Assembly (NCBI GenBank): GCA_030390025.1
Contig: CM059450.1
Location: 14,508,001-14,572,000, forward strand
Direction: 5' to 3'
DNA length: 64,000 nucleotides
Source: Squalus acanthias
Taxonomy: Eukaryota
Shown here: piece by piece, positions 1 through 64,000 of the stretch
Position numbering within the stretch: the first letter of the stretch is position 1
Layout: the number at the start of each line of letters is the position of its first letter
Made by a program: the position numbers and the translations under genes
The notes under the pieces: generated by a model
What the model saw: only the letters and a program-made list of their open reading frames with translations
What the model was told of the DNA's origin: nothing
Databases searched by the model: none

Positions 1-520
1 CCGCTGCATAAAAAAAATTCTCCTCATCTTCCGTCTGGTTCTTTTGCCAATTATCTTAAATCTGTGTCCTCTGGTTACTGACCCTTCTGCCAGTGGAAAC
101 AGTTTCTCTATTTACTGTATCAAAACCCTTCACAATTTTGAGCACCTCTATTAAATCTCCCTTTAACTGTCTCAGCTTCTCCAGTCTCTCATCCCTGGCA
201 TAATTCTAGTAAATCTCTTCTGCACCCTCTCTAAGACCTTAACAACCTCCCTAAAGTGAGGTGCCCAGAATTGGACACGATACTCCAGCTATGGCCGAAC
301 CAGCGATTTATAAATTGAGAGCATAATTTCCTTGTTTTTGTGCTCTATGCCTCTATTTATAAAGCTAAGGATCCCGTATGCTTTTTTAACAGCCAGATCA
401 ACTTGTCCTGCCACCTTCAAAAAAGAGTCACATACAAGATTCACATACACAAAGGTATGTGAACCCCCAGGTCTCTCTGTTCCTGCACCCTCTTTAAAAT
501 TGTACCATTTAGCTTATATT
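1..520 (-). mobile_element. CR1-clade LINE 3' fragment (degenerate)
   Basis: Antisense CR1 ORF2 end (ctggagtatcgtgtccaattctgggcacctcactttagg = LEYRVQFWAPHFR); homologous to 7960-8060 and 8548-8630. Boundaries approximate. Confidence 0.75.
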
Positions 521-609
521 TGTTTATAGATAAATTAATAATAAATTAATAGCTATAATAAATTATATGGATTTTATGGATCTTTGCAGAAGAAAAATAT
601 AAAATATGA

Positions 610-987
610 TTATTTTTCCAATATAAAGCTCATCTTATTTGTTTGAATGAGAATACTCCCATTGCAGCAGAGCTTGAAACAGCTAAAGGAAAAAATAAAA
701 ATCGACTTGGGCAGATATATACATTTTATATATTCAACACCCACTGATAGGGATTCCCTCTCTCTAGTCCCATTAGCTGGAAGAGACTCCCAATTTGTCA
801 CATGGACATCCTTTGCTCCCATTACATGGAGGCTCCTGAAATGTCTCCTGCACAAGTGGTACGCACCAATGCCAAATGGCAGAACAGTTGTAGTTCTGAG
901 GGAATGGTTGGTGTACTTCTGGGAGAGTCTGGCAGCAATACTGATTTTAGGCATCATGCTTCTGAGATAATGGGGCCTTATGTCCAA
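610..987 (-). pseudogene. Partial duplicate of the module B YR catalytic segment
   Basis: 882-971 matches 2076-2165 at 87/90 nt (YLRSMMPKISIAARLSQKYTNHSLRTTTV); flanks diverge and the TGHRS..Y motif is absent. Confidence 0.7.
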
Positions 988-1587
988 CAGGGATGGCAGT
1001 TTAACTCCAGGTCCTTGTTGATATGTAAGAAAAGGCGGTATTGCATTTGCCTGAAGTCCATTTGCTGCACATCGCAGACCTCTGCGTACAACCAGTATTG
1101 CGCAACTAGCACTGCGTGTTCGATATTATATTATATTCAAACCAATGCAAAACGGAGCCACAAATTTTACTGCACTGTTGGCATGATGTGCCTAATTTAG
1201 TTTTTTCAGAAGCTCTATAATTAAAATACAGGTTTCACTGTAGCTGCATCCATCAATTACCATCCTGAATTGATATTCTCATCAAACTTTCTGCATTTTG
1301 ATTAGGGCTGTAACAAAGGTTCGGCATTTCAAAAGCACTGGTGGAGCAGCAAAGCTTTGGCGCTGCTTTTCCAGATCGCGACCTCCAAGTCTGCAGATTA
1401 TGCATCCGCTGTCGACTCCAAAACAGGTTCCCTGCTTCATCATCTTTGCTGTCCCCTTTTAAACAGGCAGGTTTTGAGCCAATGCAGATAAAGCAGGGAA
1501 CACTGGTTTTAGAATCAACCTTCTAAACTTTTTTTTAAAAATAGCCAACCTCTATTGATCAAAAGCTCAATTTAAAGAACCAATACT

Positions 1588-1593
1588 TTTATT
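1588..1593 (-). terminator. Candidate polyadenylation signal AATAAA for module B isoform
   Basis: Plus-strand tttatt at 1588-1593, about 180 nt downstream of the TGA at 1771-1773. Confidence 0.4.
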
Positions 1594-1770
1594 GACCCAT
1601 TCAGAGTCATGTTAAATACAACACTGAAATCGCAATACTATCATACTTTACGGCTGTTCATTTCAGAACTATATATATATATATATATTTTTCTTTTAAA
1701 ACAATACATTACTAATTTAAAATCTATTTTTGTGTGTAGCTTATTGAGTTAAGTTCACAGTACTACAAGT

Positions 1771-3170
1771 TCATGTTAGCGGTTCCTGCTTTATGACACA
1801 CTTCTGCAAGATGATCCCAGTACTTTGTCCGGAAACCTTGTTGGAATTTAAAGTCACTATGTTCCCTCTGGAAGATGAAGTTCCTGGTTGCGGTTCATGT
1901 ACTACAGAGCTCGGAGCTGTGTAAATGTAGTTGAATCCTGCATTGTCTAACATGTCGGACCAGGCCCGGTACTGAAATTCAGCAGCTCCCCAGTAGTTTC
2001 TAATACTGGATTCTGAACGGTGGCCAGTAAGTGCCATGATCTCCCGTGCTCCGAGGCCGGCGTCGCACAGGAGACGAACAGTTGTAGTTCTGAGGGAATG
2101 GTTGGTGTACCTCTGGGAGAGTCTGGCAGCAATACTGATTCTAGGCATCATGCTTCCGAGATAATTTACTCCCATTGGCTCCCGCTTATACCAGACAGAT
2201 TGTTCTCGTAACTGCTCTGGCGTCAATTTTAGAGGGTGAAGGTAGAAAGCAGGAGGGTCTGGTGGCAGCTTGGATATATAAAGTTCAAGGGAGGTGACTG
2301 GGCAGTTTACATCTCCTGGCATATCGTACATCCGACCCAGTTTCAATGGGTCCTCACGGCTTCTACTTTTCCCAGTATATTTCAGCATTGCATAGCGTCG
2401 TCCATTGGGATCTCGCTTAATAACAAAAGCGTCCGGAGGGAGGTCCCGAAGGATTTCCCGTCCACGCTTGGCAAAGTGCAACTGCAGGTCAAACCAGACT
2501 TTGTTCACAAGTGCAAGGGGTGTGTGAAGTCCCAGGACACCAGAGGTTCTGATCTTTCGGAGGTCGGCCGCATTAATCGGGGGGTGGTGGTTTGTTTCAT
2601 CCTTCCCTTGCTTTCTTAGTATCTTAAGCACACCCAAAAACACATTATTGGCACTGCTGAATTCCTTATCCTGCATCAGGCAGATCTGCCGGCTGTGAGG
2701 AGGCATCTTAAGGTGCCTGTTTAAACCAGCCCGGATGGATTTGTAACTGGAAATGCTATAGGTGTTACCGTCATGATTCCTCACCGTGCCATAAAATTCT
2801 CTCAAAATACTATTAAGTTCTTCCACTGACATAGTTTCAAATTTTTCATCTCTGCCCTTTTCAATCAGCCACTGTTTTAGGATATTCACTGCCCAGTCTG
2901 TCTGCTTGCGAGTGTTCTTCTCGTTGCGCTCTTCCTCAAGCCCAATTAGATCCTCCTCGGTCACAGTAACGTGCCGCCTGGCTCCGTCTAAAAGCTCGTC
3001 GCTGGCAATTTGCTCCTCTGTCATTTGGTCCTCAAAACTTAGCAGTGTGTTGCCATCGAAAATGCCATAGGTGTAGAGTGGGGAGTGAGACGCTGTTTTT
3101 TCGGACAGCTGTGAATTGCGGAGTAATACGTAATGTTTTGATATAATGCTTAAAAATTTTTTTTTTAAAA
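1771..3170 (-). CDS. Module B: Crypton-type tyrosine recombinase (KCTD1-DUF3504-like lineage) with catalytic residues retained; putative alternative terminal exon of ATF7IP (internal ATG at 3024 gives the 417-aa ORF)
   Basis: Motifs NTRKQTDWAV, LREFYGTVR..DG..YS, SIRAGLNRHL..PP, TPLALVNKVWF, KRGRE, RMY..PG...CPV, WYKREPMGVNYLG, YTNHSLRTT, TGHRSESSIRNY. The frame is open upstream of the ATG to a phase-1 acceptor ggattattttgtttAG|TT at 3170, matching the phase-1 donor at 9609. Confidence 0.88.
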
Positions 3171-4486
3171 CTAAACAAAATAATCCAGCAGGTGGCGTTC
3201 GTTATTAAGGTTTCCGCAGAGGTGTGCCAATATTCAATAGCGCACACCCTATTAACCAATCACTTTCACACATTACAAACCATGGCATTACATGTTGTCA
3301 CACAATAAATAGCAGAAAGACACAAGTTTGCTTTCAGTTTGAAAAAAAATGTAACGCTAAATCTCTCTTGTAGCTACCAGACCTTTCAACTATTGAGACA
3401 TTTGACATAGCAAAAAACCAAAATAGATAAAAGACACATCAATTTCATGTATGTATTCTCTAGAAGAACTGGAAAAACTTTAGTGCTGAAGAGAATCTGT
3501 AATAGAAATCGGAAAAGGCTTACAAGCTATGGAAAACGAACCTTGACCGACTGAACAACTTCCGTTTCTGCGCTGTGACGCGCTGGAGCGACGAGCTACC
3601 TGGATGCAGAATTTAAGCCGTTGAAAGTGTGTGGCATGGCAGCTGTGTGTGTGTGTGTGCATCCCGTCAGGACACTCCACTCAGTTGAAGGTTTCTGAAA
3701 ACTTTTGACGGCAACTCTTTTTGAGGACTGGATGCAGCCACATTCAAGTTGTGCTAATGAGTGCTGTTTTATTTACAGAATCTTTCCAGTTTATTTAGAG
3801 AATGCACAAAAAAGTTAGCAATTTCCTCCCCCCACCCCCTCTCTCCCCACCCAAGTGTATTTTTGTTTGTTTTAAACCCAAGCCCTCCTCAGGGATGCTT
3901 TGCACCATTCTCTTCTTTCTGGTGAGGGTAAAGATGTAGATACACAACATAATACAGACGCTACAGTTCCCCCCCCCCCCCCCCCCCCCCTTATTACATC
4001 TCTTTGGGTATTTGTGGAAGGTCTCACAGCACTTATCGTCTCAAATTCTATACTGAGGCATTCTTTAATTTTAATACAAAAGAAGTCCCCGAAACACAAT
4101 TAAACTTTGTGGCTTTAACTCTTTCTGGCAAGGTGCTCTGTAGATTTTGGAAAAAAGGCAGATTTGCTAATGAAAGGGTTAATTATATTATAATCCACTT
4201 TCAGTGGAAACGTTAACTTTAAGCAGAACAATATTACCCCTTACTTAGAGAGCTTTACTGGGCAAGGGTAACAAGGTGATCCATGACTGACTAACTTATG
4301 AGAAAGGAACAAGGTGAAGACCAGGTTGATCATTCTCCTGTACAAACAGCAACCACGTTCTACCCAAAGGGATAACTGTATTATTTCACCAACTGCACCT
4401 GGTCGGTAGAGACAAAGAGAGAGACTACAGTGGACTATCCCGGTGGTATGACGTGCAGTGATATACGTGCTGTACCCACCTGGTTG

Positions 4487-4500
4487 CCACTAGGTGGTGC
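4487..4500 (+). promoter_or_regulatory. CTCF-like motif
   Basis: ccactaggtggtgc is close to the CTCF core CCASYAGRKGGCRS; motif match only. Confidence 0.3.
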
Positions 4501-5452
4501 TTTCTTAGTGGCCGCTGACTCTCCTGGAACTGAGATAGGATGTCTCTGGGTGGCCTGGCTGAAGCTGTTCTCTGTTAATGGAATAGAAGCAATTCATTTA
4601 ACATTTCAGTTTGATGCGAGGAAAACAATTTAAAAAAAAAGTTGAGCTCCAAAGCTTCCTTTCAGCGGATCTTTGGTCCCAATGTCCACTTATTTCAATC
4701 TCTGGATTGAAGCTACCCCACACACTGCTGCAAGTTTAATCTTTCCACCAGCTGCAATAACGACCTAAGTTTTAGAATGAGTCCCGAGCACCTGGGGTTT
4801 CGTACAACCCCAACACAAGATTAGCAGGTGTGCATCAGAAGTCAGTAACACATCTAGAGATTGACATATTATTAACCATGAGCTTTAAACTAGCACAGCT
4901 GTCACTGTCATTGCATTCTCAAGTTCCCATCTGGGCTGACACTGCAACCTGCAGACAGATCAATCTAAATTTCAAAAGCTTCCTAAGTCGCTGCAGAGTT
5001 TCTATTTTGATCTATATCTACACGCAGAAGGCGTTATTAAATATAGAATTTATTTGAGGAAGAGAGAAGTAAAATGATGAAAACATAAATACACGGAGTA
5101 GATTCTGTTAAAACAACAGGCGCAGTAACAGGAGGTGGCTGTATTTTATGAAGTGTTATTTTAGTCTGGGCTACTGTAAAATGCAGAAGCAGTTTTAATA
5201 TCCCCATGTCATTATGCTAAGCAGCTTTCAACATTTACCTCAAGATTTTATCTTTTTTGAAAACTATCTTTGGATATTAAAAGCAGAGACTATAGTCAGT
5301 TACAGCATCTCCTGTAGTGCTCCCAAAGCTGGAGGATGCATTGTTTTGTAAGGTTGGAGTTTACCACACATAGTGCACAGTATTATTATGCTGCTGAAGT
5401 GTAGGAATGTGTCGCTTTAAGGCTACGAGGTATAATTGTTCTGCATTCTTAG

Positions 5453-6553
5453 ACTCTCAGTGAGATCATCCAAAAACACAATGTCAGAATCCACATGTAC
5501 ACGGACAACACCAGGCTCTACTTCACCACCACTGCTCTGGACAACTTCACTGCCTCGGATTTGTCACACTGCTTGTCTGACATCCAGTAGTGGATGAGCA
5601 GAAATGTCTTCCAATTATATACCGGGAAGACCAAACACATCGTCTTCGGTCCCTGTCGCAATCTCCGTGCTCTAGCCACTGGCTCCATCCCCCTCCCTGG
5701 CTGAGGTTGAAACAGACTGTTCGCAGCCTCAGTGTCCTATTTGACCCCGAGCTGAGCTTCCAATTAAATATTGGGAAGGTCAAAGCCATTGCCTTCAGTC
5801 CCCATGACAAACTCCGTTCCTTAGCCACCGACTCCATCCCACTCCCTGGCTACTGTCCGAGGCTGAAACAGACTGTTCGCGACCTTGGCGTCCTATTTGA
5901 AGCTGAGCTTCCGACCCCATATCCACGTCATCACCAAGACCGCCTACCTCCACTTCCACAACATCGCGAATCTCCGTTCCTGCCCATCTGCTGCTGAAAC
6001 CCTCATCCATGCATTTGTTACCTCCAGACTCAACTATTCCAATGTTCTCCTGGCTGGCATCTCACCTACCACCCTCCGTAAACTTGAGCTCATGCAAGAC
6101 TAGGCTGTCCGTATCCTAAACTCACGCCAAATCCCACTCACTGACCTACACTGGCTCCTGGTCTGGCAAAAATTCTCATCCTTGCTTTCAAATCCCTCAA
6201 TGGCTTTGCCCCTCCCTATTCTCTCTAACCTCCTCCAGCCTACAACCCTCCTAGATCGCTGCGCTCCTCCAATTCTGGCCTCTTGTGTATCCCCTGATTT
6301 TAATCGCTCCACCATTGGTGGCCGTGCCTTCAGCTTCCTAGGCCCTAAGCTCTGGAATTTCCTCCCTAAATCTCACCGCCTCTCTCTCACCTCCTCTAAG
6401 ACGTTCCTTAAAACCTACATCTTTCACTAAGTTTTGGGCCACCTGTCCCAATATCTCTGTGCGGCTTGCTGTCAAAATTTGTCTTCTAGCGCTCCTATGA
6501 AGCACCTCGGGATGTATTACTACGTTAAAGACGCTATATAAATGCAAGTTGTT
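5453..6553 (+). mobile_element. L2-clade LINE 3' fragment with an internal ~150-bp duplication
   Basis: Degenerate RT C-terminus (HMYTDNTRLY ~ YADDTQLY; AETLIHAFVTSRLNYSNVLLAG; GGRAFSFLGPKLWN); tail gacgctatataaatgcaagttgtt; 5611-5760 repeats at 5761-5910. Confidence 0.85.
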
Positions 6554-7756
6554 TCAAGAAAAATTTGCATATGAGCCAAGTGGCTGCAAGAAATTTACCT
6601 ATAAATACATGCGACAGGATGAGAGGAAATGGACACATGTACCATGTTGATACACTAGTAGATTTCCTGTGTCATTGCTCGCTGTACACCGCATATGATA
6701 TGTTTTATGATGACATGAATGCTCTACTGTATAATGCACAATGTATTATTCTGCTGCTACGGTGGAGCTGTGTTTAAGCTAACTTGTCCCTTTAAGGCCA
6801 GAGAGTCCAAGTAAAGAGAGCCTGACGTCACTCAGACTTTAATTACTATAATCAAATTTTGCAAATTGCAGCCAAGAAGCAACCAGCCTGCTGTACCATT
6901 CTGAATATATTGCAGCACATCTCCCATGGTATTGGTCAGAGTAAGTGGGATAATACACTGTTTTACAAGGATGTGAATTTTATATCATGTAATGTGTAAC
7001 ATATTATTCTGGTAAGGCGGTGTCCCTTAAAGGTAACAGAACCCCAATTGTTAAGAAATCGCAAGCTCAGGTTACTCAGCTCAACAGTTTGGTCAGAGAA
7101 CTTTGTAAATGTTAAAGTGCTGCCCAGGTTCAGCTTCACATCAGAAACACCCAGAATTAATAACTGCCTTTTTTTGCCTGTTTTTGGGAAAGATTCTTTT
7201 CACCTGCAACAAAGTGACATATAATAACTTGGTCACGCAAGCTGGTTCAAATTTCTCAAGTGTCAGCACGGAACAATAAATCGTCTTTCTCTCTCTCTCT
7301 CACCTGTTGACCTGGTGGTTTCCAGTATTCCCTGTTTTTGTTTGATTTCTAATACCTATTGTATCCCCGCTTTATTGGCACTCCTACTATTACACCTTTA
7401 TGCTACTGACAATCAAAGTACATTTCAGTGCACAGCAGGAGGTTGGTATGCCTGAACCGAAGGGTTAATGTAAGCCAAGTTAACTGCTAGTTACAGAGGT
7501 GCTCTCACGACATCCTTTCTTTCCTGAACTGCCAATTTTATCAAGGTGCTAATGAGTCACAAAAGTAGAAGTTTAGGCTAGCACTATGGCAATTTTAAGG
7601 AAGAAAACAGAATTTATCCAACTCACGTTTGGGGGGGGCGGGGGGCACTTTTTAAAGTTGGAATTTCCAATTTGAGAGTTTACTTGTTAGAATTCCAGTA
7701 TCTCAGTCCTCTACCACATACAGAAAGACAATAAACTGCTCCTGTGACTTTATACA

Positions 7757-8632
7757 TCATAGAATCATACAGCACAGAAGAACACTATTTGGCCCATCAT
7801 GCCTGTGCCGGTTCTTTGAAAGAGCTCTCCAATTAGTCCCGCTCCCCCGCATAGCCCTAAACATTTCTCCTTTTCAAGTATATATCCAAATCCCATTTGA
7901 ATGTTACTTTTGAATCAGCTTTAACAACCTTTTCAGGCAATGCATTCCAGATCATCATAACTCGCTGTGAAAATTTTCTTCTCATTTCCCCCCTGGATTT
8001 TTTTGCCAATTACCTTAAATCTATGACCTCTGGTTACTGACCCCTTCTGCCACTGGAAATAGAGTAAAGAAAGAAAGACTTGCATTTATATAGCACCTTT
8101 CACGACCACTGGATGTCTCAAAGTGCTTTACAGCCAATGAAGTACTTTTGAAGTGGAGTCACTGTTGTAATGTGGGAAACGCGGCAGCCAATTTGCGCAC
8201 AGCAAGCTCCCACAAACAGCAACGTGATAATGACCAGATAATCTGTTTTTGTGATGTTGGTTGAGGGATAAATCTTGGCCAGGACACCGGGGATAACTCC
8301 CCTGCTCTTCTTCGAAAAAGTGCCATGGGATCTTTTACATCCACCTGAGAGAGCAGACGGGGCCTCAGGTTTAACGTCTCATCTGAAAGACGGCACCTCC
8401 GACAGTGCGGCACTCCCTCAGTACTGCACTGGGAGTGTCAGCCTAGCTTTATTTGCTCAAGTCTCTGTAATGGGACTTGAACCTACAACCTTCTGACTCA
8501 GAGGCGAGTGTGCTACCCACTGAGCCACAGCTGAGTAAATAGAGAAACTATCAAAACCCTTCATAATTTTGAGCACCTCTGTTAAATCTCCCCTCAACCT
8601 TCTCTGCTCTGAGGAGAGCAACCCCAGCTTCT
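7757..8632 (-). mobile_element. CR1-clade LINE 3' fragment interrupted by a SINE
   Basis: catagaatcatacagcacagaag tail in antisense; sequence homologous to 1-190 continues on both sides of the SINE. Confidence 0.7.
8066..8533 (-). mobile_element. tRNA-derived Deu-domain SINE (SacSINE1/AmnSINE-like), full length
   Basis: A box TGGCTCAGTGG and B box GGTTCAAGTCC at the 5' end; Deu-like core (gatgtaaaagatcccatggcact...gaagaagagcagggga); L2-type tail with (ttct)n; possible TSD gagtaaa at 8062 and 8533. Confidence 0.85.
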
Positions 8633-9608
8633 CACATCAGGGAGATCCCATTTTCCTGCTCATTCCTCATATCCTTTAATATTTTTCCTGAATTCCCTCC
8701 TAATAATCATGATTGACTGGGCCTCAGTAGCCACTTGTGGTAAGGTATTCCATATTCTAATTACCCATTCTACTTACACAGCATGTGGTAATGAAGCTGG
8801 TAGATACATGGATAAACATTTCCTCCTGAATCCCATCCCACCAAACTGGGAATTTAGTGTGATGGGTGTTTACTGCTCAGTTACTACTACCATAAAAGCT
8901 GTCAGCGTGACGTTGAGACACTTATTTTTTTTTTAAAAAGACAGCAAATTAACTCCCATTTTCCCTATAGAAACCCACTGGGAAGCAACCGTACGAGTCT
9001 CACCTACTCATTGCCCAGTCCACAAGACTCGCTTGTTTGAACCATGGATGGATTTCTGTTACATTAAACAATGAAGTGTCTTTTTTTTAAAAAAAAGACA
9101 AAATGCTTCTTTTTTTTGTCTCCGATTGAATTGTTAATCATATTCCCTCACCCCAAACTTTGCAATGTGCTATTATTCTAAAATGCAATGGAATAAATGT
9201 AGTGCTAGAGCTAGCAGCATTCAGATTCGAAACAAAAGCACTTTCATTTCCCCCCTTTTCTTTCTAGTAACAGTTTCATAAACTGGGATTTAGGTTTATT
9301 GCAGCCCCGTTAATACTTTTAATTGAGACTTACTTGTACTTTAGTAGATTTGTGTTTACGTTTTTCCCAAGTGAGACGAGGCCCTCAATGTTTCAATAAG
9401 CCTCTGCGTAAAACTCCTTCTCATAACTCAAATCCCATGCCCCACAACTAGCATTCACAGATTTACTGATGGCAAAAGGCAGGCAACACAACATAAACAT
9501 ACTAAATATCTTTGCTACATAATATGTAAGCAATTACATTACCAAACATTGCTGAACAAAGAACACTTCAGTTTGAACGCGCACGGTTGCATGTGATTCT
9601 TCACTTAC

Positions 9609-10289
9609 CTGCTCTGGAGGTTCCTGCATTGGTGCTGTCTGAACTGGCTGTTAATGGCTGAGCTGACGATCCGGAGACTTGCCCCTGGCTGTAAGTCTGT
9701 GAAGGCCTTGGCTGTATTGCCGGCCTAGTATTAGGAGGGCTAAAATGTCCTGGGGCAATCAAAGATTGCTGTGCTGTCCGGGAAATCTGGGGTGAAAGAA
9801 TAGGCTGAGTACTGGTCACAGAAGCAGTCTGACTGGAAACAGCACTGCTTATCTGCATTGACCCCATACTTGCAGGGGACTTCCTTTGGACTCCTGGGCT
9901 TGGCAAGGAAGGACTAGCACCATTTGCTTTTGCTACATTCGCCGATAGCTGCGATGCAAGTGGCTTGGAGAGGTTGTTAAGCGTGGGTTGGGATTGAACA
10001 GGTAAAAACTCAATTCCAGGTTGCTGGCTGGTCATCAAGGTGTTTGCCGAGGCTTGCAGGAGCTGAGGTTGGGAAGACATTGCCACTGGAACTGTAAGCA
10101 ATACTGGCACTGACTGGAGAGATACTGGCATAGGCTGGCTACTGCCGGAGGCTGGCAGCGACTGATTGGTTCCGACCACGGCTGCAGTTGCTGGGAGCAC
10201 AGGAGTGACCACAGCACCAGACGACCCTGTGTTCTGAGGTTTGGTCTGTCCGCCAACTACCTGAGGAGGTGTGAAGTTTGTAACAATAC
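9609..10289 (-). CDS. ATF7IP: ATF7IP Ser/Pro/Thr/Gln-rich exon
   Basis: SLQSVPVLLTVPVAMSSQPQLLQ, IEFLPVQS and PSLPSPGVQR match ATF7IP SLQPLPVILHVPVAVSSQPQLLQ / VEFISVQS / PSVPSPSIQR. Acceptor gttttactgttgcAG, donor GCAG|GTAAGT; 681 nt, phase 1/1. Confidence 0.92.
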
Positions 10290-10976
10290 CTGCAACAGTA
10301 AAACATCCTTTGATTAGAAACTGTAAATAGAAATATTTTATTTTTTTGCACTCCTCCCCAACTTCTCATTTGGGGTCCTAATCATGTTCACATAATGGCC
10401 AACAACCAAGTGGGTTGGGCAAGTCTGGTGTGCAGATTACACTGCGACCGCCTTCAATACGACTGATGTTAAGGGGATGCAATACAACAGGGTCAACTGA
10501 GCTCTGTGGTACAATCCTTTGGTTCACCAATGTGCTACACGATAGGGCAGTAGGATGTAGATTTAATGATGTGCCGACATACTGAGGCTCCACTAGGCGC
10601 CAGTAGGTACTGATGCTTGCCCAGGGGGTGTGAAGAGAGCGAGGCAAGCCATTTCACTATTCCACACCTACTAGTGACGATAACACAGCAGCACTGGCAA
10701 AGCTCATTGAACTAAAGTGAAGACGACATTTTAAAAATATGTTTATATCTTTGATGGATATGTACTGGCAATTTGCCAGATTACTTTTTGATAAACTTGC
10801 AGCAACAACATCCTACTCTTGTCTGGATGCCATCCTACATCAACATGGAATGCATAGGCTGTTAATGCGAGTAGAACAAAAATTAATTTGCAAGTTCATA
10901 CAATCCTCAATTAAACAAATTTAAAAATGGCAGCTTAGGGTTTTACAGTAATATTCTGTAGCTTCCAGTTCTTCCA

Positions 10977-11400
10977 GGGCAACACGGTGGCATAGTGGTT
11001 AGCACTGGTGCTTCACAGTGCCAGGGACCCGGGTTCAAATCTGACCTCGGGTGACTGTCTGTGTGGAGTTTGCACATTCTCCCCGTGTCTGCGTGGGTTT
11101 CCTCCGGGTGCTCCGGTTTCCTCCCACAGTCCAAAAATGTGCGGGTTAGGTTGATTTGGCTATGATAAATTGACCCTTAGTGTTAGGGGGGGATTAAATA
11201 TGGGGATAGGATGGGATATGTTAGGAGGAATTAAATACGTGGGGTTACGGGGGTAGGGTGGGATATGTGTACTGTGGGGATTAAAGCAGGGGACAGGGTA
11301 CTGGATTTGGATGATCAGCCATGATCGTATTGAATGGTGGAGCAGGCTCGACGGGCCGAATGGCCTACTCCTGCTCCTAGATTCTATGTTTCTATGTTTC
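10977..11400 (+). mobile_element. HE1-type V-SINE
   Basis: tRNA-like head (ggtggcatagtggttagc...gggttcaaatc), V domain (gtgtggagtttgcacattctccccgtgtctgcgtgggtttcctccgggtgctccggtttcctcccaca), CR1-type tail gggccgaatggcctactcctgctcc(tatgtttc)n. Confidence 0.9.
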
Positions 11401-11826
11401 TCTCTTCCCCTCCCAGGGTAGTACACTTACCAACACTCGACCCAGCTGCCCGAATGGAAGTGACAAAACTAAGTTAAGCTAGTTGGATTGCAACTAAGTT
11501 AAGCTAGTTGCAAAGCAAACAGCTCGAGGACTTGAACTACTGGTTCAAAGACAAGGGAAATGAAGGGGCTGAAATTCCTCTTCTGAGAAACAGCAGAATT
11601 CCCATTTTTCTTTAATTAATCGCTAATAGAATTATATTCTCATAAATCGAATATTTCAAAGCCACATGTTCCTGTGGTGTAATTAGCAGGTATGGGGGAG
11701 GGGGCAGCAGGAGAGAAATCACAGGCACTTTCTGCATTTTTATTAAAAGAGGATCTGATGCTGTTAATATAGTTAAAAAGTACTATGGAACTTCATTATA
11801 AATTGCAATACATTTTTTGTAAGTAC

Positions 11827-11915
11827 CTGTATTACTGGAGTTTGCAGAGTGCTGGGCTGATGCTACACTGTCTGCCATATTTCTTCGTAAGTCCAGCATC
11901 TGCCTTACTGTTCCA
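11827..11915 (-). CDS. ATF7IP: ATF7IP exon (SGTVRQMLDLRRNMADSVASAQHSANSSNT)
   Basis: Matches ATF7IP AGTVRQMLESKRN. Acceptor ttttgtgtttttcAG, donor CAG|GTACTT; 89 nt, phase 2 to 1. Confidence 0.9.
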
Positions 11916-13828
11916 CTGAAAAACACAAAATGGAAACAGAAATCGTACATGAGAATCTACCAACATCGGGCAACTAAAATTTTCCAAAATCCTTATCATG
12001 CTGATTTTCTCACACGAACTTTATCCCATAACGAAGAAAGCATGGACAGTTGCTGGGAGCAGAACAAAAAAAAATGGACCTGCACCTTAAAATAACCCCA
12101 AATTAAAACTGAAACCATTATGGATACAGAGTAGAGAAGGTTATTAGGGCGAGTGCGGTTGGGGGGGGGGGAGATGGAAGGAAGAATCTAACAGAATTCA
12201 AAATCAATGTTTGAATCAACGGGTGAATCATGGTAGATTATCTCCACTGTTCAGTCAATTAGCAACAAGGAGGCACAAATTGAAGATTAATGCTAGAAGC
12301 AGAAAAGGGGAGATTAGATGGAAGTTAGTGCCAACTGAAGTTGAGTGCATCATATTTAAAGGGTAAATAAAACACCTGAAGGAAGCTATTGAAAGGTATG
12401 GGTGAAGTGCAGGCAAATGGGAGTAGGTAGAGTTGATAACTTTGATGGTGAAGCTAGCACCAGGATGACTGGCTGAATAGCCTCCTTCTGTCCCTAAATT
12501 TCTACGCTCGTAATGTAATCTTGGGAGTTCAGGTGACAGTCATAAAATACATCAGTTTTCCTCCTGTGGTTTATATCATCAGCCTTCTTGGGCACTGCCA
12601 TTATTCCTCATGTTGTTATTTGGTCTGACATTTTCAACTGGGAAATTGTGAAAGTTTGCTGCTTTGTGTGGGGAGAAAGGGAGGAAGAGAAGAGCTGATG
12701 ACAAGTCAGGCAGCTGACAACGCAATGCTTAACAATCATCTGCAGCTACTTTGACAAACTGTTTGATGGCACTTTCAGCAACGTTATGGGGCAGCAGCTA
12801 TCTCAGATCCAGCCAAACGGAACACATTGCATCTAGCCCATTTATCCAATATATGGGGTTTTTTTTTTTAAAACTTAGATTTATACCACAGAGTTCTGCA
12901 AGGCTTCCATTCAGTTGCAAAATTGGGGTCAGGAGGAACCGAGGGGAAAATAGTGTACAATTTCCACCAGATACAAAATGAGTATGAAAATTCAGCTTTC
13001 TGCCGGTTGACTGGATATTAGTACATTGGAGGCGAACCTTAAACAAATAAGTGTATTGAATCGTTTCCCGAACTAGTCTCTAGACAACAGGGGAAAGCAG
13101 TGCTTTGGCTCACAAACTCTAATCACACTGGCATCCAAGCTCACTTGCCGTCCCTCTCCGCCTGTAGTGAAATCTAAAAGGGTCACGATCTGCAGTGACA
13201 ATGACCCTACAAACCTTCACAGTCAACCCATCTGAGTTCAGTTGGGCTTTTCTTTGTAAAAGGTAGTTTTAAAATCATGAAGAGAATGGACAAAGTTGAT
13301 CCAGGCAAACTGTTCACTGTGGCGAGGGGAAAACGCGTCAAAAATTGGACGGGCAAAAAAGTAAGACGACAAACCAAATATGTTTTCCCTCAAAGAGAGC
13401 AAAAGATTGCAGGAAAAGTTACCAAAATAGCCAGTGACATAAGCAATAAAGTTAGCTAAATTAGATGAGTTTCTGGTAAGAAGCAATTGAGGGAATGTGA
13501 TAAGGAAGGAAGGTGGCCGGCCGGTTCAGATCCCTCAGAAAGGGATGCACTTGTTGGATCTAATTGCATTTCCTGTCCTTAAAAATTGTAATTTCTCAAG
13601 TCATTTCAGACATCAATGTAAAGACAGATTGCGTGCAAAGGCACGACTCCATCAGAAAGTCAGCGATGAGCCCAGGTACAGTTCTGTAACTCAAGTAGCT
13701 GAGGCGACCATTGAGCTTTTTTGAGTTAAAGCTAGGTACAGCCTTGAAAGCTCCATTTACATCAACAAAAGCATTTCATTTTTGATGATGTGGAGATGCC
13801 ACTATATATGCTGTGCCTATATGCATCT

Positions 13829-13927
13829 CTTCACTTCACCTGACGAAGGAGCAGCAGCTCCAAAAGCTTGTGATTTCAAATAAAGCTGTTGGACTATAAC
13901 CTGGTGTTGTGCGACTTCTCACATTTT
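13829..13927 (+). mobile_element. Penelope-like terminal repeat fragment
   Basis: cacctgacgaaggagcagcagctccaaaagcttgtg...aataaa resembles the hammerhead-like CTGAnGA...GAAA terminus of Penelope elements. Confidence 0.45.
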
Positions 13928-13967
13928 TACATTTTTGAGGAACACTTTAACAAAGGTACGCAATATT

Positions 13968-14350
13968 AAGACAAAAGCAAAATACTGCGGATGCTGGAAA
14001 TCTGAAATAAAAACAGAAAATGCTGGAAATACTCAGCAGGTCAGGCAGCATCGGTAGAGAGAGAAACAGAGTTAACGTTTCAGGTCGATGATCCTTCGTC
14101 AGAACTGGAAAAAGCTGGAGATGGAACAGGTTTTTAAGCAAGTGCAGGGACAGAGAAAGGCGGGGGGTGGGGGGGGAGGAGAGGAAAGAACAAAAGGGTA
14201 GGTCTGTGATAGGATGGGAGGCAGGAGAGAGTAAGAGACAAAAGGGATGATGGTGCAAGGCAAACGGAGATGGTAATGGGACAAGTTAAGAAACAAAAGA
14301 TGGCTCTAGATGAAGTATAAATGGCACTGGCAGAATGAAAGACAGCTGCT
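13968..14350 (-). mobile_element. Penelope-like shark interspersed repeat
   Basis: gcaaaatactgcggatgctggaaatctgaaataaaaacagaaaatgctggaaatactcagcagg...; second copy at 37898-38297; antisense ctgacgaaggatcatcgacctgaaac core. Confidence 0.6.
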
Positions 14351-16735
14351 ATGTGAGAGAGAGAAAAAATATTAAGAGTTCTCCTTTAAACTTTAGGATC
14401 GGAAAATAAAGCTGCTTCAACCAACTCCGTTGGGAATTCATTATTTTTAACATTGCGCTGCCTATCAAAATGATGAATGGACTATTTAGATGCAAATGGC
14501 CATTATAAAAATGATACATAGTGACAGGCTGATTAATATCATGATGTCTGAACCCAAGTTTGTTCTCATCAGCCAGTGAATATCATCTTACTAATAACAA
14601 TTTGTTGGGATCAAAAGCCATCAGATCATGATCCCAATCTTCAAATCAACTGCATTAACCCCCAACAGTAGGGACTGTCATATTAATTTTAATAAACAGA
14701 AAATTAAATTCAGCAACTAACATTTACACAGTGCCAGCTCAAAGCTACTGGTAGAAAGATCACTGTTTTCTTAAAGGGCAGGACAGCTTAATCTAACAGC
14801 CCATATAGTCATTCACATTGTAAGTCAATTAGAACGTTGATTAATGTTTGGGCGTAATCCTTCACTTCTGAGGGTCACACCCAAATGCTGATTGGATTTT
14901 CTGAAGCCGACTGATCTGCTGTGTTTCTCCACTTTATATTTCAGAGTTCTTCTTATCTCTTAAAAGATAAAAAAACTACACAGTCAAGCCTACAGTAGTG
15001 TAATACATAAAGCAGCACTATTCCCCGTAAATCAAGTGGATCAAGGTCTTTGCAGTGAAAGTACCAGAGATGGTAATGAAATGTTTCAACACTGTTGTAT
15101 TTCTTAAGAGTGGGCGAAGGATTCAGATGATAAATCAAGCTTTACTCTTGCAGTTTGTTATCTGAACTCGCTAGTTGCCCATATATTCTCTAGAATAGCA
15201 GTCCATGTGCTGACACTGCCACTTAGTGTAATACTTTCGTGTCAGGCAGTACACAAAACACATGGATACAAGAAGAAACTTTTGACACTTTTCTCTTTCT
15301 TTCTCCTTCCACCACCCCCCCATCCAACTGAATGAAATGTTTTCAATCATCTATTCCTACTCTTACAGTGCATTCACACTACAAGTTTAGTGTCAGTGTC
15401 AAGTACATCTTCAGCTTTGCACTGACCCTAAACTTGTGGAATGCAAATTGGGTGTCAAGGCCTGAACTAACTTAAGTGTAGTGAGGCCCTTCAGGGAGCA
15501 TCATTCTGCCTCGCTCCGATGTCAGGTCAGGTCGAGGCCCCCCCCCCCCCCCCCCACCCCGGAGTCCAGATTCAGGTTGCATTTACCCAAAACTGTAGTA
15601 TTAGTGTGAAGATTCCCATCAACACTATAGCTGTTAATGTAAACACAGCCTTAATTCCCACGGGGATGAATTAGATGGATGATGGCAGGAGAAACATCGC
15701 TTCTTTTTAAATATGAAGTATACTGTTTTATAGCTTCACCGATGCCTTGGTCCATAAATTGGAAATTAAATTTTCCCAAAATGCTGAGTAAATATAAATC
15801 AACATTGCTGTTTCAATTAGTTCAAATGCTAGTGAAACATGAGTTCGAAATTTGTTTTGGATTTGTGGCCGTAAGCCTTTCTCAATCAGAATTTCAAAAA
15901 CAATTAAGTTAATTTTGCTGTTTTGATGAAGAATTCAGCTTTAAAAATATTACACAATTAAGCATACATCATACTGCAAATACCTTACTAAGGACTCTAC
16001 TTACAGGAGATAAACTTCAAGGTTATAAAACCCAACAGAGCCTCCTGAAATACAGATTGTGAAGCTCACTGCCAGTTTCCCATGTTCCTTCTCAGAGTCT
16101 GACACAGCTGCTTCACTGTACCAAGACCCCTCCCATCCGCCATCACACCAGTGATGTGCAATTATCAGTCTCTGGCCTCCGATTTTTACATTCTCCTCAG
16201 ACTCTGCATACGCTCCAACACCTCTTAACTCTGACAAAAACTGCCTCGTTGGCACCCTTCCCTACCCTTCTCAAAACCCGGATAACCCTCAGGCCTGCTG
16301 ACGAGGAGTCCAGCATCATTCACCGAAACTCTCTGCAGGGGGTGGATGCAGGGATTTACACCGTGGCAGGTTGCCTTGGCATACATATGCATGCAAATTT
16401 ACACATTAATCAGTGACATTACAGCAGCTGGCAAAAATATTCTGTCTGCGGCTGCACGAATGAACTTTCATGAACAGCCACTTTTGGCATTTTGCAGTGC
16501 TGACCTTTGAGTGAATCACTTTTTAATTTACACTCTCAGAAATTCCTGTTCGCACTTTATTTAGTGCAGCTGTCGTGTGTTTAAAGTTCCTATTTTTAAT
16601 CGGCACCAAAGGCTTGTGCCAACTCGGAGACTTGCCGAGTACATTTCATTTACCCAGCAAAAATCCATTTTTAATGCCCTTGAACACAGACGGATGTGCA
16701 AAGTTTAAACTGAATAAACGGAAGAGCCTCCTTAC

Positions 16736-16851
16736 CTGCGACACTGCACACTACCAGAAGCACCAAGAGGGGGGTTGCAGGATTTGCTGGGAGAGACAGG
16801 TTGCGTAGACTGGAGTCCAGATGGTTGCTGAGATATCGAGATGGAAATACT
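16736..16851 (-). CDS. ATF7IP: ATF7IP exon (SISISISQQPSGLQSTQPVSPSKSCNPPLGASGSVQCR)
   Basis: PVSPSK resembles ATF7IP PVSPGK. Acceptor ttttttgttttgtccAG, donor CAG|GTAAGG; 116 nt, phase 0 to 2, compatible with both neighbours. Confidence 0.8.
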
Positions 16852-18611
16852 CTGGACAAAACAAAAAAAGTATTAAGAATGGAGGTGCCAAAATGGACAA
16901 ACACTTTCAACAACACAATGGCCCCAAGAGTCAAACTCAGCAGCTTCTGGAACATCAACCTGTTTCATTTTTTAAAAATGTATCCCATGTGTCTTGAAAC
17001 AGAGCCCATTTAATGCTGCAGACAGCCATCATTCAGCTGCCTACATGTAGCTGGAATTGAACACACGCAGTCTTGGTACAATTGGACCTTCAATGAACAG
17101 CCATTTTCATATTTGCATTCCTGACCTTTAACAAATGTCAAATATTTCTGCACCTTCCTTTATTTTATGAACCTGTCTTTTATCGGTCAGGTTTCCAAAC
17201 TTAATTTTAATTGATGCCAAAGGCTACACTAAAATAAAAAAAAAGGTTTTCTCTATAGTTTTTAACATTTTTATTGATACAAGAATACAAATCTCAGTGG
17301 CAAATTGGGGCGAGAGGGAGAGCAACATGCTTGAACTCCGTGCCCGATGCATTCTGCTGAGAAATAAGACTGTGTCACAATAAAGACACTTGGCAATGTG
17401 CTGATATAGATTACAACGGCAGACAATGTTGCTGGTTGGAAAGAACTGGGAATGGTCAGTAGGTGTGAGGAGAAAAAGAGTAGGAGTGCTATAAATAGAT
17501 ATGCATGCAAACACAACTGTTTTTCCTAACAAACAATATTAGGGTCTCTTTCTAAATAAAAAATCACTAGCCAACTGGTTAGTCAATTGTTATACACCTT
17601 CATTTGAATTCAGCTGAAAGTGAGAAATGAGAATTTAATACCAGCATGAAAACAAATACACAGTATAGTCGAGTGAAGAAGTGTGCTATTCTTTCACGTG
17701 TGTAAAAAAATCCACCTAAGAGGACACAATTGAGTCACAATCTATCTCCCGAGTGAAAGAATGTTGGTGATGTACTCGATGCTACTATATTCTTTCCCCT
17801 TCCCTAGTACATCTATTACTGGCATTTGGGCACATCCAATAACATGCTGTAAACACAATTTCACTGCAACGGACTTCAGACGTCAACTCCCAAATATAGG
17901 CAACTTAAAACACCAGACCACAGCGAGAGTTATGGACAGGGTCTCGTATGTAGTGGGTGGAGTTTAATCTTGCAGACTGGGTGCCCACTGACCACACAGA
18001 TTGCACGTTTGAGATTCTGCCCAAAGATGTATTATAGGGTTTTTCTTTCTCTTAGATACTTTAACTTCCAGCATCGATACCAAACTATTAGTTACTTTGA
18101 GACATACACGGTCATGCTGTGTGTGAATATACATTACAGCTCTCAGTGCACTCAGGTCTCACTAAAGATTCGCAGCTTTTCAGTTTGAATTAAATACTTT
18201 CATTTCCAAACATATATTATGCACAATTAGAACTGATTAAGGGGCAAGCATGCCTTCTAAGAATTATAGGATGCCGTAACTTGTTAATAATTCCCTGCTC
18301 AGAGCAGCAGCAACATAAAGCAGAACCATGAGATGTGCAAGATTAGGACAAAACAGACAAGCACTTTGAATTAGACCTGCATAACAGGATACAGAGCTAA
18401 ACACCAAGATTTTCTATTACTTACTCATCAAGTAATCCAAAACTTCCAACTCACAAGATACTATACTGCAAATCTGACAACTATGCGTAATTCTGGCAGA
18501 CGAACAATTCCAGAAACTTTGATTCTGATACAGATGTAGAGCCAGTGCCCATTTATCACTAGGGTCCACACACTTTCATCACGTGAGTAAGCCTTGAAGT
18601 ATTCTCTACAG

Positions 18612-18883
18612 CAGTGGTTTTCAAACTGGGGTCTGTCAGAAGATCCTAGGAGGCCCCAGAGATCATCAGATTTCTATCAGGCCGTCATCAGATTTCAGCA
18701 TTTGAATTAATATCATGTTACTTCTGTTGCCGTACACCAATTAAAAAAATATATTTCCTGCAATGAGAGCACTGTTCATCTTTGGCTAGCTTACTGCCTT
18801 TTGAAAGTAATTATAGGGAGTCCCCAGGAGCATGTCCATACATACTGGGGGGATCCCCGCACAGAAAAGTTTGAACAATACTT
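18612..18883. mobile_element. Degenerate hAT (Charlie-like) MITE
   Basis: Imperfect terminal inverted repeats cagtggttttcaaact ... agtttgaacaatact; ~270 bp, no ORF. Confidence 0.4.
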
Positions 18884-21800
18884 CTATAGTAGCTCTATAA
18901 GCTCAGGTTAAGAACAAATTTGGATTTGGTAAAGATTTGCTCCAATTTTCATTTTAATGCATAAATATTTTATCGCGAACCAGTTGATGATTTGTAGCAT
19001 TTCACATGGGAAGTCAAGACTAAGTGTAGTCTTCAGGTGGAAGCAGGGGTAGAGGGCTGGGGATAATTGGACAAGAGTGTGCAGATATAATTCTGCCCCC
19101 ATTTTAAAAATCATACATTCGGCCTTTATTTTTATATTTCCATCATAAATTCCTATGTGCACATTTATAATGGAACTGTCCATGTCAACTTATCACTGTA
19201 ATTATACCCTCCGGCCAGTGGTGGCGCTGCAAGAGTGTAATTACAGCAAGTAACGTACAAGTTTACATTATAAATTTCTCTGGCCACATTTATCACGGTA
19301 AAGTGGTTGGGAAGTGTGCCCAGACAGAATTTTTTTTAATTTTTTTTTTTAAATACAAATATCTAGATATATCCATGAGAAGGGGACAGGCAATACAGTT
19401 TATATCCCACAGCAGGGCTGATTTGATGATTAGTTACCAAGGAATTTAACAGTAATCTATAGTCAAGCTCCACGAGTGGGATATAAAACCCTTATCCAAT
19501 CGCTGCACATTATGTATTTGGTTTGGAACACTCTTGATAATTAAAGGATAAAAATCTCATAAGAGCAAACTACACAGATGAGGACGGCTTCTGGTGGCAT
19601 CACTGCTTTCCTCTCCACGCTATCAATTTTCAACTCTGATGCCATAAATGAGGGAAGATATTTCCAGCTGACATCATGTGTGGTATAAATACTATACATC
19701 ACATAGCGAGAGAGAAGCACTGCATGGAAAAACTCGAGCACCATCACATCACCATTACCAGAGACGGGCAAAAATAACCAACTCCACAGCTTTGCTCGTC
19801 ATTAATCTTGAATTAGGAGCACGGAGAATGCAAGAAAATGTTGATGGGGAAGAACTGCACAGGAACAGTGAAGCTCAATAAACATGCAGGGAAAGGAGAA
19901 CCGAGATTGTGAATGTATATATCCTCCAATTCGACCCCCAACCTTAACAGACGACAGTTAATGCCGATTGGAATGAGCCCTTGAGCTGCATTCTTGTGGT
20001 TTAGGCCGTCATCCATCACTTTGATTATATCAGAAGTGTGTTGGGGCTATATTATTCTATATACTATATCCAGTATCATTCTATAATCAAGCTTTTCTTG
20101 GGGAAATTGCTGTATCGCATCAAAACTGCATTCAAGAAAATTGATTCCTACTGAACATTTTTCCAGATAGCAGAGTGAACAAAATGTTGAGCTGTTTATA
20201 AAGCCAAAGAAAACCCATAGAGGACCAAATTTAGACTGATTCCATGCAACAGTGGGAGTTAATGCTCTACTATGTTTAGGAGCTAAACGCACACATTCTT
20301 TAACGAGCCACGTTACTTTAATGTGCCGTGTAGATACATTTATAGAAGCAATAACATAGGGTATCAGATTAGCAGTCGATAGGAATCAAAAAATGTTTAT
20401 TGGTGCAATTTTATGCTCGATATGGAGCTTTAAAGCTCAGTCCTTCAGTATTTTTGCTGCTAATCCTGAAGGACTGAATATCAAAGCTCTGTATTTGACA
20501 TAAAACAGCAGCATACACATTTAAAAAAATCATACTGACTTCTACCTTGTACATATCTCCTTTCAGCATTATTTCCCCAGCTATAAATAGCCTGCACTTT
20601 CAGAATATAAATCAACTTTCCATATGTATAGGCAGTTTCAGCTGTGTCCATTCTTAGAAGAAATGGTTAACTACAAAGGAATTAGATTAATACCAAGTCT
20701 GGGGATGGAGAGAGTGAGAAAGAAACACACTCCCACGGTTATATCAAGATACCTATGTAACCTGGACCAGAGATGAAAACTACTCCATTTAATGCAACAC
20801 TTTCAAATCATTTCCTCTGCCACTTGATGGCACTTCTGAGCTTTTAAAATTATAAAATATGTGATGTAGACGTTTCTATGTAAAGTGGTTAAATGTCTAT
20901 GGATTATTTAAAATCTCAAGGTCAAAGTTACTTTATTGTAATAATCTAGGAACTTTCCCCATTCAATGAGCAGCACTGAATAGGGTCACTATTATTTGTT
21001 GATATTTAAATAGCTCTACCCAATAGCATGAGGTAGCCCTCAGCATACATAGATGGGAATATGAATTCAGCTTCTGAAAGAAAAAGGCCAGTGCCTAATG
21101 TACAATCTTAACATGACATGGGAACTTAGGCCAGTGTTTTTATCAGTGGGAAGTCACTCTCCACCCCTCCGTGCTTGCACAACCCAAAGCATCATTCATT
21201 GCTTTCTGCATCACACACACAGTTCTTAATAGTCAGCAGTATAAAGTAACAAGTGTATCCTGATCATTTAATCGCATAATCTTAATTGTTGTTAAATTAA
21301 TGGCGTCTGTCACTCTTCATTACCCTGCTTTATTTGTACAAGCTGATACTATGTAGAAATCATTCGCCCTCAGTCAGCTCTGCAGAACTGACACCATGAA
21401 TAGGAACCGTGTGTTGTAAAGAGCGTTTTTCACTCACATTACTGAAGCAGCACTTACTGTTGCCACATAATGGAGCTCTGCAGCATCAAATGACAATCAA
21501 GAGCACTAAGTAGCATCTTTTATAACACTTATTATGCAGCAATTCAGTATACACACACCCTTACTACTGATTAAAGCCAAAACTAAAAAGCAGCTTCAAG
21601 CAAAAATAGAGAGAGAAATTTGTGCCTTTTTTTGAAAAATAATTACAAATGACAAGGAGATGGAGAAACCTGTGGCGCTGGCGTAATCCTCTCTCCACAA
21701 ACTCCACTGATGATTTCTGCCCAGCCAGCACAACCTCCCGTAACACGAACTACTAATCTACAAGCCAAGTCATTATCCATTTATATGAGCAAATTATATA

Positions 21801-22775
21801 CTTCAGAAATCCAACCACTGTACAAAAGTATGTTCTTTTACCTTATAGTTATACCCCCTCTAAAACAGCCTTTGCAGCACCTTCAAAGCATGCATTTGTA
21901 TCGTATTCAACAAGATCCTGCCAAGTATTTCCTGCTGACAACTGGCTTGACAAAGAGTTTGAGAAGCATGCAATCCCATACCAGCACAAGGCTCCACAAA
22001 GTAGTCATGCTTTTTTAATTCCCACTGACCAAGAGTAGATTACTCACCTTTTGGCACAGCATGCCTTATTCTTTTAATTAAAGTTACTCTCTACATATCA
22101 TAGCTATGGGGTCATCACAGCAACAAGAATCACTTGGGAAGAGCCAAACCATTCACTTCACTCATTATCATGTGACTATTCTTCTTCTGCGCTTGGACAA
22201 GTTCAGTTCTTCTGAGGATGCTGCATCAATTGGCTGGGTTTCCTCTATCTCAGTACCAGTGTGAAAAACTCATATTTGTTACTGCAGACTTTTAAGTAGC
22301 TGGTTCCTCAATACCAATTATCTGAATAATAACTGCGATTAGTGGAAGGTCGGAAAGGGTCCTCAAATTATTTTGATCACAATGATTTTGACACCTTTAC
22401 CTGGTTGCTAGAATCTGACTGACAGAGGCAGGAAATGCTACATGATTAGCCATTCCGCTCGTAGATTATAGTCTTCCGAGGACCCATCCAAATTCTCGAG
22501 AATTTAGGTCAGCCTATGTTTTCCCAAATGTATTTTCCAGCTGAAAGAGGAGAACTGCTGCGAGTTGGCCGTGATTCCATGGCCCGCGATTGAACAATTC
22601 CAACTGCTTCTGAAAGCCAGAAAACACTGCTCTGGGAGAAGCAGTACAAGTGCAAGGAGTCTGCAGTCTATGCCCTATGAATGAGATATCCATGGGAGTT
22701 ACAGCTGGACACCACTGAATGAGAACTGCTGCTGTTCGAAGGGCAGGTCTTGGAAGCTTTCCTCTCATTTAGGTG

Positions 22776-23015
22776 AAAAGAAAAAAAGACTTGCATTTAT
22801 ATAGCGCCTTTTACGACCTCAGGATGTGCATCACAGTCAATGAAGTACTTGAAGTGTAGTCACAGTTGTAATGTAGGAAACGCAGCAGCCAATGTGTGTG
22901 CAGCAAGGCTCCACAAATAACAATGCGATAATGACCAAATAATCGGTTTTAGCGATGCTGGTTGAGGGATAAATGTTGGCCAAAACACGAGGGAGAATTC
23001 CCCTGCTCTTCAAAA
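22776..23015 (-). mobile_element. Deu-SINE (SacSINE1-like) 3' half
   Basis: Homologous to 8066-8320 (aagacttgcatttatatagc...cccctgctcttc). Confidence 0.8.
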
Positions 23016-23016
23016 T

Positions 23017-23360
23017 AATCAAGCAGGCTGCTTTGTCTTGAATGGTGTCAAGCTTCTTGAGTGTTGTTGGAGTTGCACTCATCCAGGCAAGAGGAGAGTA
23101 TTCCATCACACTGCTGACTTGTGCCTTGTAGATAGATGGTGGAAAGGCTTTGGGGAGCCACAGAATATCCAGCCTCTGGATCTGCTCTTGTTGCCACAGA
23201 ATGTGTGTGGCTGGTCCAGTTAAGTTACTGGTCAATGGTGACCCCCCAGGATGTTGATGGTGGGGGGATTCGGCGATGGTAATGCCGTTGAATGTCAAGG
23301 ATAAGTGGTTAGACTCTTGCTTCTTGGAGATAGTCATTGCCTGGTACTTGTGTGGCGCTC
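23017..23360 (-). mobile_element. CR1-group LINE RT C-terminal fragment
   Basis: SNHLSLTFNGITIAESP, YKAQVSSVMEYSPLAWMSA, KKLDTIQDKAA: same family as 53260-54955. Confidence 0.85.
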
Positions 23361-25818
23361 TTAAGTTACTCTCTACATACCATAGGTTTGGGGTCATCAT
23401 AGCAACAAGAATCATTTGCAGAGCTAAATCCTTCACATCTTCACAATCATGTGACTATTGCTCTTCTGCACTTGGAAAAGTCCAGTTCTTCGGAGGATGC
23501 TGCATCGATGCTTCTATGTACAAATGCAATTCGGATGTGAAGCTTCAGGGCTCTGTCTTTTATGTACAAGAGTGCTTTGGGGAAGAAGCCTTGGAATAGT
23601 TTTCATGGTTTGGCATTTTTTTGAAAAAAAAAACTTGCAAGGAGTTTTGCAGAAAGCTAATATTTATCAAAAGCAGATCCACAATCAATGCCTAAGCTAG
23701 GAATGACAAAGGCAGCCTGAAAGACAGAGGTCTGTGGAGTCTGACTTTCTAAAGATGAGGCATCAAGATAAAACTGGACTTTGCTGCAATGATCCAACAT
23801 CTTGGTTTGAACTTGACAGATTCCGAGCCGTTACAGTCCCATTGGATCCATTGAGTTTACGTTGAGCATGGAAGACGAAACCAGTTCCAGTTCCAAACTA
23901 ATTCCAGTTAAACCTACTGACAATGCCCTTAAGAAAAGTGGCTTGGGAATCCTGAACAACCAGCTGGTCATGGTATTTCCTACCATTACGAAATGCCACT
24001 TTGAATAAGATCGCAATCTTGGCACTGAACTCTTTGGAGACTTGTCCTGACGGGCATCACCGCAATATTCAATGTTTCAACAATTTTCTGAGGATGAGGA
24101 TATCAACTCCCTGCTAATTAGATTCGGCATTCTCAGGGAACAGGACCCCATCTGCCATTCAGGGAGATGTGACTGATATATTAATGGTAGTGGGTCCAGC
24201 TTAGACTAGCTGCCATAATTAAAGTCTTGATAAGAATATTTGCAGTCGTGTGTGTGTGTGTGTGTATGTGTATGGGCATCTGAGCCTGGTATTTACTATT
24301 CCAATGCTAAGGAAAATATACTACTTACTGAACTGCCACTGTCCTTTATTGCTATGTCATGGAAGCCCCTGTTGCCTCTGGTAATTGTCCACCGATTTAG
24401 TCCTGCACTCCAGCAAAATAAAATCAGAGACGAACAAAAATAATTCTAACCCCACGTTCTCTGAAGATGGAGAGGTTGTCCAATTAGTGTTCTCATTGCA
24501 GTCCCTAGGAGCCTAAGCTCAACAGAAGGAGTACAAAGTTGCTTCTTTGCAGAAAGGCAATACTCTATTGCACCGATGCTTGATGATTTCAGTCTCTTGA
24601 GCCATTGGGAATTTCCTTTACTTTTAGGTAATTCATGTTGTGGAAATCTGAAGGAAAGGCTCAATTAGGAGTGACAATCCAATATGACTATTGTAGAAGA
24701 CAGGAGGGTTTTCAGAGTGGGGGGATTGAAACAGCACTGAAAAATGCCACAAAGAATGAGGAAGTGACTTAGCTCTGTTCAAACTGTCTCGGAAGAATGA
24801 GGTATCTGCATTTCCTTGTCCTATTAGTATGCCAACCGTACCCATCTTCCATGGAGGGCAGAAAATGATTGGAGCATCACATTCATCTTTATCGCCTCAA
24901 TGGCAAAAGTTGAAAGAAGTTAAACGTTTAGCAATGTAGCTGACCTGCAGTGAAACCAGAAATGCCAACAGCGGATTTTTAAACAGAACTGTTGGGGCCA
25001 CAGAGAGGGGAACTGTAGGAAGGAAGGGACGAGGGATTTGCAACATGCACCACCTCCTAAAGCATTCCCAATCAAGATTCCTCAAGATGGTTCCTGTCTG
25101 CGTATAAAAAAAAATACATGATTGTAGACGTATTGAGACAGGGAGCTAGAGCAGCTATTGAACAGAATGGATGAATAAAAGCAAAACTAGGAGAACTACT
25201 CTTCAACAGGCATAGCTAACCGAACAAACACTTGGAAATTATAAGTCATTATTCACTTTTTACAGCTAGAGCTTGCACAGAAACACCATGAAGTAAAAGA
25301 CCAATCTTTTCTCAAAACTATTGCAGTAAGAGGAATGACGCAAGTTAACAAAGACATATTCATTTTGTTAGGCAAATCGGAATAAAATCCAATGGACCAT
25401 ATTGATAGGCTTTAATCATTTTTTAATTATATGAGGACACAGGCTAACAATTTGTTATTAAAATTTAGTTTCTTATTAGACGTGAAATCTCCAGAAATCA
25501 AAGGACAAAAAAATAACTTAGTGTTACTGACAACCACACACACACACACACACACACACACGAGAATCAATTAATAGCATAACAGGATAAAAGAAAGTGC
25601 TTTGAAAGAATCATCTTGCAAACTTACTGAAACATCTTACACTGAAGACGAGTGCAAAATACTACTTTAAAATGGTTGCATTGTCCCCAGCCTCCCTCTC
25701 CACTCCCCAGTTCTTGCAGCCTCTTCCAGGTTGGAGGTTAAGTAAGGAACTTCAACACAAATACTGCTGCGTACTGAGAAATCAGGAGGCACACCACATC
25801 AGTTTTCCCCCTCGTCAG

Positions 25819-25824
25819 TTTATT
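25819..25824 (-). terminator. Candidate polyadenylation signal AATAAA for module A isoform
   Basis: Plus-strand tttatt at 25819-25824, about 43 nt downstream of the stop codon. Confidence 0.45.
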
Positions 25825-25866
25825 GTTTTATATTCTTACAATCTAATATGACGGAGTCTTTTTGCA

Positions 25867-26235
25867 CTACTGGAAGATTTTAGCAGCACAATAGGATGAT
25901 GATGCTGCAACTTTGACAGAAGACATTGGTAATGTTGAAGGTGTACTACAAGGCAGTTCAACCTTCACCAATCCTTCCTGGTTCGTAAGCACTGCTTCTG
26001 GCTGGGTGACTATGTTCACTGCTTCTTGTGCACAAGCACTTTGCTGTCTCAAGGAAGAAGATGACTGTGAACAAGCTGGGATCTTCTTCAAAGGATTTGG
26101 AGGCTGCAAACAGTCAGACACTGCCTTCATTTGAGTCTTTTTGTAGGACATCATTGCATTACTGCCATTTCCCATTCGTTCCTTAATTAGCTCTTCATCA
26201 AAGCCACGACTGTGAAGGGCAGCTACACTGCTGAC
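25867..26235 (-). CDS. Module A exon 2 (terminal): C-terminal end of the YR domain plus low-complexity tail
   Basis: Acceptor ttttgttgtAG|GTC at 26235 (phase 0) gives VSSVAALHSRGFDEELIKERMGNGSNAMMSYKKTQMKAVSDCLQPP, the expected continuation after HTGQSGR (Crypton pattern HSLR.T....L...G.DEQLI.ERTGHRS.A...YK). TAG at 25867-25869. Confidence 0.82.
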   Translation of the reverse strand, partial: VSSVAALHSRGFDEELIKERMGNGSNAMMSYKKTQMKAVSDCLQPPNPLKKIPACSQSSSSLRQQSACAQEAVNIVTQPEAVLTNQEGLVKVELPCSTPSTLPMSSVKVAASSSYCAAKIFQ

Positions 26236-29200
26236 CTACAACAAAATGAATACACACAAAAAAGAAAAATAAGCCTGTGTAGATGAACAAGTCACTGGGG
26301 TTGTGCAGACAGGCTGGATTTCGGATATTGGTCGTTAAGATTTTTTCATTTGATGACCACTGAGGCATTGTTGATTTAAACTGCGTCAGAATGGATTTCC
26401 TTCTTACAATTTGGGCTTTTGAAATTGGGGTGAATTCAATTAAGACTTGGAAGGTTACTGCAGAGTAGCGGCACTTTTGGTTTGGTAGAATGAATGCAAT
26501 GCCCCACTGGTCTGCCATACCACAAACTGGGAGAGCCACCTAGGAAATCCAAACCTTTAATGCATCCCCCAATACAACAAAGGGTTTACAAAAACAATAG
26601 TAGCAACAGGATTACCCAAAATTTGCAAGTAAGGATCCACACCCCACCAGAGAAATAAACATTTTGCCAAAATATCTCAAGTAGTGAATTCCTGTTAATA
26701 TCATGTTGACTTGAGTAAACTAAAAGGGGACACAAATGCAACAGTGTGAAGTGACAGTAACAGGATTTCACCTATACAATAGATTTCCCTCAGAGATACA
26801 TCCAACACATCCTAAATTCTCTGAACAGCGAGTCAGATCACTTTCGCAATGACTCATCATTGCAGTTTCGTGGAGCATAAACTGTCATCTAGCACTGACA
26901 AAAAAAAACCCAAGTTTGTGAAAACTAAGTACAAAGTGAATGTGCCACATAGATTAAAAAAGTGACTAAAAAAAAAAATGGACACAAGGGATGTAAAAAC
27001 TGGGATTAAAAGTGACTAAATAGAATTTAATTTAGGGGCAAGGGAAACAGCATGAAGGCTTTATTGTGGGTAACCCAAGGGCACAGATATATTCACCATT
27101 TAATTCAAAATTTTATAAAAACAACAAGGCCCAAAAAGTATGCCGTGGCATCACTTCCATTCCGAATTTTTGGGGTTTGCCCATTCAAATTCTATAATAA
27201 CAGTGTTGCATCTAAGTTAATAACATCATATTCTACTCTCGTGTGTTTAGTAGCAGTAAGGTCCTTGAATCTGGTCAAAATAAATTGAGAGTTTGATCCA
27301 GTCTGTTTTCAATTACATTGTCTTGCTGCAACATTACAATCTGCACGCCAGTCCAGCAAGTCCAATTGTTTACAGGCCCAATGAAGCCAGAACTAATGGA
27401 TTTCAACTACAGTGCAAGACAATTTTGTCCTTGCAACTCCAATTTGACTATTGAGCTTTTTTTTCTTAAACACGAATCCATTTGGAATTTGACAATCACA
27501 TCAGTGCTCCCAGAAAGCCTAAACAACTCAGTGAAAGCCACACAATGCAGTCAAAAATCACCATCATAGAAAGGGAAAACAAAATATTAAAACACTGCAG
27601 AATTTACCAATAGTTGACAAAAAAATCTCTTCAGTAACTTGAATACTAAAGGGCCATCAACAAGAGTCCCCTTCTCCTGCCCCATCCCAAAAAAAGGAAA
27701 AACATCTTTCCGAGAAATAGTTGCATGCTTGGTTACACTGATTAAATCTTCCCAAGTCAATTGGCGCTGGTCAAATATAAATGCAAAGTTATGAGCTGGG
27801 GCTTGGGATTGAAAGAGTTTGAATTCTCTCAGTGGACAACTTTATTTTATTCAATAAAAATGGTCGGTACAATTCTATTCAGAGAAAAGTCAACCATTTC
27901 TGTTGTTGAATGTTTCGGTCCAAGGTGAATTAAATTCTGTTTTGTAACAAACACACAAAAGACCAGCCTCCTCTATAATGCCATTTCTGTGGGTTGGACA
28001 ATAATGCGGAGATATACACATGCTAAAAAAAAGTGTGCCTGTGGGCTTATGGGCATGCTACAATTGGTGTTGCTTGCTGGTAGCCAAGTGGGAAACTTCT
28101 GGTAGAATTTCAGTTTTGCTAATTACGATCTTAGCCACCTGGACAATGTTGCTGTCCACTGATTATAACAACAGCTTAGCAACCGATTGGTCAATCCTGC
28201 TCATCCAATCTGGTTCATTATGCTAGTTAAAAAAAAAGAGCCAGATAGTAATAGCGATAGCCGCTCGGAAAATAGTTCAGTCGGGTGCAGTGTCTGTGTG
28301 GTCATTTCCTATCAGAAAGTTTCACAGTTGGGGTGCGGAAGCAAGAGGATGAAGGAAGTTACATTGATGGTTGTTTACATCATTACTGACTGGCGATAAA
28401 CAGTATAAAAAGGGCTGGGGTCTGTCACAGTATTATAGCGAGGGCTTATTGTATACATAGTTATGATGGGCAATTTATCAGAGACAGAGAGCTGCAAGTA
28501 CAGCACCCGGCATTTTTTTTTTATTCAGTTGCACTAGCCGGGAGAATGTGGTGCAGCCCACTTCAGATCAGCTTTGTTGAGATCAAATACTAAGATCAAA
28601 GTTCGCTGCCACTTTAGTATATAACTTTAACATGACTACAGATGCATTATTTTAACATTGTTAAACCCTGGGGGAAAATCCTTTGGCAATTTGGATGATG
28701 ATCTCAAGGCTCCACTGTATTAACATCAATAAACCACTAGTACCAAGTATTAAAGATGTTTTTTTGAAGGTCAAATGACAAAGTTTCCCTCAATTTCTGA
28801 TTCGAACGCTAATGGTCATTGTAAACGAAAATACAAATCCATAAAGTGGAAGTTAAATCGCTCGAGTTTCAAAAAAAATATAAACAATTGAAGTGTTGGT
28901 GTGCTTTGAATTTTATTCTGTATGGATAAACATTTAGGTCTGGAAATATTAAACTATGAAAATAAGGGGATCAGCCACAGTTTAACGTGCAAGAGCACTC
29001 AGTTAGTGATGGCATGTACCCTGTACCGTCAGATTAAATAAACTGCTTTCACCTACAAACGCTTAGTATCTGCAGCCACACTATACTGCCTGAGAGACCG
29101 AACAATGTTGAAATATTAATGTTCTCAGGCTTTGCACAAGCCTTCCCGCTTCAGCGCTAGAGGCCTTCTGTGAGCTATGGTAACAGTGAAGGATCTGCTC

Positions 29201-29746
29201 GGGTTGGAAGGCAGATATAGCGGGTCTTCCAACCTATTCAACAGGTCACATCTTGAACACAGTAAGAGTGTGGATGATAAATGACCTTGCAGCCCACTGA
29301 AGCTCATCTCTTTAGCACCCCAACTGCCCCATCCTGCTGCATTTGGAAAGCCTGTTTCCTCCTCCTACCTTGCCTGGCAGTTTATCCCAGAATTTATCAC
29401 CCTTTGCAAACACGTTCTTCCTAATAGCAGTTTTAAAATTATACCTCCCCATTCAAGCTCATGTCCTCTGGTCCTACGAACCCATTCTGCTTTAAACAGA
29501 ATTCTGGGTTTAATATTTTACATAACTCAGTGAGGTTCCCTCCTTAATCGTCTGTAAAGTTTGACCAGAATAAGTCAGAACCCAAATTTTCATTTGTTGA
29601 AAATGTATTCTTTTGGTAAAGTTAATCAAATTCTTCATTAAATTTCTGAATACATTGCAAGAAATGCAATCTAAAAGAGAATCCACTTTGGACCTTAATA
29701 TAGGTGAGCCCATTTAAAAGATCCTTGCCAGTCAAAAACAAGAATC

Positions 29747-29910
29747 TCATAGAATCATAGAATGGTTACAGCACAGAAGGAGGCCATTCGGCCAGTCGAG
29801 CCCGTGCCGGCTCTCTGCAAGAGCACTTCAGCTAGACCCACTCCCCCACCCTTTCCCCGTAGCCCTGCGAATTTTTTTCCTTCAGGGACTTATCCAATTC
29901 CCTTTTGAAA
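29747..29910 (-). mobile_element. CR1-type LINE 3' tail
   Basis: catagaatcatagaatggttacagcacagaaggaggccattcggcc; homologous to 7757-7900. Confidence 0.7.
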
Positions 29911-31378
29911 TCTGAAAACTTTTGCTGCTAAGAGGCAGTGGCTGCACATAGGATATGTTTACAATAATGCTTATTGCAATGATCAAAGAGGGACTTAATC
30001 TGTCAACTTTGAATTAATCTAGCTGCCCGGTCAACATTGCCCTCACCTACTGAAATCGCATTAACTAGAAAGAAACTGCCGCAGTAACAGACACAATCGA
30101 TGGATGGCTCACACACACCTGTGTAAATCACTACCTACTCAAAACCTAACATGTGAAAAGCTCACAGTGGGAGGAAATAGGCTCAGGTTTGTAATCTAGC
30201 TGGTTGTATATGAATCTGGGGTTGCAACACTGATATTCTGAGTTGATTCTCTGAATGGTGTCATACACTTAAATAAGCCCACATTCTCACTGAAGCAAAG
30301 TGCACAAAATTCTGTTCGGAATCCTGATCAAGTCTCATCCCAGCTGAAATAATCTCAAAGAAATCTGGCTACCAGTGTGTATTGGGAAAGATTTCCCCAC
30401 CCCGCCCCCACGCTCCCCTCTGCATCGACAACCATCATCTCCTCATTGTGGAAGCAGGCAGTAATTACACAGGTATAATCTCTCCAGTGATCAACCGTGT
30501 CTGTTACTAGAGTAAATTTACTTCCGGCTGGACACAAGCTGTACAATCAATTCCAATAGGATCTTGACCTCAATGCTTGAAGGTGCCCTGATCCACTTGT
30601 AGCACAATCTCAACAGGATCCTCATTTATAATCAACGTCCTTTAGCTTTATGAAGTTGGTCTCTCAGGGCTTCACCGTTATTAGACAACTATGGCATCAT
30701 TTTTTTGGTGGGAAGTTCAGAGAAAAGCAGATGGCATGTGGTAGAATTTCAGCCTATTGGTTGTAAATTCAAGCCCCAGGGCTGCCCGTCATTAACCATG
30801 TTGCAGCTGGGCGAGACTCCTGAACCACTGGAAGGAGCAAGGTGCAGAAATGAGCATTCCTATTGGAAAGGTGGGAGAGGGGGGGGGGGGGGGGGGGAGA
30901 AACGGGAAGAGTAGACGAATGACATCATCTGACAGCCTGCTTGAATATTACCTCCCACTGGATAATCTTGGGTCGCACTGAAGGCATTCCTCGGAAATTT
31001 GCAGCCCAAGTCTGAATCTGGCCTATGAGCAGAAGTAGCAAAGTTGTGGGAGGCAGCAGAACCAGCGATCGGGGTTAAAATGGGCAACGAAAAAAAAAGG
31101 GGCAGAGGTAATAAAATGAAATACAAAACGGTACAATACAACTTTATAAAATTGTTCTTCCAGTTCACAATTGTGTAAAAACCTAGGCTTTGTCACTTGA
31201 CCTTTAAAAATAGTGAGAATGCATGAGACAGTAATTTAGCATTAAAAAAAAAGTGCCTGTGCTGGGTTAACTTCTACACACAGACTGTTAAATGCATTAA
31301 AATGCACAGTATAGATAATAGGAAGTAAAATGTCTATTGTCTTTGCAACATTAATAATAAAACACTGTTTATACTTAC

Positions 31379-33646
31379 CCTTCCAGATTGGCCAGTGTGG
31401 CGTCCTGAAATGTCACCCGCCTCACAGATTTCTTTGGAGTACCGCTCCAGAGTGTGAACTCCTATAGCCTGCTGGCAGAACTCCAGCCGTCCGGGAAGTG
31501 GGCGCCGGTAAAACGGACCGTCGCTGGGAACCATGCTGAGGTAGCGACGGAAGACAGAAACAATACATCGCGGGTTGGACAAGTCTGCATACTGCCGAGT
31601 GTGTCCTTTAGTCCTCTGGATTCCATCTCGGTATGGCTTTGCCACAAACTCCAAATATTCCCCAATTTCATCAGCTCCAAAGGTAAACTGATCGACCATC
31701 AATTTATTGTGCTCGGCTGCTGCGTGTACACCAAAGACTTTGCAGAGGTAGAAATAGACAGCGTAACTGTAACTTTTTGCATCTCGAAGTTGAAAAACTA
31801 TTTGCCACAGTTTTTCTTCTTCTTCTTCGGTGTAAGGCTGTGCTTGTTTCCTTACAGTACCAATCCCCTGTTGTTTAAGTTGTTTCATCTGCCTGTCAAG
31901 GACAGTCCGAAACTCAGTATACTCCACGTTATATTTGTTAAAGAAATCAATGTCCAGTCGCTTGCAGGTTTCACGCAAGTATCGCAAGATGGAGCAGCAC
32001 AGGAGACGGAGAGAATTAGGTGGGTAAAATGATCCATCTTGCCGACGGACTTCCTCCACAAAGTGGCACAACCAGAAATTCAGTTCATCATGACTTATTT
32101 CATGAGACAGTATTGGCACATAAAGGAACGACTCATCGCATTTCATACTATTTTCCATGAGGTAGTTATTCCGGTTTTTAGCCCACTCATCCCAAGCTCG
32201 AACGCCCCAGGCTGTGGCTCTCTTTGTATTGTAGGGAATTACGCTATCTTGTATAATCACCCGTTTTCTGTTGTCCGGAACAGGCTCACAAATGTCTTTG
32301 GGGGCCCGTTTAACTGGCAGTGAAACCCGCTGCTCCACAGCAGGTCCATCAAACCCATTATAGGGAGTTCTACTCTCTTGTAACACTGTTTGTTGATTCT
32401 CTGCAGTTGTCACTCCAAACGCATTGCACGGAGTCTTATTCTCTCGAAATATTACACATGGCGTACCTGCATCAGGCTCACCAAGGACAATAGAGGGAGT
32501 CTTACTCGCATGTAGTGTTACATGTTGCTGTTCTGTACCAGGCTTTCCAGAGGTACTATTGGGGCCATTACCCTCTTGTAAAAGAACCTGCTTTTGCTTG
32601 ACAAGCGTACTATCATAAACCTGTGGCTTCTCTGTAGATAACTGGACAAACATACTCTTGGAAGTTCTACTGATTCTTAATGGAGCCTCATGCTCCTTCA
32701 CTATGGCGTCCCCAAATGAGTTACAGCGAGTTCGATTATCTATTAACGCAACCTGATGCTTATCTGTAGTGGATTTGTGATTAATACTTAGAGTTCTATT
32801 ATACTGTAATAGTGCCTGTTGTTTTAATGCAACAGCTTTGCCCAATTCAGCAGAAACCCTACAATCCTGCAGTGGAACTTCCTGCTTTAGCAAAGGCTTA
32901 CCGGATCTATTCTCTTGTAATGCAACTTGTTGATTGTGCAATGCACTTGTTGGGTCTGATGGAGACAGAGTTCCATTATGCTGCAGTGGAGCCTGTTGCT
33001 TTAATGCAACAGGGTTGCCTGATGATATTCGACAATCCTGCAATGGAACCTTATGCTTTAAAATAGGTCTATTATGTAATGCAATTTGCTGCTTCCCGAC
33101 AGCAGACTTATTATGCAGAGATCTATTGTGCTGCAATGCAATTTGTTGCTTTAATGTAACTGGCTTGTCTGGCGCAGCAGAAAATCGACAAGCACGTAAT
33201 ACAGCCTCTTGCTTCGCTGGAACGGCCTCAACACAATCATGGGCGGCCAGACTCTCATGCAGTGTAGCCTGTTTTTTTGTGATGGGGTTATCAAATGTAT
33301 TATAGACTATTTTACTGCCGTGTATCATAACTGGTTGCTTGTTTGCAACAGGTTTAGCAAGCGTGTCAGATGGAGCTCTACGGTTGTGTAATGAACTCTG
33401 TCGTTTCTTTGTAACAGGCTTGTGAAAAGTAATATAGACCATCCTATTATCTTGAAATAGAACCCCTCTTTTTTCCACAGCAGGTTGGCTGCATGTATTC
33501 CAAGAAATCCTACTATTCTGCAGTGGAACCTGTTCCGTTTGCACAGTGGACTTGCCAAACTGGTGTTTCTCATTTTTCTTTGCCAACTTGAACTTCTCTT
33601 TGTTGCTCAAATCAAATTGCATTTCTGGTTGAAAAGGTGCAGGAAT
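31379..33646 (-). CDS. Module A exon 1: ~22-aa repeat array plus N-terminal and core part of a Crypton-type YR/DUF3504 domain (KIAA1958/QRICH1/ZMYM-like); putative alternative exon of ATF7IP
   Basis: Part of the 808-aa ORF 31334..33760. Crypton-like motifs: IPYNTKRATAWGVRAWDEW, ELNFWLCHFVEEVRRQDGSFYPPNSL, EFRTVLDRQMKQL, EEEEKLW, RCIVSVFRRYLS, PFYRRP, IGVHTL. In-frame acceptor ttcttctgtttctttgtctcAG|ATT at 33646 (phase 0); donor AGG|GTAAGT after 31379 (phase 0). Confidence 0.85.
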
Positions 33647-35331
33647 CTGAGACAAAGAAACAGAAGAACCTGCCAGTAAAGCCAGTGAACCTTCTTCAAA
33701 ATTTAGGGCAAGACAAATATGATTAAATTGTGTTCCTTTTTTGAGTTTGAATTGATCCAATGAACAACTGACTGTTTTGGGTGGTGGCAGAAGGATACAG
33801 AGAACAAACCATCTAGTAATGGAGCAGAATTCATCACTACTTCAGCACACCACCTGTAGAGTCTGGGGCAATACAGCACCTGTTAAACAATATTGCAGCT
33901 AGCAGTTTGTTTCACTGAATGTACAGCGCCGCCCCTGTTGAAAAGCAGTTTCCACAATAAAATGAGGATTACAACGAAGCACTGAAACTTCAGAGCCCTG
34001 GTAATGAACCAAGGGCTGGCTCATTGTTCATTTTCAGGATCAAGGGGCATTAGTCATTTCCCACCACTCACATCTCTATCTACAAGGTAAATCCTAATCT
34101 GATTGCACTCCTGGTTAGAAAGAATGCCCGCCCAGGATTCTGATTCCCTGACAGCTGCAAACAAAGCTTTGATATCCGTGTCAGAAGCACAGGCCACGAA
34201 TAGTGCAGGCTTGCTACAGCCCCAGAGGGGAGTCTCAACCTCATAGAAACCCATGACATTTGTTACACCCTCCGATCATACAGTTGGGAATTAAATTCCA
34301 TATACTATGTGCTTCTGGCGTGTATACCTCTATTATTGTCCAAAGAGTGCCCATGAATCATAAAACAGGTACATCACAACTCGTAATATACATTATCCAA
34401 ATCACAAAATTTCTGTAATCGTCTCTTACTCACTTTAAATACCAGCTTTTTCAGAACAGTGTTTCATTGGATTTAAAAAAAGAACTTTGCTCACTTACTT
34501 GAGTTAAACGGACTTGTCTCATCCTGTTCAGTGATGCCATAGCAGTGTCACTAGATGTCAACGAATGAAGGCTGTCAAGTCATTGTGACATCAATAACTT
34601 ATCGATCACGGGAGGAAGAGGAAAACCAGGCTGCTTTTCCAGGGTCCTTACAGACTCGAGTTTAGTGCACCAGGAGTTTAACTGGGGCCTCAAGAGCACT
34701 CTAGGTTTGGCAGATCATCCAATCAAATGCTGTAACCCCCGTGTGCATAGTCCTGAAGCCGGAGATGCATTTCTCCGCAGGGCACTTGGAAATCGACTCA
34801 TTGGGTTTTTTCAATGTGTTCAACACTCACTGCAAAAACAATTCTGTACTCCTTGCAAATCTGTACAGCTAAGGCAGACTGCAACTGTATAACTACAGTA
34901 ATAAACGAGGAGGGACAATCCTGATAATAAAGGTGGTTCAACACACACAGAATTATTGCCCTGGAAATCCATCAGAGTTAAAAGTAATATGGTTCCAAAA
35001 TTCTGCTTATGACAGCAACTCCTAAAGTTTAAATGTTATCTTTAAGTATTTGGACTCCCCATGTCCACACTTCATGTGAACCCCATCTTCCATCTTGGGG
35101 AGTATATAGAGGAGCAAATACTTCATTTTGTTACGGAATATTTCACAAAGTCAAACTATTTTTAATTTTCATAAGTAAATCAAACTACGTTATAGCATAA
35201 TGCAGCTAAATTAAATTTCAACCTGAAAAATGTTTTTTTTTTTTTAAATGAGTATACTGAAGCCTGAAGAGGTTCACTGCGCTGTTGGAAAATTGAGGAG
35301 CTCTCCTAGCTCCCAAAATGCTGGCTGGACA

Positions 35332-35483
35332 GTGGGCGTGATTACTGAGCCCATACAGAATGGTGACTGGGCAGTGGGCGTGATTACTGAGCCCATACAG
35401 AATGGCGACTGGGCAGTGGGCGTGATTACTGAGCCCATACAGAATGGCGACTGGGCAATGGCTGTGAACCCTGAGCCCATACA
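35332..35483. repeat. 42-bp minisatellite, 3 full copies plus 1 partial
   Basis: Unit gtgggcgtgattactgagcccatacagaatggYgactgggca. Confidence 0.95.
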
Positions 35484-37897
35484 ACAGTCCTAATTTATGC
35501 CTCCACCAAGTGCAGATCCTTTAATGTAACACTTTTATCCTTCTGAGGTTTCCAAAAAAGTTCACAATTTTCTTCCCCTCTTGCATCGCTTTCCAATCTC
35601 ACTCACACACTAAAATTTCAGCACAATACAATTTTTCCAAATCCTCAGTCCCCCCCCCCCACCCCCAACACTCAACAAGAACTAATCAAGAGACCTGCTT
35701 TGGTTGGAAAATATAGCGCAACTGGCCTTCAGCGTACATCCGGCAGCTCACGGCTATTTTCACAAATCAACAGCAACAGCATGCCAACAAATACACCTAA
35801 TGGCTACTAAAAGCTCGATTCAGACAGTTCACTGGCAATTAGTAGAAAATAAACTAAGTAAACTATCGCGTGTCAAACAACAGTGAAGACACACGGGACC
35901 AAGTAGCAACATCCGACTAAAATTAAAGTTGTTTATAAAAAAAAAACCACGTAACCCTGGCTTGGGCCACGGTTCACGGCTGTGCCCGGTTGTGTTTCTG
36001 TTAGAGCCAGAACATACTCCAAATAGAAATGTGTCCGACAACATGTGTTTAATGGGAAAAAAAATTGTAGGGCAATACTTTCAATATAAAGTACTTCCTC
36101 TGCTCCCCCAATGATATGGAGGTTTCAAGGTTAAAAAGCACACTATTGAAGGGATTTCATCTTCTGGCAAACACCCACCACTTTGAGTCTCCACACTCAG
36201 CCGGAGAGCTGCTCAGCTGAAGTTGAACAGGATTGTCTGGAAGCACCTCTAATGGAAATCCTTTAAGTCTGTATTCACCCCCCCCCCCCCAACCCCCTTC
36301 CAAATGTCAATCAGGAAGCTTCTGAGCCAAGAAAATGCCAGCCAAGTACGCAGCAGTAATCAGCTGGTGCAGAGTTACAGAATACAATACCAGTAAACAA
36401 TATTTCAGCTCCAGCAAGGTAGGAGTGTATTTTTTTTTAATTAAAAAGCCTTTTTGCATTAACTAAATGCCGACTACGGAAATGGGGGTGAGGGGTGAAA
36501 GAGTATGCTTTTCTCTCCTTCCCCCACATTTTGTCTTTCAGCTGCTGAGCAGATTATTGTGCCTGTAATTAATGGGCACATAGAATAAATGATTGAGAAA
36601 CTTATCTTCATGCACCGTAGTAACTCGCAGGTGCCTATTGAAGGCACTATTGGGAGCAACGATGCCTCGAAAACTAACAGCACCACCAGCAGGAACCCAG
36701 TGTTACTGCACATTAGATTTCTCCCCCTCACCAGGCCAATGGATTGCTCGAATTCTGAAAAAGGGTGTAGGTCTCGACTGTTGTTGCAGCAATGCAAGTT
36801 ATCAAAATGTTTTACCCATCCTTATTCCTGGAGACCACTAAAGCTGCAAAACATTTACAAAATTAGTAAAAGGAATATAAATTTTCTGAACATAAAATAG
36901 AGGTTACAAAAGTTAAGAGGGCCTGTTGTAATTGTGTAAATATTGTGATGGGGGGGGGGGGGGGGGAATCAACAATGTCATACTTCGGTGGTAGTTGAAG
37001 ATTGTGTCATGAAGAACTCCCATAGCCATCAACATGCATCCAGCATGTCCCATGTAAGAGCAAGTAATTCACTCACACCTAGTACTATATCGCAGCAATT
37101 TCCGTGCCTATCACAGAATTTATAGTACAGAAACAGGTCATTCAGCCCATCAGTGTTTATGCTCCACACGAGCCCCCTCTTTACTTCATCTCCCCCTATC
37201 AGCATATCCTTCTATTCCTTTCTCCCTCGTACTTATCTAGCTTCCCCTTGCATGCATTGTTGCAGACGCTGCAAATTGAGCAAGTTGCTTGGCTGCCCTC
37301 GTAAAGGGGGCCAGTGTTCCGAGCGAACATGCTGTGCTGGTGATGAGGGAGTTGCTGTGAATGTCTCCAGCATCGCAGATGGGTACAGCAGTTTTTTGTA
37401 CATTTCCACAGCTCCCGACAATCAATCAATGTTCCAGCACAAAAACAGGCCAATTGACCATGAAATCTGCCCATCCACGCACACTCGCCCCCCGCCCACC
37501 AGTCTAATGCCAGCTCCCGCTTGCTTCTCAGCCTTTAACATTCCTCTTTTTCAAGCAACTCTTATCAATGAGCGTCTCCTAAACAGGTAGTCTTCAACTT
37601 CGGTGCAATGCTTTACTAGCTCCAACTTTCGTGCAATGAGCAGTGCATTTATCACGGAGAGGTATCAACCCCAAAACAGGATTGCTGAACTAGGCTTACG
37701 ACTTATCCCTCTCCATGGGCCCAGTCGTCAGCTGGATTCATTGCTACCTGCACGGACCTTACCCACACAACAGCAGCTGTGCATAAAAACATTTCGGCAC
37801 TGTTATGCAAATAGCTGCAATGGCATACTCCAGAAGGCTGAAAATAATTCTCTTGACGTTATGGAAGTCTGTGAAGGTTTTAATAATAATACTACAA

Positions 37898-38297
37898 TAG
37901 CAAAATACTGCAGATGCTGGAAATCTGAAATAACAACCGAAAATGCTGGAAACACTCAGCAGGCCAGGCAGCATCCGTGGAGAGAGAGAGAGAAACAGAG
38001 TTAACGTTTCAGGTCTGTGACCCTTCGTCAGAACTGGTAAAAGTTGGAGATGTAACAGGTTTTAAGCAGGTGCAGAGGCAGGGAAAGGGGGGGGGGAAGG
38101 AATTAAAGGCACAGTCTGTGCTAGGATTGAACTCAGGAGAGATTAAATGTTGCAAATGGGGATGGCAGAATCATCAACAGCTACCGCCTGAAAAAATGGG
38201 GGGGGGGGGGGGGGGGGGGGTTATAGTCTGAAATTGTCGAACTCAATGTTGAGTCCAGAAGGCTATAAAGTGCCTAATCGAAAGATGAGGTGCTGTA
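37898..38297 (-). mobile_element. Penelope-like shark interspersed repeat (second copy)
   Basis: Homologous to 13968-14350. Confidence 0.6.
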
Positions 38298-41103
38298 TAA
38301 TGTTTGACTTAGCACTAACCTTCTATAAGTTATATCCAGTCAATGAATAATCTTTCAATGAATGCATACTTTGACATTTATCATTGGCACAACCACTACT
38401 TATTCTCTACATTCTCTTATCTAGTTTGGACAGGAGAGGAGGTTTCAGTTTTATAAATCATCAAAATAAATATGGTCTGTTGTAGAAATAAAATATTTTG
38501 AATTCTTAAAAATGGTTCACTTCACATTCAGAATCTCTGTGCCGGTTCTGCAGCTGTTAAGAATTTGGACCCACCCCAATGCCTGCAGGATAACTAGTGC
38601 ACTAAAGTCCCCAAGTTGCAAAAAGGTTCCCTCAGCCAGAAGCTGAAAGCTCTGCAATAACGTAACAGATCAATATCGCTAGTGAAACCTTACAGCAATC
38701 CAACAAATACAAGATAGAAACCATTTAAAAACCACAAGCAAAACAACTTGTGCAACCGGCCCTTTCATCACATTCTCCCCTTTCTCCTCAGGTGAATGGA
38801 ACCTAAAAGGCAACATGTGGAACTGGGAGATATGAACTGAACAGCAAGCCTCAGCTTGGAGTGTAAAAACAGGAGGGGAACTCGTAAAACAGCCAACCGT
38901 TAAGTTATGTACATCACTGTCTTATAAAACGTATACGTATACATCAAACAATACTTCCTGGCGAAATAAGCAAATCACCATGGGCATCCACGCATGCTGA
39001 GAACAGTGAAGAGAAGCACCTTACAAGCTGCAATACAATTTCAGGATCCTGACAGACTTTACATAGTCACTGGAATCTCTCAGAACTATTAGTTTTACAA
39101 TGAACTCGCAGCCAACAGTGATTCACGCTATAAGGATGCCACCAGTCTACCATGGTACTGAAACACTAGTGGGAAAACTAGTTCCCTGCAGCAGCCTCAA
39201 AAGTATACCAGCGGGGGGGGGGGGGGGGGAGAAAGTCTGAAAAAATTCCACTGAATCTTTGCTTGTGCATCACTGCAAATTAACCGCTTCCAGATATTGA
39301 TCTTAAGAGATCCGATGGACATTAGCCAAATCAACATCTTTTATTGAGCTATTTTGTTTACATATACAATGTTCCATGTGCACCAGCACCAAATGGGAAA
39401 ATTAATTTATGGCTTTGTACATTTTCAGCATCGACAAAACCCCTTCCTCTCTTCTAACCATGGAAGAAAGAGGGCAGAGGGAGGAAGGCAAGTTTATAGC
39501 AATCTTGCATTAAACGGTGACACATATCAGTGGATGAAAAGACTATATAGAAATCTGAGTTTTGTCCAATTTTATTTCCTTGCATAGTTGGATAGTGCAA
39601 GTTTAAACTCTAGGTCAGGAGTAACATGCCCATGTGCTCGGAGAAAACCATGGCTTTGCTTTAGGCCTTTATTCCTCTCCCGGCCGAGAGCTGGAACATG
39701 TCTGCAGCTTCTTTTACTGGAACAATCACTTTGTTTTTGTTCAAATATAGATTACTGGGTCGGCTCAAGCAGCTCCTATGTGAAGGCATCAACTTACACC
39801 AACATTTCATTTTTTGACTCTTTTAATATACAGGATAAAATAACTGTACACAAAATGGGGCAACAGCTAGTAACAGTCTGAACTCAATTTATACAAAAGG
39901 AGGAGTGGTCAGCTGTAACAATCCTGTAATAACTTCACGTATATAATGACTCCCTTAAAATCAAAACGTCTCGAAAGCACAATGGATTACTGTTTGAAGT
40001 GCATGTTTACTTCCAGTATCCAGCTGAGGAGAGACTACATTGCTGCAAGCTGCCACGTCATCGGTGGTGCAAGCGTAACCATTTTAGATGTGGCAAGGTA
40101 TGCGGCAAATGATCACACCTGGGGACTCGGGAACAGCCCTCTGTGGAGCTGTGGTGCAGTTGAGGAGGTTGCACATCCACTGAGTGACTGCTCGTTCACG
40201 CTGGTCTACCAGGAGGACTTTCCAGACTCCGCAGTGTTGACCCCAAGGCTACTGAATGGCTAACGCATGCATGGGGGCTACTTTGGCCCTTGACATTATT
40301 GACTTATAGTTTATCTCCCTATTTTATAGTTTGTATTTTGAATTTTGCCCCCACTGTTTAGTGTAGCACTTGCGCATTCACAAATAAATAATATTTCTAC
40401 TATATTGGAATCTGCAAAGACCCACTAGGTTTCTAAAAAAGGTAAAAATGGGCTTTAAAAAGAGTTTATAAAGTTACATCTCCGAAGCAAAACTTCCAAT
40501 TGAAAATTGCTGTCTTTTCCATTTTTGTTATTTCCAAGCCATGTTGTTGTGCCTTACTTTCATTCCTGTCTCCTGCTCTATAATTTACAGTACCCAGAAA
40601 TATTTAACATTCCTCAGAAAGTACATGCATGCCAAATCGCAGCGAGAGAACCCACAAGGTATATTTTGAGCTGCAGTGAGGGTTATTCTTGTACTGGGAG
40701 TGTTTGAGTTCCTGCCAAGGATTGAAACTACTGAGATAGTATCTGTACGAGTGAGAGTAAAGCAGGTAATTTGAGTTAATTTGTAAGCATACAGAGAAGA
40801 TGATTACAAGACGAGAAGTTTATATTTGAGTTGACAGAGTATGGATGCATACAAGTGTAGATGCTTGAAGCAACACTGTTTGAATCGTATAGATTTGCAG
40901 GATCTAACTTCGATATCCTAATACCTTTAAAGAAATGGATAAAATAATAGAGGTGAGGGGTAATTTCTGGAGATTTAAAGTTCACCCTCACTGCATCCAG
41001 AAGGGTACTGAGCCACTACTGGTATACTACAGGGTCACGATGATAAGGCCCAAGCACATTATATTTCCTAAGCAATTAAGCAATAGTCCCATTTGGTACC
41101 TAC

Positions 41104-41184
41104 CTCTTGTGCTTTCTTCAAGGCAGAATCATTGCGAGCTTGATTTGCTGATCCTAGCCTCTTCTCTATCTGCATTAGTTTTGC
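41104..41184 (-). CDS. ATF7IP: ATF7IP exon (AKLMQIEKRLGSANQARNDSALKKAQE), end of coiled coil
   Basis: Continues ...LQ|AK like ATF7IP AKIARLTKRF. Acceptor ttttctgcAG, donor GAG|GTAGGT; 81 nt, phase 0/0. Confidence 0.85.
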
Positions 41185-41429
41185 CTGCAGAAAACAAAAA
41201 AGAGCACAGTAAAAAATTTTAATTTTTTTATAAACAAAATCATAGAACAAACTCACCCCAGTGGTCCCATGCACCCAGGCCAAGTGTCCAAGTATTATTC
41301 TGGGTGTAACGTGGTTATTGATTGGGTTGTGTTAAAAGTAAAAACTGTAAATGTTGGAAAATTTGAAACCAAACAGAAGATGCACAGGACACTTGGCATC
41401 TGAAAGAAAGGTAAAAGCTTCAAGCGTAA

Positions 41430-41610
41430 CCAACATCACCAAAACAGGTTCTTTGGTCATTTATCTCATTGCTGTTTGTGGAACCTTACTGTGTGCAAAT
41501 TGGTTGCCTTATTTCCCTATATTAGGGAACACTACACTTCAAAAGTAACTAATTGGGACGTCCCGAGGACGTGAACGACCCTAAATGAATGCAAGTTTGT
41601 TCTTTCTTTC
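41430..41610 (+). mobile_element. Deu-SINE 3' fragment
   Basis: caacatcaccaaaacag...gctgtttgtggaaccttactgtgtgcaaattgg...aatgcaagtttgttctttctttc, reverse complement of the 8066-8260 type sequence. Confidence 0.6.
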
Positions 41611-43408
41611 CATCTGTACCCTCAATGTCTGCTGCATTTTCTGATTAATCGTATAATGATATAGACACAAGCACACATCCTTCGGGATGCTGCATCTCAC
41701 TCACTGGCTCATCGAGTTACAGGTCACAGCGGGTAGCAGAAGAGTCATTAAATCTCAACTTACTGCCCCGACAGGACAACTGCTTATACTCATTGCCTGA
41801 ACAAACAATAGGCAATTGGCAGCATTCAGAGGCATACTGTACACTGACTAGGTGGCAGATTTGCTGGTGAGATGTTCGACACCACTTTCATTGACATTAA
41901 ATGGACATTATGCTACACCCCCATCAAATCATCCAAGAGTCATATTGATTAGCACTCGCGTGTCTTTATGGCGTTATAGAAATTGAAATAATTTTCAATC
42001 TAGGATTTCAAATACTAGACCTGGCGTGGCATTATTCGTGGCAAGTCAGATGATGGATTGTTCTACGAGGAGAGAATATCACTAATGAAATTTTCAGTGA
42101 ATTGTGTTTTGTAAAAATATGCCTTTATTACCATCACAAGGTAAGTAAGGAAATAAAAATAATGTTTCCCTTATATTAGAATCCTTTATATCTGTTGTGA
42201 GCCTAAGAGGAAAGTCAGTTGGAAATAATTCAAAACAATATTGAGTGATCTGATTGGTTTGTTTTATTATATTGCAAGATGTTGCTAACTGCCAGTTTTG
42301 AAGGATTTTTTTTTTAATATAAAGTGAATGATTGATGCTTTTCATTCTTGCTTACTGATAAGTATGTTGGGACTTGATGTTTTATGAATATGAAATTTGA
42401 ACCAGTCTGGTGCACGGGTACCAGATGTTTGTATATTATCCTAACACCCAAAGAGCAGCAGACAAGTGATGAGGTTAAGATAGCTCCTGTTAAGATTTTC
42501 TGTAATGTTCAAAATGGCCAACTGTCTGGCTGGTGTTTCCGTCTGGTGATTTTATGCATGGCCTGGGAGACAGTTGCTGAGCATGTCTGATTCTGGGGCC
42601 GTCACAACAGAGCAAGCAAATGTCAATGCTGAAGTTCCACATCAGTATTTTATGGTGGATATTTTCAGGTCATTGTATTTTAAATTGTGTGCATTTCAGG
42701 ATTTTTTTAACATTTCATTTTACGATCATTTAAAATGAGCAAGTTCTGGGGGGCAAGTTCTGCTCACAGGAAAAAGTGCTGCACAACGGCTGCAAGAGAA
42801 AACAGCAAGCCTCAAATCGCAACATAGGCATCTGCCAAACAACTTGAAAGCAGAGAAATTTAGCACAGGTCGATTTGCTCTCGCTTCCTCCCTGCAGCCA
42901 AATGTAGCTGCAAAAACCACATCCTTCAAGAGTGATAGGTTGTGAGCTTTAAATCTGCCGCATTTTTGTTCCTTCAAAAACTTAAGTTAATGAACACATG
43001 GCCACAATTCAGCAGTTACAATATTTCAGCTGACAGGACAATGGCACTCCATCTTATTTCAACGTGCAATTACGTTTTGAGTCAGCAAGTCAACTATTAT
43101 TGTGTATTTAAACTGGGAAATTGGACTGTGGAAAAAACTCCACTGGTCAATGCTAACAATCTGTTTAACTGGAATCTAGGACCCAATACTTTAAAGTTGT
43201 TCCTTAAGCTCAAAAGGCACAACACAAGATAATAGTGAACATTTGAGGCAAACATACGTTCTTTGACGAATGCCACAATAACCATTTCAACAAGATTACC
43301 ATGCCATGATTGTTCATTCACAACGGCATAAGGAGTGGGGAGTGACAGTGCTGTTCCAAAGTATTTCTACCCTCTGCATTGAAGAAAGCTGTAGATTCTG
43401 GTACTTGC

Positions 43409-43546
43409 CTGTAAGCCACTGATTAAAGATTCATGCCTCGTGTTGCATTCAATTTTTTCTACTCTGTTTTTCAGCTCTGCCAGCTTCTTGTCGAAAACAC
43501 CACTCTGCATGGAGCTGATGCGCTCTTCAATGATCTGCTGAACGAT
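43409..43546 (-). CDS. ATF7IP: ATF7IP exon, SETDB1-binding coiled coil (IVQQIIEERISSMQSGVFDKKLAELKNRVEKIECNTRHESLISGLQ)
   Basis: Strong similarity to the ATF7IP conserved domain 1 (VFDKTLAELKTRVEKIECNKRH). 138 nt, phase 0/0; acceptor tttttgtgcAG; non-canonical donor CAG|GCAAGT. Confidence 0.93.
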
Positions 43547-44769
43547 CTGCACAAAAAAAACTAGAGTTACTTACCAAGAACTAGATTATCCCCTTTCCAC
43601 CATTAATCAATCAGTTTCAAATTAGCTAGATTTATTTCCTTCTCTTACCTTCCAGCTCTTGCTCTTGCTCTCCCCCCAAGTGAAAGGTAGTAGGTACATA
43701 CTGTTTTCCCAAAAATATGCATCATATAATATACGAAGCGGAGAAGTGGTTGGTGACGCCATTGAACATGCAGTCTTGGGGCAGGAGAATAAATGCACTG
43801 CGTGGACTGTCAAGATTTAGATGTTTGGTAAAACCCTGCAAGTTAATCCATGTAGCTACCATGCAGGTAGCGTACAGAGAAACCCTTTGCATACTGGCCC
43901 CAGAAGTAGGCACAGGTGTAGCAGCAGTGTTTCTATTTTGATGGTTCCTAATCAGTGAAGCCAATGGGTTTTAAACTCCTCGAGTCAGGGCTCACAATTG
44001 AAATTCTCTCCCCACCCCACCCCAACCCCAAGAAAAAAGGGCCTACTCTCCCCCACCTCAGTTTCCCCTCCACACTCCCTTCCCCCAGTTGGAATTTAAT
44101 TGAAACTAGCAGCCATTTCATGCGTCAGTGCAGCTCTGCATTTCCAAAGTATTTCTCCCCCTTTGTAGGAGAACACTATGGCTTTCTGGTATTCCCCTCC
44201 TGTTTCCCCCTCCCCTCCTACCTTCTGTTTCTCTCTCCTGAAAAGAAGTTCTAAGATTTTCAGTATTTACCAAAAAGAAAAATCAAAATTGATACTTTTA
44301 AAGTTTACTCTTGTGGGTTCTTCAAGTCAACATTACTTTTGTCAAGGCAAAAAAACTTGGTCATCACTTGCATCATCATTTGTCTCTTTCTTGCAAAGAA
44401 AACAGCCTTTGCAAGAGACAAATGATGCAAGTCCTATTGATTTTATACAAAAAGAGAGTGCGCTTTTTGGAATCAGAATTTCTGGAAAATTAAGGCCTAG
44501 AAATTCAGGCACATCCATTTTTGAGCATGCAGGGAGCAATCCCTGTGCCTGAGGCGCACCGATATTGGGGCAATAAATTACATCCTAGGGTTGCAAAACC
44601 GATAATGAACTAATCTTTTCCTCGATGTGGGAACACAATGGATAAGGTGACCATGTGACTCATAGGAAAAATAAACAGAATGAGGGGGAGATTCAATAGA
44701 TCCAGGGAACATCACTTGAGTGCAATATGACACCAAAACAGCATTCAGGAAGAACTCAACAACATTAAC

Positions 44770-45150
44770 AATCTGCATTTATATGGTGCCTTTAACGAAG
44801 AAAAACACCCCAAAGCGTAATCAGATGTGCCAACAGAGGAGATATTAGGAGGGGTGACCAAAAGCTTGGTCAATGAGGTGGGTTTTAAGGACGGTCTTAA
44901 AAAGGAGTGGGAGGGGGGTTTAGGGAAGCAACTCCAGACCATGGGGCCTAGATGGCCAACAGTATGGCTGCCAACGATGGGGTGAAGGTGGGGGGGGGAA
45001 ATGCACAAGAATGAAGAGTTATGAAGTAGTTGTAGGGCTGCAGGAGATTCCAGAGATAGGGAGGGGCAAGGCCATCAAGAGCTTCAAATACAAGGATGAG
45101 GACCGGGAGCTAATGTAGGTCAGCAAGAACAGCAATAATAGGCGAGTGGG
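44770..45150 (-). mobile_element. L2-clade LINE 3' fragment
   Basis: Antisense homolog of 6150-6550 (tgcatttatatggtgcctttaacg; gtgaccaaaagcttggtcaatgaggtgggttttaagg). Confidence 0.65.
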
Positions 45151-45369
45151 ACTTGATACGGAATGGTTACAGGCCTGCTCTTTATATCTCACTGAGGCAA
45201 TGTCATTATGTCCAGAACCTATGGTCATATTTCTTGAACAGTAGATATAACCAAACTACTTGTGGAAGAAACCACACCCCTTGGGCCCACGCTCTCTGAA
45301 GGGTACCCTACCCACGCAGAAAGACAGCTTGTGTGTGCATCAATGATTTGGTTATAGGCCGAGAGGGAG

Positions 45370-46250
45370 TGATGTCCAAATTTGCAGACAATACTAAAAT
45401 AGGAAGCATAGTAAACAATTCTGAGGACCAAAGGAAGGTGCAAGGAGATACTGATTAAGATGGTGGAATGGGCAAATAAGTGGCAGATGGAATTCAGTAT
45501 CAGTGTGAAATGGTACAAAATAAAATAATTACACTTTGAATGGGAGAAAAGCTGGGTGTTGAGGAAGAGCAGAAGACATTGGGGGTTCACGTTCACAAGA
45601 CATTAAAAACAGCACCGTAAGTGCATAAGGCACTAAAGAAAGCTAATGGAATACTGGGTTTCATGGAAGAGGTACAGGTTAAAGTCACGATGTAATGGTG
45701 AATCCATATCAAACTTTAGTAAGCCCACAACTTGAATACGGTGTGCAGTTTTGGGCTCTACACTATAGGAAGGATGCTGAAGCAGTGCAGATTTACCAGG
45801 ATGCTGCCTGGTATGAGGAAATAAAACTACAAAACAACGACTTGAAAAACTGGGGCTGTTTTCATTACAACAAAGGTGGTTACAGGATGATTTGCTAATT
45901 AAAATTATGAAGGGATCAAACAGTCATTATACATAGACTGTTTCCAGTGATTTAGGGATCTAGAACAAGGCAACATATGTATGAGATTAAATGCAAGGGA
46001 AACTTTTTTTTTTACACAGAGGATTGTGAGGCTATGGAATGCACTACTAGAGTTATTGACTGAAGCAGAGACCATGTCAACATTCAAGAGTAGGTTAGAT
46101 AGATGGTTAAAGGAAAGGGAATAAAGGGATATAGGAACAGAGTGGGCACATGGGATTAGGATTGCGACTCCTGTGCAGGATAAACACCAACACAGACTGG
46201 TTGGGGTGAATAGCCAGTTTCCGTGCTGTAATTTCTATGTAATTCCATGT
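45370..46250 (+). mobile_element. CR1-clade LINE 3' fragment
   Basis: YQTLVSPQLEYGVQFWALHYRKD; ttttttttacacagaggattgtgaggctatggaatgcactac; ends in (ttctatgtaa)-like tail. Confidence 0.75.
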
Positions 46251-46866
46251 AAAGTGTTTCTGTGGTCCTCAAATCCTGGTTAAACAAGACACCCGTTAGG
46301 CTCACAGGTGCCAATTATCTGTGGTAACTTTATCATTTCAATTGTTTCCTTTCTAGACCTGGTTCAGGGAGCACCCCAATCTCTTTGGAACTGAAAATAG
46401 TAGATACTGGAGTCTTGCAAATCTTGAATCCAAGTGCCAACATCAATAGGTCAGCTGGGTCAAACAAGGCTTCAAACAAAAAAAAGTGAAATGCCAAAAA
46501 ATGAAAAGAAATGCATCCTTACTGGAAGGGCCACATTGGTGCACCTGCAAATACTATGCCAAAAACACAAAATATGTTAAACTTTACAGAAAACTGTAAA
46601 TGCAAACTAGCTGAAGAACTTTTTTCTCTGTGCAAAGACAATAGAGTCAATAACAGCAGAACAAATCGTTCAGAACCAGGCTTTTACATATATTGGAGGT
46701 GACCAAGCTGACTCCTGTATGAAACCAAGCTGTTAAAGTGATAATGATGTTCTCTTATTTGATAGAGCAGCCTTTGTATATAGAGGATGTAAAACTGACA
46801 CGGGGAGAAGCGTGGACCACTGTTCTCTGATGAGACAGTGCAGACTCAGCAGTCCAGGCCACATAC

Positions 46867-47012
46867 CTTCTCCAGCGTCTGGCGGATCTCCCCTCTGGCA
46901 GTGATCTTCACTTTTAAGGCAGCCTCATATTCATCTCCAGAAAACCGACACCGCTTGGATATACTGCTTTCCATGTCTTCAGACTTGGACCTTTTTCGTG
47001 GCACAACTTCAT
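46867..47012 (-). CDS. ATF7IP: ATF7IP exon (EVVPRKRSKSEDMESSISKRCRFSGDEYEAALKVKITARGEIRQTLEK), NLS-like basic stretch and start of the SETDB1-binding region
   Basis: Matches the vertebrate ATF7IP motif RKRSKSEDM...EYEAEFQVKITAKGDINQKLQK. Acceptor ctttgcAG, donor AAG|GTATGT; 146 nt, phase 1 to 0. Confidence 0.93.
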
Positions 47013-50000
47013 CTGCAAAGATGGATCAAGATTGTTCTGGTTATATTTTAAATCCTTTTTAAAATATAATAGCATCCAACCATTGGTTTTACTCCACTAA
47101 ACACACACCGGATTCATTCAGTGAACGATGATCTACATTTTGGCATTTCTCACTATCACTGATCAGATGTTTATGCTCTAGATGGTGAAGACTAAAAGTG
47201 GCAAAAGTCACAATACTTCACCTTTCTAGGTCTGCGAATGCTGTAAAACTGTGTACCAAATATACAGGATGAATGCTTCTGGTTTAAGGATTTGGCTAGA
47301 CACATCATTTCACTAATGGAAGTTACACCACCAGTTTATATTGCTGGCCAATCTGCAGGACAGTAGGCTGTGTACTTTTTTATATTTCCACATTTCCTGG
47401 TCTGATACTATGGGCAACTCGATTTATTTCTAAATTTAAATATGTACTCGATTTGCAACTGGTTATTGAAGCGTAACATTTTTCTGTTAACCAATCCAGC
47501 TTACTCATTTCCTGAACTTCTCTGAACACTGTCACTTTAGTCAATACACTTCCTTTTCTTTTGACGGGAGGGATTGTAATGGGGCACCACAAATTGCCAC
47601 GTCTTCACCATGTGCACTTCGCACACGTGGGACAATAAGTCAGGGACTTTGTACCTCAGTAATTCAGAACTCGCCATACCTGGGTCCAAATCTACACCAA
47701 GCAGATGGAAGGAAAATACTGGTTTTCCAAAGGTTAACGGTTCTTAGTGAAGTGAGCTTGGGCAGTCACAGTTCAAAGCCACATACAGATGGCACGAACC
47801 TGTCTGATTCAGCACTAAACGGACAATGTTGTTCTTAGAGGCCATAAGGAGGGCTTGGAAGAGCAAACGGTAATTTTATCCTAGTGCAGTAGGGGGCTGC
47901 TATTCAGGAGTTGGCATGAAGGCACATTATTGGGGCAGGGTATCACTAAATATTACCTAACCTGTACTATACCTGTCCTGGAAGTACTTAATGCTGTCAC
48001 TGGGTGCAAGGAAGAAAAGTGTTCCATTCAACAGCACTGCCATCTCATACCCTGATGAGCACCAAAAAGAGAAAGAAAATAGTAATGTGTCTTCAGTTTC
48101 ACCACCATCCTATCCCTACAGGTCCTATAAAAACATGGCTAACGAAAGTAAGCACGTTTGTAACATTATCATCGAAATTTATGACACAGGAGGCCACCAT
48201 TTGGTCCATCGTGTCAGTGTCTGGGCTCGACAAAGATTTCATAGGACCACTACAGATAACTGATTTTTTTTGGGCAACAATGATTCACTGACCCTGGTTA
48301 ACACCCAATTACAATGTATAAAATTAGATAACTACTAATCAAATCAAGAAAAATCAGTGAAGTCACAAAGCTTCCCCCCCCCGCCCCCCCCAACATTTCA
48401 TTTTTGATTCTGAAAATAGGGATACATATTTATTTATAAGACACACATTAGTTTAAAAACATACAATGCATCTCAAGAACAGATGGCATCACAAAATTTC
48501 AGAAAGTTTGAAAGAAAGATAGAAGGACAGATAGACAGAACTTGCATTTATTTAACAACTTACGTCTCAGAAATGTCCCAAAGTGTATTTACCTGAATTT
48601 CCTTGGAGTGCAGTCAATGCTGTTGTGTAGGTAAGTGTAGGAATATTATGCAAGAAGCCTAAAAACTCAATTTTTCTGCCAACTACAGGAGCTTAGAACC
48701 AACAGAATCACTCCTCTTACTTTCTTCCACCCCCTCCCCCCAAAAACGCATATTTACCCTTAAATTGTCAACACGTTTAAGGAAACTCTGTCTCCCTGGG
48801 CCGAATTCATGTTTTCAGCTACCATTTTGGGTTTTCTCTGGTTGAGAATCAGCTTTAAAGGTCGGGTTTTCAGGAAACAAAAACCTCTAGATCATGAAGA
48901 TTAACGTATACCACCAACCTTTCATATAAAAATCACATTAAAGTCAGGCAGTGCTTGCCACCCAGTAAATGAGTCAAATCCCCTCAAAGCCCCAACAGCA
49001 CCTGAATGAGTAAATATGTTCATGGCACTTGCAGGATTAATAGCACACAAGTGCAAAACTACCCACAAAAGTGACAATTACATCTACTAACTCCACAAAT
49101 AGACAACTGTTGGCTGTAAGTAGAAGCACCTTTTAAACTTGACATTCAATAAATACTAACACCTCTTCTCCCACCTGCTGCATGCTTATTCCTGAAAATT
49201 AACGCACAAGTGTCCTTAACACTGGACGTCTCCAGCGGGCAGTGTCTGATGGTCCTTCAACCCATGGAGAAGGAGACAACAAACAAAATTTCAGCAGGAG
49301 GACTGAGCAACCCAGGTTCTGATTAGGAGAATGTGGAATGGGCACATTTGAATTGTTTCTTCATCTCCCTCTGCCTATCTTTGACTAAGAAATACAACAC
49401 TATCCTTTTGTTTTTTTGCTCGAATACTAGTTAGCTGTACTGTAAATTTTGTAGATTTATATTTCTCATCTAGAATACACAAGGAAATGAGTGTTAACTT
49501 GCAGTGGTTTGTGAAGTCACTGGCACCCAAAGATTGAATTACTCCAACGGGTTATTTCAAATATATACAGTACTAATGAAGATTATTTACACTTCAGTAA
49601 GTTTACTCATCAGAGTTCCAGTCTCTGAACTAGTACATACCACAAATTTCCAAAGTAATAAGATTTGAGAATATATTTTCTCCTTTTAAAGATTTAAAAT
49701 ACACAAGCTATTTGATTTTTATGGGGAATTATTTTGAAGTATTTTTGATTAGAGTTTGTGAGCCAAAGACACCTTTTTTCTAAAGAAACCGCAACTGCAA
49801 AGAACTATGGTAAACATACTTTTTTGTTCCATTTGATTGGATTTTGAAATATTTTAATTGATACATTACTAGGGTACTGACTCAGAAAGGATATGGAACT
49901 CACAGTGCAGGACCCCTGATTGAGCGTCGGCTGTACGGTGCACACAATCACCCGTGAATTTATGACCAACTCTTTGAATGTTCATTCAATTTGCTGTTAC

Positions 50001-50672
50001 AATTGGGGTCAGTACTCCTTAAAGCCACTATCCCGATGAGGTCATTAGCACTATTTAAAAGTAACAAATTTAAAACCAGATATAGCCTTTGTCTTAATTA
50101 TTTCTAACTTTTTAAAAAGGGTTCTGGTGGTAATTTGTTTGGAGATGTACTGATGGAGTATTGCTCATATATAAAGGCTGTTTGCAGTCAACTGTGGCAT
50201 TCAATTTGTGGACTGCAAAAGGGCTCGATTTGTATTGTTACTCAATGAGCAGGTTACACAGAATTGTCCTTCACAGTTGGCTGCGTGTATCAGTTGAGAT
50301 TTAGTTGTCGCCGCATTAATGTTCATTCTTAAGATTATCTTATTTGTTTCATAAGCACAATTATAGGTAGTAGTGCAAAAGGAATGTTACTTTGGTTAGA
50401 CTAGTACCAGAAAATGCCCACCAATTTACTCAGAAACAATGCTAGCAGTGTGTACTCCGAAAATCGACCCCCATGTGTTGTTAAATGTCTGCAATTGCTC
50501 ATAAAACTGCATCATGTCCAAACCATTACCTTCCTCAAACTATGGCAAACCCTTTACAGTAAATGGAAACTGTTTTGGACTATTAAATGTGTGCTAAATC
50601 ACTCTAAGACCACTGAACCTCACCCAAGCCTTTAAATCCAGCAAATCAAAATCACAAACATGTCAGAGTGTA

Positions 50673-50800
50673 CATAAGAACATAAGAGCAGGAGTAGGCC
50701 ATTCGAGCCTGCTCCGCCATTCAATAAGATCATGGCTGGTTTTCTACCTCAACTCCACTTTCCTGCATTATCCCCATATCCCTTGATTCCCTTAATATCC
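50673..50800 (-). mobile_element. CR1/HE1-type 3' tail
   Basis: cataagaacataagagcaggagtaggccattcgagcctgctccgcc. Confidence 0.65.
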
Positions 50801-51081
50801 AAAAGTGTAATTATTGCCCCTGACTACAGCACTGTATTTAAGAACATATGGGGGCTTTAATTAAAGGAATGCTATTTATACATGTTTAAAATAGACGACT
50901 GCTACAGAAGACAGCAGCCTGGACTGTTATACAAGTAAAGGAGACGGTGTGACGTGACTAGCATGGGTGTTTCAAATGGGAGGGAGAAAGATGGAAAATG
51001 GAATATAGGTAAAAATATGCAGATACTATAGTATCTTTAATCAATTTTGTGCAACATTTTCCAATGAAAACAAGTACTTAC

Positions 51082-51132
51082 TTGGTTCTTGCTTTTGTCT
51101 TGTGTCAGCTGCTTGCTCTTTGTGGTCTGAAT
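51082..51132 (-). CDS. ATF7IP: ATF7IP small coding exon (DSDHKEQAADTRQKQEP)
   Basis: 51-nt phase 1/1 exon, acceptor ttctgcttcatAG, donor A|GTAAGT. It keeps the frame between neighbours but sequence conservation is weak. Confidence 0.65.
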
Positions 51133-51454
51133 CTATGAAGCAGAATGCAAATAAAGCTATTGAGTCACCATATAATCCATCAGTGTACCATCTACTTTGA
51201 CGTAGGTGTTCTACCTCTGAAACACGATTGTTTAAGAAATCCATCTGTTCCTGTCCAGCTTAACCAATTATATCTAACTCATGTCTAATGCCAATACCTC
51301 AATATCTGCCACAGAGGAAATTTCAGACTTAATGTTAACTGCAATAAAGCCAAAGTAACAGTAAAAGGTCAGAAAACAGCTGGAATAGAAAGCAAAATAC
51401 AGGACAGATAGTATTTTCATATGGTAGTAGCAAAGGACAAATTAAATATCAATA

Positions 51455-52060
51455 TCTAAGTCAGATATCCAGGCCAAAGCTTCCAGTGTAACAGCGTGGA
51501 TATCTTGTAGGCTGCCTGCGAATTTCCTCTGAGTGCAGTGCACAATGATGTGCTCCAGGGTCTGATTAGGAGCTCCACAGTCGCATGATGGGGATGCTTT
51601 AATCTTCCATCTGTGGAGAAGGTGGCAGCATCAACCTTCTGAGGCGGTTGATGGTTGTCCACGGTTTGCGAGGAAAGTTTGAATCTTCAGTATGTTGCAG
51701 ATCTTCCAAGCAGTTTGTCATCGGTCATCAAGGCAGAAGGGGGGGGGGGGGGGGGGGGGGAAAGGGGAAAAAAAAGAAAAGAAAATCGCTGAAGGGCTTC
51801 GGATACAATCCAAAATGGCCGTCTACATTTGAGACAGGTTGGTGGTAGGTTGTTCAAGTCGGCCTGAATCGGCGTGTCTTTGCTGGTGTAGCAGTTGTAT
51901 TCTCTGGAGACTGCATATTCGAGGCGTAGGTGTGGTAGGACGATGTTTGCAAGCAGCCAAGGTGTTGGGTGTCGATAAAAGCGTACCGGTGATAATTCTC
52001 ATAGTAGAGTTCAGCTGGACATCAATGTATTTGACATGCGGCCATATGAGGACAGATACG
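51455..52060 (-). mobile_element. Non-LTR retrotransposon 3' fragment with C-terminal zinc knuckle (Vingi/Ingi-like)
   Basis: Frameshifted translation DVQLNSTMRIITGTL..., RRPFW, PRKPWTTINRLR, CDCGAPNQTLEHIIVHC, EALAWISDLDI*. Confidence 0.6.
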
Positions 52061-52305
52061 GTTTATGTGCTACATACAGTTGAGGTTCATTTAACTGAAA
52101 ATTACTATCTTCACCTTTATGGTTCCAAATGTATTCAAACCTCTCAAACAACATTTACGTTTCGTGTCTTCACCGAAAGGTTTTTGGGACCGAGTTACGT
52201 TTAAAACAAATTGAATTTGCAAAATGCAAGGTCACAGCTTGCAGATATTGACAATCTGTATTAAAGCGAAACAAGCCAGTGTGGGGATTTAAAAAAAAAA
52301 TTCGT

Positions 52306-52750
52306 GGGCAACACGGTGGCATAGTGGTTAGCACTGGTGCCTCACAGCGCCAGAGACCCGGGTTCGAATCTGGCCTCGGGTGACTGTCTGTGTGGAGTTT
52401 GCACATTCTCCCCGTGTCTGCGTGGATTTCCTCCGGGTGCTCCGGTTTCCTCCCACAGTCCAAAAATGTGCGGGTTAGGTTGATTTGGCTATGATAAATT
52501 GACCCTTAGTGTTAGGGGGGGATTAAATATTTGGGGTTACGGGGATAGGATAGGATGGGATATGTTAGGGGGAATTAAATACGTGGGGTTACGGGGATAG
52601 GGTGGGATATGTGTCGGTGCAGGCTCGATGGGGATTCTGTGTGAGAAAGCAGGGACAGGGTACTGGATTTGGATGATCAGCTATGATCGTATTGAATGGT
52701 GGAGCAGGCTCGACGGGCCGAATGGCCTACTCCTGCTCCATGTTTCTATG
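52306..52750 (+). mobile_element. HE1-type V-SINE (second copy)
   Basis: Highly similar to 10977-11400. Confidence 0.9.
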
Positions 52751-52755
52751 TTAAC

Positions 52756-52889
52756 GGGATGTGTCGTCGCTGGCAAGGCCAACATTTATTGCCCATCCCT
52801 AATTGACCGAGAGGGTGGTGGTGAGCCGCCTTCTTGAACCGGTGCAGTTCATGTGGTGAAGGGACTCCCACAGTGCTGTTAGGGAGGGA
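52756..52889 (-). mobile_element. Inverted copy of the 3' end of the adjacent CR1-group LINE family
   Basis: Reverse complement of 54817-54938 (tccctaacagcactgtggga...ggccttgccagcgac..acatccc). Confidence 0.8.
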
Positions 52890-53259
52890 ATGTCACAATT
52901 CGCTGTCTATTTCAAACTGATACAAGAAGGATCTATTGTCTCATCTCAGGCCCATTAGTTGGATGAGCAAAGACATTCAGTAATTTGTCATTTCGTTACA
53001 GGTGGCCAACAGATGGGCACTACATAAGGTATCAACAGGGAATATACTCCGAGGAGAGGGGGGCAGTCGGTTTGGTTGACAGGACTGCTGGTGAATCCAT
53101 GCACAGGAAGGTGTCAGCAACACTGCCCCTCTACTCGCTAGTGTCAGAATTAAAGAAAAGGGAAAGCCCATGTTCAGAGGTACAACCAGGTTTAAAACAA
53201 ATCACTGCAAGACACAGCTCTTGGCTTGGAGCTGGAAGCTACACATGCAGGACTAAGTG

Positions 53260-54955
53260 AGTGCAAAAGACAAGGCTGAATGAAGCGTTTCCAACCATCT
53301 TCAAACCAGCAGTGCCAAGTGGATGATCCATATCGGCCTACTCCGGAGGTCCCCACCATCACAGAAGCCAGTCTTCAGCCAATTTGATTCACTCCACGTG
53401 ATATCAAGGAACGGCTGAGCGCACTGGATACAGCAAAGGCTATGGGCCCCGACAACATCCCGACTATCGTGCTGAAGACTTGCGCTCCAGAAGTAGCCGC
53501 GCCTCTAGCCAAGCTGTTCCAGTACAGCTACATCACTGGCATCTATCCGATAATGTGGAAAACTGCCCAGGTATGTCAAGTCCACAAAAAGCAAGACAAA
53601 TCCAACCCGGCCAATTACCGCCTCATCAGTCTACTCTCAATCATCAGCAAAGTGATGGAAGGCGTCATCGACAGTGCTATCAAGCGGCACTTACTCACCA
53701 ATAACCTGCTCACTGTTGCCCAGTTTGGGTTCCGCCAACACCACTCGGCTCCAGACCTCATTACAGCCTTGGTCCAAACATGGACAAAAGGAGCTGAATT
53801 CCAGAGGTGAGGTGAGTGTGACTGCCCTTGACATCAAGGCAGCATTTGACCGAGTGTGGCATCAAGGAGCCCTAGTAAAACTGAAGTCAATGGGAATCAG
53901 GGGGAAAACGCTCCACTGGCTGGAGTCATACCTAGCACAAAGGAAGATAGTTGTGGTGGTTGAAGGTCAATCATCACAGCCCCAGGACATCGCTGCAGGA
54001 GTTCCTCAGGGCAGTGTCCTAGGCCCAACCATCTTCAGCTGCTTCATCAATGACCTTCCCTCCAACATAAGGTCAGAAATGGTGATGTTCACCGATGACT
54101 GCACATTGTTCAGCGCCATTCACAACTCCTCAGATAATGAAGCAGTCCATGCTCGCATGCAACAAGACCTGGACGACATTCAGGCTTGGGCTGACAAATG
54201 GCAGGTAACATTCACGCCACAGAAGTGCCAGGCAATGAATATCTTCAACAAGCAAGAGTCTAACCACCTCCCCTTGACATTCAATGGCATTACCATCGCC
54301 GAATCCCCCACCATCAACATCCTGGGGGTCACCATTGACCAGCCACATAAATACTGTGGCAACAAGAGCAGGTCAGAGGCTAGGTATTCTGCGGCGAGTG
54401 TCGCACCTCCTGACTCCCCAAAGCCTTTCCACCATCTACAAGGCACAAGTAAGGAGTGTGATGGAATACTCTCCACCTGCCTGGATGAGTGCAGCTCCAA
54501 CATTCAAGAAGCTCGACACCATCCAGGACAAAGCAGCCCGCTTTATTGGCACCCCATCCACCACCTTAAACATTCACTCCCTCCACCACCGGCACACCGT
54601 GGCTGCAGTGTGTACCATCTACAAGATGCACTGCAGCAACTCGCCAAGGCTTCTTCGGCAGCACCCAAACCCGCGATCTCTTCCACCTAGAAGGACAAGG
54701 GCAGCAGGCGCATGGGAACACCACCACCTCCAAGTTCCCCTCCAAGTCACACACCATCCTGACTTAGAAGTATATCGCCGATCCTTCATCATCGCTGGGT
54801 CAAAAATCCTGGAACTCCCTCCCTAACAGCACTGTGGGAGCACCTTCACCACACGTACTGCAGCGGTTCAAGGCAGCGGCTCACCACCACCTTCTCAAGG
54901 GCAATAAATGCTGGCCTTGCCAGCGACGCCCACATCCCATTAAAAAAAAATAAAA
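53260..54955 (+). mobile_element. CR1-group LINE, 5'-truncated, frameshifted reverse transcriptase
   Basis: GPDNIP, NPANYRLISLLS, QFGFR, LDIKAAFDRVWH, GVPQGSVLGP, FTDD (YADD-type); frameshifts near 53790 and 54340; A-rich tail at 54942-54957. Confidence 0.93.
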
Positions 54956-57439
54956 AAGATCAGGTCTTGGAATTATAACCTTGTCTGGAGAAGGCATGCA
55001 AAAACCTGTCAGCCCGCCCACAAAAGGGGCAGAGCATGTAGTTTATTATTTTTCACCTTTTTGAGGACTGAAGTGAGATTGAGTTAACCAAGTAGAATTT
55101 ACTTTGACTGTGACTCTACCTGCAGTTGGTGAAACAAAGCAGCTTAATGATTTATATTTGACCTTGTTTCACCAAGTATTTCTCAGTACACTTTTGAAAA
55201 GAGTGGAGAAGCACGAGGAGGGGCCTGTGCAAAAGACAACATCTAGTTTGGATCCCAAGGGGGGGTCCCGACTCTTTATACACTATCGTATTAGGCAGCA
55301 TTGGCAAAGCCCCCAAGCACAAGACACTCCGACCACTTGTGGGTGTGACCAGCACTTCTGTACCCGAGAGAATATCGAACACAGACCCTAAACTTGTAAC
55401 AACCTTGAAACACATCCCAGCTGTTATTTATTATCTATGTAAACTCAGTCAGGTCACATAAAAACAGCTGAATACAGATTAAAACATAACAAATCCAATA
55501 TACCAAGTCAGTGTCATCGTATACATGGTTATCGGAGACTGATTTTTGTTGCCTCTGCCGATACGAATAGCTTGGAAATGCCTGACTTGGAGTCTTCTCC
55601 AGAATCTTTACTGAAATCCAGGGGTCAGGAGTCCTTATTGGGAGGCAATTTATAGACTGGATTCAAAAGTGTGTAGAGTCAAATGAATGCTTCTCCACTC
55701 GTGGAATGGTCAAATGAAATCTGAAGTTTTGCCGGAGGAAAAAGTTGAATGACAAAGCTCCTCCCCAAGGTGAGGGAAGTTTTCTTGGAGTTTGGCAAAG
55801 CAACTACTAACCTCAGAATTCAGACAGAGCTGAGAACACAGCAGTATTGGGAAATACTGGAACTGCTCTGGCAGTGTCAGAAGCCAGAGTCTGCATCACC
55901 TGGGCTGGTGCTGGAACTGCAAAACCATCTTTAAATAAAAAAAGCTCGCAATTGGTTGAGGCAAACTCAACAGCTGAAAAAGGTCCTCCTCTTGCAAGGA
56001 GGGCCGTGCCCTCTACAGGAGCCATCGCAGCCTATCGTTGGTTCCTTTGTGTTGATACTGACCTGGAATCGGTACCCAGGCTGAACCCAAATGACTGCTT
56101 TGGATGGTGTTGATAACTTTGTGCCAGTGAGAATAGTGAAACTTGGGTGAAAATTGGGCTGGAACAGTTGCTAAGCTTGAAAGTTGAGCAGCCTTGTGAC
56201 CAATTCTGGAGAAAGTCATGTGCACCATAGTCAGCCCACATTCTCACCAGTCACAGCAACAGGCGCGGAGTGATATTCAGTCGGGACACCTACACCCGTA
56301 TGCTTGATTTTCTCCATCTCATTTACAGAGCTCAAGTGTACTTCTATGGAGAGGCAAGGAACCAAAATGTCTCTGCAGCTGAAGAATTGATCTTGGACAC
56401 ACCTTTGCAGCCAGGATTGCCTGCCAGCCAATGAACCAGTCTTCGTGAGTCATTAGCCAGAATTTGAAAGAGCCTTCACATTCTATGACTCTTTTCTCAA
56501 CGCATACTTTTAGGTTCCATCAACGACTTGTATTCCGTTATGAAGTAGGATTGTACATCGTCTGTGGGACTTGATGGGCAAACTGTCCTTTTCCCATTCC
56601 ATAACTTTATATTGCTTTTCGCGCTCCTGCCTCGCCCGCAGCCCCCTCCCCCCGACCACCCCCCCCCCAAAACCCCAAGGAAAGTGAATCATGTTGGGAT
56701 GCGGTTTCACAGCTACAAGCAGTCCCACGGTATCTTGTCTAAGTGGCCAGCCAGTATTCCTGAACTGTAACAGCAGCCATCGACAAACTATTCACCCTTG
56801 AGTTGATCACGGCGAGGCTAATTCTGTCCTCGTGTGTACTTACCAGCAAGGACGATAGCGCTGCGTTGGCTGATCTTTCCCATCTTAACCCAGAACCACA
56901 CCAAGCAATGCATTTAATTGCCGAGACAGAGGGTTCACTTTTTATACTCCATATAATATGTTGTGCGATGATGGAAGAGATGCATTGTGCTGCTTACTTA
57001 TTGGGAAGGATTCAGATGCATATCTTAAAACTGGGAGTTGGTTTTGACTACAGACCGAAGAGTTAACCATGGCGAGGTAAACCCCAGTGGACCGATACCA
57101 AAGGTACAAGGATCAACCAAGTTAAAAACACAGCACTGATAAAACAATGAAAAAGAACTCTTTGTCCCCACAATGAGACACAGCATCGTGCTGCTAATGA
57201 CAGGTAAGGAACAGTTGACCAAAACAAGGCGTTCTAGATAGCCGGGGAGAGCAAAATCAACTGATAAGATGGCTGCCCACAGCAAAAAGCATGTTTCGTA
57301 TCTCTGATCCCCATGACTCCTTCCTCCGCCTAACAGGATTTGTAGTCTATTGCAAGCGCGTGCATTTAACAGTTCTATGTTTAATTCTTACCAAAGTTTA
57401 ACAATCACATTTAGTCTATGAAACGATTCAGTTTTATAC

Positions 57440-57712
57440 ATGGCTGGCCTCTTGACAATCTTTCCTTCCCTTCACCCATTGGAGGCCTGCCTTCAGCCAG
57501 CTGGGCTCCACACTCTGGAAACACCCTTCCTAAACCCCTCCACCTCCTTTAAGGCCCTCCTTAAAACCCACCTCCGAACAAGCTTTTGATCACCGCTCCC
57601 AACAGCTTCTCCTTTGGCTCAGTGTCCATTTTTAAATCTGATTACGCCTCTATGAAGCACCTTCGGACATTTTTCTAATTAAAGGCGCTACACCAATGCA
57701 ACTTGTTGTTGC
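57440..57712 (+). mobile_element. L2-clade LINE 3' fragment
   Basis: Homologous to 6270-6553 (ccttcagc...ctctggaa...ccttaaaaccca...aaggcgcta...aatgcaac). Confidence 0.6.
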
Positions 57713-57715
57713 TAT

Positions 57716-57717
<2 letters not shown>

Positions 57718-57746
<29 letters not shown>
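57718..57746. repeat. (CA)n microsatellite (others at 1670-1688 (TA)n, 3644-3659 and 24248-24271 (TG)n, 25536-25561 (CA)n)
   Basis: Direct inspection. Confidence 0.9.
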
Positions 57747-57749
<3 letters not shown>

Positions 57750-58257
57750 TCACTGTTATCTCGCTTTTCAGGCTTTCCTGTTTCTCATTATTCCCACTGC
57801 TCGTGCATCTTCATAACTCTAATATCAGTACATTCACAAATTTGGTATCAATTATTTTAAAAACTTAAAAGGAAGGTATCTCCATGCTGAGAAATGCAGT
57901 ACGTTCTCTTTTTGCACCCCTAGACCATTCATACCACATCAGCTACAGAGTAAAACTTTCTCTACTCGGTGCCGACCATACACAATCTCACAGAATACCC
58001 ACATCTGCAATGATAAATTCCCACTTTTACATGCTAGCCATCCTTGTCGCCAAATTATGAGTGAGTCACAGTCACTCAGAACTGGACTGAAACCGTACAA
58101 TATTTTTTTTAATTTTTTTTTTTACATAGGACATTTATAACTGGGTGAAGGCAGGACTCATAGGCGAAAGGGCAACCAGTCCCTTGAAATTTAGCATCAA
58201 ATTACATCCAAAATATTTTGGGCAGGAAGACAAGTGGCCGACACCAAACAAGCATAC

Positions 58258-59362
58258 CTGGACTATCATTTTTTGGTACCAGCTCTTCACTTTCTGTTTG
58301 ATTCTCAATTATTGGCTCATCCTCGTCTGATAAGACGAGGAATGCCTCCTCTGGCAAGTTGCCATTGCACTCCTCTTTTGGAGAACTGCTTGGAGAGGTG
58401 TCCATCTGCTCGTCCTGCGGGTCTTTCAATGGACTGTCCTTTGGCGACGGGGAATCCACTGCAGGAACAATGTCTTGCATACTGGATAGCTCATTGTCTT
58501 TCTCTGGGGCCAATTTCTCCAAAATAGGGATTATTTCTTCTATTTCCAGTTGGCTCTTCCCACCCGATTTGTTCTCACTTAATTTGTCTTTTGTTGCAAT
58601 CTCACTTTCAGTCTCTGCACACTCCATCTTAGAGCTTTCACAATCATTTTTCTCCTGCACAGATTCTATGCTACTTGTAATTGCCTCTTCACTAATGTCC
58701 AATGATCTTTCGTGGTCTTCCTTTTCTCTCACAGAGGAAGAGGAAGACTGTAACTTAAGGCTACTTTCATCTGGTACTTCCTGACTCCTGCTGTCACCAA
58801 CAGAAGGTGATTTTTCCTCTTCTGAAAGGCTCTGGGAATCAGTACATGATTTATCTGCAATTAAAGAATCCTGCTTCAACTCGACAGACTCTGGTTCCAC
58901 AACGTCATCTCCTTTGCTCTCAACATCTACCGAAACTTGGTTTCCCGCACTCCCAGTGGAAATCTGTTCATCTTCAGCAACTGGGGGTGTTGAGTCCATT
59001 TTTTCATCTTGTGGGCTTAAGTCCTTATCTTCATTAAGACATTTTTCAGCAAAGCTTAGTTCAGGTGTTTGTGTGATACTAAGTTCATCAATAGGGTTGC
59101 CTTGCAGTTCCTCTGGGCCCAGCCTCACATCATTAATGCTATCAATGTCTGTATCATCCATGCAGTTAGTATTTAGTGAGGCTTTGCCGTCAGAATCTCC
59201 GTTTTCATGTCTACCGTTACACAGTTTAGTTTTGGTCTCTTCATTTGCCTTTAAAAGCTCCTCTCTGCTTTTATAGATAGCCTCTAGCTGTTGTCGGTCA
59301 CTTGCGCGCATTGTTTTTCTGGCCTTGAAGACTTTTTTTGGAAGCTCTTCACTGGTATCCAT
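58258..59362 (-). CDS. ATF7IP: ATF7IP/MCAF1 first coding exon (acidic, low-complexity N-terminus); exon begins at 59372, ATG at 59362
   Basis: MDTSEELPKKVFKARKTMRASDRQQLEA matches the characteristic ATF7IP N-terminus, and EEAFLVLSDEDE is also conserved. Acceptor ttttcAG at 59373-59374; donor CAG|GTATGC after 58258; 1105 nt, ends phase 1. Confidence 0.93.
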
Positions 59363-60249
59363 CTCAGAACTCCTGAAAAGGAAGAAAAAGGAAAGAACTG
59401 TGAGATGAGACTCATCTAGCAGACTCAACAGGTCAGGTAATTAAACTGATCAAAAACTGCACACCATTTGGTTACTTTTGACAGTACAATCAAAAAACAT
59501 CCAGCTGATTTAGACCTGCTCATTATAGTGATTTTCCAAAGTAGTTTCCGAGCATTCAGCATATGCAGTGAACTTCGTGAAACACTATAGTCAGCTATTT
59601 AAAAAAGATAAAAGAATCTCAGTAAAATTAACTGTACTTTAAAACTACCAAGTTAAAATCCATGTGATTCAGAACCGACTATTTCCAGTTTTAGCCCAGT
59701 TAGCAAACACTGCCGACATTATAGTTTCAACATAAATAATTGTAGACATTTGGTTTAAATCAATATACATCTCTAACGTACTTACGGCAAATCAGAAAAT
59801 TTTCAATCAAACTTAGTGATAATTATGTAGGACAGGGTCCCTGTATGTTTAAATTCACCGCATTTGTTTCAAGATCAAACTCTCAACATACAACGGTCTC
59901 TAATGTAAAATCGCAGCAACAGAGTCTGAGCTGTAGGTCACAGGTATAAAACGATACGGGATGGCAATGATGCTGAAAGCAAATAATAAATTTGAATTTG
60001 CTTCTGTTGACTCCGGAGTGTGAATTTACTTGCTTACTCGAAGGGGTGCAAACAGCTGCAGTTATTTGCATTGTGTTGTATGAGGTTAAAAGTGCTGTAC
60101 CACAGCAATTGTTTTTTTTAAATTTGATATCAGAATGTCAGCTCATCTGTAGTTGCCCCGAGAAGGTGATGTTGGGCCTTCTCTTTGAATTGCTGCAATC
60201 CTCACAGTTATGGTGCTCCCGTAACGGTGTTAGATAGGAAATTCTTATT

Positions 60250-60545
60250 ACTGAACATTAGAGAGATTGTTTACAACTGAGTGGTTTGCTAAGCTACTTC
60301 ATTAAGAGTCAACCGTGTAATGAGGGACTGGAGTCACACGCAGGCCAGACCGGGTAGGGGCAACAGGCTCCCTTCCCTGAAGGATATTAGTGAACCTGTT
60401 GGGTTTATACAACAATCCAGGAGCTTTCATGGTTCTTTTTCTGGTGCCAGCCCACAGGTTACCAAATTTCACAATTTGCCACGGCCAGATTGAACACACG
60501 AGCTTTGGGATGCTAGTCAAGCACCATAACCAATAGGCTACTGTA
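60250..60545 (-). mobile_element. Degenerate tRNA-headed SINE-like repeat
   Basis: Antisense head gtagcctattggttatggtgcttgactagc...gtgttcaatc with A/B-box-like spacing. Confidence 0.4.
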
Positions 60546-60929
60546 GTCTGGGGCTACACATTTTTCTGTAGATTAATTAAATCTCAGAAAAATTAACTTT
60601 GCGCAAAGTGCTGGCAACCTCAGGCTATGCAAAATATTCTTCACTATATAATTTGCGATTTACAGGTTGTCGATGATGGTACAGTTCTGATTACTTTCCC
60701 TTCAAAGTCACCTCCTGATGTGTGCACAAAATTCAAAATCAAAATTAGAAGTAAAAGGAAGTTCGAGTGTGGGAGGAAAGTACTTTCAGTTTTAAGTAAC
60801 ATCCTCTCTTCCCCCACCCCCCCCCCACACTCCCCCAACCTTTAAATATCCAAACTTAAATATCTCAAAGTCTGCAGGAGATGTTTGTTACTCATTATTT
60901 TTTCCCGTCCCATCCATTCATAACTTTGA

Positions 60930-61150
60930 AAACCTTTAACACGTCACTTCGTAATCTTTTCCGCTCGAACAAAAACTGCCCAATCTGAGAGTCTTCATAT
61001 TTGTTATTTATTTATGCTAGGCAGCATCCTAATGAACCTGTGCTGCATCATTTCCATTGCCTCAATATCCTTCCTAGAGTTTGGAGCCAAAACTTCACAC
61101 AGTACTGTGACTGCGAGCTTACTAAGGTTTTCTATAGATTCACCATTACA
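60930..61150 (-). mobile_element. CR1-clade LINE fragment
   Basis: Antisense ...YCVKFW / RKDIEAMEMMQHRFIRMLP, typical CR1 ORF2 C-terminus. Confidence 0.6.
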
Positions 61151-61744
61151 ACTGGACGAGAGCAGAGTACAGGGAGCTCTGAGTATGTACCTCCTGCAGT
61201 GCTCGATGCTGATGATATTCCATTCTCTAGTACGGCTACCCTTCACATCAGTCATACTAAAAACATTCACTCTGAACAAAGAAAATGGAATACACGAGAG
61301 AGAGAGACAGCCCAGTAGCTACACCACTGGATTATTGGCCTGGCTGTTGGGAGGCCAGAGTTCAACTTCCAGTCCGAACCAAGGCCAAACTGGACCTGGC
61401 CCAAGAACTCAGCATTGTCAGCTTTCAGATGGAGATCTGACTGAAGCAGGGAAATTTGGGCAGCAGGACTGGATGTGGCCAATTGTCGCAGTATTCAATG
61501 CACCTTTGATTCATCAGTTCAAAACTGGCCCAATTCATATCTGGTCTAACGTATTCTGATATTTCTTCGCAATGTCCTCTCTAGTGGCAGAACTTGCATT
61601 GCAAAGAAAAAAAACCTGATTTTCGCAAGTGGTTAGTACCCGTATAGTCTCAAAGTTTGAGATAAGTAGTTCTTGAATGGCTCAGACCGTATCCGGTTAG
61701 TAACTGAGACTTAAAGCCTTGGTTTGATCCCTGGTCTGTAGTTA

Positions 61745-62145
61745 AGAAAAAAGCATTTGCATTTATATTAGCACTTCATCGTGTCCTCAGGACTGCCCAA
61801 AGCACTTTTTTTTTGATGTGCAATCCCGTTAAGTAGGCAAAAATAGCAAGTAATTTACACGCAGCAAGCTTCCACAAACAGCGAACGATCCGACAATTTT
61901 GCTCGCTCCTGTTGGTTGAGGGAGGAAACTTGGCCATGGCAACGGGAGAACTGCCAGCTCCTCTTCAAATAGTGCCGCGAGATCTTTTTCCATCCACTTG
62001 AGTAGGCAGGTGGCACATCCAACAATGCAGCACTCCCGCAATACTGCACTGAAGCGCTAATCTGGAACATGTGCTCAATTCCGTAATAGGGCTCGAAACC
62101 ATAAATGTCAGAGCCAAGAGCATTAGTTACTAAGCCAAGCCGACA
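61745..62145 (-). mobile_element. Diverged Deu-SINE (SacSINE1-like)
   Basis: Colinear homology to 8066-8533 including head (gggctcgaaacc, B box) and tail (ttgcatttata). Confidence 0.7.
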
Positions 62146-63224
62146 CACGAAGCTTGCTCATAAATAGTGACCACTTAGGTGAGGTATGAGGGGGTAACCT
62201 GGCACCCATGGAAATGCACTCCAGGAAGAAGTCAACATCTTCAGGAAGGTGAAGGGAGGAAAGCTGCAAACGATAGTGCCATTCAATGACGTGGATCAGT
62301 GACGTTGCGGCTGGTAAATCCGCTATTTATTGCTCAAGTTTGTTGATACGAGGATGGACACTGAAAACTGTCCCATGATCAATGCAATCTTCCATTTTTC
62401 TACCATTTCATAAACTAATAGAATGAACACCATCAGCCATCCACACGCGTCAATTTTCCCCAATATGACAGGAAATGTTGACCCCACAAAAAAACCATGA
62501 GATCATTCTGCTACCACCACCAATATTTGCGCCGAACATCTCAAGACTTTCATTTGTTTTCTTAATTCCAATGTTTTTCATCTTTGAAGGTAAATATTTC
62601 ATCAGATAGAATTCAAAAAGATGCAATTTTTGTTAGTTGTGCATGCAGGCTGGGGCAGAAGAGTGCACATCCACTCGTCAGCCTCTTTCACTGTGCTGCG
62701 TGCATCTTTAAAACACAATGACACGGTGTCTGCTTGAATCTGGACAGCCAACCATTGTTAAGATCAACGTCTTCTTTTTCCCCCCCAAGAGCTTCAGCGA
62801 GCTGCTTTGCGTTTAAATGCATCACCCGATCTTATTCTGAACATAAATGGAAGCTTGGGCATGTTAAAACCAGGGCAGTCGAGAGTCCTGAACAGACAAA
62901 TGTATTCTCTTTTTCACTTTTATTCAGTGGTTGCATGGTTCCGACATCCCTTCACAAGTTGCTCCTTACTTCTCAATTATTCAGCTCTGCCGTCGAGTCA
63001 CCCAAATCGCTTAAGCAGTAAGACGCTGCAATTTTTGGTCTGTTCTGTTCAGTTTTCCATCAACCAGAGTCAGCCTTTACCCCCCCCCCCCCTTTTTGCA
63101 TGCATGTCCCCACTGGCGATAGCAACAGCATAAACATTATTCATTTTTACAGCATTTGTAAAGTAACAAACCATTACTGGGGTGCCTCACTGTTTCAGGG
63201 TCTAACACCCAAGCAGGAGGAGGA

Positions 63225-63680
63225 GGAGGAAAAAGTTAGGGGATAAGACATGGTCAAAGAGGTAGGTTTTAAAGGAGGCTTTTGTTAGGTGGGGAGGTAT
63301 GAAGCAACCTGGAGGAGTTTGGAGAGTGTGTTCCAGAATGTGGGGCGAGTTGACTGAAGACTCTGCCAGTGATAATTGAAGTGTAAGGAGGAAGTACACT
63401 GGTGAACTAGAGAGGGAAGGCTGGGCCATGAAAGAAAGGATACAAGGCTGGAGGGCATTGCAGGTGAAGTTGTGAAAGGATTTGTGTATGTGCGGAGGAA
63501 TGGGAACCAATGAGAGTCGGCAGGAAAGGGGACGACAGGCGAGGAGGACTTTCTGCGAGATGGGATGCGGGTGGCAGAATTCCGAATGAATTGAAGCTTA
63601 TATAGGGTGCAGTTTTGGAAACTGATGGAGAGCATTGGAAATGTCAAGTCTGAGGATCACAAAGGCATAAATGAGATGCA
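63225..63680 (-). mobile_element. L2-clade LINE fragment
   Basis: TLYKLQFIRNSATRI, SFKTYLFDH; homologous to 6000-6430. Confidence 0.65.
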
Positions 63681-64000
63681 TAAAGCAGCAGAAGCAGTGT
63701 TTTATTAACAGCAGATACAATGCTTTGACACGTTAAAACATTCCATAGATGTATGGTGAATAACTGCAGGAATTCAATTCATTTACTCATGTTAGAGCTA
63801 TACGGCTAAGCAATTTATTCATAAAGGAATCAATAGCAACCTATTTGGTACATTAAGATTTCATTTAACCATTTTACTCATGAGCATTTCTCATTTAAAT
63901 GATGTCTACTGGACCAAAGAGATTATTGCCTCCCCCCCAGTATTTCCAAAAAAATCACACTGAATAAATACCATCTTGTACAAACTTATACACCAAGCCC

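Follow-up and report, generated by a model that had tools for sequence, protein, structure and literature searches.

Alternative Crypton-derived ends of ATF7IP in Squalus acanthias: a candidate exchange of the FN3 domain for recombinase-fold modules

In Squalus acanthias, ATF7IP appears to have three mutually exclusive ends, namely the FN3 domain and two modules derived from Crypton tyrosine recombinases, named here module B and module A. Through alternative last exons, the SETDB1-binding coiled coil would carry a recombinase-fold tether in place of the FN3 recruitment hub, an explanation to which, taken as a whole, we give a probability of about 0.55. The window analysed is a stretch of 64,000 nt (GCA_030390025.1, CM059450.1, positions 14,508,001-14,572,000), and all features are given in window coordinates (Table 1).

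Gene architecture and coding frames

P0138 and P0001, two close orthologues with exons that can be placed in the window, contain the SETDB1-binding region (ATF7IP_BD, PF16788), and an open exon for the C-terminal FN3 domain (PF16794) of ATF7IP lies at G000:C27:14478777-14479079. Two phase-0 donors would act as branch points: splicing from donor 41104 can proceed into module A or into the canonical exon at 16851, and splicing from donor 4480 into module B or on toward the FN3 exons. The predicted architecture, in which the coiled coil is kept and FN3 is dropped, is reproduced in the databases, where fusion models exist for each of the two modules. Rfam and tRNA searches gave zero matches.

Table 1. 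Features of the ATF7IP locus in window coordinates.
Feature	Position	Strand	Evidence or remark
ATF7IP first large coding exon (ATG at 59362)	58258..59362	-	tblastn 91% to Heterodontus ATF7IP model; GT donor
ATF7IP exon, 51 nt	51082..51132	-	orthologue exon mapping
ATF7IP exon, SETDB1-binding (ATF7IP_BD) region begins	46867..47012	-	orthologue exon mapping, domain match
ATF7IP coiled-coil exon	43409..43546	-	orthologue mapping; joint to next exon in 3/4 runs
ATF7IP exon closing the coiled coil	41104..41184	-	507 codons to here; phase-0 donor 41104
Coding remnant of the parent gene's N-terminus	33551..33658	-	blastn 69%/108 nt to G000:C3:112480924-112481031, E 2e-6
Module A exon 1 (2268 nt)	31379..33646	-	fast-evolving degenerate repeats over about 450 aa, followed by the larger part of the tyrosine-recombinase/QRICH1-type core
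Module A exon 2 (369 nt including stop)	25867..26235	-	end of recombinase core and variable tail
AATAAA after module A	25819..25824	-	motif; candidate poly(A) signal
Canonical ATF7IP exon, alternative to module A	16736..16851	-	orthologue mapping
ATF7IP exon	11827..11915	-	orthologue mapping
ATF7IP Ser/Pro/Thr-rich exon, phase-1 donor 9609	9609..10289	-	orthologue mapping
ATF7IP exon, 92 nt	4480..4571	-	81% to P0001 residues 808-839; AG/GT sites
Module B, last exon (1338 nt); Crypton tyrosine recombinase retaining R, HxxR, H and Y	1771..3108	-	
AATAAA after module B	1588..1593	-	motif; candidate poly(A) signal
90-nt copy of module B 2076-2165, 97% identical, local partial duplication	882..971	-	

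The two long coding units of the original prediction were recovered as stop-free frames of 835 codons for module A (33841-31337, minus strand) and 476 codons for module B (3201-1774, minus strand), compared with longest runs of 129-244 codons in 30 shuffles of the window. Module B exceeds the Pfam cut-off for DUF3504 (PF12012; 47.9 bits vs 29.7, E 2e-12) and also matches Phage_integrase, and module A exceeds that for QRICH1 (PF25561; 62 bits vs 30.8, E 6e-17), with PF12012 scores of 28.2 (E 2e-6), 26.9 (P0138) and 31.3 bits against the cut-off of 29.7. An AATAAA is found downstream of both modules, as predicted (25824 and 1593). The earlier argument that these frames are intact while the surrounding LINEs are broken proved weak, as one intron further downstream contains a LINE-like frame of 650 codons (L017); since long open frames occur in LINEs too, the real evidence is conservation.

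Module B

Module B is the published ATF7IP Crypton (PMC3212892; PMC9004415). Its orthologues include the locus known from zebra finch, alligator and chimaera, and the chimaera translation in Frith's Fig. S5 matches it by eye nearly residue for residue (PMC9004415). It would descend from a Crypton that inserted in an ancestor of the jawed vertebrates. The statement that ATF7IP-Crypton fusions were undescribed fails for module B, as both the module and the fusion idea are in print; for module A, no description was found.

Gene models with an ATF7IP-B fusion, all of them automatic predictions, are already in the databases for sharks and a ray as well as for turtles, a frog and birds, and ATF7IP_BD is joined to module B in 107 of the 120 listed clusters (63-97% identity). 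Module B itself is 89-97% identical within chondrichthyans and about 67% identical to birds, a conservation that indicates purifying selection on the captured domain. The junction originally proposed, 9609>3170, is in frame (1268 aa) but is unused by the three chondrichthyan models and overlooks the exon 4571-4480; it is probably wrong. All three chondrichthyan fusion clusters read PSGNQ followed by LSEK or PSEK, which corresponds to donor 4480 and acceptor 3108 in phase 0, and the spliced translation of this fusion is 1278 aa long.

The catalytic residues R, HxxR, H and Y are retained in 98 of the 107 fusion clusters (94 by pattern, 4 by eye), from sharks to birds, as well as in the window. 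Among domesticated Cryptons, module B is unusual in having kept them. The module is truncated in six galliform clusters, where the stretch with H and Y is missing, and in the hoatzin; the galliform truncation agrees with a frameshift reported earlier, and the tyrosine is replaced by cysteine in Columba. The ATF7IP Crypton is degraded in mammals (PMC3212892), and because of these truncations and this degradation module B is dispensable. A structural model of module B (pLDDT 63) matched Cre with an E-value of 2.7e-5, pointing to a Cre-like fold; a sequence search of the module against the PDB gave nothing useful.

The conserved catalytic set raises the question of whether the host still uses module B as a working tyrosine recombinase or nicking enzyme that acts at the module's own or cognate transposon sites, the target being marked by SETDB1. 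Such activity would fit the retention from sharks to birds, all the more as the tyrosine is lost in all six human DUF3504 genes (PMC3212892) and was kept in module B. However, the whole domain is very conserved, so that the catalytic residues may instead serve phosphate binding, the losses in galliforms and Columba speak against it, and no target site is known. We regard an active enzyme as rather improbable.

Module A: origin, conservation and transcripts

Module A is a separate capture specific to sharks and rays. It is only about 25% identical to module B, and a single clade of both was rejected (p-AU 3e-95), which also rules out module A as the published ATF7IP Crypton or its tandem copy. 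Its counterpart is instead a standalone gene on C3, which matches it at the DNA level with 69% identity and has an intron at the same position. In a tree of 23 chosen rows, module A and the C3 gene are sisters (100/98), followed by a coelacanth protein (LOC102346282; 100/99); ZMYM and QRICH1 domains were left out of the trees for both groupings. Acceptor 33646 lies inside the old coding start of this parent, with CAG in module A where the parent has CCA, and the parent's ATG is gone from the aligned place. Module A is thus the duplicate of an already domesticated gene from a different Crypton lineage than module B. Of the original proposal of two Crypton alternative ends, the architecture is supported by the fusion models, the selection on the module and the joint between its two exons, whereas module A is not a transposon insertion. 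A copy of the standalone domesticated gene would have arrived in the intron behind the coiled coil later than module B and before the shark/ray split, and would then have gained a splice acceptor within its former coding start.

For the sequence preceding the coding remnant, an alignment between module A and its C3 counterpart looked suggestive, but its score was reached by 52/300 and 55/300 shuffles; with 171/300 for the 3' UTR and 107/300 for the intron, homology was rejected in all these regions. The two-round genome duplication is disfavoured as the source, as the ATF7IP paralogue on C18 has no DUF3504 match and the neighbourhood of the C3 gene includes a BMPR2 exon at a distance of 15 kb. 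The C3 parent, named 'uncharacterized' in the databases, shows high conservation among sharks and rays (a single cluster of 20 members at 90% identity) and represents one more domesticated Crypton gene.

The catalytic residues of module A are replaced (R>H, H>Q and H>N) in all seven A sequences, where R and H are retained by the 35 rows of alignment A5 that are non-vertebrate or unnamed; module A is accordingly catalytically dead. Purifying selection nevertheless acts on its core, which is 84-98% identical across six orthologues (coiled coil 92-98%) and shows a dN/dS of about 0.10 against the C3 parent and, at 31379-31613, 16 synonymous and 2 replacement codons against run X9. Fusion models of module A exist in Heptranchias, Heterodontus, Mustelus, Scyliorhinus and Rhinoraja, four of the five with a junction equivalent to 41104>33646, and the two kinds of fusion model occur together on one Heterodontus contig.

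Each module is real and present as a single copy, as genome searches found no near-identical dispersed copies of either, the copy counts being lower bounds. A reading of the two as recent or active transposons, or as functionless annotation artefacts, could appeal to the intact recombinase frame in module B and to the long open frames in nearby LINEs. It is refuted by copy number and conservation: the modules are present at the orthologous position across taxa, purifying selection is evident, and the two exons of module A are spliced in three studies. We consider it extremely improbable.

The predicted splice model of module A (41104>33646, 31379>26235) has GT-AG sites and yields 1385 aa with zero internal stops; a direct join 41104>26235 would also stay in frame (629 aa). 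Four runs (X1, X2, X9 and X13), not recorded as RNA, were taken as RNA from their spliced joints. The joint 31379>26235 is spliced in X2, X9 and X13 (CT..AC on the plus strand), and the joint 41104>33646 is absent among the 15 listed of 49 joints. Contigs end exactly at 41104 (X9, X13) and at 26236 (X9, X13), one starts at 33646 (X13), and run contigs continue beyond the AATAAA of module A to 25650, the edge of the stretch mapped. The two fusion junctions are those of the database models.

Contigs of X1, X2 and X9 cross 33646 unbroken and extend to 33793, 33868 and 34016; because three of the four runs read through the acceptor, module A is likely also made as a standalone protein. It might even be mainly a nested standalone gene with an intronic promoter (first in-frame ATG at 33622), the fusion being a minor by-product and selection acting on the standalone protein. 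The C3 parent is standalone, and two standalone models (P0121, P0122) from Pristiophorus and Scyliorhinus torazame are in line with this. However, the read-through could be unspliced pre-mRNA, an X13 contig begins precisely at the acceptor, the fusion models of five species include four with a shared junction, and the acceptor has replaced the parental CCA while the parental ATG was not kept. A predominantly nested gene therefore seems fairly unlikely.

Proposed function and comparison with known systems

The minimal SETDB1-binding fragment is Atf7IP 574-666, which forms a 1:2 trimer and mixed trimers (PMC12167477), and the FN3 domain of ATF7IP binds ZMYM2/4 (PMC7706265). ZMYM2 and ZMYM4 are themselves DUF3504 proteins. 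Both fusions would retain the SETDB1-binding region and lose the FN3 hub that recruits partners such as ZMYM2 and ZMYM4, and the recombinase-fold module would most likely serve as a built-in chromatin tether, either as DNA clamp or as adaptor, so that exon choice would shift the destination of SETDB1. As each SETDB1 takes up two ATF7IP chains, the partner of a fusion chain could be either an FN3 chain or another fusion chain. We infer SETDB1 binding by the shark fusions, binding to DNA or chromatin, and silencing.

The modules may be protein adaptors and not DNA binders, linking SETDB1 to zinc-finger factors in animals that lack a KRAB-TRIM28 system. The DUF3504 domain of QRICH1 reportedly acts as an adaptor in the Zincore complex on zinc-finger proteins. 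Foldseek ranks the QRICH1 chain of PDB 9hjt first for both models, and module A passes the Pfam QRICH1 threshold. Against this, Cre fits geometrically better (Z 16.9, rmsd 4.2, 284 aligned) than QRICH1 (Z 13.5, rmsd 16.7, 263 aligned), where the Cre-like fold of module A is that of a model of its 69% identical paralogue family (P0125, pLDDT 79.5) and not of its own sequence, and the close relatives of module A are invertebrate Crypton-like proteins (32-45%) and not QRICH1 (24%). A pure adaptor role is, in our view, unlikely.

The exchange of FN3 for a tether, our preferred reading, would give a testable answer to how SETDB1 finds its targets in vertebrates without KRAB zinc fingers, with relevance to sharks for module A and also to birds, turtles and frogs for module B; the whole genome contains one weak KRAB match. 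A second independent capture at ATF7IP suggests selection for the pairing and not chance. It is a long shot that ATF7IP is a recurrent capture platform, an equivalent of KRAB older than KRAB, whose modules direct H3K9me3 to specific DNA, with module B as a still active host tyrosine recombinase. Besides B in gnathostomes and A in elasmobranchs, the captures might include a separate Crypton in saury and, in Narcine, a pogo-type HTH. For the Cololabis recombinase, trees favour an independent capture (93/94), but a grouping with module B is compatible with the AU test (p 0.23); an exon like the pogo-type one of Narcine is absent from 114 kb around ATF7IP.

Module B corresponds to the published ATF7IP Crypton, for which the available parts of Kojima and Jurka (2011; PMC3212892) and Frith (2022; PMC9004415) report an intact frame with its catalytic residues, predict alternative splicing and give a gnathostome age. 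In contrast to the present locus, these parts contain one Crypton, no fusion transcript and no second module. KIAA1958 is similar in that one gene has two divergent Crypton-derived alternative exons (26% identical, a divergence like that of A and B), and KCTD1 isoform b is grouped with it as a similar system. Unlike in both, the host part is here a SETDB1 cofactor and the tails replace a known recruitment domain; moreover, module A has an intron and would have come by gene duplication, and module B retains the catalytic set. As in the KRAB-transposase fusions of Cosby et al., a transposon domain on its own exon would be joined to a repressive host domain through alternative splicing, but the domain is a tyrosine recombinase instead of a DDE transposase and the host a direct SETDB1 cofactor instead of KRAB-TRIM28; ATF7IP and Crypton have 0 mentions each in the main text of that paper (bioRxiv 10.1101/2020.05.07.082677). 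ZMYM2/3/4 and QRICH1 (Zincore, PDB 9hjt) share the fold and are catalytically dead like module A, which differs from them in lacking MYM zinc fingers and in belonging to another Crypton branch, together with the C3 gene, coelacanth LOC102346282 and invertebrate Crypton-like proteins. Compared with the pairing in trans of ZMYM2/ZMYM4 with the FN3 domain of ATF7IP, the fusion would place the same partnership in cis.

ATF7IP locus and module B

The minus-strand gene of the window is the shark ATF7IP, whose exons are 78-97% identical to shark ATF7IP models and whose exon for FN3 is found about 29 kb outside the window, past its start. The two long frames of the original prediction, modules A and B, are both present and longer than expected by chance (coordinates in the table below). 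Five ATF7IP exons with 507 codons ahead of module A are common to the fusions, and together with module A they yield the proposed product of 1385 aa. Module B is located upstream of the exons leading to FN3, so that module B and FN3 are mutually exclusive. Pfam detected DUF3504 and phage integrase in module B, and a QRICH1 domain with a borderline DUF3504 match in module A. Elsewhere in the window, a reverse-transcriptase fragment is broken over three frames, which we take by resemblance to be a LINE, and a 650-codon open frame in a downstream intron (locus L017) is presumably LINE-like as well. A tandem repeat (42-nt unit, 3.8 copies) lies 1.7 kb upstream of module A.

Features of the ATF7IP locus and related loci (window = 14508001-14572000 on C27; whole genome 3.71 Gb)
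Feature	Position	Strand
Module A, exon A1	33646-31379	-
Module A, exon A2	26235-25867	-
Exon preceding module B	4571-4480	-
Module B	3108-1771	-
Partial copy of module B	882-971	-
Open frame around the partial copy	1125-613	
Reverse-transcriptase fragment	53388-54823	+
Tandem repeat	35325-35483	
DNA similarity to C3 gene	33658-33551	
650-codon open frame	L017 34-1983	-
C3 gene	G000:C3:112480870-112486746	
Two DUF3504 frames (L008, L005)	G000:C1:124873192-124873923 + 124894407-124895294	

The model first proposed for module B overlooked the exon preceding it; once this exon is included and the acceptor placed at 3108, the product has 1278 aa. Models from Heterodontus, Chiloscyllium and Narcine have the resulting junction, 4480>3108, and the turtle and frog models have the equivalent junction Q|LSEQK. 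ATF7IP_BD was joined to module B in 107 of the 120 clusters listed (123 found). Most of these 107 are from birds, the rest being from turtles, the frog Ascaphus and, in three clusters, chondrichthyans; none is mammalian. The catalytic R, HxxR, H and Y are complete in 98 of the 107, the other nine being truncated (six galliform, one hoatzin), changed from Y to C (one) or partial (one). A 90-nt copy of the HSLR region, 97% identical to module B, lies 800 nt past its stop within a 171-codon open frame.

Kojima and Jurka described an intact YR within the zebra finch ATF7IP intron, a similar intact frame in chimaera, frameshifted copies in chicken and turkey and only remnants in mammals, and suggested translation as part of ATF7IP (Kojima and Jurka, 2011; PMC3212892). 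Frith dates this Crypton to the gnathostome ancestor, and the chimaera translation in that study agrees with module B (Frith, 2022; PMC9004415). Judged by its sequence, module B is this already known ATF7IP Crypton.

Module A and its inferred parent gene

Fusion models of ATF7IP with module A were found in Heptranchias (1387 aa), Heterodontus, Mustelus, Scyliorhinus (XP_038639810.1) and Rhinoraja; four of the five have the predicted 41104>33646-type junction, and Rhinoraja joins further in. Two models are standalone, and in Heterodontus the A and B fusion models are both on one contig. The occurrence in sharks and a skate dates module A to before their split, roughly 250-300 million years ago. 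No chimaera or bony-fish copy was found, an absence that is weak evidence.

Splicing was examined on assembled contigs of four runs (presumed RNA) from four studies, 4 of the 24 listed. The splice from A1 to A2 was observed in three of the four runs. The 41104>33646 joint was absent among the 15 joints listed (34 more exist); in two runs contigs stop precisely at 41104, and in one they start at 33646, a pattern expected of branching, but three runs continue through 33646 for 150-370 nt. In runs X9 and X13 the exon-2 contig begins at the exon-2 acceptor (26236 break), with a depth figure of about 3x exon 1, contig depth being a poor measure. A 41104>26235 skip would be in frame, with a predicted isoform of 629 aa.

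Modules A and B share about 25% identity, and module A is, on sequence comparison, an event separate from module B. A tree holding both together as one clade was rejected. The only close relative of module A in the genome is the C3 gene, which has two exons, its own ATG, 69% protein and 70% DNA identity to module A, and an intron at the same codon boundary. In the careful tree (23 rows) the two are sisters, followed by a coelacanth protein (48-49% identical), within invertebrate Crypton-like proteins. The C3 gene (loci L022, L023; protein family P0125) is a standalone domesticated Crypton gene of 508 aa, conserved across a 20-member shark and ray cluster, of which the 15 members listed are all named uncharacterized or hypothetical. 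A BMPR2 ectodomain exon is found 15 kb away on the other strand, and the C3 gene may be nested within BMPR2.

The DNA similarity to the early codons of the C3 gene spans the module A acceptor, where module A has CAG and the C3 gene CCA. A C3-type gene would thus have been duplicated at the DNA level into the ATF7IP intron, after which a new splice acceptor would have arisen inside the old coding sequence and module A would have gained about 420 aa of degenerate repeats. Orthologues show 48-85% identity in this repeat region, whose length varies, and 84-98% in the core. The dN/dS between module A and C3 is 0.10 (Nei-Gojobori, 405 codons), an imprecise value because dS is near saturation. Among the differences listed between run X9 and the window, 31379-31613 holds 16 synonymous and 2 replacement codons (263 further rows exist), and exon 2 holds 3 and 7, respectively, all within the tail. 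Three catalytic residues are missing from module A in all seven database sequences.

Other possible captures

In Narcine ATF7IP isoform X8 (P0166; one species, one model), the module B donor is modelled as spliced to CENP-B_N and HTH_Tnp_Tc5, a pogo/Tigger-type DNA-binding domain. The ATF7IP of Cololabis saira (P0110, P0155) carries a degenerate Crypton YR in place of FN3; it is joined downstream of the VIDLT exon, i.e., in another intron than module B, groups with teleost Cryptons (AU test for grouping with module B, p 0.23) and is possibly a third capture. The N-terminal pogo-type HTH domains of Catharus ATF7IP isoform X3 (P0040) and the N-terminal Crypton YR of a Misgurnus ZMYM4 model (P0113) may be annotation artefacts. 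Two intronless DUF3504 frames on C1, 21 kb apart on one strand, are presumably the two KIAA1958 exons. Isoform b of KIAA1958 is missing in Chondrichthyes according to Kojima and Jurka (PMC3212892).

Predicted function and novelty

SETDB1 and the Atf7IP fragment 574-666 associate in a 1:2 trimer, and mixed trimers also form (Kariapper et al., 2025; PMC12167477); mapped from C631 of that study, the fragment appears to end ahead of the module A junction. FN3 binds ZMYM2, ZMYM4 and MGA (Tsusaka et al., 2020; PMC7706265). Both fusions would therefore keep the SETDB1 grip, with the FN3 hub replaced by a domain of ZMYM2's family. The predicted structures, with module A represented by its paralogue, match Cre as well as the QRICH1 chain in the Zincore structure, as identified from the PDB title and a citing paper (PMC13538652). 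One weak KRAB match was found in the genome. A SETDB1 tether is the simplest reading of these recombinase-fold modules, a candidate that could grip DNA or protein.

The suggestion that ATF7IP-Crypton fusions were undescribed fails for module B, which is published; no description of module A or the C3 gene was found in the mostly open-access literature covered. We regard module A and its C3 parent as probably undescribed, module B as known and the function of both modules as a prediction. KIAA1958 provides a precedent for one gene with two alternative DUF3504 exons.

Follow-up and report, generated by a model that had tools for sequence, protein, structure and literature searches.

A predicted alternative last exon of ATF7IP in Squalus acanthias encodes a Crypton-derived tyrosine recombinase domain that is probably a non-catalytic DNA-binding module

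In a 64,000-nucleotide stretch of Squalus acanthias DNA (contig CM059450.1, positions 14,508,001 to 14,572,000; hereafter the window), a tyrosine recombinase (YR) domain of Crypton origin lies within an intron of ATF7IP, on its sense strand, and has the features of an alternative last exon of that gene. We favor, with a probability of about 0.6, a reading in which the YR tail is a non-catalytic DNA-binding module that targets SETDB1-ATF7IP; binding of DNA, recruitment of SETDB1 by the YR isoform and the lack of cleavage are all what we infer. The isoform belongs to the main cofactor of SETDB1; it has persisted from sharks to birds and disappeared in mammals, and among birds its tail varies less than the SETDB1-binding region does. 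The locus, the idea of a fusion and possible catalysis have been known since 2011 and are not a discovery of this work. Kojima and Jurka (2011; PMC3212892) described a CryptonA-derived YR in the ATF7IP intron, with an intact sequence in zebra finch and chimaera, a frameshift in chicken and turkey and decay in mammals, and proposed that it may be translated within ATF7IP and, in some birds, may have kept its activity. Frith (2022; PMC9004415) dated the insertion to the gnathostome ancestor and suggested exaptation. The YR of the window differs in nothing of kind from the element of these two studies; it is in the same gene and is orthologous to those of zebra finch (P0089, 68% identity) and chicken. 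Relative to the accessible parts of both papers, the new elements are the behavior of the catalytic Lys column, the losses of the nucleophilic Tyr in pigeons, hoatzin and sturgeon, the constraint that persists after such losses, and a second DUF3504 module (module A) in the same gene. A literature search that covered few subscription journals found no functional test of the ATF7IP-YR fusion. The gene features of the window are as follows.

1771..3108, minus strand: YR/DUF3504 exon, Crypton-derived (445 codons and stop), predicted alternative last exon of ATF7IP (from the ORF, Pfam and the shared junction)
1771..3024, minus strand: 417-aa ORF from ATG, the basis of residue numbering (translation)
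3109..3110, minus strand: splice acceptor AG, phase 0, in the frame of the upstream exon (sequence)
4480..4571, minus strand: ATF7IP exon with a phase-0 GT donor, joined to the YR exon in annotated isoforms (tblastn and splice site)
9610..10290, minus strand: ATF7IP low-complexity exon, ends approximate (tblastn of P0002)
41104..47013, minus strand: three ATF7IP exons (46864-47013, 43406-43549 and 41104-41211), the first part of the SETDB1-binding domain ATF7IP_BD, retained in the fusion (tblastn and domain match)
58259..59368, minus strand: first large coding exon of ATF7IP, ends approximate (tblastn)
1588..1593, minus strand: AATAAA, candidate poly(A) signal about 180 bases past the YR stop (motif search)
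33646-31358 and 26235-25870, minus strand: module A, two exons in an earlier ATF7IP intron with a phase-0 acceptor, coding for a further, distantly related DUF3504 domain

A match of 97% identity to isoform X3 of Heterodontus (P0002) marks the window as a shark ATF7IP gene, and tblastn placed nine ATF7IP exons upstream of the YR exon, from 59368 down to ~4480. The 417-aa ORF, with its Met at 3024, is contained in a stop-to-stop frame of 476 aa (3201-1771, minus strand), and the AATAAA at 1588..1593 is the only AATAAA or ATTAAA on the minus strand within positions 1-1800. On the other side of the YR exon, the VIDLT and FNIII exons of ATF7IP were located in the same genome, downstream and 18-29 kb beyond the start of the window, with a strong match for the FNIII exon (E 3e-80) and a weak one for the VIDLT exon (E 0.51), which we take to encode a SUMO-interacting motif. 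Since the donor and acceptor are in frame, a stop codon closes the ORF and the VIDLT and FNIII exons lie further downstream, the YR exon can be read as an alternative last exon that swaps out FNIII and keeps ATF7IP_BD. An ATF7IP tail with YR instead of FNIII is annotated in at least 107 database isoforms, all computed gene models and counted among the 120 of 123 matches listed. These rows comprise 3 cartilaginous fish, 5 turtle, 1 frog and 98 bird isoform clusters and do not represent independent events. The YR-exon junction is common to annotated shark, ray, bird, turtle and frog isoforms; the type at 3109..3110 accounts for 27 of the 107 models and a downstream one for 80, and the VIDLT exon is absent from 106 and present in 1. 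In the computed models of Heterodontus (P0002, X3), Chelonia (P0011, X4) and Ascaphus (P0099, X2), ATF7IP_BD is followed by DUF3504 with the same junction as in the window. An earlier note on this DNA had proposed a host-captured recombinase tethered to a heterochromatin cofactor, which is supported by the in-frame acceptor and the annotated fusion isoforms and had been put forward in print in 2011. The YR isoform is presumably made in Squalus acanthias. Elsewhere in the window, positions 882-971 hold a 90-base copy, 96.7% identical, of the stretch that codes for the H-x-x-R motif (about 2076-2165); it sits 1.2 kb downstream in the same orientation and looks like a recent local duplication. 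Broken frames in introns at 53388-54826 (plus strand), 22837-23454 (minus strand) and 5581-5997 (plus strand) are presumably fragments of LINE reverse transcriptases.

In Pfam, the ORF matches DUF3504 with 47.9 bits (cut-off 29.7), and a Phage_integrase match fell below threshold. In a profile search of solved structures, the H-x-x-R motif, His and Tyr aligned with those of XerA and Tn1549 Int; a search of solved structures with the single protein sequence gave no match below E 0.1. An AlphaFold model calculated from 74 sequences has a mean pLDDT of 92 (69-73 in the beta2-beta3 loop, where the general-acid Lys is expected) and predicts a Cre-like two-domain fold. Its best Foldseek match is Cre (4crx; E 3e-9, TM 0.65), and the structural comparison with Cre covers both domains (Z 19.7, rmsd 3.7, 297 aligned residues). 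The DUF3504 score above the cut-off, the profile alignment to XerA and Tn1549 Int and the match of the model to Cre together argue that the likeness to tyrosine recombinases is not due to chance. Cre/Xer-type recombinases share with the window YR the two-domain fold and the positions of Arg I, Glu I, His II, Arg II, His III and Tyr, all six of which are present in the shark domain, but they are only 12-16% identical to it; the window YR has no known target site and only a tentative general-acid Lys. The second Foldseek match is QRICH1 in the structure of Zincore bound to DNA (E 8e-9), with a Z of 14.5 but an rmsd of 16.6 and 17-18% identity. The likeness to KCTD1 pointed out earlier is real (37% identity over 210 columns to a KCTD1-like exon of the same genome), but KCTD1 had to be rejected as the nearest relative, as Crypton-type relatives are 45-51% identical. 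With the domesticated DUF3504 domains of KCTD1, KIAA1958, ZMYM2/3/4, QRICH1 and WOC, the window YR shares its CryptonA origin, fusion to a chromatin or transcription protein and strong conservation. These domains are reported to have lost Tyr and Arg II (PMC3212892), whereas most lineages of the ATF7IP YR, which mammals have lost, still have R-H-R-H-Y. Its retention of Tyr is unusual because all seven human DUF3504 domains lack this residue (PMC3212892).

The positions of the catalytic residues in the shark domain are as follows.

2464..2466, minus strand: R187, catalytic Arg I position; Arg in 107/107 orthologue rows
2455..2457, minus strand: E190, Glu/Asp I position; Glu in 107/107 rows
2368..2370, minus strand: K219, candidate Lys; Lys in 106/107 orthologue rows and 21/93 intact Crypton-type relatives
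2362..2364, minus strand: R221, column of the Crypton-conserved Lys, Arg here; Lys in 91/93 intact relatives
2089..2100, minus strand: H309-x-x-R312 motif (H309 2098-2100, R312 2089-2091; sequence and profile)
2020..2022, minus strand: H335, His III position (sequence and profile)
1993..1995, minus strand: Y344, nucleophile position; lost in pigeons, galliforms, hoatzin and sturgeon

R187, K219, H309, R312, H335 and Y344 are all found at the numbers and in the motif contexts that the earlier note gave them. For the candidate Lys, the residue is there, but the Lys conserved in the family aligns with R221, two residues away, and not with K219. The Lys column was defined on the 93 relatives, out of 148, that have R-H-R-H-Y; the register from Y211 to this column is ungapped in 87 of the 93, and two alignments place the column at R221, which rules out K219 as the homologous Lys. 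The impression that the adjacent loop is short was correct: it comprises 12 residues (columns 221-232) compared with a median of 17 in the 93 intact relatives, 92 of which have at least 13. In the 107 orthologue rows, column 221 contains Lys in 96, Arg in 9, Pro in 1 and a gap in 1. The 9 Arg rows include every row of cartilaginous fish (3) and of turtles (5), and Pro is the residue of the frog; most birds, crocodile and coelacanth have Lys. Judging by its conservation and place, the Crypton Lys column presumably supplies the general acid. In Cre, only the Tyr and the Lys are strictly required, and no substitution of K201, Arg included, recombined in vitro (PMC2943603). Gibb et al. also point out the poor alignment of this Lys and accept as present any Lys up to five residues away (PMC2943603), so a shifted Lys could be at work, with K219, invariant among the orthologues, standing in.

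The R-H-R-H-Y set is whole in 98 of the 107 orthologue rows; one row has Cys in place of Tyr, seven end before His III and one is partial. The Tyr was lost in at least four lineages, and the Lys column varies among K, R and P. Cys replaces Y344 in 11 of 11 full-length pigeon rows from three genera (Columba, Patagioenas and Caloenas). The domain is truncated before His III in chicken, prairie-chicken, Montezuma quail and hoatzin (by a frameshift in galliforms and hoatzin), and Leu is aligned at 344 in two sturgeon models. Cys is also found at this position in the bird-like proteins P0306 and P0353; a named member of their cluster keeps Tyr. The losses were not followed by decay of the domain in the two groups in which this could be followed. 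Between chicken and Montezuma quail, the core has 4/277 differences and exon 2 has 46/298, and between rock pigeon and Nicobar pigeon the values are 2/277 and 25/308. Across all comparisons of Tyr-less groups, the 277-residue core has 2-4 differences in galliforms and 2-4 in pigeons versus 30-49 and 13-25, respectively, in exon 2, and six pairs of Tyr-keeping birds have 0-4/277 versus 8-68. By these counts, the pigeon and galliform domains are as constrained after Tyr loss as the domains of Tyr-keeping birds. Tyr-less lineages are farther from the bird majority sequence (5-13 differences, with a median of 2 in 56 Tyr-keeping genera; the comparison covered 65 genera, and Hirundo and Podargus, which gave empty cores, were dropped), which suggests that Tyr loss came with a burst of change. 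Equal divergence is found in the Tyr-keeping genera Porphyrio (12 differences) and Colius (21), both with lesions near the site.

The catalytic residues do not stand out from the rest of the domain. Between 70 and 79% of all columns do not vary across six deep lineages (shark, ray, owl, emu, turtle and frog), and an arithmetic estimate at this local rate gives a chance of about 3 in 10 that five given residues are all invariant. The rate of retention of Y344, 98 of 107 rows, is matched by W345, a non-catalytic residue that varies in Cryptons. With so much of the domain invariant and W345 retained like Y344, conservation of the tetrad is no better than that of its neighbors. When columns at least 85% conserved in intact relatives were considered, 41 of 44 were found to be kept in the same six lineages, five of the 44 being conserved by the row selection itself. 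The site has persisted for about 450 million years.

ATF7IP has received DUF3504 domains at other times as well. Module A lacks Arg I, His II and His III and retains Arg II and a Tyr; it is annotated as fused to ATF7IP_BD in 4 of 7 matches (4 shark and skate proteins), and the accessible parts of PMC3212892 and PMC9004415 make no mention of it. In saury, atf7ip isoforms (P0111 and P0288) carry a different YR, without His II and Tyr, after the VIDLT exon. As this YR falls outside the orthologue clade with a support of 1.0 and follows a different exon, it is probably a separate capture into the same gene.

The non-catalytic reading is favored because constraint persists after loss of the nucleophile, the Lys column varies and the tetrad is not specially conserved, and also because the two additional DUF3504 domains captured by ATF7IP have broken sites. 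According to this reading, a CryptonA element entered the ATF7IP intron ahead of the divergence of sharks and bony fish, and the YR that it carried became an alternative last exon. The central region of ATF7IP stabilizes and localizes SETDB1, and its FNIII domain acts as a hub, with ZMYM2 and MGA as bound partners, on which efficient silencing of some targets depends (PMC7706265); ZMYM2 is itself a DUF3504 protein (PMC3212892). The isoform would keep the SETDB1-binding region and exchange the FNIII hub for a Cre-like two-domain DNA clamp, so that SETDB1-ATF7IP would be brought directly to DNA and a single chain would do what FNIII does through recruitment of ZMYM2. Selection would maintain the fold and the phosphate-binding surface rather than the chemistry, with the Arg and His residues kept for contacts with the DNA backbone. 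A precedent may be QRICH1, whose DUF3504 domain is part of Zincore, a DNA-bound coregulator structure, and matches the window YR structurally. The natural variants, namely the pigeon Cys, the galliform truncation, the Arg of sharks and turtles and the Pro of the frog, form a ready panel for separating DNA binding from cleavage.

A module with two functions, which would bind DNA and in most lineages still cleave and religate it through Y344 in the manner of a recombinase or topoisomerase IB, with K221 or K219 as the general acid, is the main rival and in our estimation unlikely. Its chemistry would be useful but dispensable, having been dropped in some birds and sturgeon, and the R221 form of sharks may be slow. 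The seven-residue set is complete in coelacanth, crocodile and most birds, and this reading also draws on the persistence of R-H-R-H-Y and of the 41 conserved columns, the Cre-like fold over both domains, the extra change on Tyr-less lineages and the fact that other vertebrate captures are mostly Tyr-less (a Tyr is found in 0 of 12 named teleost rows, P0109-P0118 and P0120-P0121). It is opposed by at least four independent Tyr losses, plus the one in P0306/P0353, and by constraint that is undiminished after them, by the change of the Lys to Arg or Pro in sharks, turtles and frog together with the shortened loop, by the lack of any known cognate site or mobile partner, and by the stops in related Crypton copies of this genome. 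Under the refuting condition that the earlier note itself set, free variation of the catalytic residues among orthologues, the suggestion that the protein may still cut and rejoin DNA is weakened by the Tyr-loss lineages, two of them demonstrably constrained, and by the K/R/P column; the comparative tests make activity less likely but do not decide the matter. If there is residual cleavage, the bird, crocodile and coelacanth forms would be better candidates than the shark form. The strongest version, in which an ATF7IP isoform of most non-mammalian jawed vertebrates takes a still-active, host-domesticated YR or nickase to SETDB1 heterochromatin, where it cuts and rejoins DNA, seems to us distinctly unlikely. 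It would apply to the bird, crocodile and coelacanth forms with all seven residues, and sharks may use K219 on the short loop. An active enzyme would be a host-owned tyrosine recombinase in vertebrates.

Another possibility, which we regard as quite improbable, is a protein scaffold that, like QRICH1 in Zincore, mainly binds partners on chromatin (zinc-finger factors or SEPHS1-like cofactors) and itself binds DNA with little sequence specificity. The QRICH1 chain is among the top structural matches, the YR takes the place of a protein-binding hub, and the 1/277 core differences between owl and crow point to a constraint that suggests many contacts. However, the identity to QRICH1 is low, no partner is known, and even Tyr-less birds retain the phosphate-binding Arg and His residues, in keeping with contact with DNA.

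That the YR is mainly a nested gene of its own, translated from the Met at 3024, with the fusion models as minor or predicted products, is very improbable. Some databases call the Met-started 417-aa product (P0300 and P0355), the coelacanth and sturgeon models are stand-alone, and a CpG-rich patch lies just upstream of the YR exon (window positions 3401-3600; o/e 1.13 versus 0.40 window-wide), which could be an internal promoter or chance. Against this, the in-frame acceptor is retained from shark to bird, turtle and frog, birds have Leu where this Met stands, and the fusion models are numerous.

The proposal in the earlier note of a relatively young capture is refuted by the orthologues in sharks, ray, coelacanth, sturgeon, frog, turtles, crocodile and birds, which form or match a single clade, and a young capture was accordingly rejected. 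In a FastTree tree (50 rows, 333 columns, midpoint root; deep branches weak), the window YR groups with those of ray, owl, chicken, pigeon, turtle, frog and sturgeon with a support of 1.0, and the coelacanth and crocodile proteins carry the same motifs. At the DNA level, the YR is single-copy in the genome, with one match besides a 36-base one, and the several similar copies expected of a mobile CryptonA were not found; these counts are lower bounds. Protein matches in the genome number at least 11 and comprise the YR locus, one short downstream duplicate, four stop-riddled Crypton relics and five other DUF3504 genes, the next-best match to the YR being 41% identical. A young or still mobile Crypton that sits in the intron by chance, for which the intact ORF with its tetrad could speak, is scarcely credible in view of this copy number, the clade that extends from ray to birds and the published gnathostome age (PMC9004415).

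Several further Crypton-related sequences were observed. In the Squalus acanthias genome, the loci L004, L006, L007 and L011 are stop-riddled fragments, 31-38% identical to the YR, that represent relics of related Cryptons. L003:1408-2949 (G000:C3) contains an intact DUF3504-like ORF of 514 codons with a broken catalytic site, which groups with the KIAA1958-like locus L005. In other vertebrates, gene models P0123, P0124, P0125 and P0128 are Crypton YRs fused to KRAB (newt and axolotl), SCAN (axolotl) or THAP and KRAB (lungfish), and the newt KRAB and axolotl SCAN fusions retain R-K-H-R-H-Y; no report of a KRAB-Crypton fusion was found in the literature search, which covered few subscription journals. 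In the teleost proteins P0109-P0118 and P0120, a Tyr-less Crypton YR is N-terminal in PR/SET and hAT-dimer proteins, a ZMYM4 and a C2H2 zinc-finger protein. Crypton YRs appear to have been fused repeatedly to other repressive modules (KRAB, SCAN, THAP-KRAB, PR/SET and ZMYM4), in some cases with intact sites. Finally, dace has near-identical intact CryptonA YRs at several loci (P0309, P0328, P0330 and P0331; 1-2 differences in 425 aa), which likely constitute a young Crypton family in a vertebrate. They are 48% identical to the window YR and share its motifs, including the Tyr-Trp pair, but they are multi-copy, have Asp at 219 and Lys at 221, and their loop is longer, whereas the window YR is single and host-fused.

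Follow-up and report, generated by a model that had tools for sequence, protein, structure and literature searches.

SETDB1 targeting to particular DNA depends on adaptors, and the roles of domesticated DUF3504 domains are largely open. The domestication of Cryptons and the capture of transposases by host genes are both known, as is one Crypton within the adaptor gene ATF7IP itself, reported by Kojima and Jurka in 2011 (PMC3212892) and by Frith in 2022 (PMC9004415). That element is intronless, has intact catalytic residues, is related to KCTD1 and reaches amniotes. The other DUF3504 genes treated in the first of these reports (KCTD1b, KIAA1958a/b/L, ZMYM2/3/4, QRICH1 and WOC; PMC3212892) carry a dead recombinase domain under strong constraint, KCTD1b and KIAA1958 by use of alternative exons, and are described there as having all lost both the second catalytic Arg (R2) and the Tyr. 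A further comparison is offered by KRAB–transposase fusions and SETMAR, surveyed in tetrapods (bioRxiv 10.1101/2020.05.07.082677), where an in-frame splice to a chromatin-regulatory host domain yields an alternative isoform, the acceptor comes from the captured sequence and purifying selection is seen. On the host side, residues 574–666 of human ATF7IP are reported to bind SETDB1, two ATF7IP copies forming a 2:1 trimer with it through the coiled coil (PMC12167477). The ATF7IP FN3 domain is described as a dispensable recruiting hub which binds ZMYM2, its loss weakening silencing (PMC7706265); ZMYM2 is itself listed as a DUF3504 gene (PMC3212892).

Here we describe a second recombinase module (module A) in ATF7IP of the shark Squalus acanthias. 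In elasmobranch ATF7IP it most likely provides two alternative last exons, which are spliced in frame behind the whole SETDB1-binding coiled coil and take the place of FN3. Like the published ATF7IP Crypton (module B), it lies in the same host gene on the same strand, descends from a Crypton recombinase and is modelled as an alternative last exon in place of FN3. Module B, however, comes after exon 10 without an intron, retains R-H-R-H-Y, groups as sister to KCTD1 and extends to amniotes; module A comes after exon 6, has one intron and a repeat linker, and has lost four catalytic positions. The two are ∼25% identical and fall in different clades. The traits published for the ATF7IP Crypton fit module B, at 1771–3108, and not module A. 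ATF7IP appears to have captured a Crypton-type recombinase twice.

Position of module A within ATF7IP

The window, which is the whole stretch of 64,000 nucleotides analysed (GCA_030390025.1, contig CM059450.1, positions 14,508,001 to 14,572,000), carries ATF7IP on its minus strand, with exons placed by tblastn of named shark ATF7IP proteins. Exon numbers presumably correspond to those of the human gene, which we follow by analogy.

58258..59362, minus strand: ATF7IP exon 2, the first large coding exon, placed by tblastn of named shark ATF7IP proteins and a donor
51082..51132, minus strand: ATF7IP exon 3
46867..47012, minus strand: ATF7IP exon 4, where ATF7IP_BD (PF16788) and the SETDB1-binding coiled coil begin
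43409..43546, minus strand: ATF7IP exon 5, the coiled-coil core, with a GC donor
41104..41184, minus strand: ATF7IP exon 6, where the coiled coil ends; its phase-0 donor is common to module A and canonical exon 7
33551..33720, minus strand: 5' coding sequence left over from the parent gene, lying across the A1 acceptor (69% over 108 nt; local score 150)
31379..33646, minus strand: module A exon A1, 756 codons, a ∼470-aa linker and then the recombinase-fold domain from 32236
32237..33646, minus strand: module A linker of degenerate 22-aa repeats, predicted to be disordered, its length varying among species
26236..31378, minus strand: module A intron, 5,143 nt, GT-AG, phase 0
25867..26235, minus strand: module A exon A2, the last domain helices to 26083, a tail and the stop at 25867
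25302..25866, minus strand: probable module A 3' UTR, end not fixed (AATAAA at 25824, ATTAAA at 25427 and 25416)
16736..16851, minus strand: canonical ATF7IP exon 7, its phase-0 acceptor in competition with A1
1771..3108, minus strand: module B, the ATF7IP Crypton already in the literature (PMC3212892, PMC9004415); as an alternative last exon without introns it follows exon 10, and it retains R, H, R, H and Y

Module A thus sits in intron 6 and module B in intron 10. The phases of the exon 6 donor and the A1 acceptor agree (both phase 0), giving an in-frame splice to the host domain. Exon 6 ends at shark residue 508, and the human segment 574–666 maps to shark 412–504 by cysteine spacing.

Splicing and conservation of the split recombinase domain

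The original prediction, of a YR domain split by a 5.1-kb intron between a donor at 31379 and a phase-0 acceptor at 26235, was reproduced in full. The donor reads GGA AGG|GTAAGT on the minus strand, with 31379 as the last exonic base, and the acceptor reads GTAG|GTC AGC behind a long pyrimidine tract, with 26235 as the first exonic base; the intron is in phase 0 at both ends and lies just past the PF12012 region. When scored against a YR profile of 353 positions built from 38 intact non-vertebrate relatives, the unspliced frame matches positions 3–297 (322 bits) and the spliced frame positions 3–346 (359 bits), the extension that had been anticipated. Among 100 open AG candidates in or just past the intron, the acceptor at 26235 ranks first, with 359.2 against 327.9 for the next. 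The identical A1–A2 join is present in 7/7 orthologous database proteins, with 92–100% identity across the 51 residues that the second exon contributes to the domain. The 808-aa ORF first described does lie in an open frame, but it exists only with a TTG start at 33760, which we rejected as a bacterial-code artefact; from stop to stop the A1 frame spans 835 aa, and it contains a good phase-0 acceptor at 33646.

Transcript evidence comes from four sequencing runs (X1, X2, X6 and X9), presumed to be RNA although this is not on record; all four show the ATF7IP exon 5–6 joint. The proposed check for the junction 31379>26235 gave one spanning contig in this presumed-RNA material: 1,579 nt from X1, connecting 25652–26233 to 31377–32373, which is the predicted junction within a 2-nt ambiguity. 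The junction is implied in X6 and X9, and exon A1 is covered by contigs in 4/4 runs. At the 3' side, contigs reach 25652, 25570 and 25302, and in X2 contigs run unspliced across either end of the 5.1-kb intron. In 1/4 runs, X6, the joint of exon 6 to A1 is implied: record 20 there has 33646, the acceptor position, as its first aligned base, 29 further letters being unplaced; since this joint is absent among the 15 joints listed of 57 in these runs, it is seen indirectly.

The substitutions first described at the catalytic positions, GLRG>GVHA, HSLR>QSGR and TGHRS>MGNGS (that is R1>H, H2>Q and H3>N), hold in 8/8 module A orthologues, and a Lys conserved in 43/53 relatives is lost as well. The catalytic row of all eight thus reads H, gap, Q, R, N, Y against the complete set R-K-H-R-H/W-Y, with 4/6 positions lost. 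R2 and the Tyr (codon at 26145–26143 in exon A2, minus strand) were described as the only residues remaining, and both are indeed kept in 8/8; R2, however, may not be the ancestral residue, because 32 of the 53 relatives have Lys and 18 have Arg at this position. Loss of R1 and Lys cripples recombinases, and on its residues module A is very probably catalytically dead. It differs from the published DUF3504 genes, reported to have all lost R2 and Tyr, in keeping both (PMC3212892).

Identity of the domain to seven orthologues is 84–98% in the first exon and 92–100% in the second, against 48–83% for the linker, and the domain is the better conserved part in 7/7. Against its paralogue, module A gives a dN/dS of ∼0.11 over 337 codons, a rough, paralogue-based value because dS is near saturation (1.85). 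That module A is spliced and under selection we regard as almost certain.

The predicted model of one orthologue (P0006) has the two-lobed fold of a tyrosine recombinase, with residues 380–734 mostly at pLDDT >85, and compares with Cre at Z 16.2 (rmsd 7.1, 276 aligned) and with Xer at Z 16.1. Its top Foldseek match is QRICH1 in a DNA-bound coregulator complex, Cre being next. QRICH1 (Zincore complex, PDB 9hjt) is also the best solved homologue of module A (fold E 2e-8, profile E 2e-28), but the two are 17–21% identical, QRICH1 is not fused to ATF7IP, and it lacks the final helices of the recombinase, which module A gets from exon A2, the match ending at profile position 308 of 433. Module A passes PF25561 with 62.5 bits (cut-off 30.8); for PF12012 it scores 28.6 bits as protein and 31.3 in the genome scan, around a curated cut-off of 29.7. 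The domain is only mildly basic (K+R 48, D+E 42), compared with 50/37 and 51/34 in two intact relatives, which counts against the targeting role proposed below. The linker has a 22-aa periodicity, lags 22 and 44 scoring best (−0.10; shuffled sequences reached at most −0.43).

Probable parent gene and origin of module A

By DNA, searching the animal's own genome found only the module A locus and one 70% paralogue, and there were four protein matches (lower bounds). The paralogue, the presumptive parent, is an uncharacterised stand-alone two-exon gene of DUF3504 type. It lies antisense within an intron of a BMPR2-like gene, and its conservation among sharks and rays is 90% or higher; a coelacanth relative exists. 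Its intron of 4,350 nt has the same codon position and flanking codons as the 5,143-nt intron of module A. Between the two loci there is no intron-to-intron similarity and no common flank beyond exons and common repeats, and no bounding repeat of at least 40 nt surrounds module A. There was no phage match, and the clusters reached by an atlas search were all generic DUF3504/integrase ones from cnidarians and molluscs.

Two trees place the family: a quick one keeping 77/95 rows (18 with partial domains were dropped), and a careful one of 44 chosen rows under a simpler model, in a set without ZMYM and QRICH1. In the careful tree, module A groups with the paralogue at 100/99, and these with Latimeria at 100/99; module A is nested, at 100/98, among non-vertebrate relatives, most of which have intact motifs. 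The family clusters with these invertebrate sequences, which by their sequence would be Cryptons, and is separate from KCTD1, KIAA1958 and module B. Four DUF3504-type loci of the same genome fall outside the module A clade: KCTD1, 1958a and 1958b, all named from the PMC3212892 supplement, and a fourth whose KIAA1958L-like name is a guess. Module A is 28–30% identical to the genome's KIAA1958-type exons, and in the genome search its query matched none of the multi-exon DUF3504 loci. ZMYM2/3/4, QRICH1 and WOC are characterised by two intron positions that they share inside DUF3504.

The shared intron, the tree and the species range suggest that module A is a DNA-level copy of an already domesticated gene and no fresh transposon insertion. 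The alignment of the parent remnant across the A1 acceptor (69% over 108 nt) has a local score of 150, against a maximum of 82 in 300 shuffles, and the parent codons TCT CCA ATT read TCT CAG|ATT in module A. The acceptor would thus have arisen from the parent gene's own codons; its sequence is observed, the order of events conjectural. Since the linker-repeat profile has no match in the paralogue, an origin of the repeat unit from the parent spacer is suggested only by the DNA alignment.

We somewhat favour the view that the intron of module A and its parent came with the transposon, as suggested only by four gene calls that end 4–27 residues past the motif and form the sister clade (100/98). 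In metagenome loci, the motif was found in 7/36, all seven reading through without an intron, and was absent from 29; an AAG|GTAAC-type sequence stands at the intron site in two of the seven.

The probable fusion product and its possible role

RefSeq models, which are automated, include the ATF7IP–module A fusion in five elasmobranch species, covering squalomorphs, galeomorphs and one skate. Sorted by their ending, 36 chondrichthyan ATF7IP-type proteins comprise 25 with FN3, 7 with A, 3 with B and one with none of these; no protein has two. Several annotated elasmobranchs with the parent gene, among them Chiloscyllium, Carcharodon, Pristis and Mobula, yielded no module A protein, through loss or missing annotation. 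We consider the fusion a probable real product. The original prediction of a long-domesticated, non-catalytic DUF3504-type domain under selection thus agrees with the conservation, dN/dS and predicted fold, but it missed the ATF7IP 3'-end context, the parent gene and the separate Crypton lineage.

In the history we propose, an ancient Crypton was domesticated as a stand-alone two-exon gene, a DNA copy of which would have landed in ATF7IP intron 6 before the shark/ray split. A change in the 5' codons of the copy would then have created the phase-0 acceptor, and the spacer would have expanded by 22-aa repeats. Splicing of exon 6 to A1 and A2 would give a protein of ∼1,390 aa with the ATF7IP N-terminus, the whole coiled coil, a flexible linker and a dead recombinase, without FN3. 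Its coiled coil would still bind and stabilise SETDB1, and the recombinase clamp may substitute for the FN3 hub, keeping the complex on DNA directly or via a DNA-bound partner, so that H3K9 methylation would be directed to the fusion's own sites without DNA cutting. Such targeting of SETDB1 silencing to chromatin is, by a modest preference, the function we consider best placed.

It is possible, though in our view unlikely, that module A is mainly a nested stand-alone gene resembling its parent, with a promoter in intron 6, an ATG at 33622 and a product of 870 aa, the fusion being a minor by-product. Contigs in 3/4 runs (X1, X2 and X9) continue unspliced upstream beyond 33646, to 34016, 33793 and 33868, and stand-alone models exist in 2/7 species, Pristiophorus and S. 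torazame, the N-terminus of the latter matching window positions 34021–33874. The Met is present in 5/7 orthologues, but it is Leu in Mustelus and missing from the Rhinoraja model. Depth in X9 is also higher for module A contigs (39–102) than for the exon 5–6 joint (29.9), but genes cannot be ranked by contig depth and the hint is weak. Against this stand the in-frame exon 6 fusion modelled in five species, the X6 contig starting exactly at the 33646 acceptor, and the parent gene, still present and at least 90% conserved. Marginally less probable again is a fusion acting as a decoy or scaffold, which would titrate SETDB1 or join the 2:1 trimer without FN3, the dead domain providing a protein-binding surface and possibly relieving silencing. 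The reported binding of SETDB1 by two ATF7IP copies (PMC12167477) and the weaker silencing without FN3 (PMC7706265) would suit this role, as would QRICH1 bound to SEPHS1 as the closest solved homologue and the loss in module A of the catalytic residues that contact the DNA backbone. A simple decoy, however, needs no whole two-lobed fold at 84–100% identity, Tyr helix included.

That module A still cuts or recombines DNA by means of an altered active site seems very improbable. R2 and Tyr are present in both paralogues, the Tyr in 8/8 module A and 9/9 paralogue sequences with the same spacing as in the nearest intact relatives, while the published DUF3504 genes are said to have all lost the two residues (PMC3212892); but module A has lost R1, Lys, H2 and H3, the paralogue has lost R1, Lys and H3, and the Latimeria relative is without the Tyr. 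Least probable of all is a neutral transposon fossil with chance splice sites: annotation is patchy among species and contig depth is low in three runs, yet the open frame and junction are preserved from sharks to a skate, the domain is far better conserved than the linker, dN/dS is 0.11 and splicing is seen, so that this reading is largely refuted.

As a fusion spliced to the SETDB1-binding body, module A is apparently an undescribed variant of host–transposase fusion. It departs from the KRAB–transposase and SETMAR cases in that the donor was already domesticated, the fold is that of a tyrosine recombinase, the host domain is the SETDB1-binding coiled coil and the animals are elasmobranchs; the main text of that survey contains neither 'Crypton' nor 'ATF7IP'. 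Neither a second ATF7IP Crypton nor the parent family is described in the literature searched, two chimaera Crypton contigs in PMC3212892 being left unmatched to sequence, and the CKVF motif is absent from the alignment supplement of that paper, a weak indication.

The parent family would be an apparently undescribed Crypton domestication in jawed vertebrates, and module A illustrates a two-step route of domestication and copying followed by capture via a new splice site. ATF7IP naturally comes with three exchangeable recruiting ends while its SETDB1-binding body stays the same. Two of these ends stem from separate Crypton lineages, the one dead and the other with its catalytic residues, which makes the gene a natural experiment on what DUF3504 domains do. 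Quite tentatively, jawed-vertebrate ATF7IP might be a plug-in SETDB1 adaptor with interchangeable ends, FN3, B (possibly active) or, in elasmobranchs, A (dead), the recombinase ends reading DNA, perhaps the ends of recombinase-type transposons, and bringing H3K9me3. If true, cartilaginous fish would aim transposon silencing independently of KRAB, through DNA-binding clamps taken from transposons themselves and selected on two occasions in a single gene.

Position and splicing of module A

Most of the shark ATF7IP gene lies inside the window, with its last five coding exons beyond the left edge, and the named proteins nearest to it come from squalomorph sharks. Module A, a pair of alternative last exons (A1 and A2), sits between exons 6 and 7; the exon 6 donor and both competing acceptors, those of A1 and exon 7, are in phase 0.

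Features in and around ATF7IP (window positions)
53388-54826, plus strand: intronic LINE-type reverse transcriptase frame fragment, identified by eye
43408-43403, minus strand: GC donor (GCAAGT) of intron 5; exon 5-6 joint in 4/4 runs
41104, minus strand: exon 6 donor
35314-35481: tandem repeat of about four 42-nt units, intron 6 upstream of module A
33874-34021, minus strand: match to the N-terminus of the stand-alone Scyliorhinus torazame model, putative donor around 33880; might serve as an internal promoter or alternative first exon
31379..33646, minus strand: A1
25867..26235, minus strand: A2
22837-23454, minus strand: intronic LINE-type fragment, identified by eye, ~90% like that at 53388-54826 in opposite orientation
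16851, minus strand: exon 7 acceptor
1771..3108, minus strand: module B
882-971: 90-nt copy, 97% identical, of the module B part around the HSLR motif, ~800 nt downstream of its stop

The original prediction was that recombinase similarity of the long frame breaks off at an AGG|GTAAGT donor (31379, minus strand) and that the missing C-terminus lies behind a phase-0 acceptor at 26235. Both are borne out, the intron being 5,143 nt. Against a profile of 38 intact non-vertebrate relatives only, the spliced product lengthened the alignment as foreseen, moving its end from 297 to 346 of 353 and the score from 322 to 359 bits, and acceptor 26235 ranked first among 100 candidates by profile score of the spliced frame, with a lead of 31 bits. 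The predicted 808-aa frame stands, but its length stems from a TTG start; the true 5' boundary lies either at an acceptor (33646) or at an ATG (33622). The junction itself occurs in one of the four presumed-RNA runs (X1), where a contig joins both exons. Contigs of runs X6 and X9 stop at the A1-A2 junction, leaving unplaced letters, and run X2 has unspliced contigs only across both splice sites. All four runs consist of contigs whose RNA nature is guessed, and isoform ratios are not derivable from contig depth.

Exons 2-6, A1 and A2 are joined in database models from Heptranchias, Heterodontus, Mustelus, Scyliorhinus canicula and the skate Rhinoraja, and module A models stand alone in Pristiophorus and S. 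torazame. Of 36 chondrichthyan ATF7IP-type proteins, seven end in module A, three in module B, 25 in the FN3 domain and one in none of these; none has two endings. Only seven species yielded module A proteins; more species yielded the parent gene. In presumed RNA, the exon 6-A1 joint is implied, with an X6 contig beginning exactly at 33646 (29 letters unplaced); no direct joint was among those listed for the four runs, 42 further joints being outside the list. An additional internal start may exist too, because contigs of three runs continue upstream beyond acceptor 33646.

In ray ATF7IP models (P0033, P0034 and P0040, from Mobula, Hypanus and Narcine), extra short exons sit behind exon 10 or ahead of exon 2 and match Pfam families of transposase-type helix-turn-helix domains; they are either additional captures or young repeats that became exons.

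A conserved recombinase fold with a broken active site

The predicted substitutions (R1>H, H2>Q, H3>N) are present in 8/8 orthologues, all of which retain R2 and Tyr, again as predicted. Lys is also gone in all eight, at a loosely aligned loop position which we take to be catalytic from recombinase anatomy. Compared with seven orthologues, the domain parts are 84-98% and 92-100% alike and the linker 48-83%; relative to the paralogue, dN/dS comes to 0.11 at a dS close to saturation. For the S. torazame orthologue, structure prediction gives high confidence at residues 380-734, three A2 helices included, and disorder in the linker; the fold matches QRICH1 (Zincore-DNA complex), Cre and Xer. The linker, of 470 aa, shows a 22-aa periodicity. 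Module A is real, expressed and selected: a spliced, conserved recombinase fold, in frame with coiled-coil exons. It is not an active Crypton, since its active site is broken. Judged by the available text of the respective papers, it would work as host-transposase fusions (bioRxiv 10.1101/2020.05.07.082677) and other domesticated DUF3504 domains (PMC3212892) do.

Probable parent gene and relatives

The genome holds one paralogue (G000:C3:112480870-112486743; L002, L013), with 69% domain identity. It has two exons encoding 508 aa, with the intron at the same codon as in module A, and lies antisense within a gene which, from its motifs, is presumably BMPR2-like, with that gene's ligand-domain exon on one side and its kinase exons on the other. 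A PF12012 genome scan did not pick it up. Its six catalytic positions read C, N, H, R, P, Y in 9/9 sequences. At ≥90% identity the family has 20 members, of which the 15 listed come from sharks or rays and are uncharacterised without exception; no chimaera protein of module A or the parent gene was among the matches listed (15/20 for the parent cluster). Identity between module A and a coelacanth protein is 49%.

At the DNA level, the surroundings of the A1 acceptor match the opening codons of the paralogue (score 150 versus a shuffled maximum of 82), where the paralogue has TCT CCA ATT and module A TCT CAG|ATT. This match suggests that the stand-alone gene was copied as DNA into ATF7IP, a direction that we infer, and that the acceptor was made out of coding sequence.

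The careful tree places module A and the paralogue as sisters (100/99); adding Latimeria gives a clade at 100/99, and adding four proteins that are invertebrate or unnamed gives one at 100/98. Outside that clade fall this genome's exons of KCTD1 and KIAA1958, as does module B, which adjoins KCTD1; module A is therefore neither KCTD1 nor KIAA1958, nor the published ATF7IP Crypton, which is module B. Orthology with ZMYM/QRICH1, absent from the tree, is unlikely. The four nearest relatives are gene calls ending just past the motif at the shark intron site, a hint that the intron may have arrived with the transposon; among more distant relatives, 7/7 informative metagenome loci lack an intron. In the nearest Crypton-like relatives (proteins P0133-P0277, loci L032-L067), Lys often replaces the second catalytic Arg, other residues being intact; 87 relatives with the motif divide into 52 K and 35 R.

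The Crypton exon described in the available text of PMC3212892 and PMC9004415 corresponds to module B (3108-1771, after exon 10); the former paper, from 2011, gives no transcript for it there. Module B retains R, H, R, H and Y, and the shark and ray sequences compared share 94-99% identity. Gene models fuse it to ATF7IP in sharks, rays, turtles and birds, and it may be a working recombinase attached to a cofactor of SETDB1. KIAA1958a and KIAA1958b exons both occur in this shark (L003, L088; G000:C1, 124.87-124.90 Mb); the available text of PMC3212892 reports isoform b as unfound in cartilaginous fish, represented by chimaera only. The KCTD1 DUF3504 exon (L089, G000:C1306:3433-3885) is on a small 36.6-kb contig.

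We came across no description of module A or the parent family in the papers searched; subscription journals, Repbase or the supplement of the bioRxiv survey could contain one. In their available text, PMC13465315 lacks the word 'shark', and PMC13538652 and PMC13383152 merely cite Zincore.

A possible role for the fusion

In the available text of PMC12167477, SETDB1 is bound by human residues 574-666, as two copies. Mapped by C612/C631 spacing rather than an aligned human sequence, these would correspond to shark 412-504, within exons 4-6. Of PF16788, the fusion retains the first half, and module A takes the place of FN3; FN3 is described as the recruiting hub for ZMYM2, MGA, ZNF518A and MBD1, and SETDB1 binding as independent of it (PMC7706265, available text).

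It is rather unlikely that module A serves mainly as a stand-alone nested gene. A decoy or protein scaffold is unlikely. Residual enzyme activity is very improbable, and a neutral fossil, set beside the conserved domain and the low dN/dS, is scarcely credible.

On balance we lean slightly towards a fusion isoform that would bind SETDB1, its dead recombinase clamp, on a long flexible tether, holding the complex at particular DNA, by itself or together with a partner, and so taking over from the FN3 recruiting route. For the recombinase-type ATF7IP ends, a sequence-targeting reading is rather unlikely.
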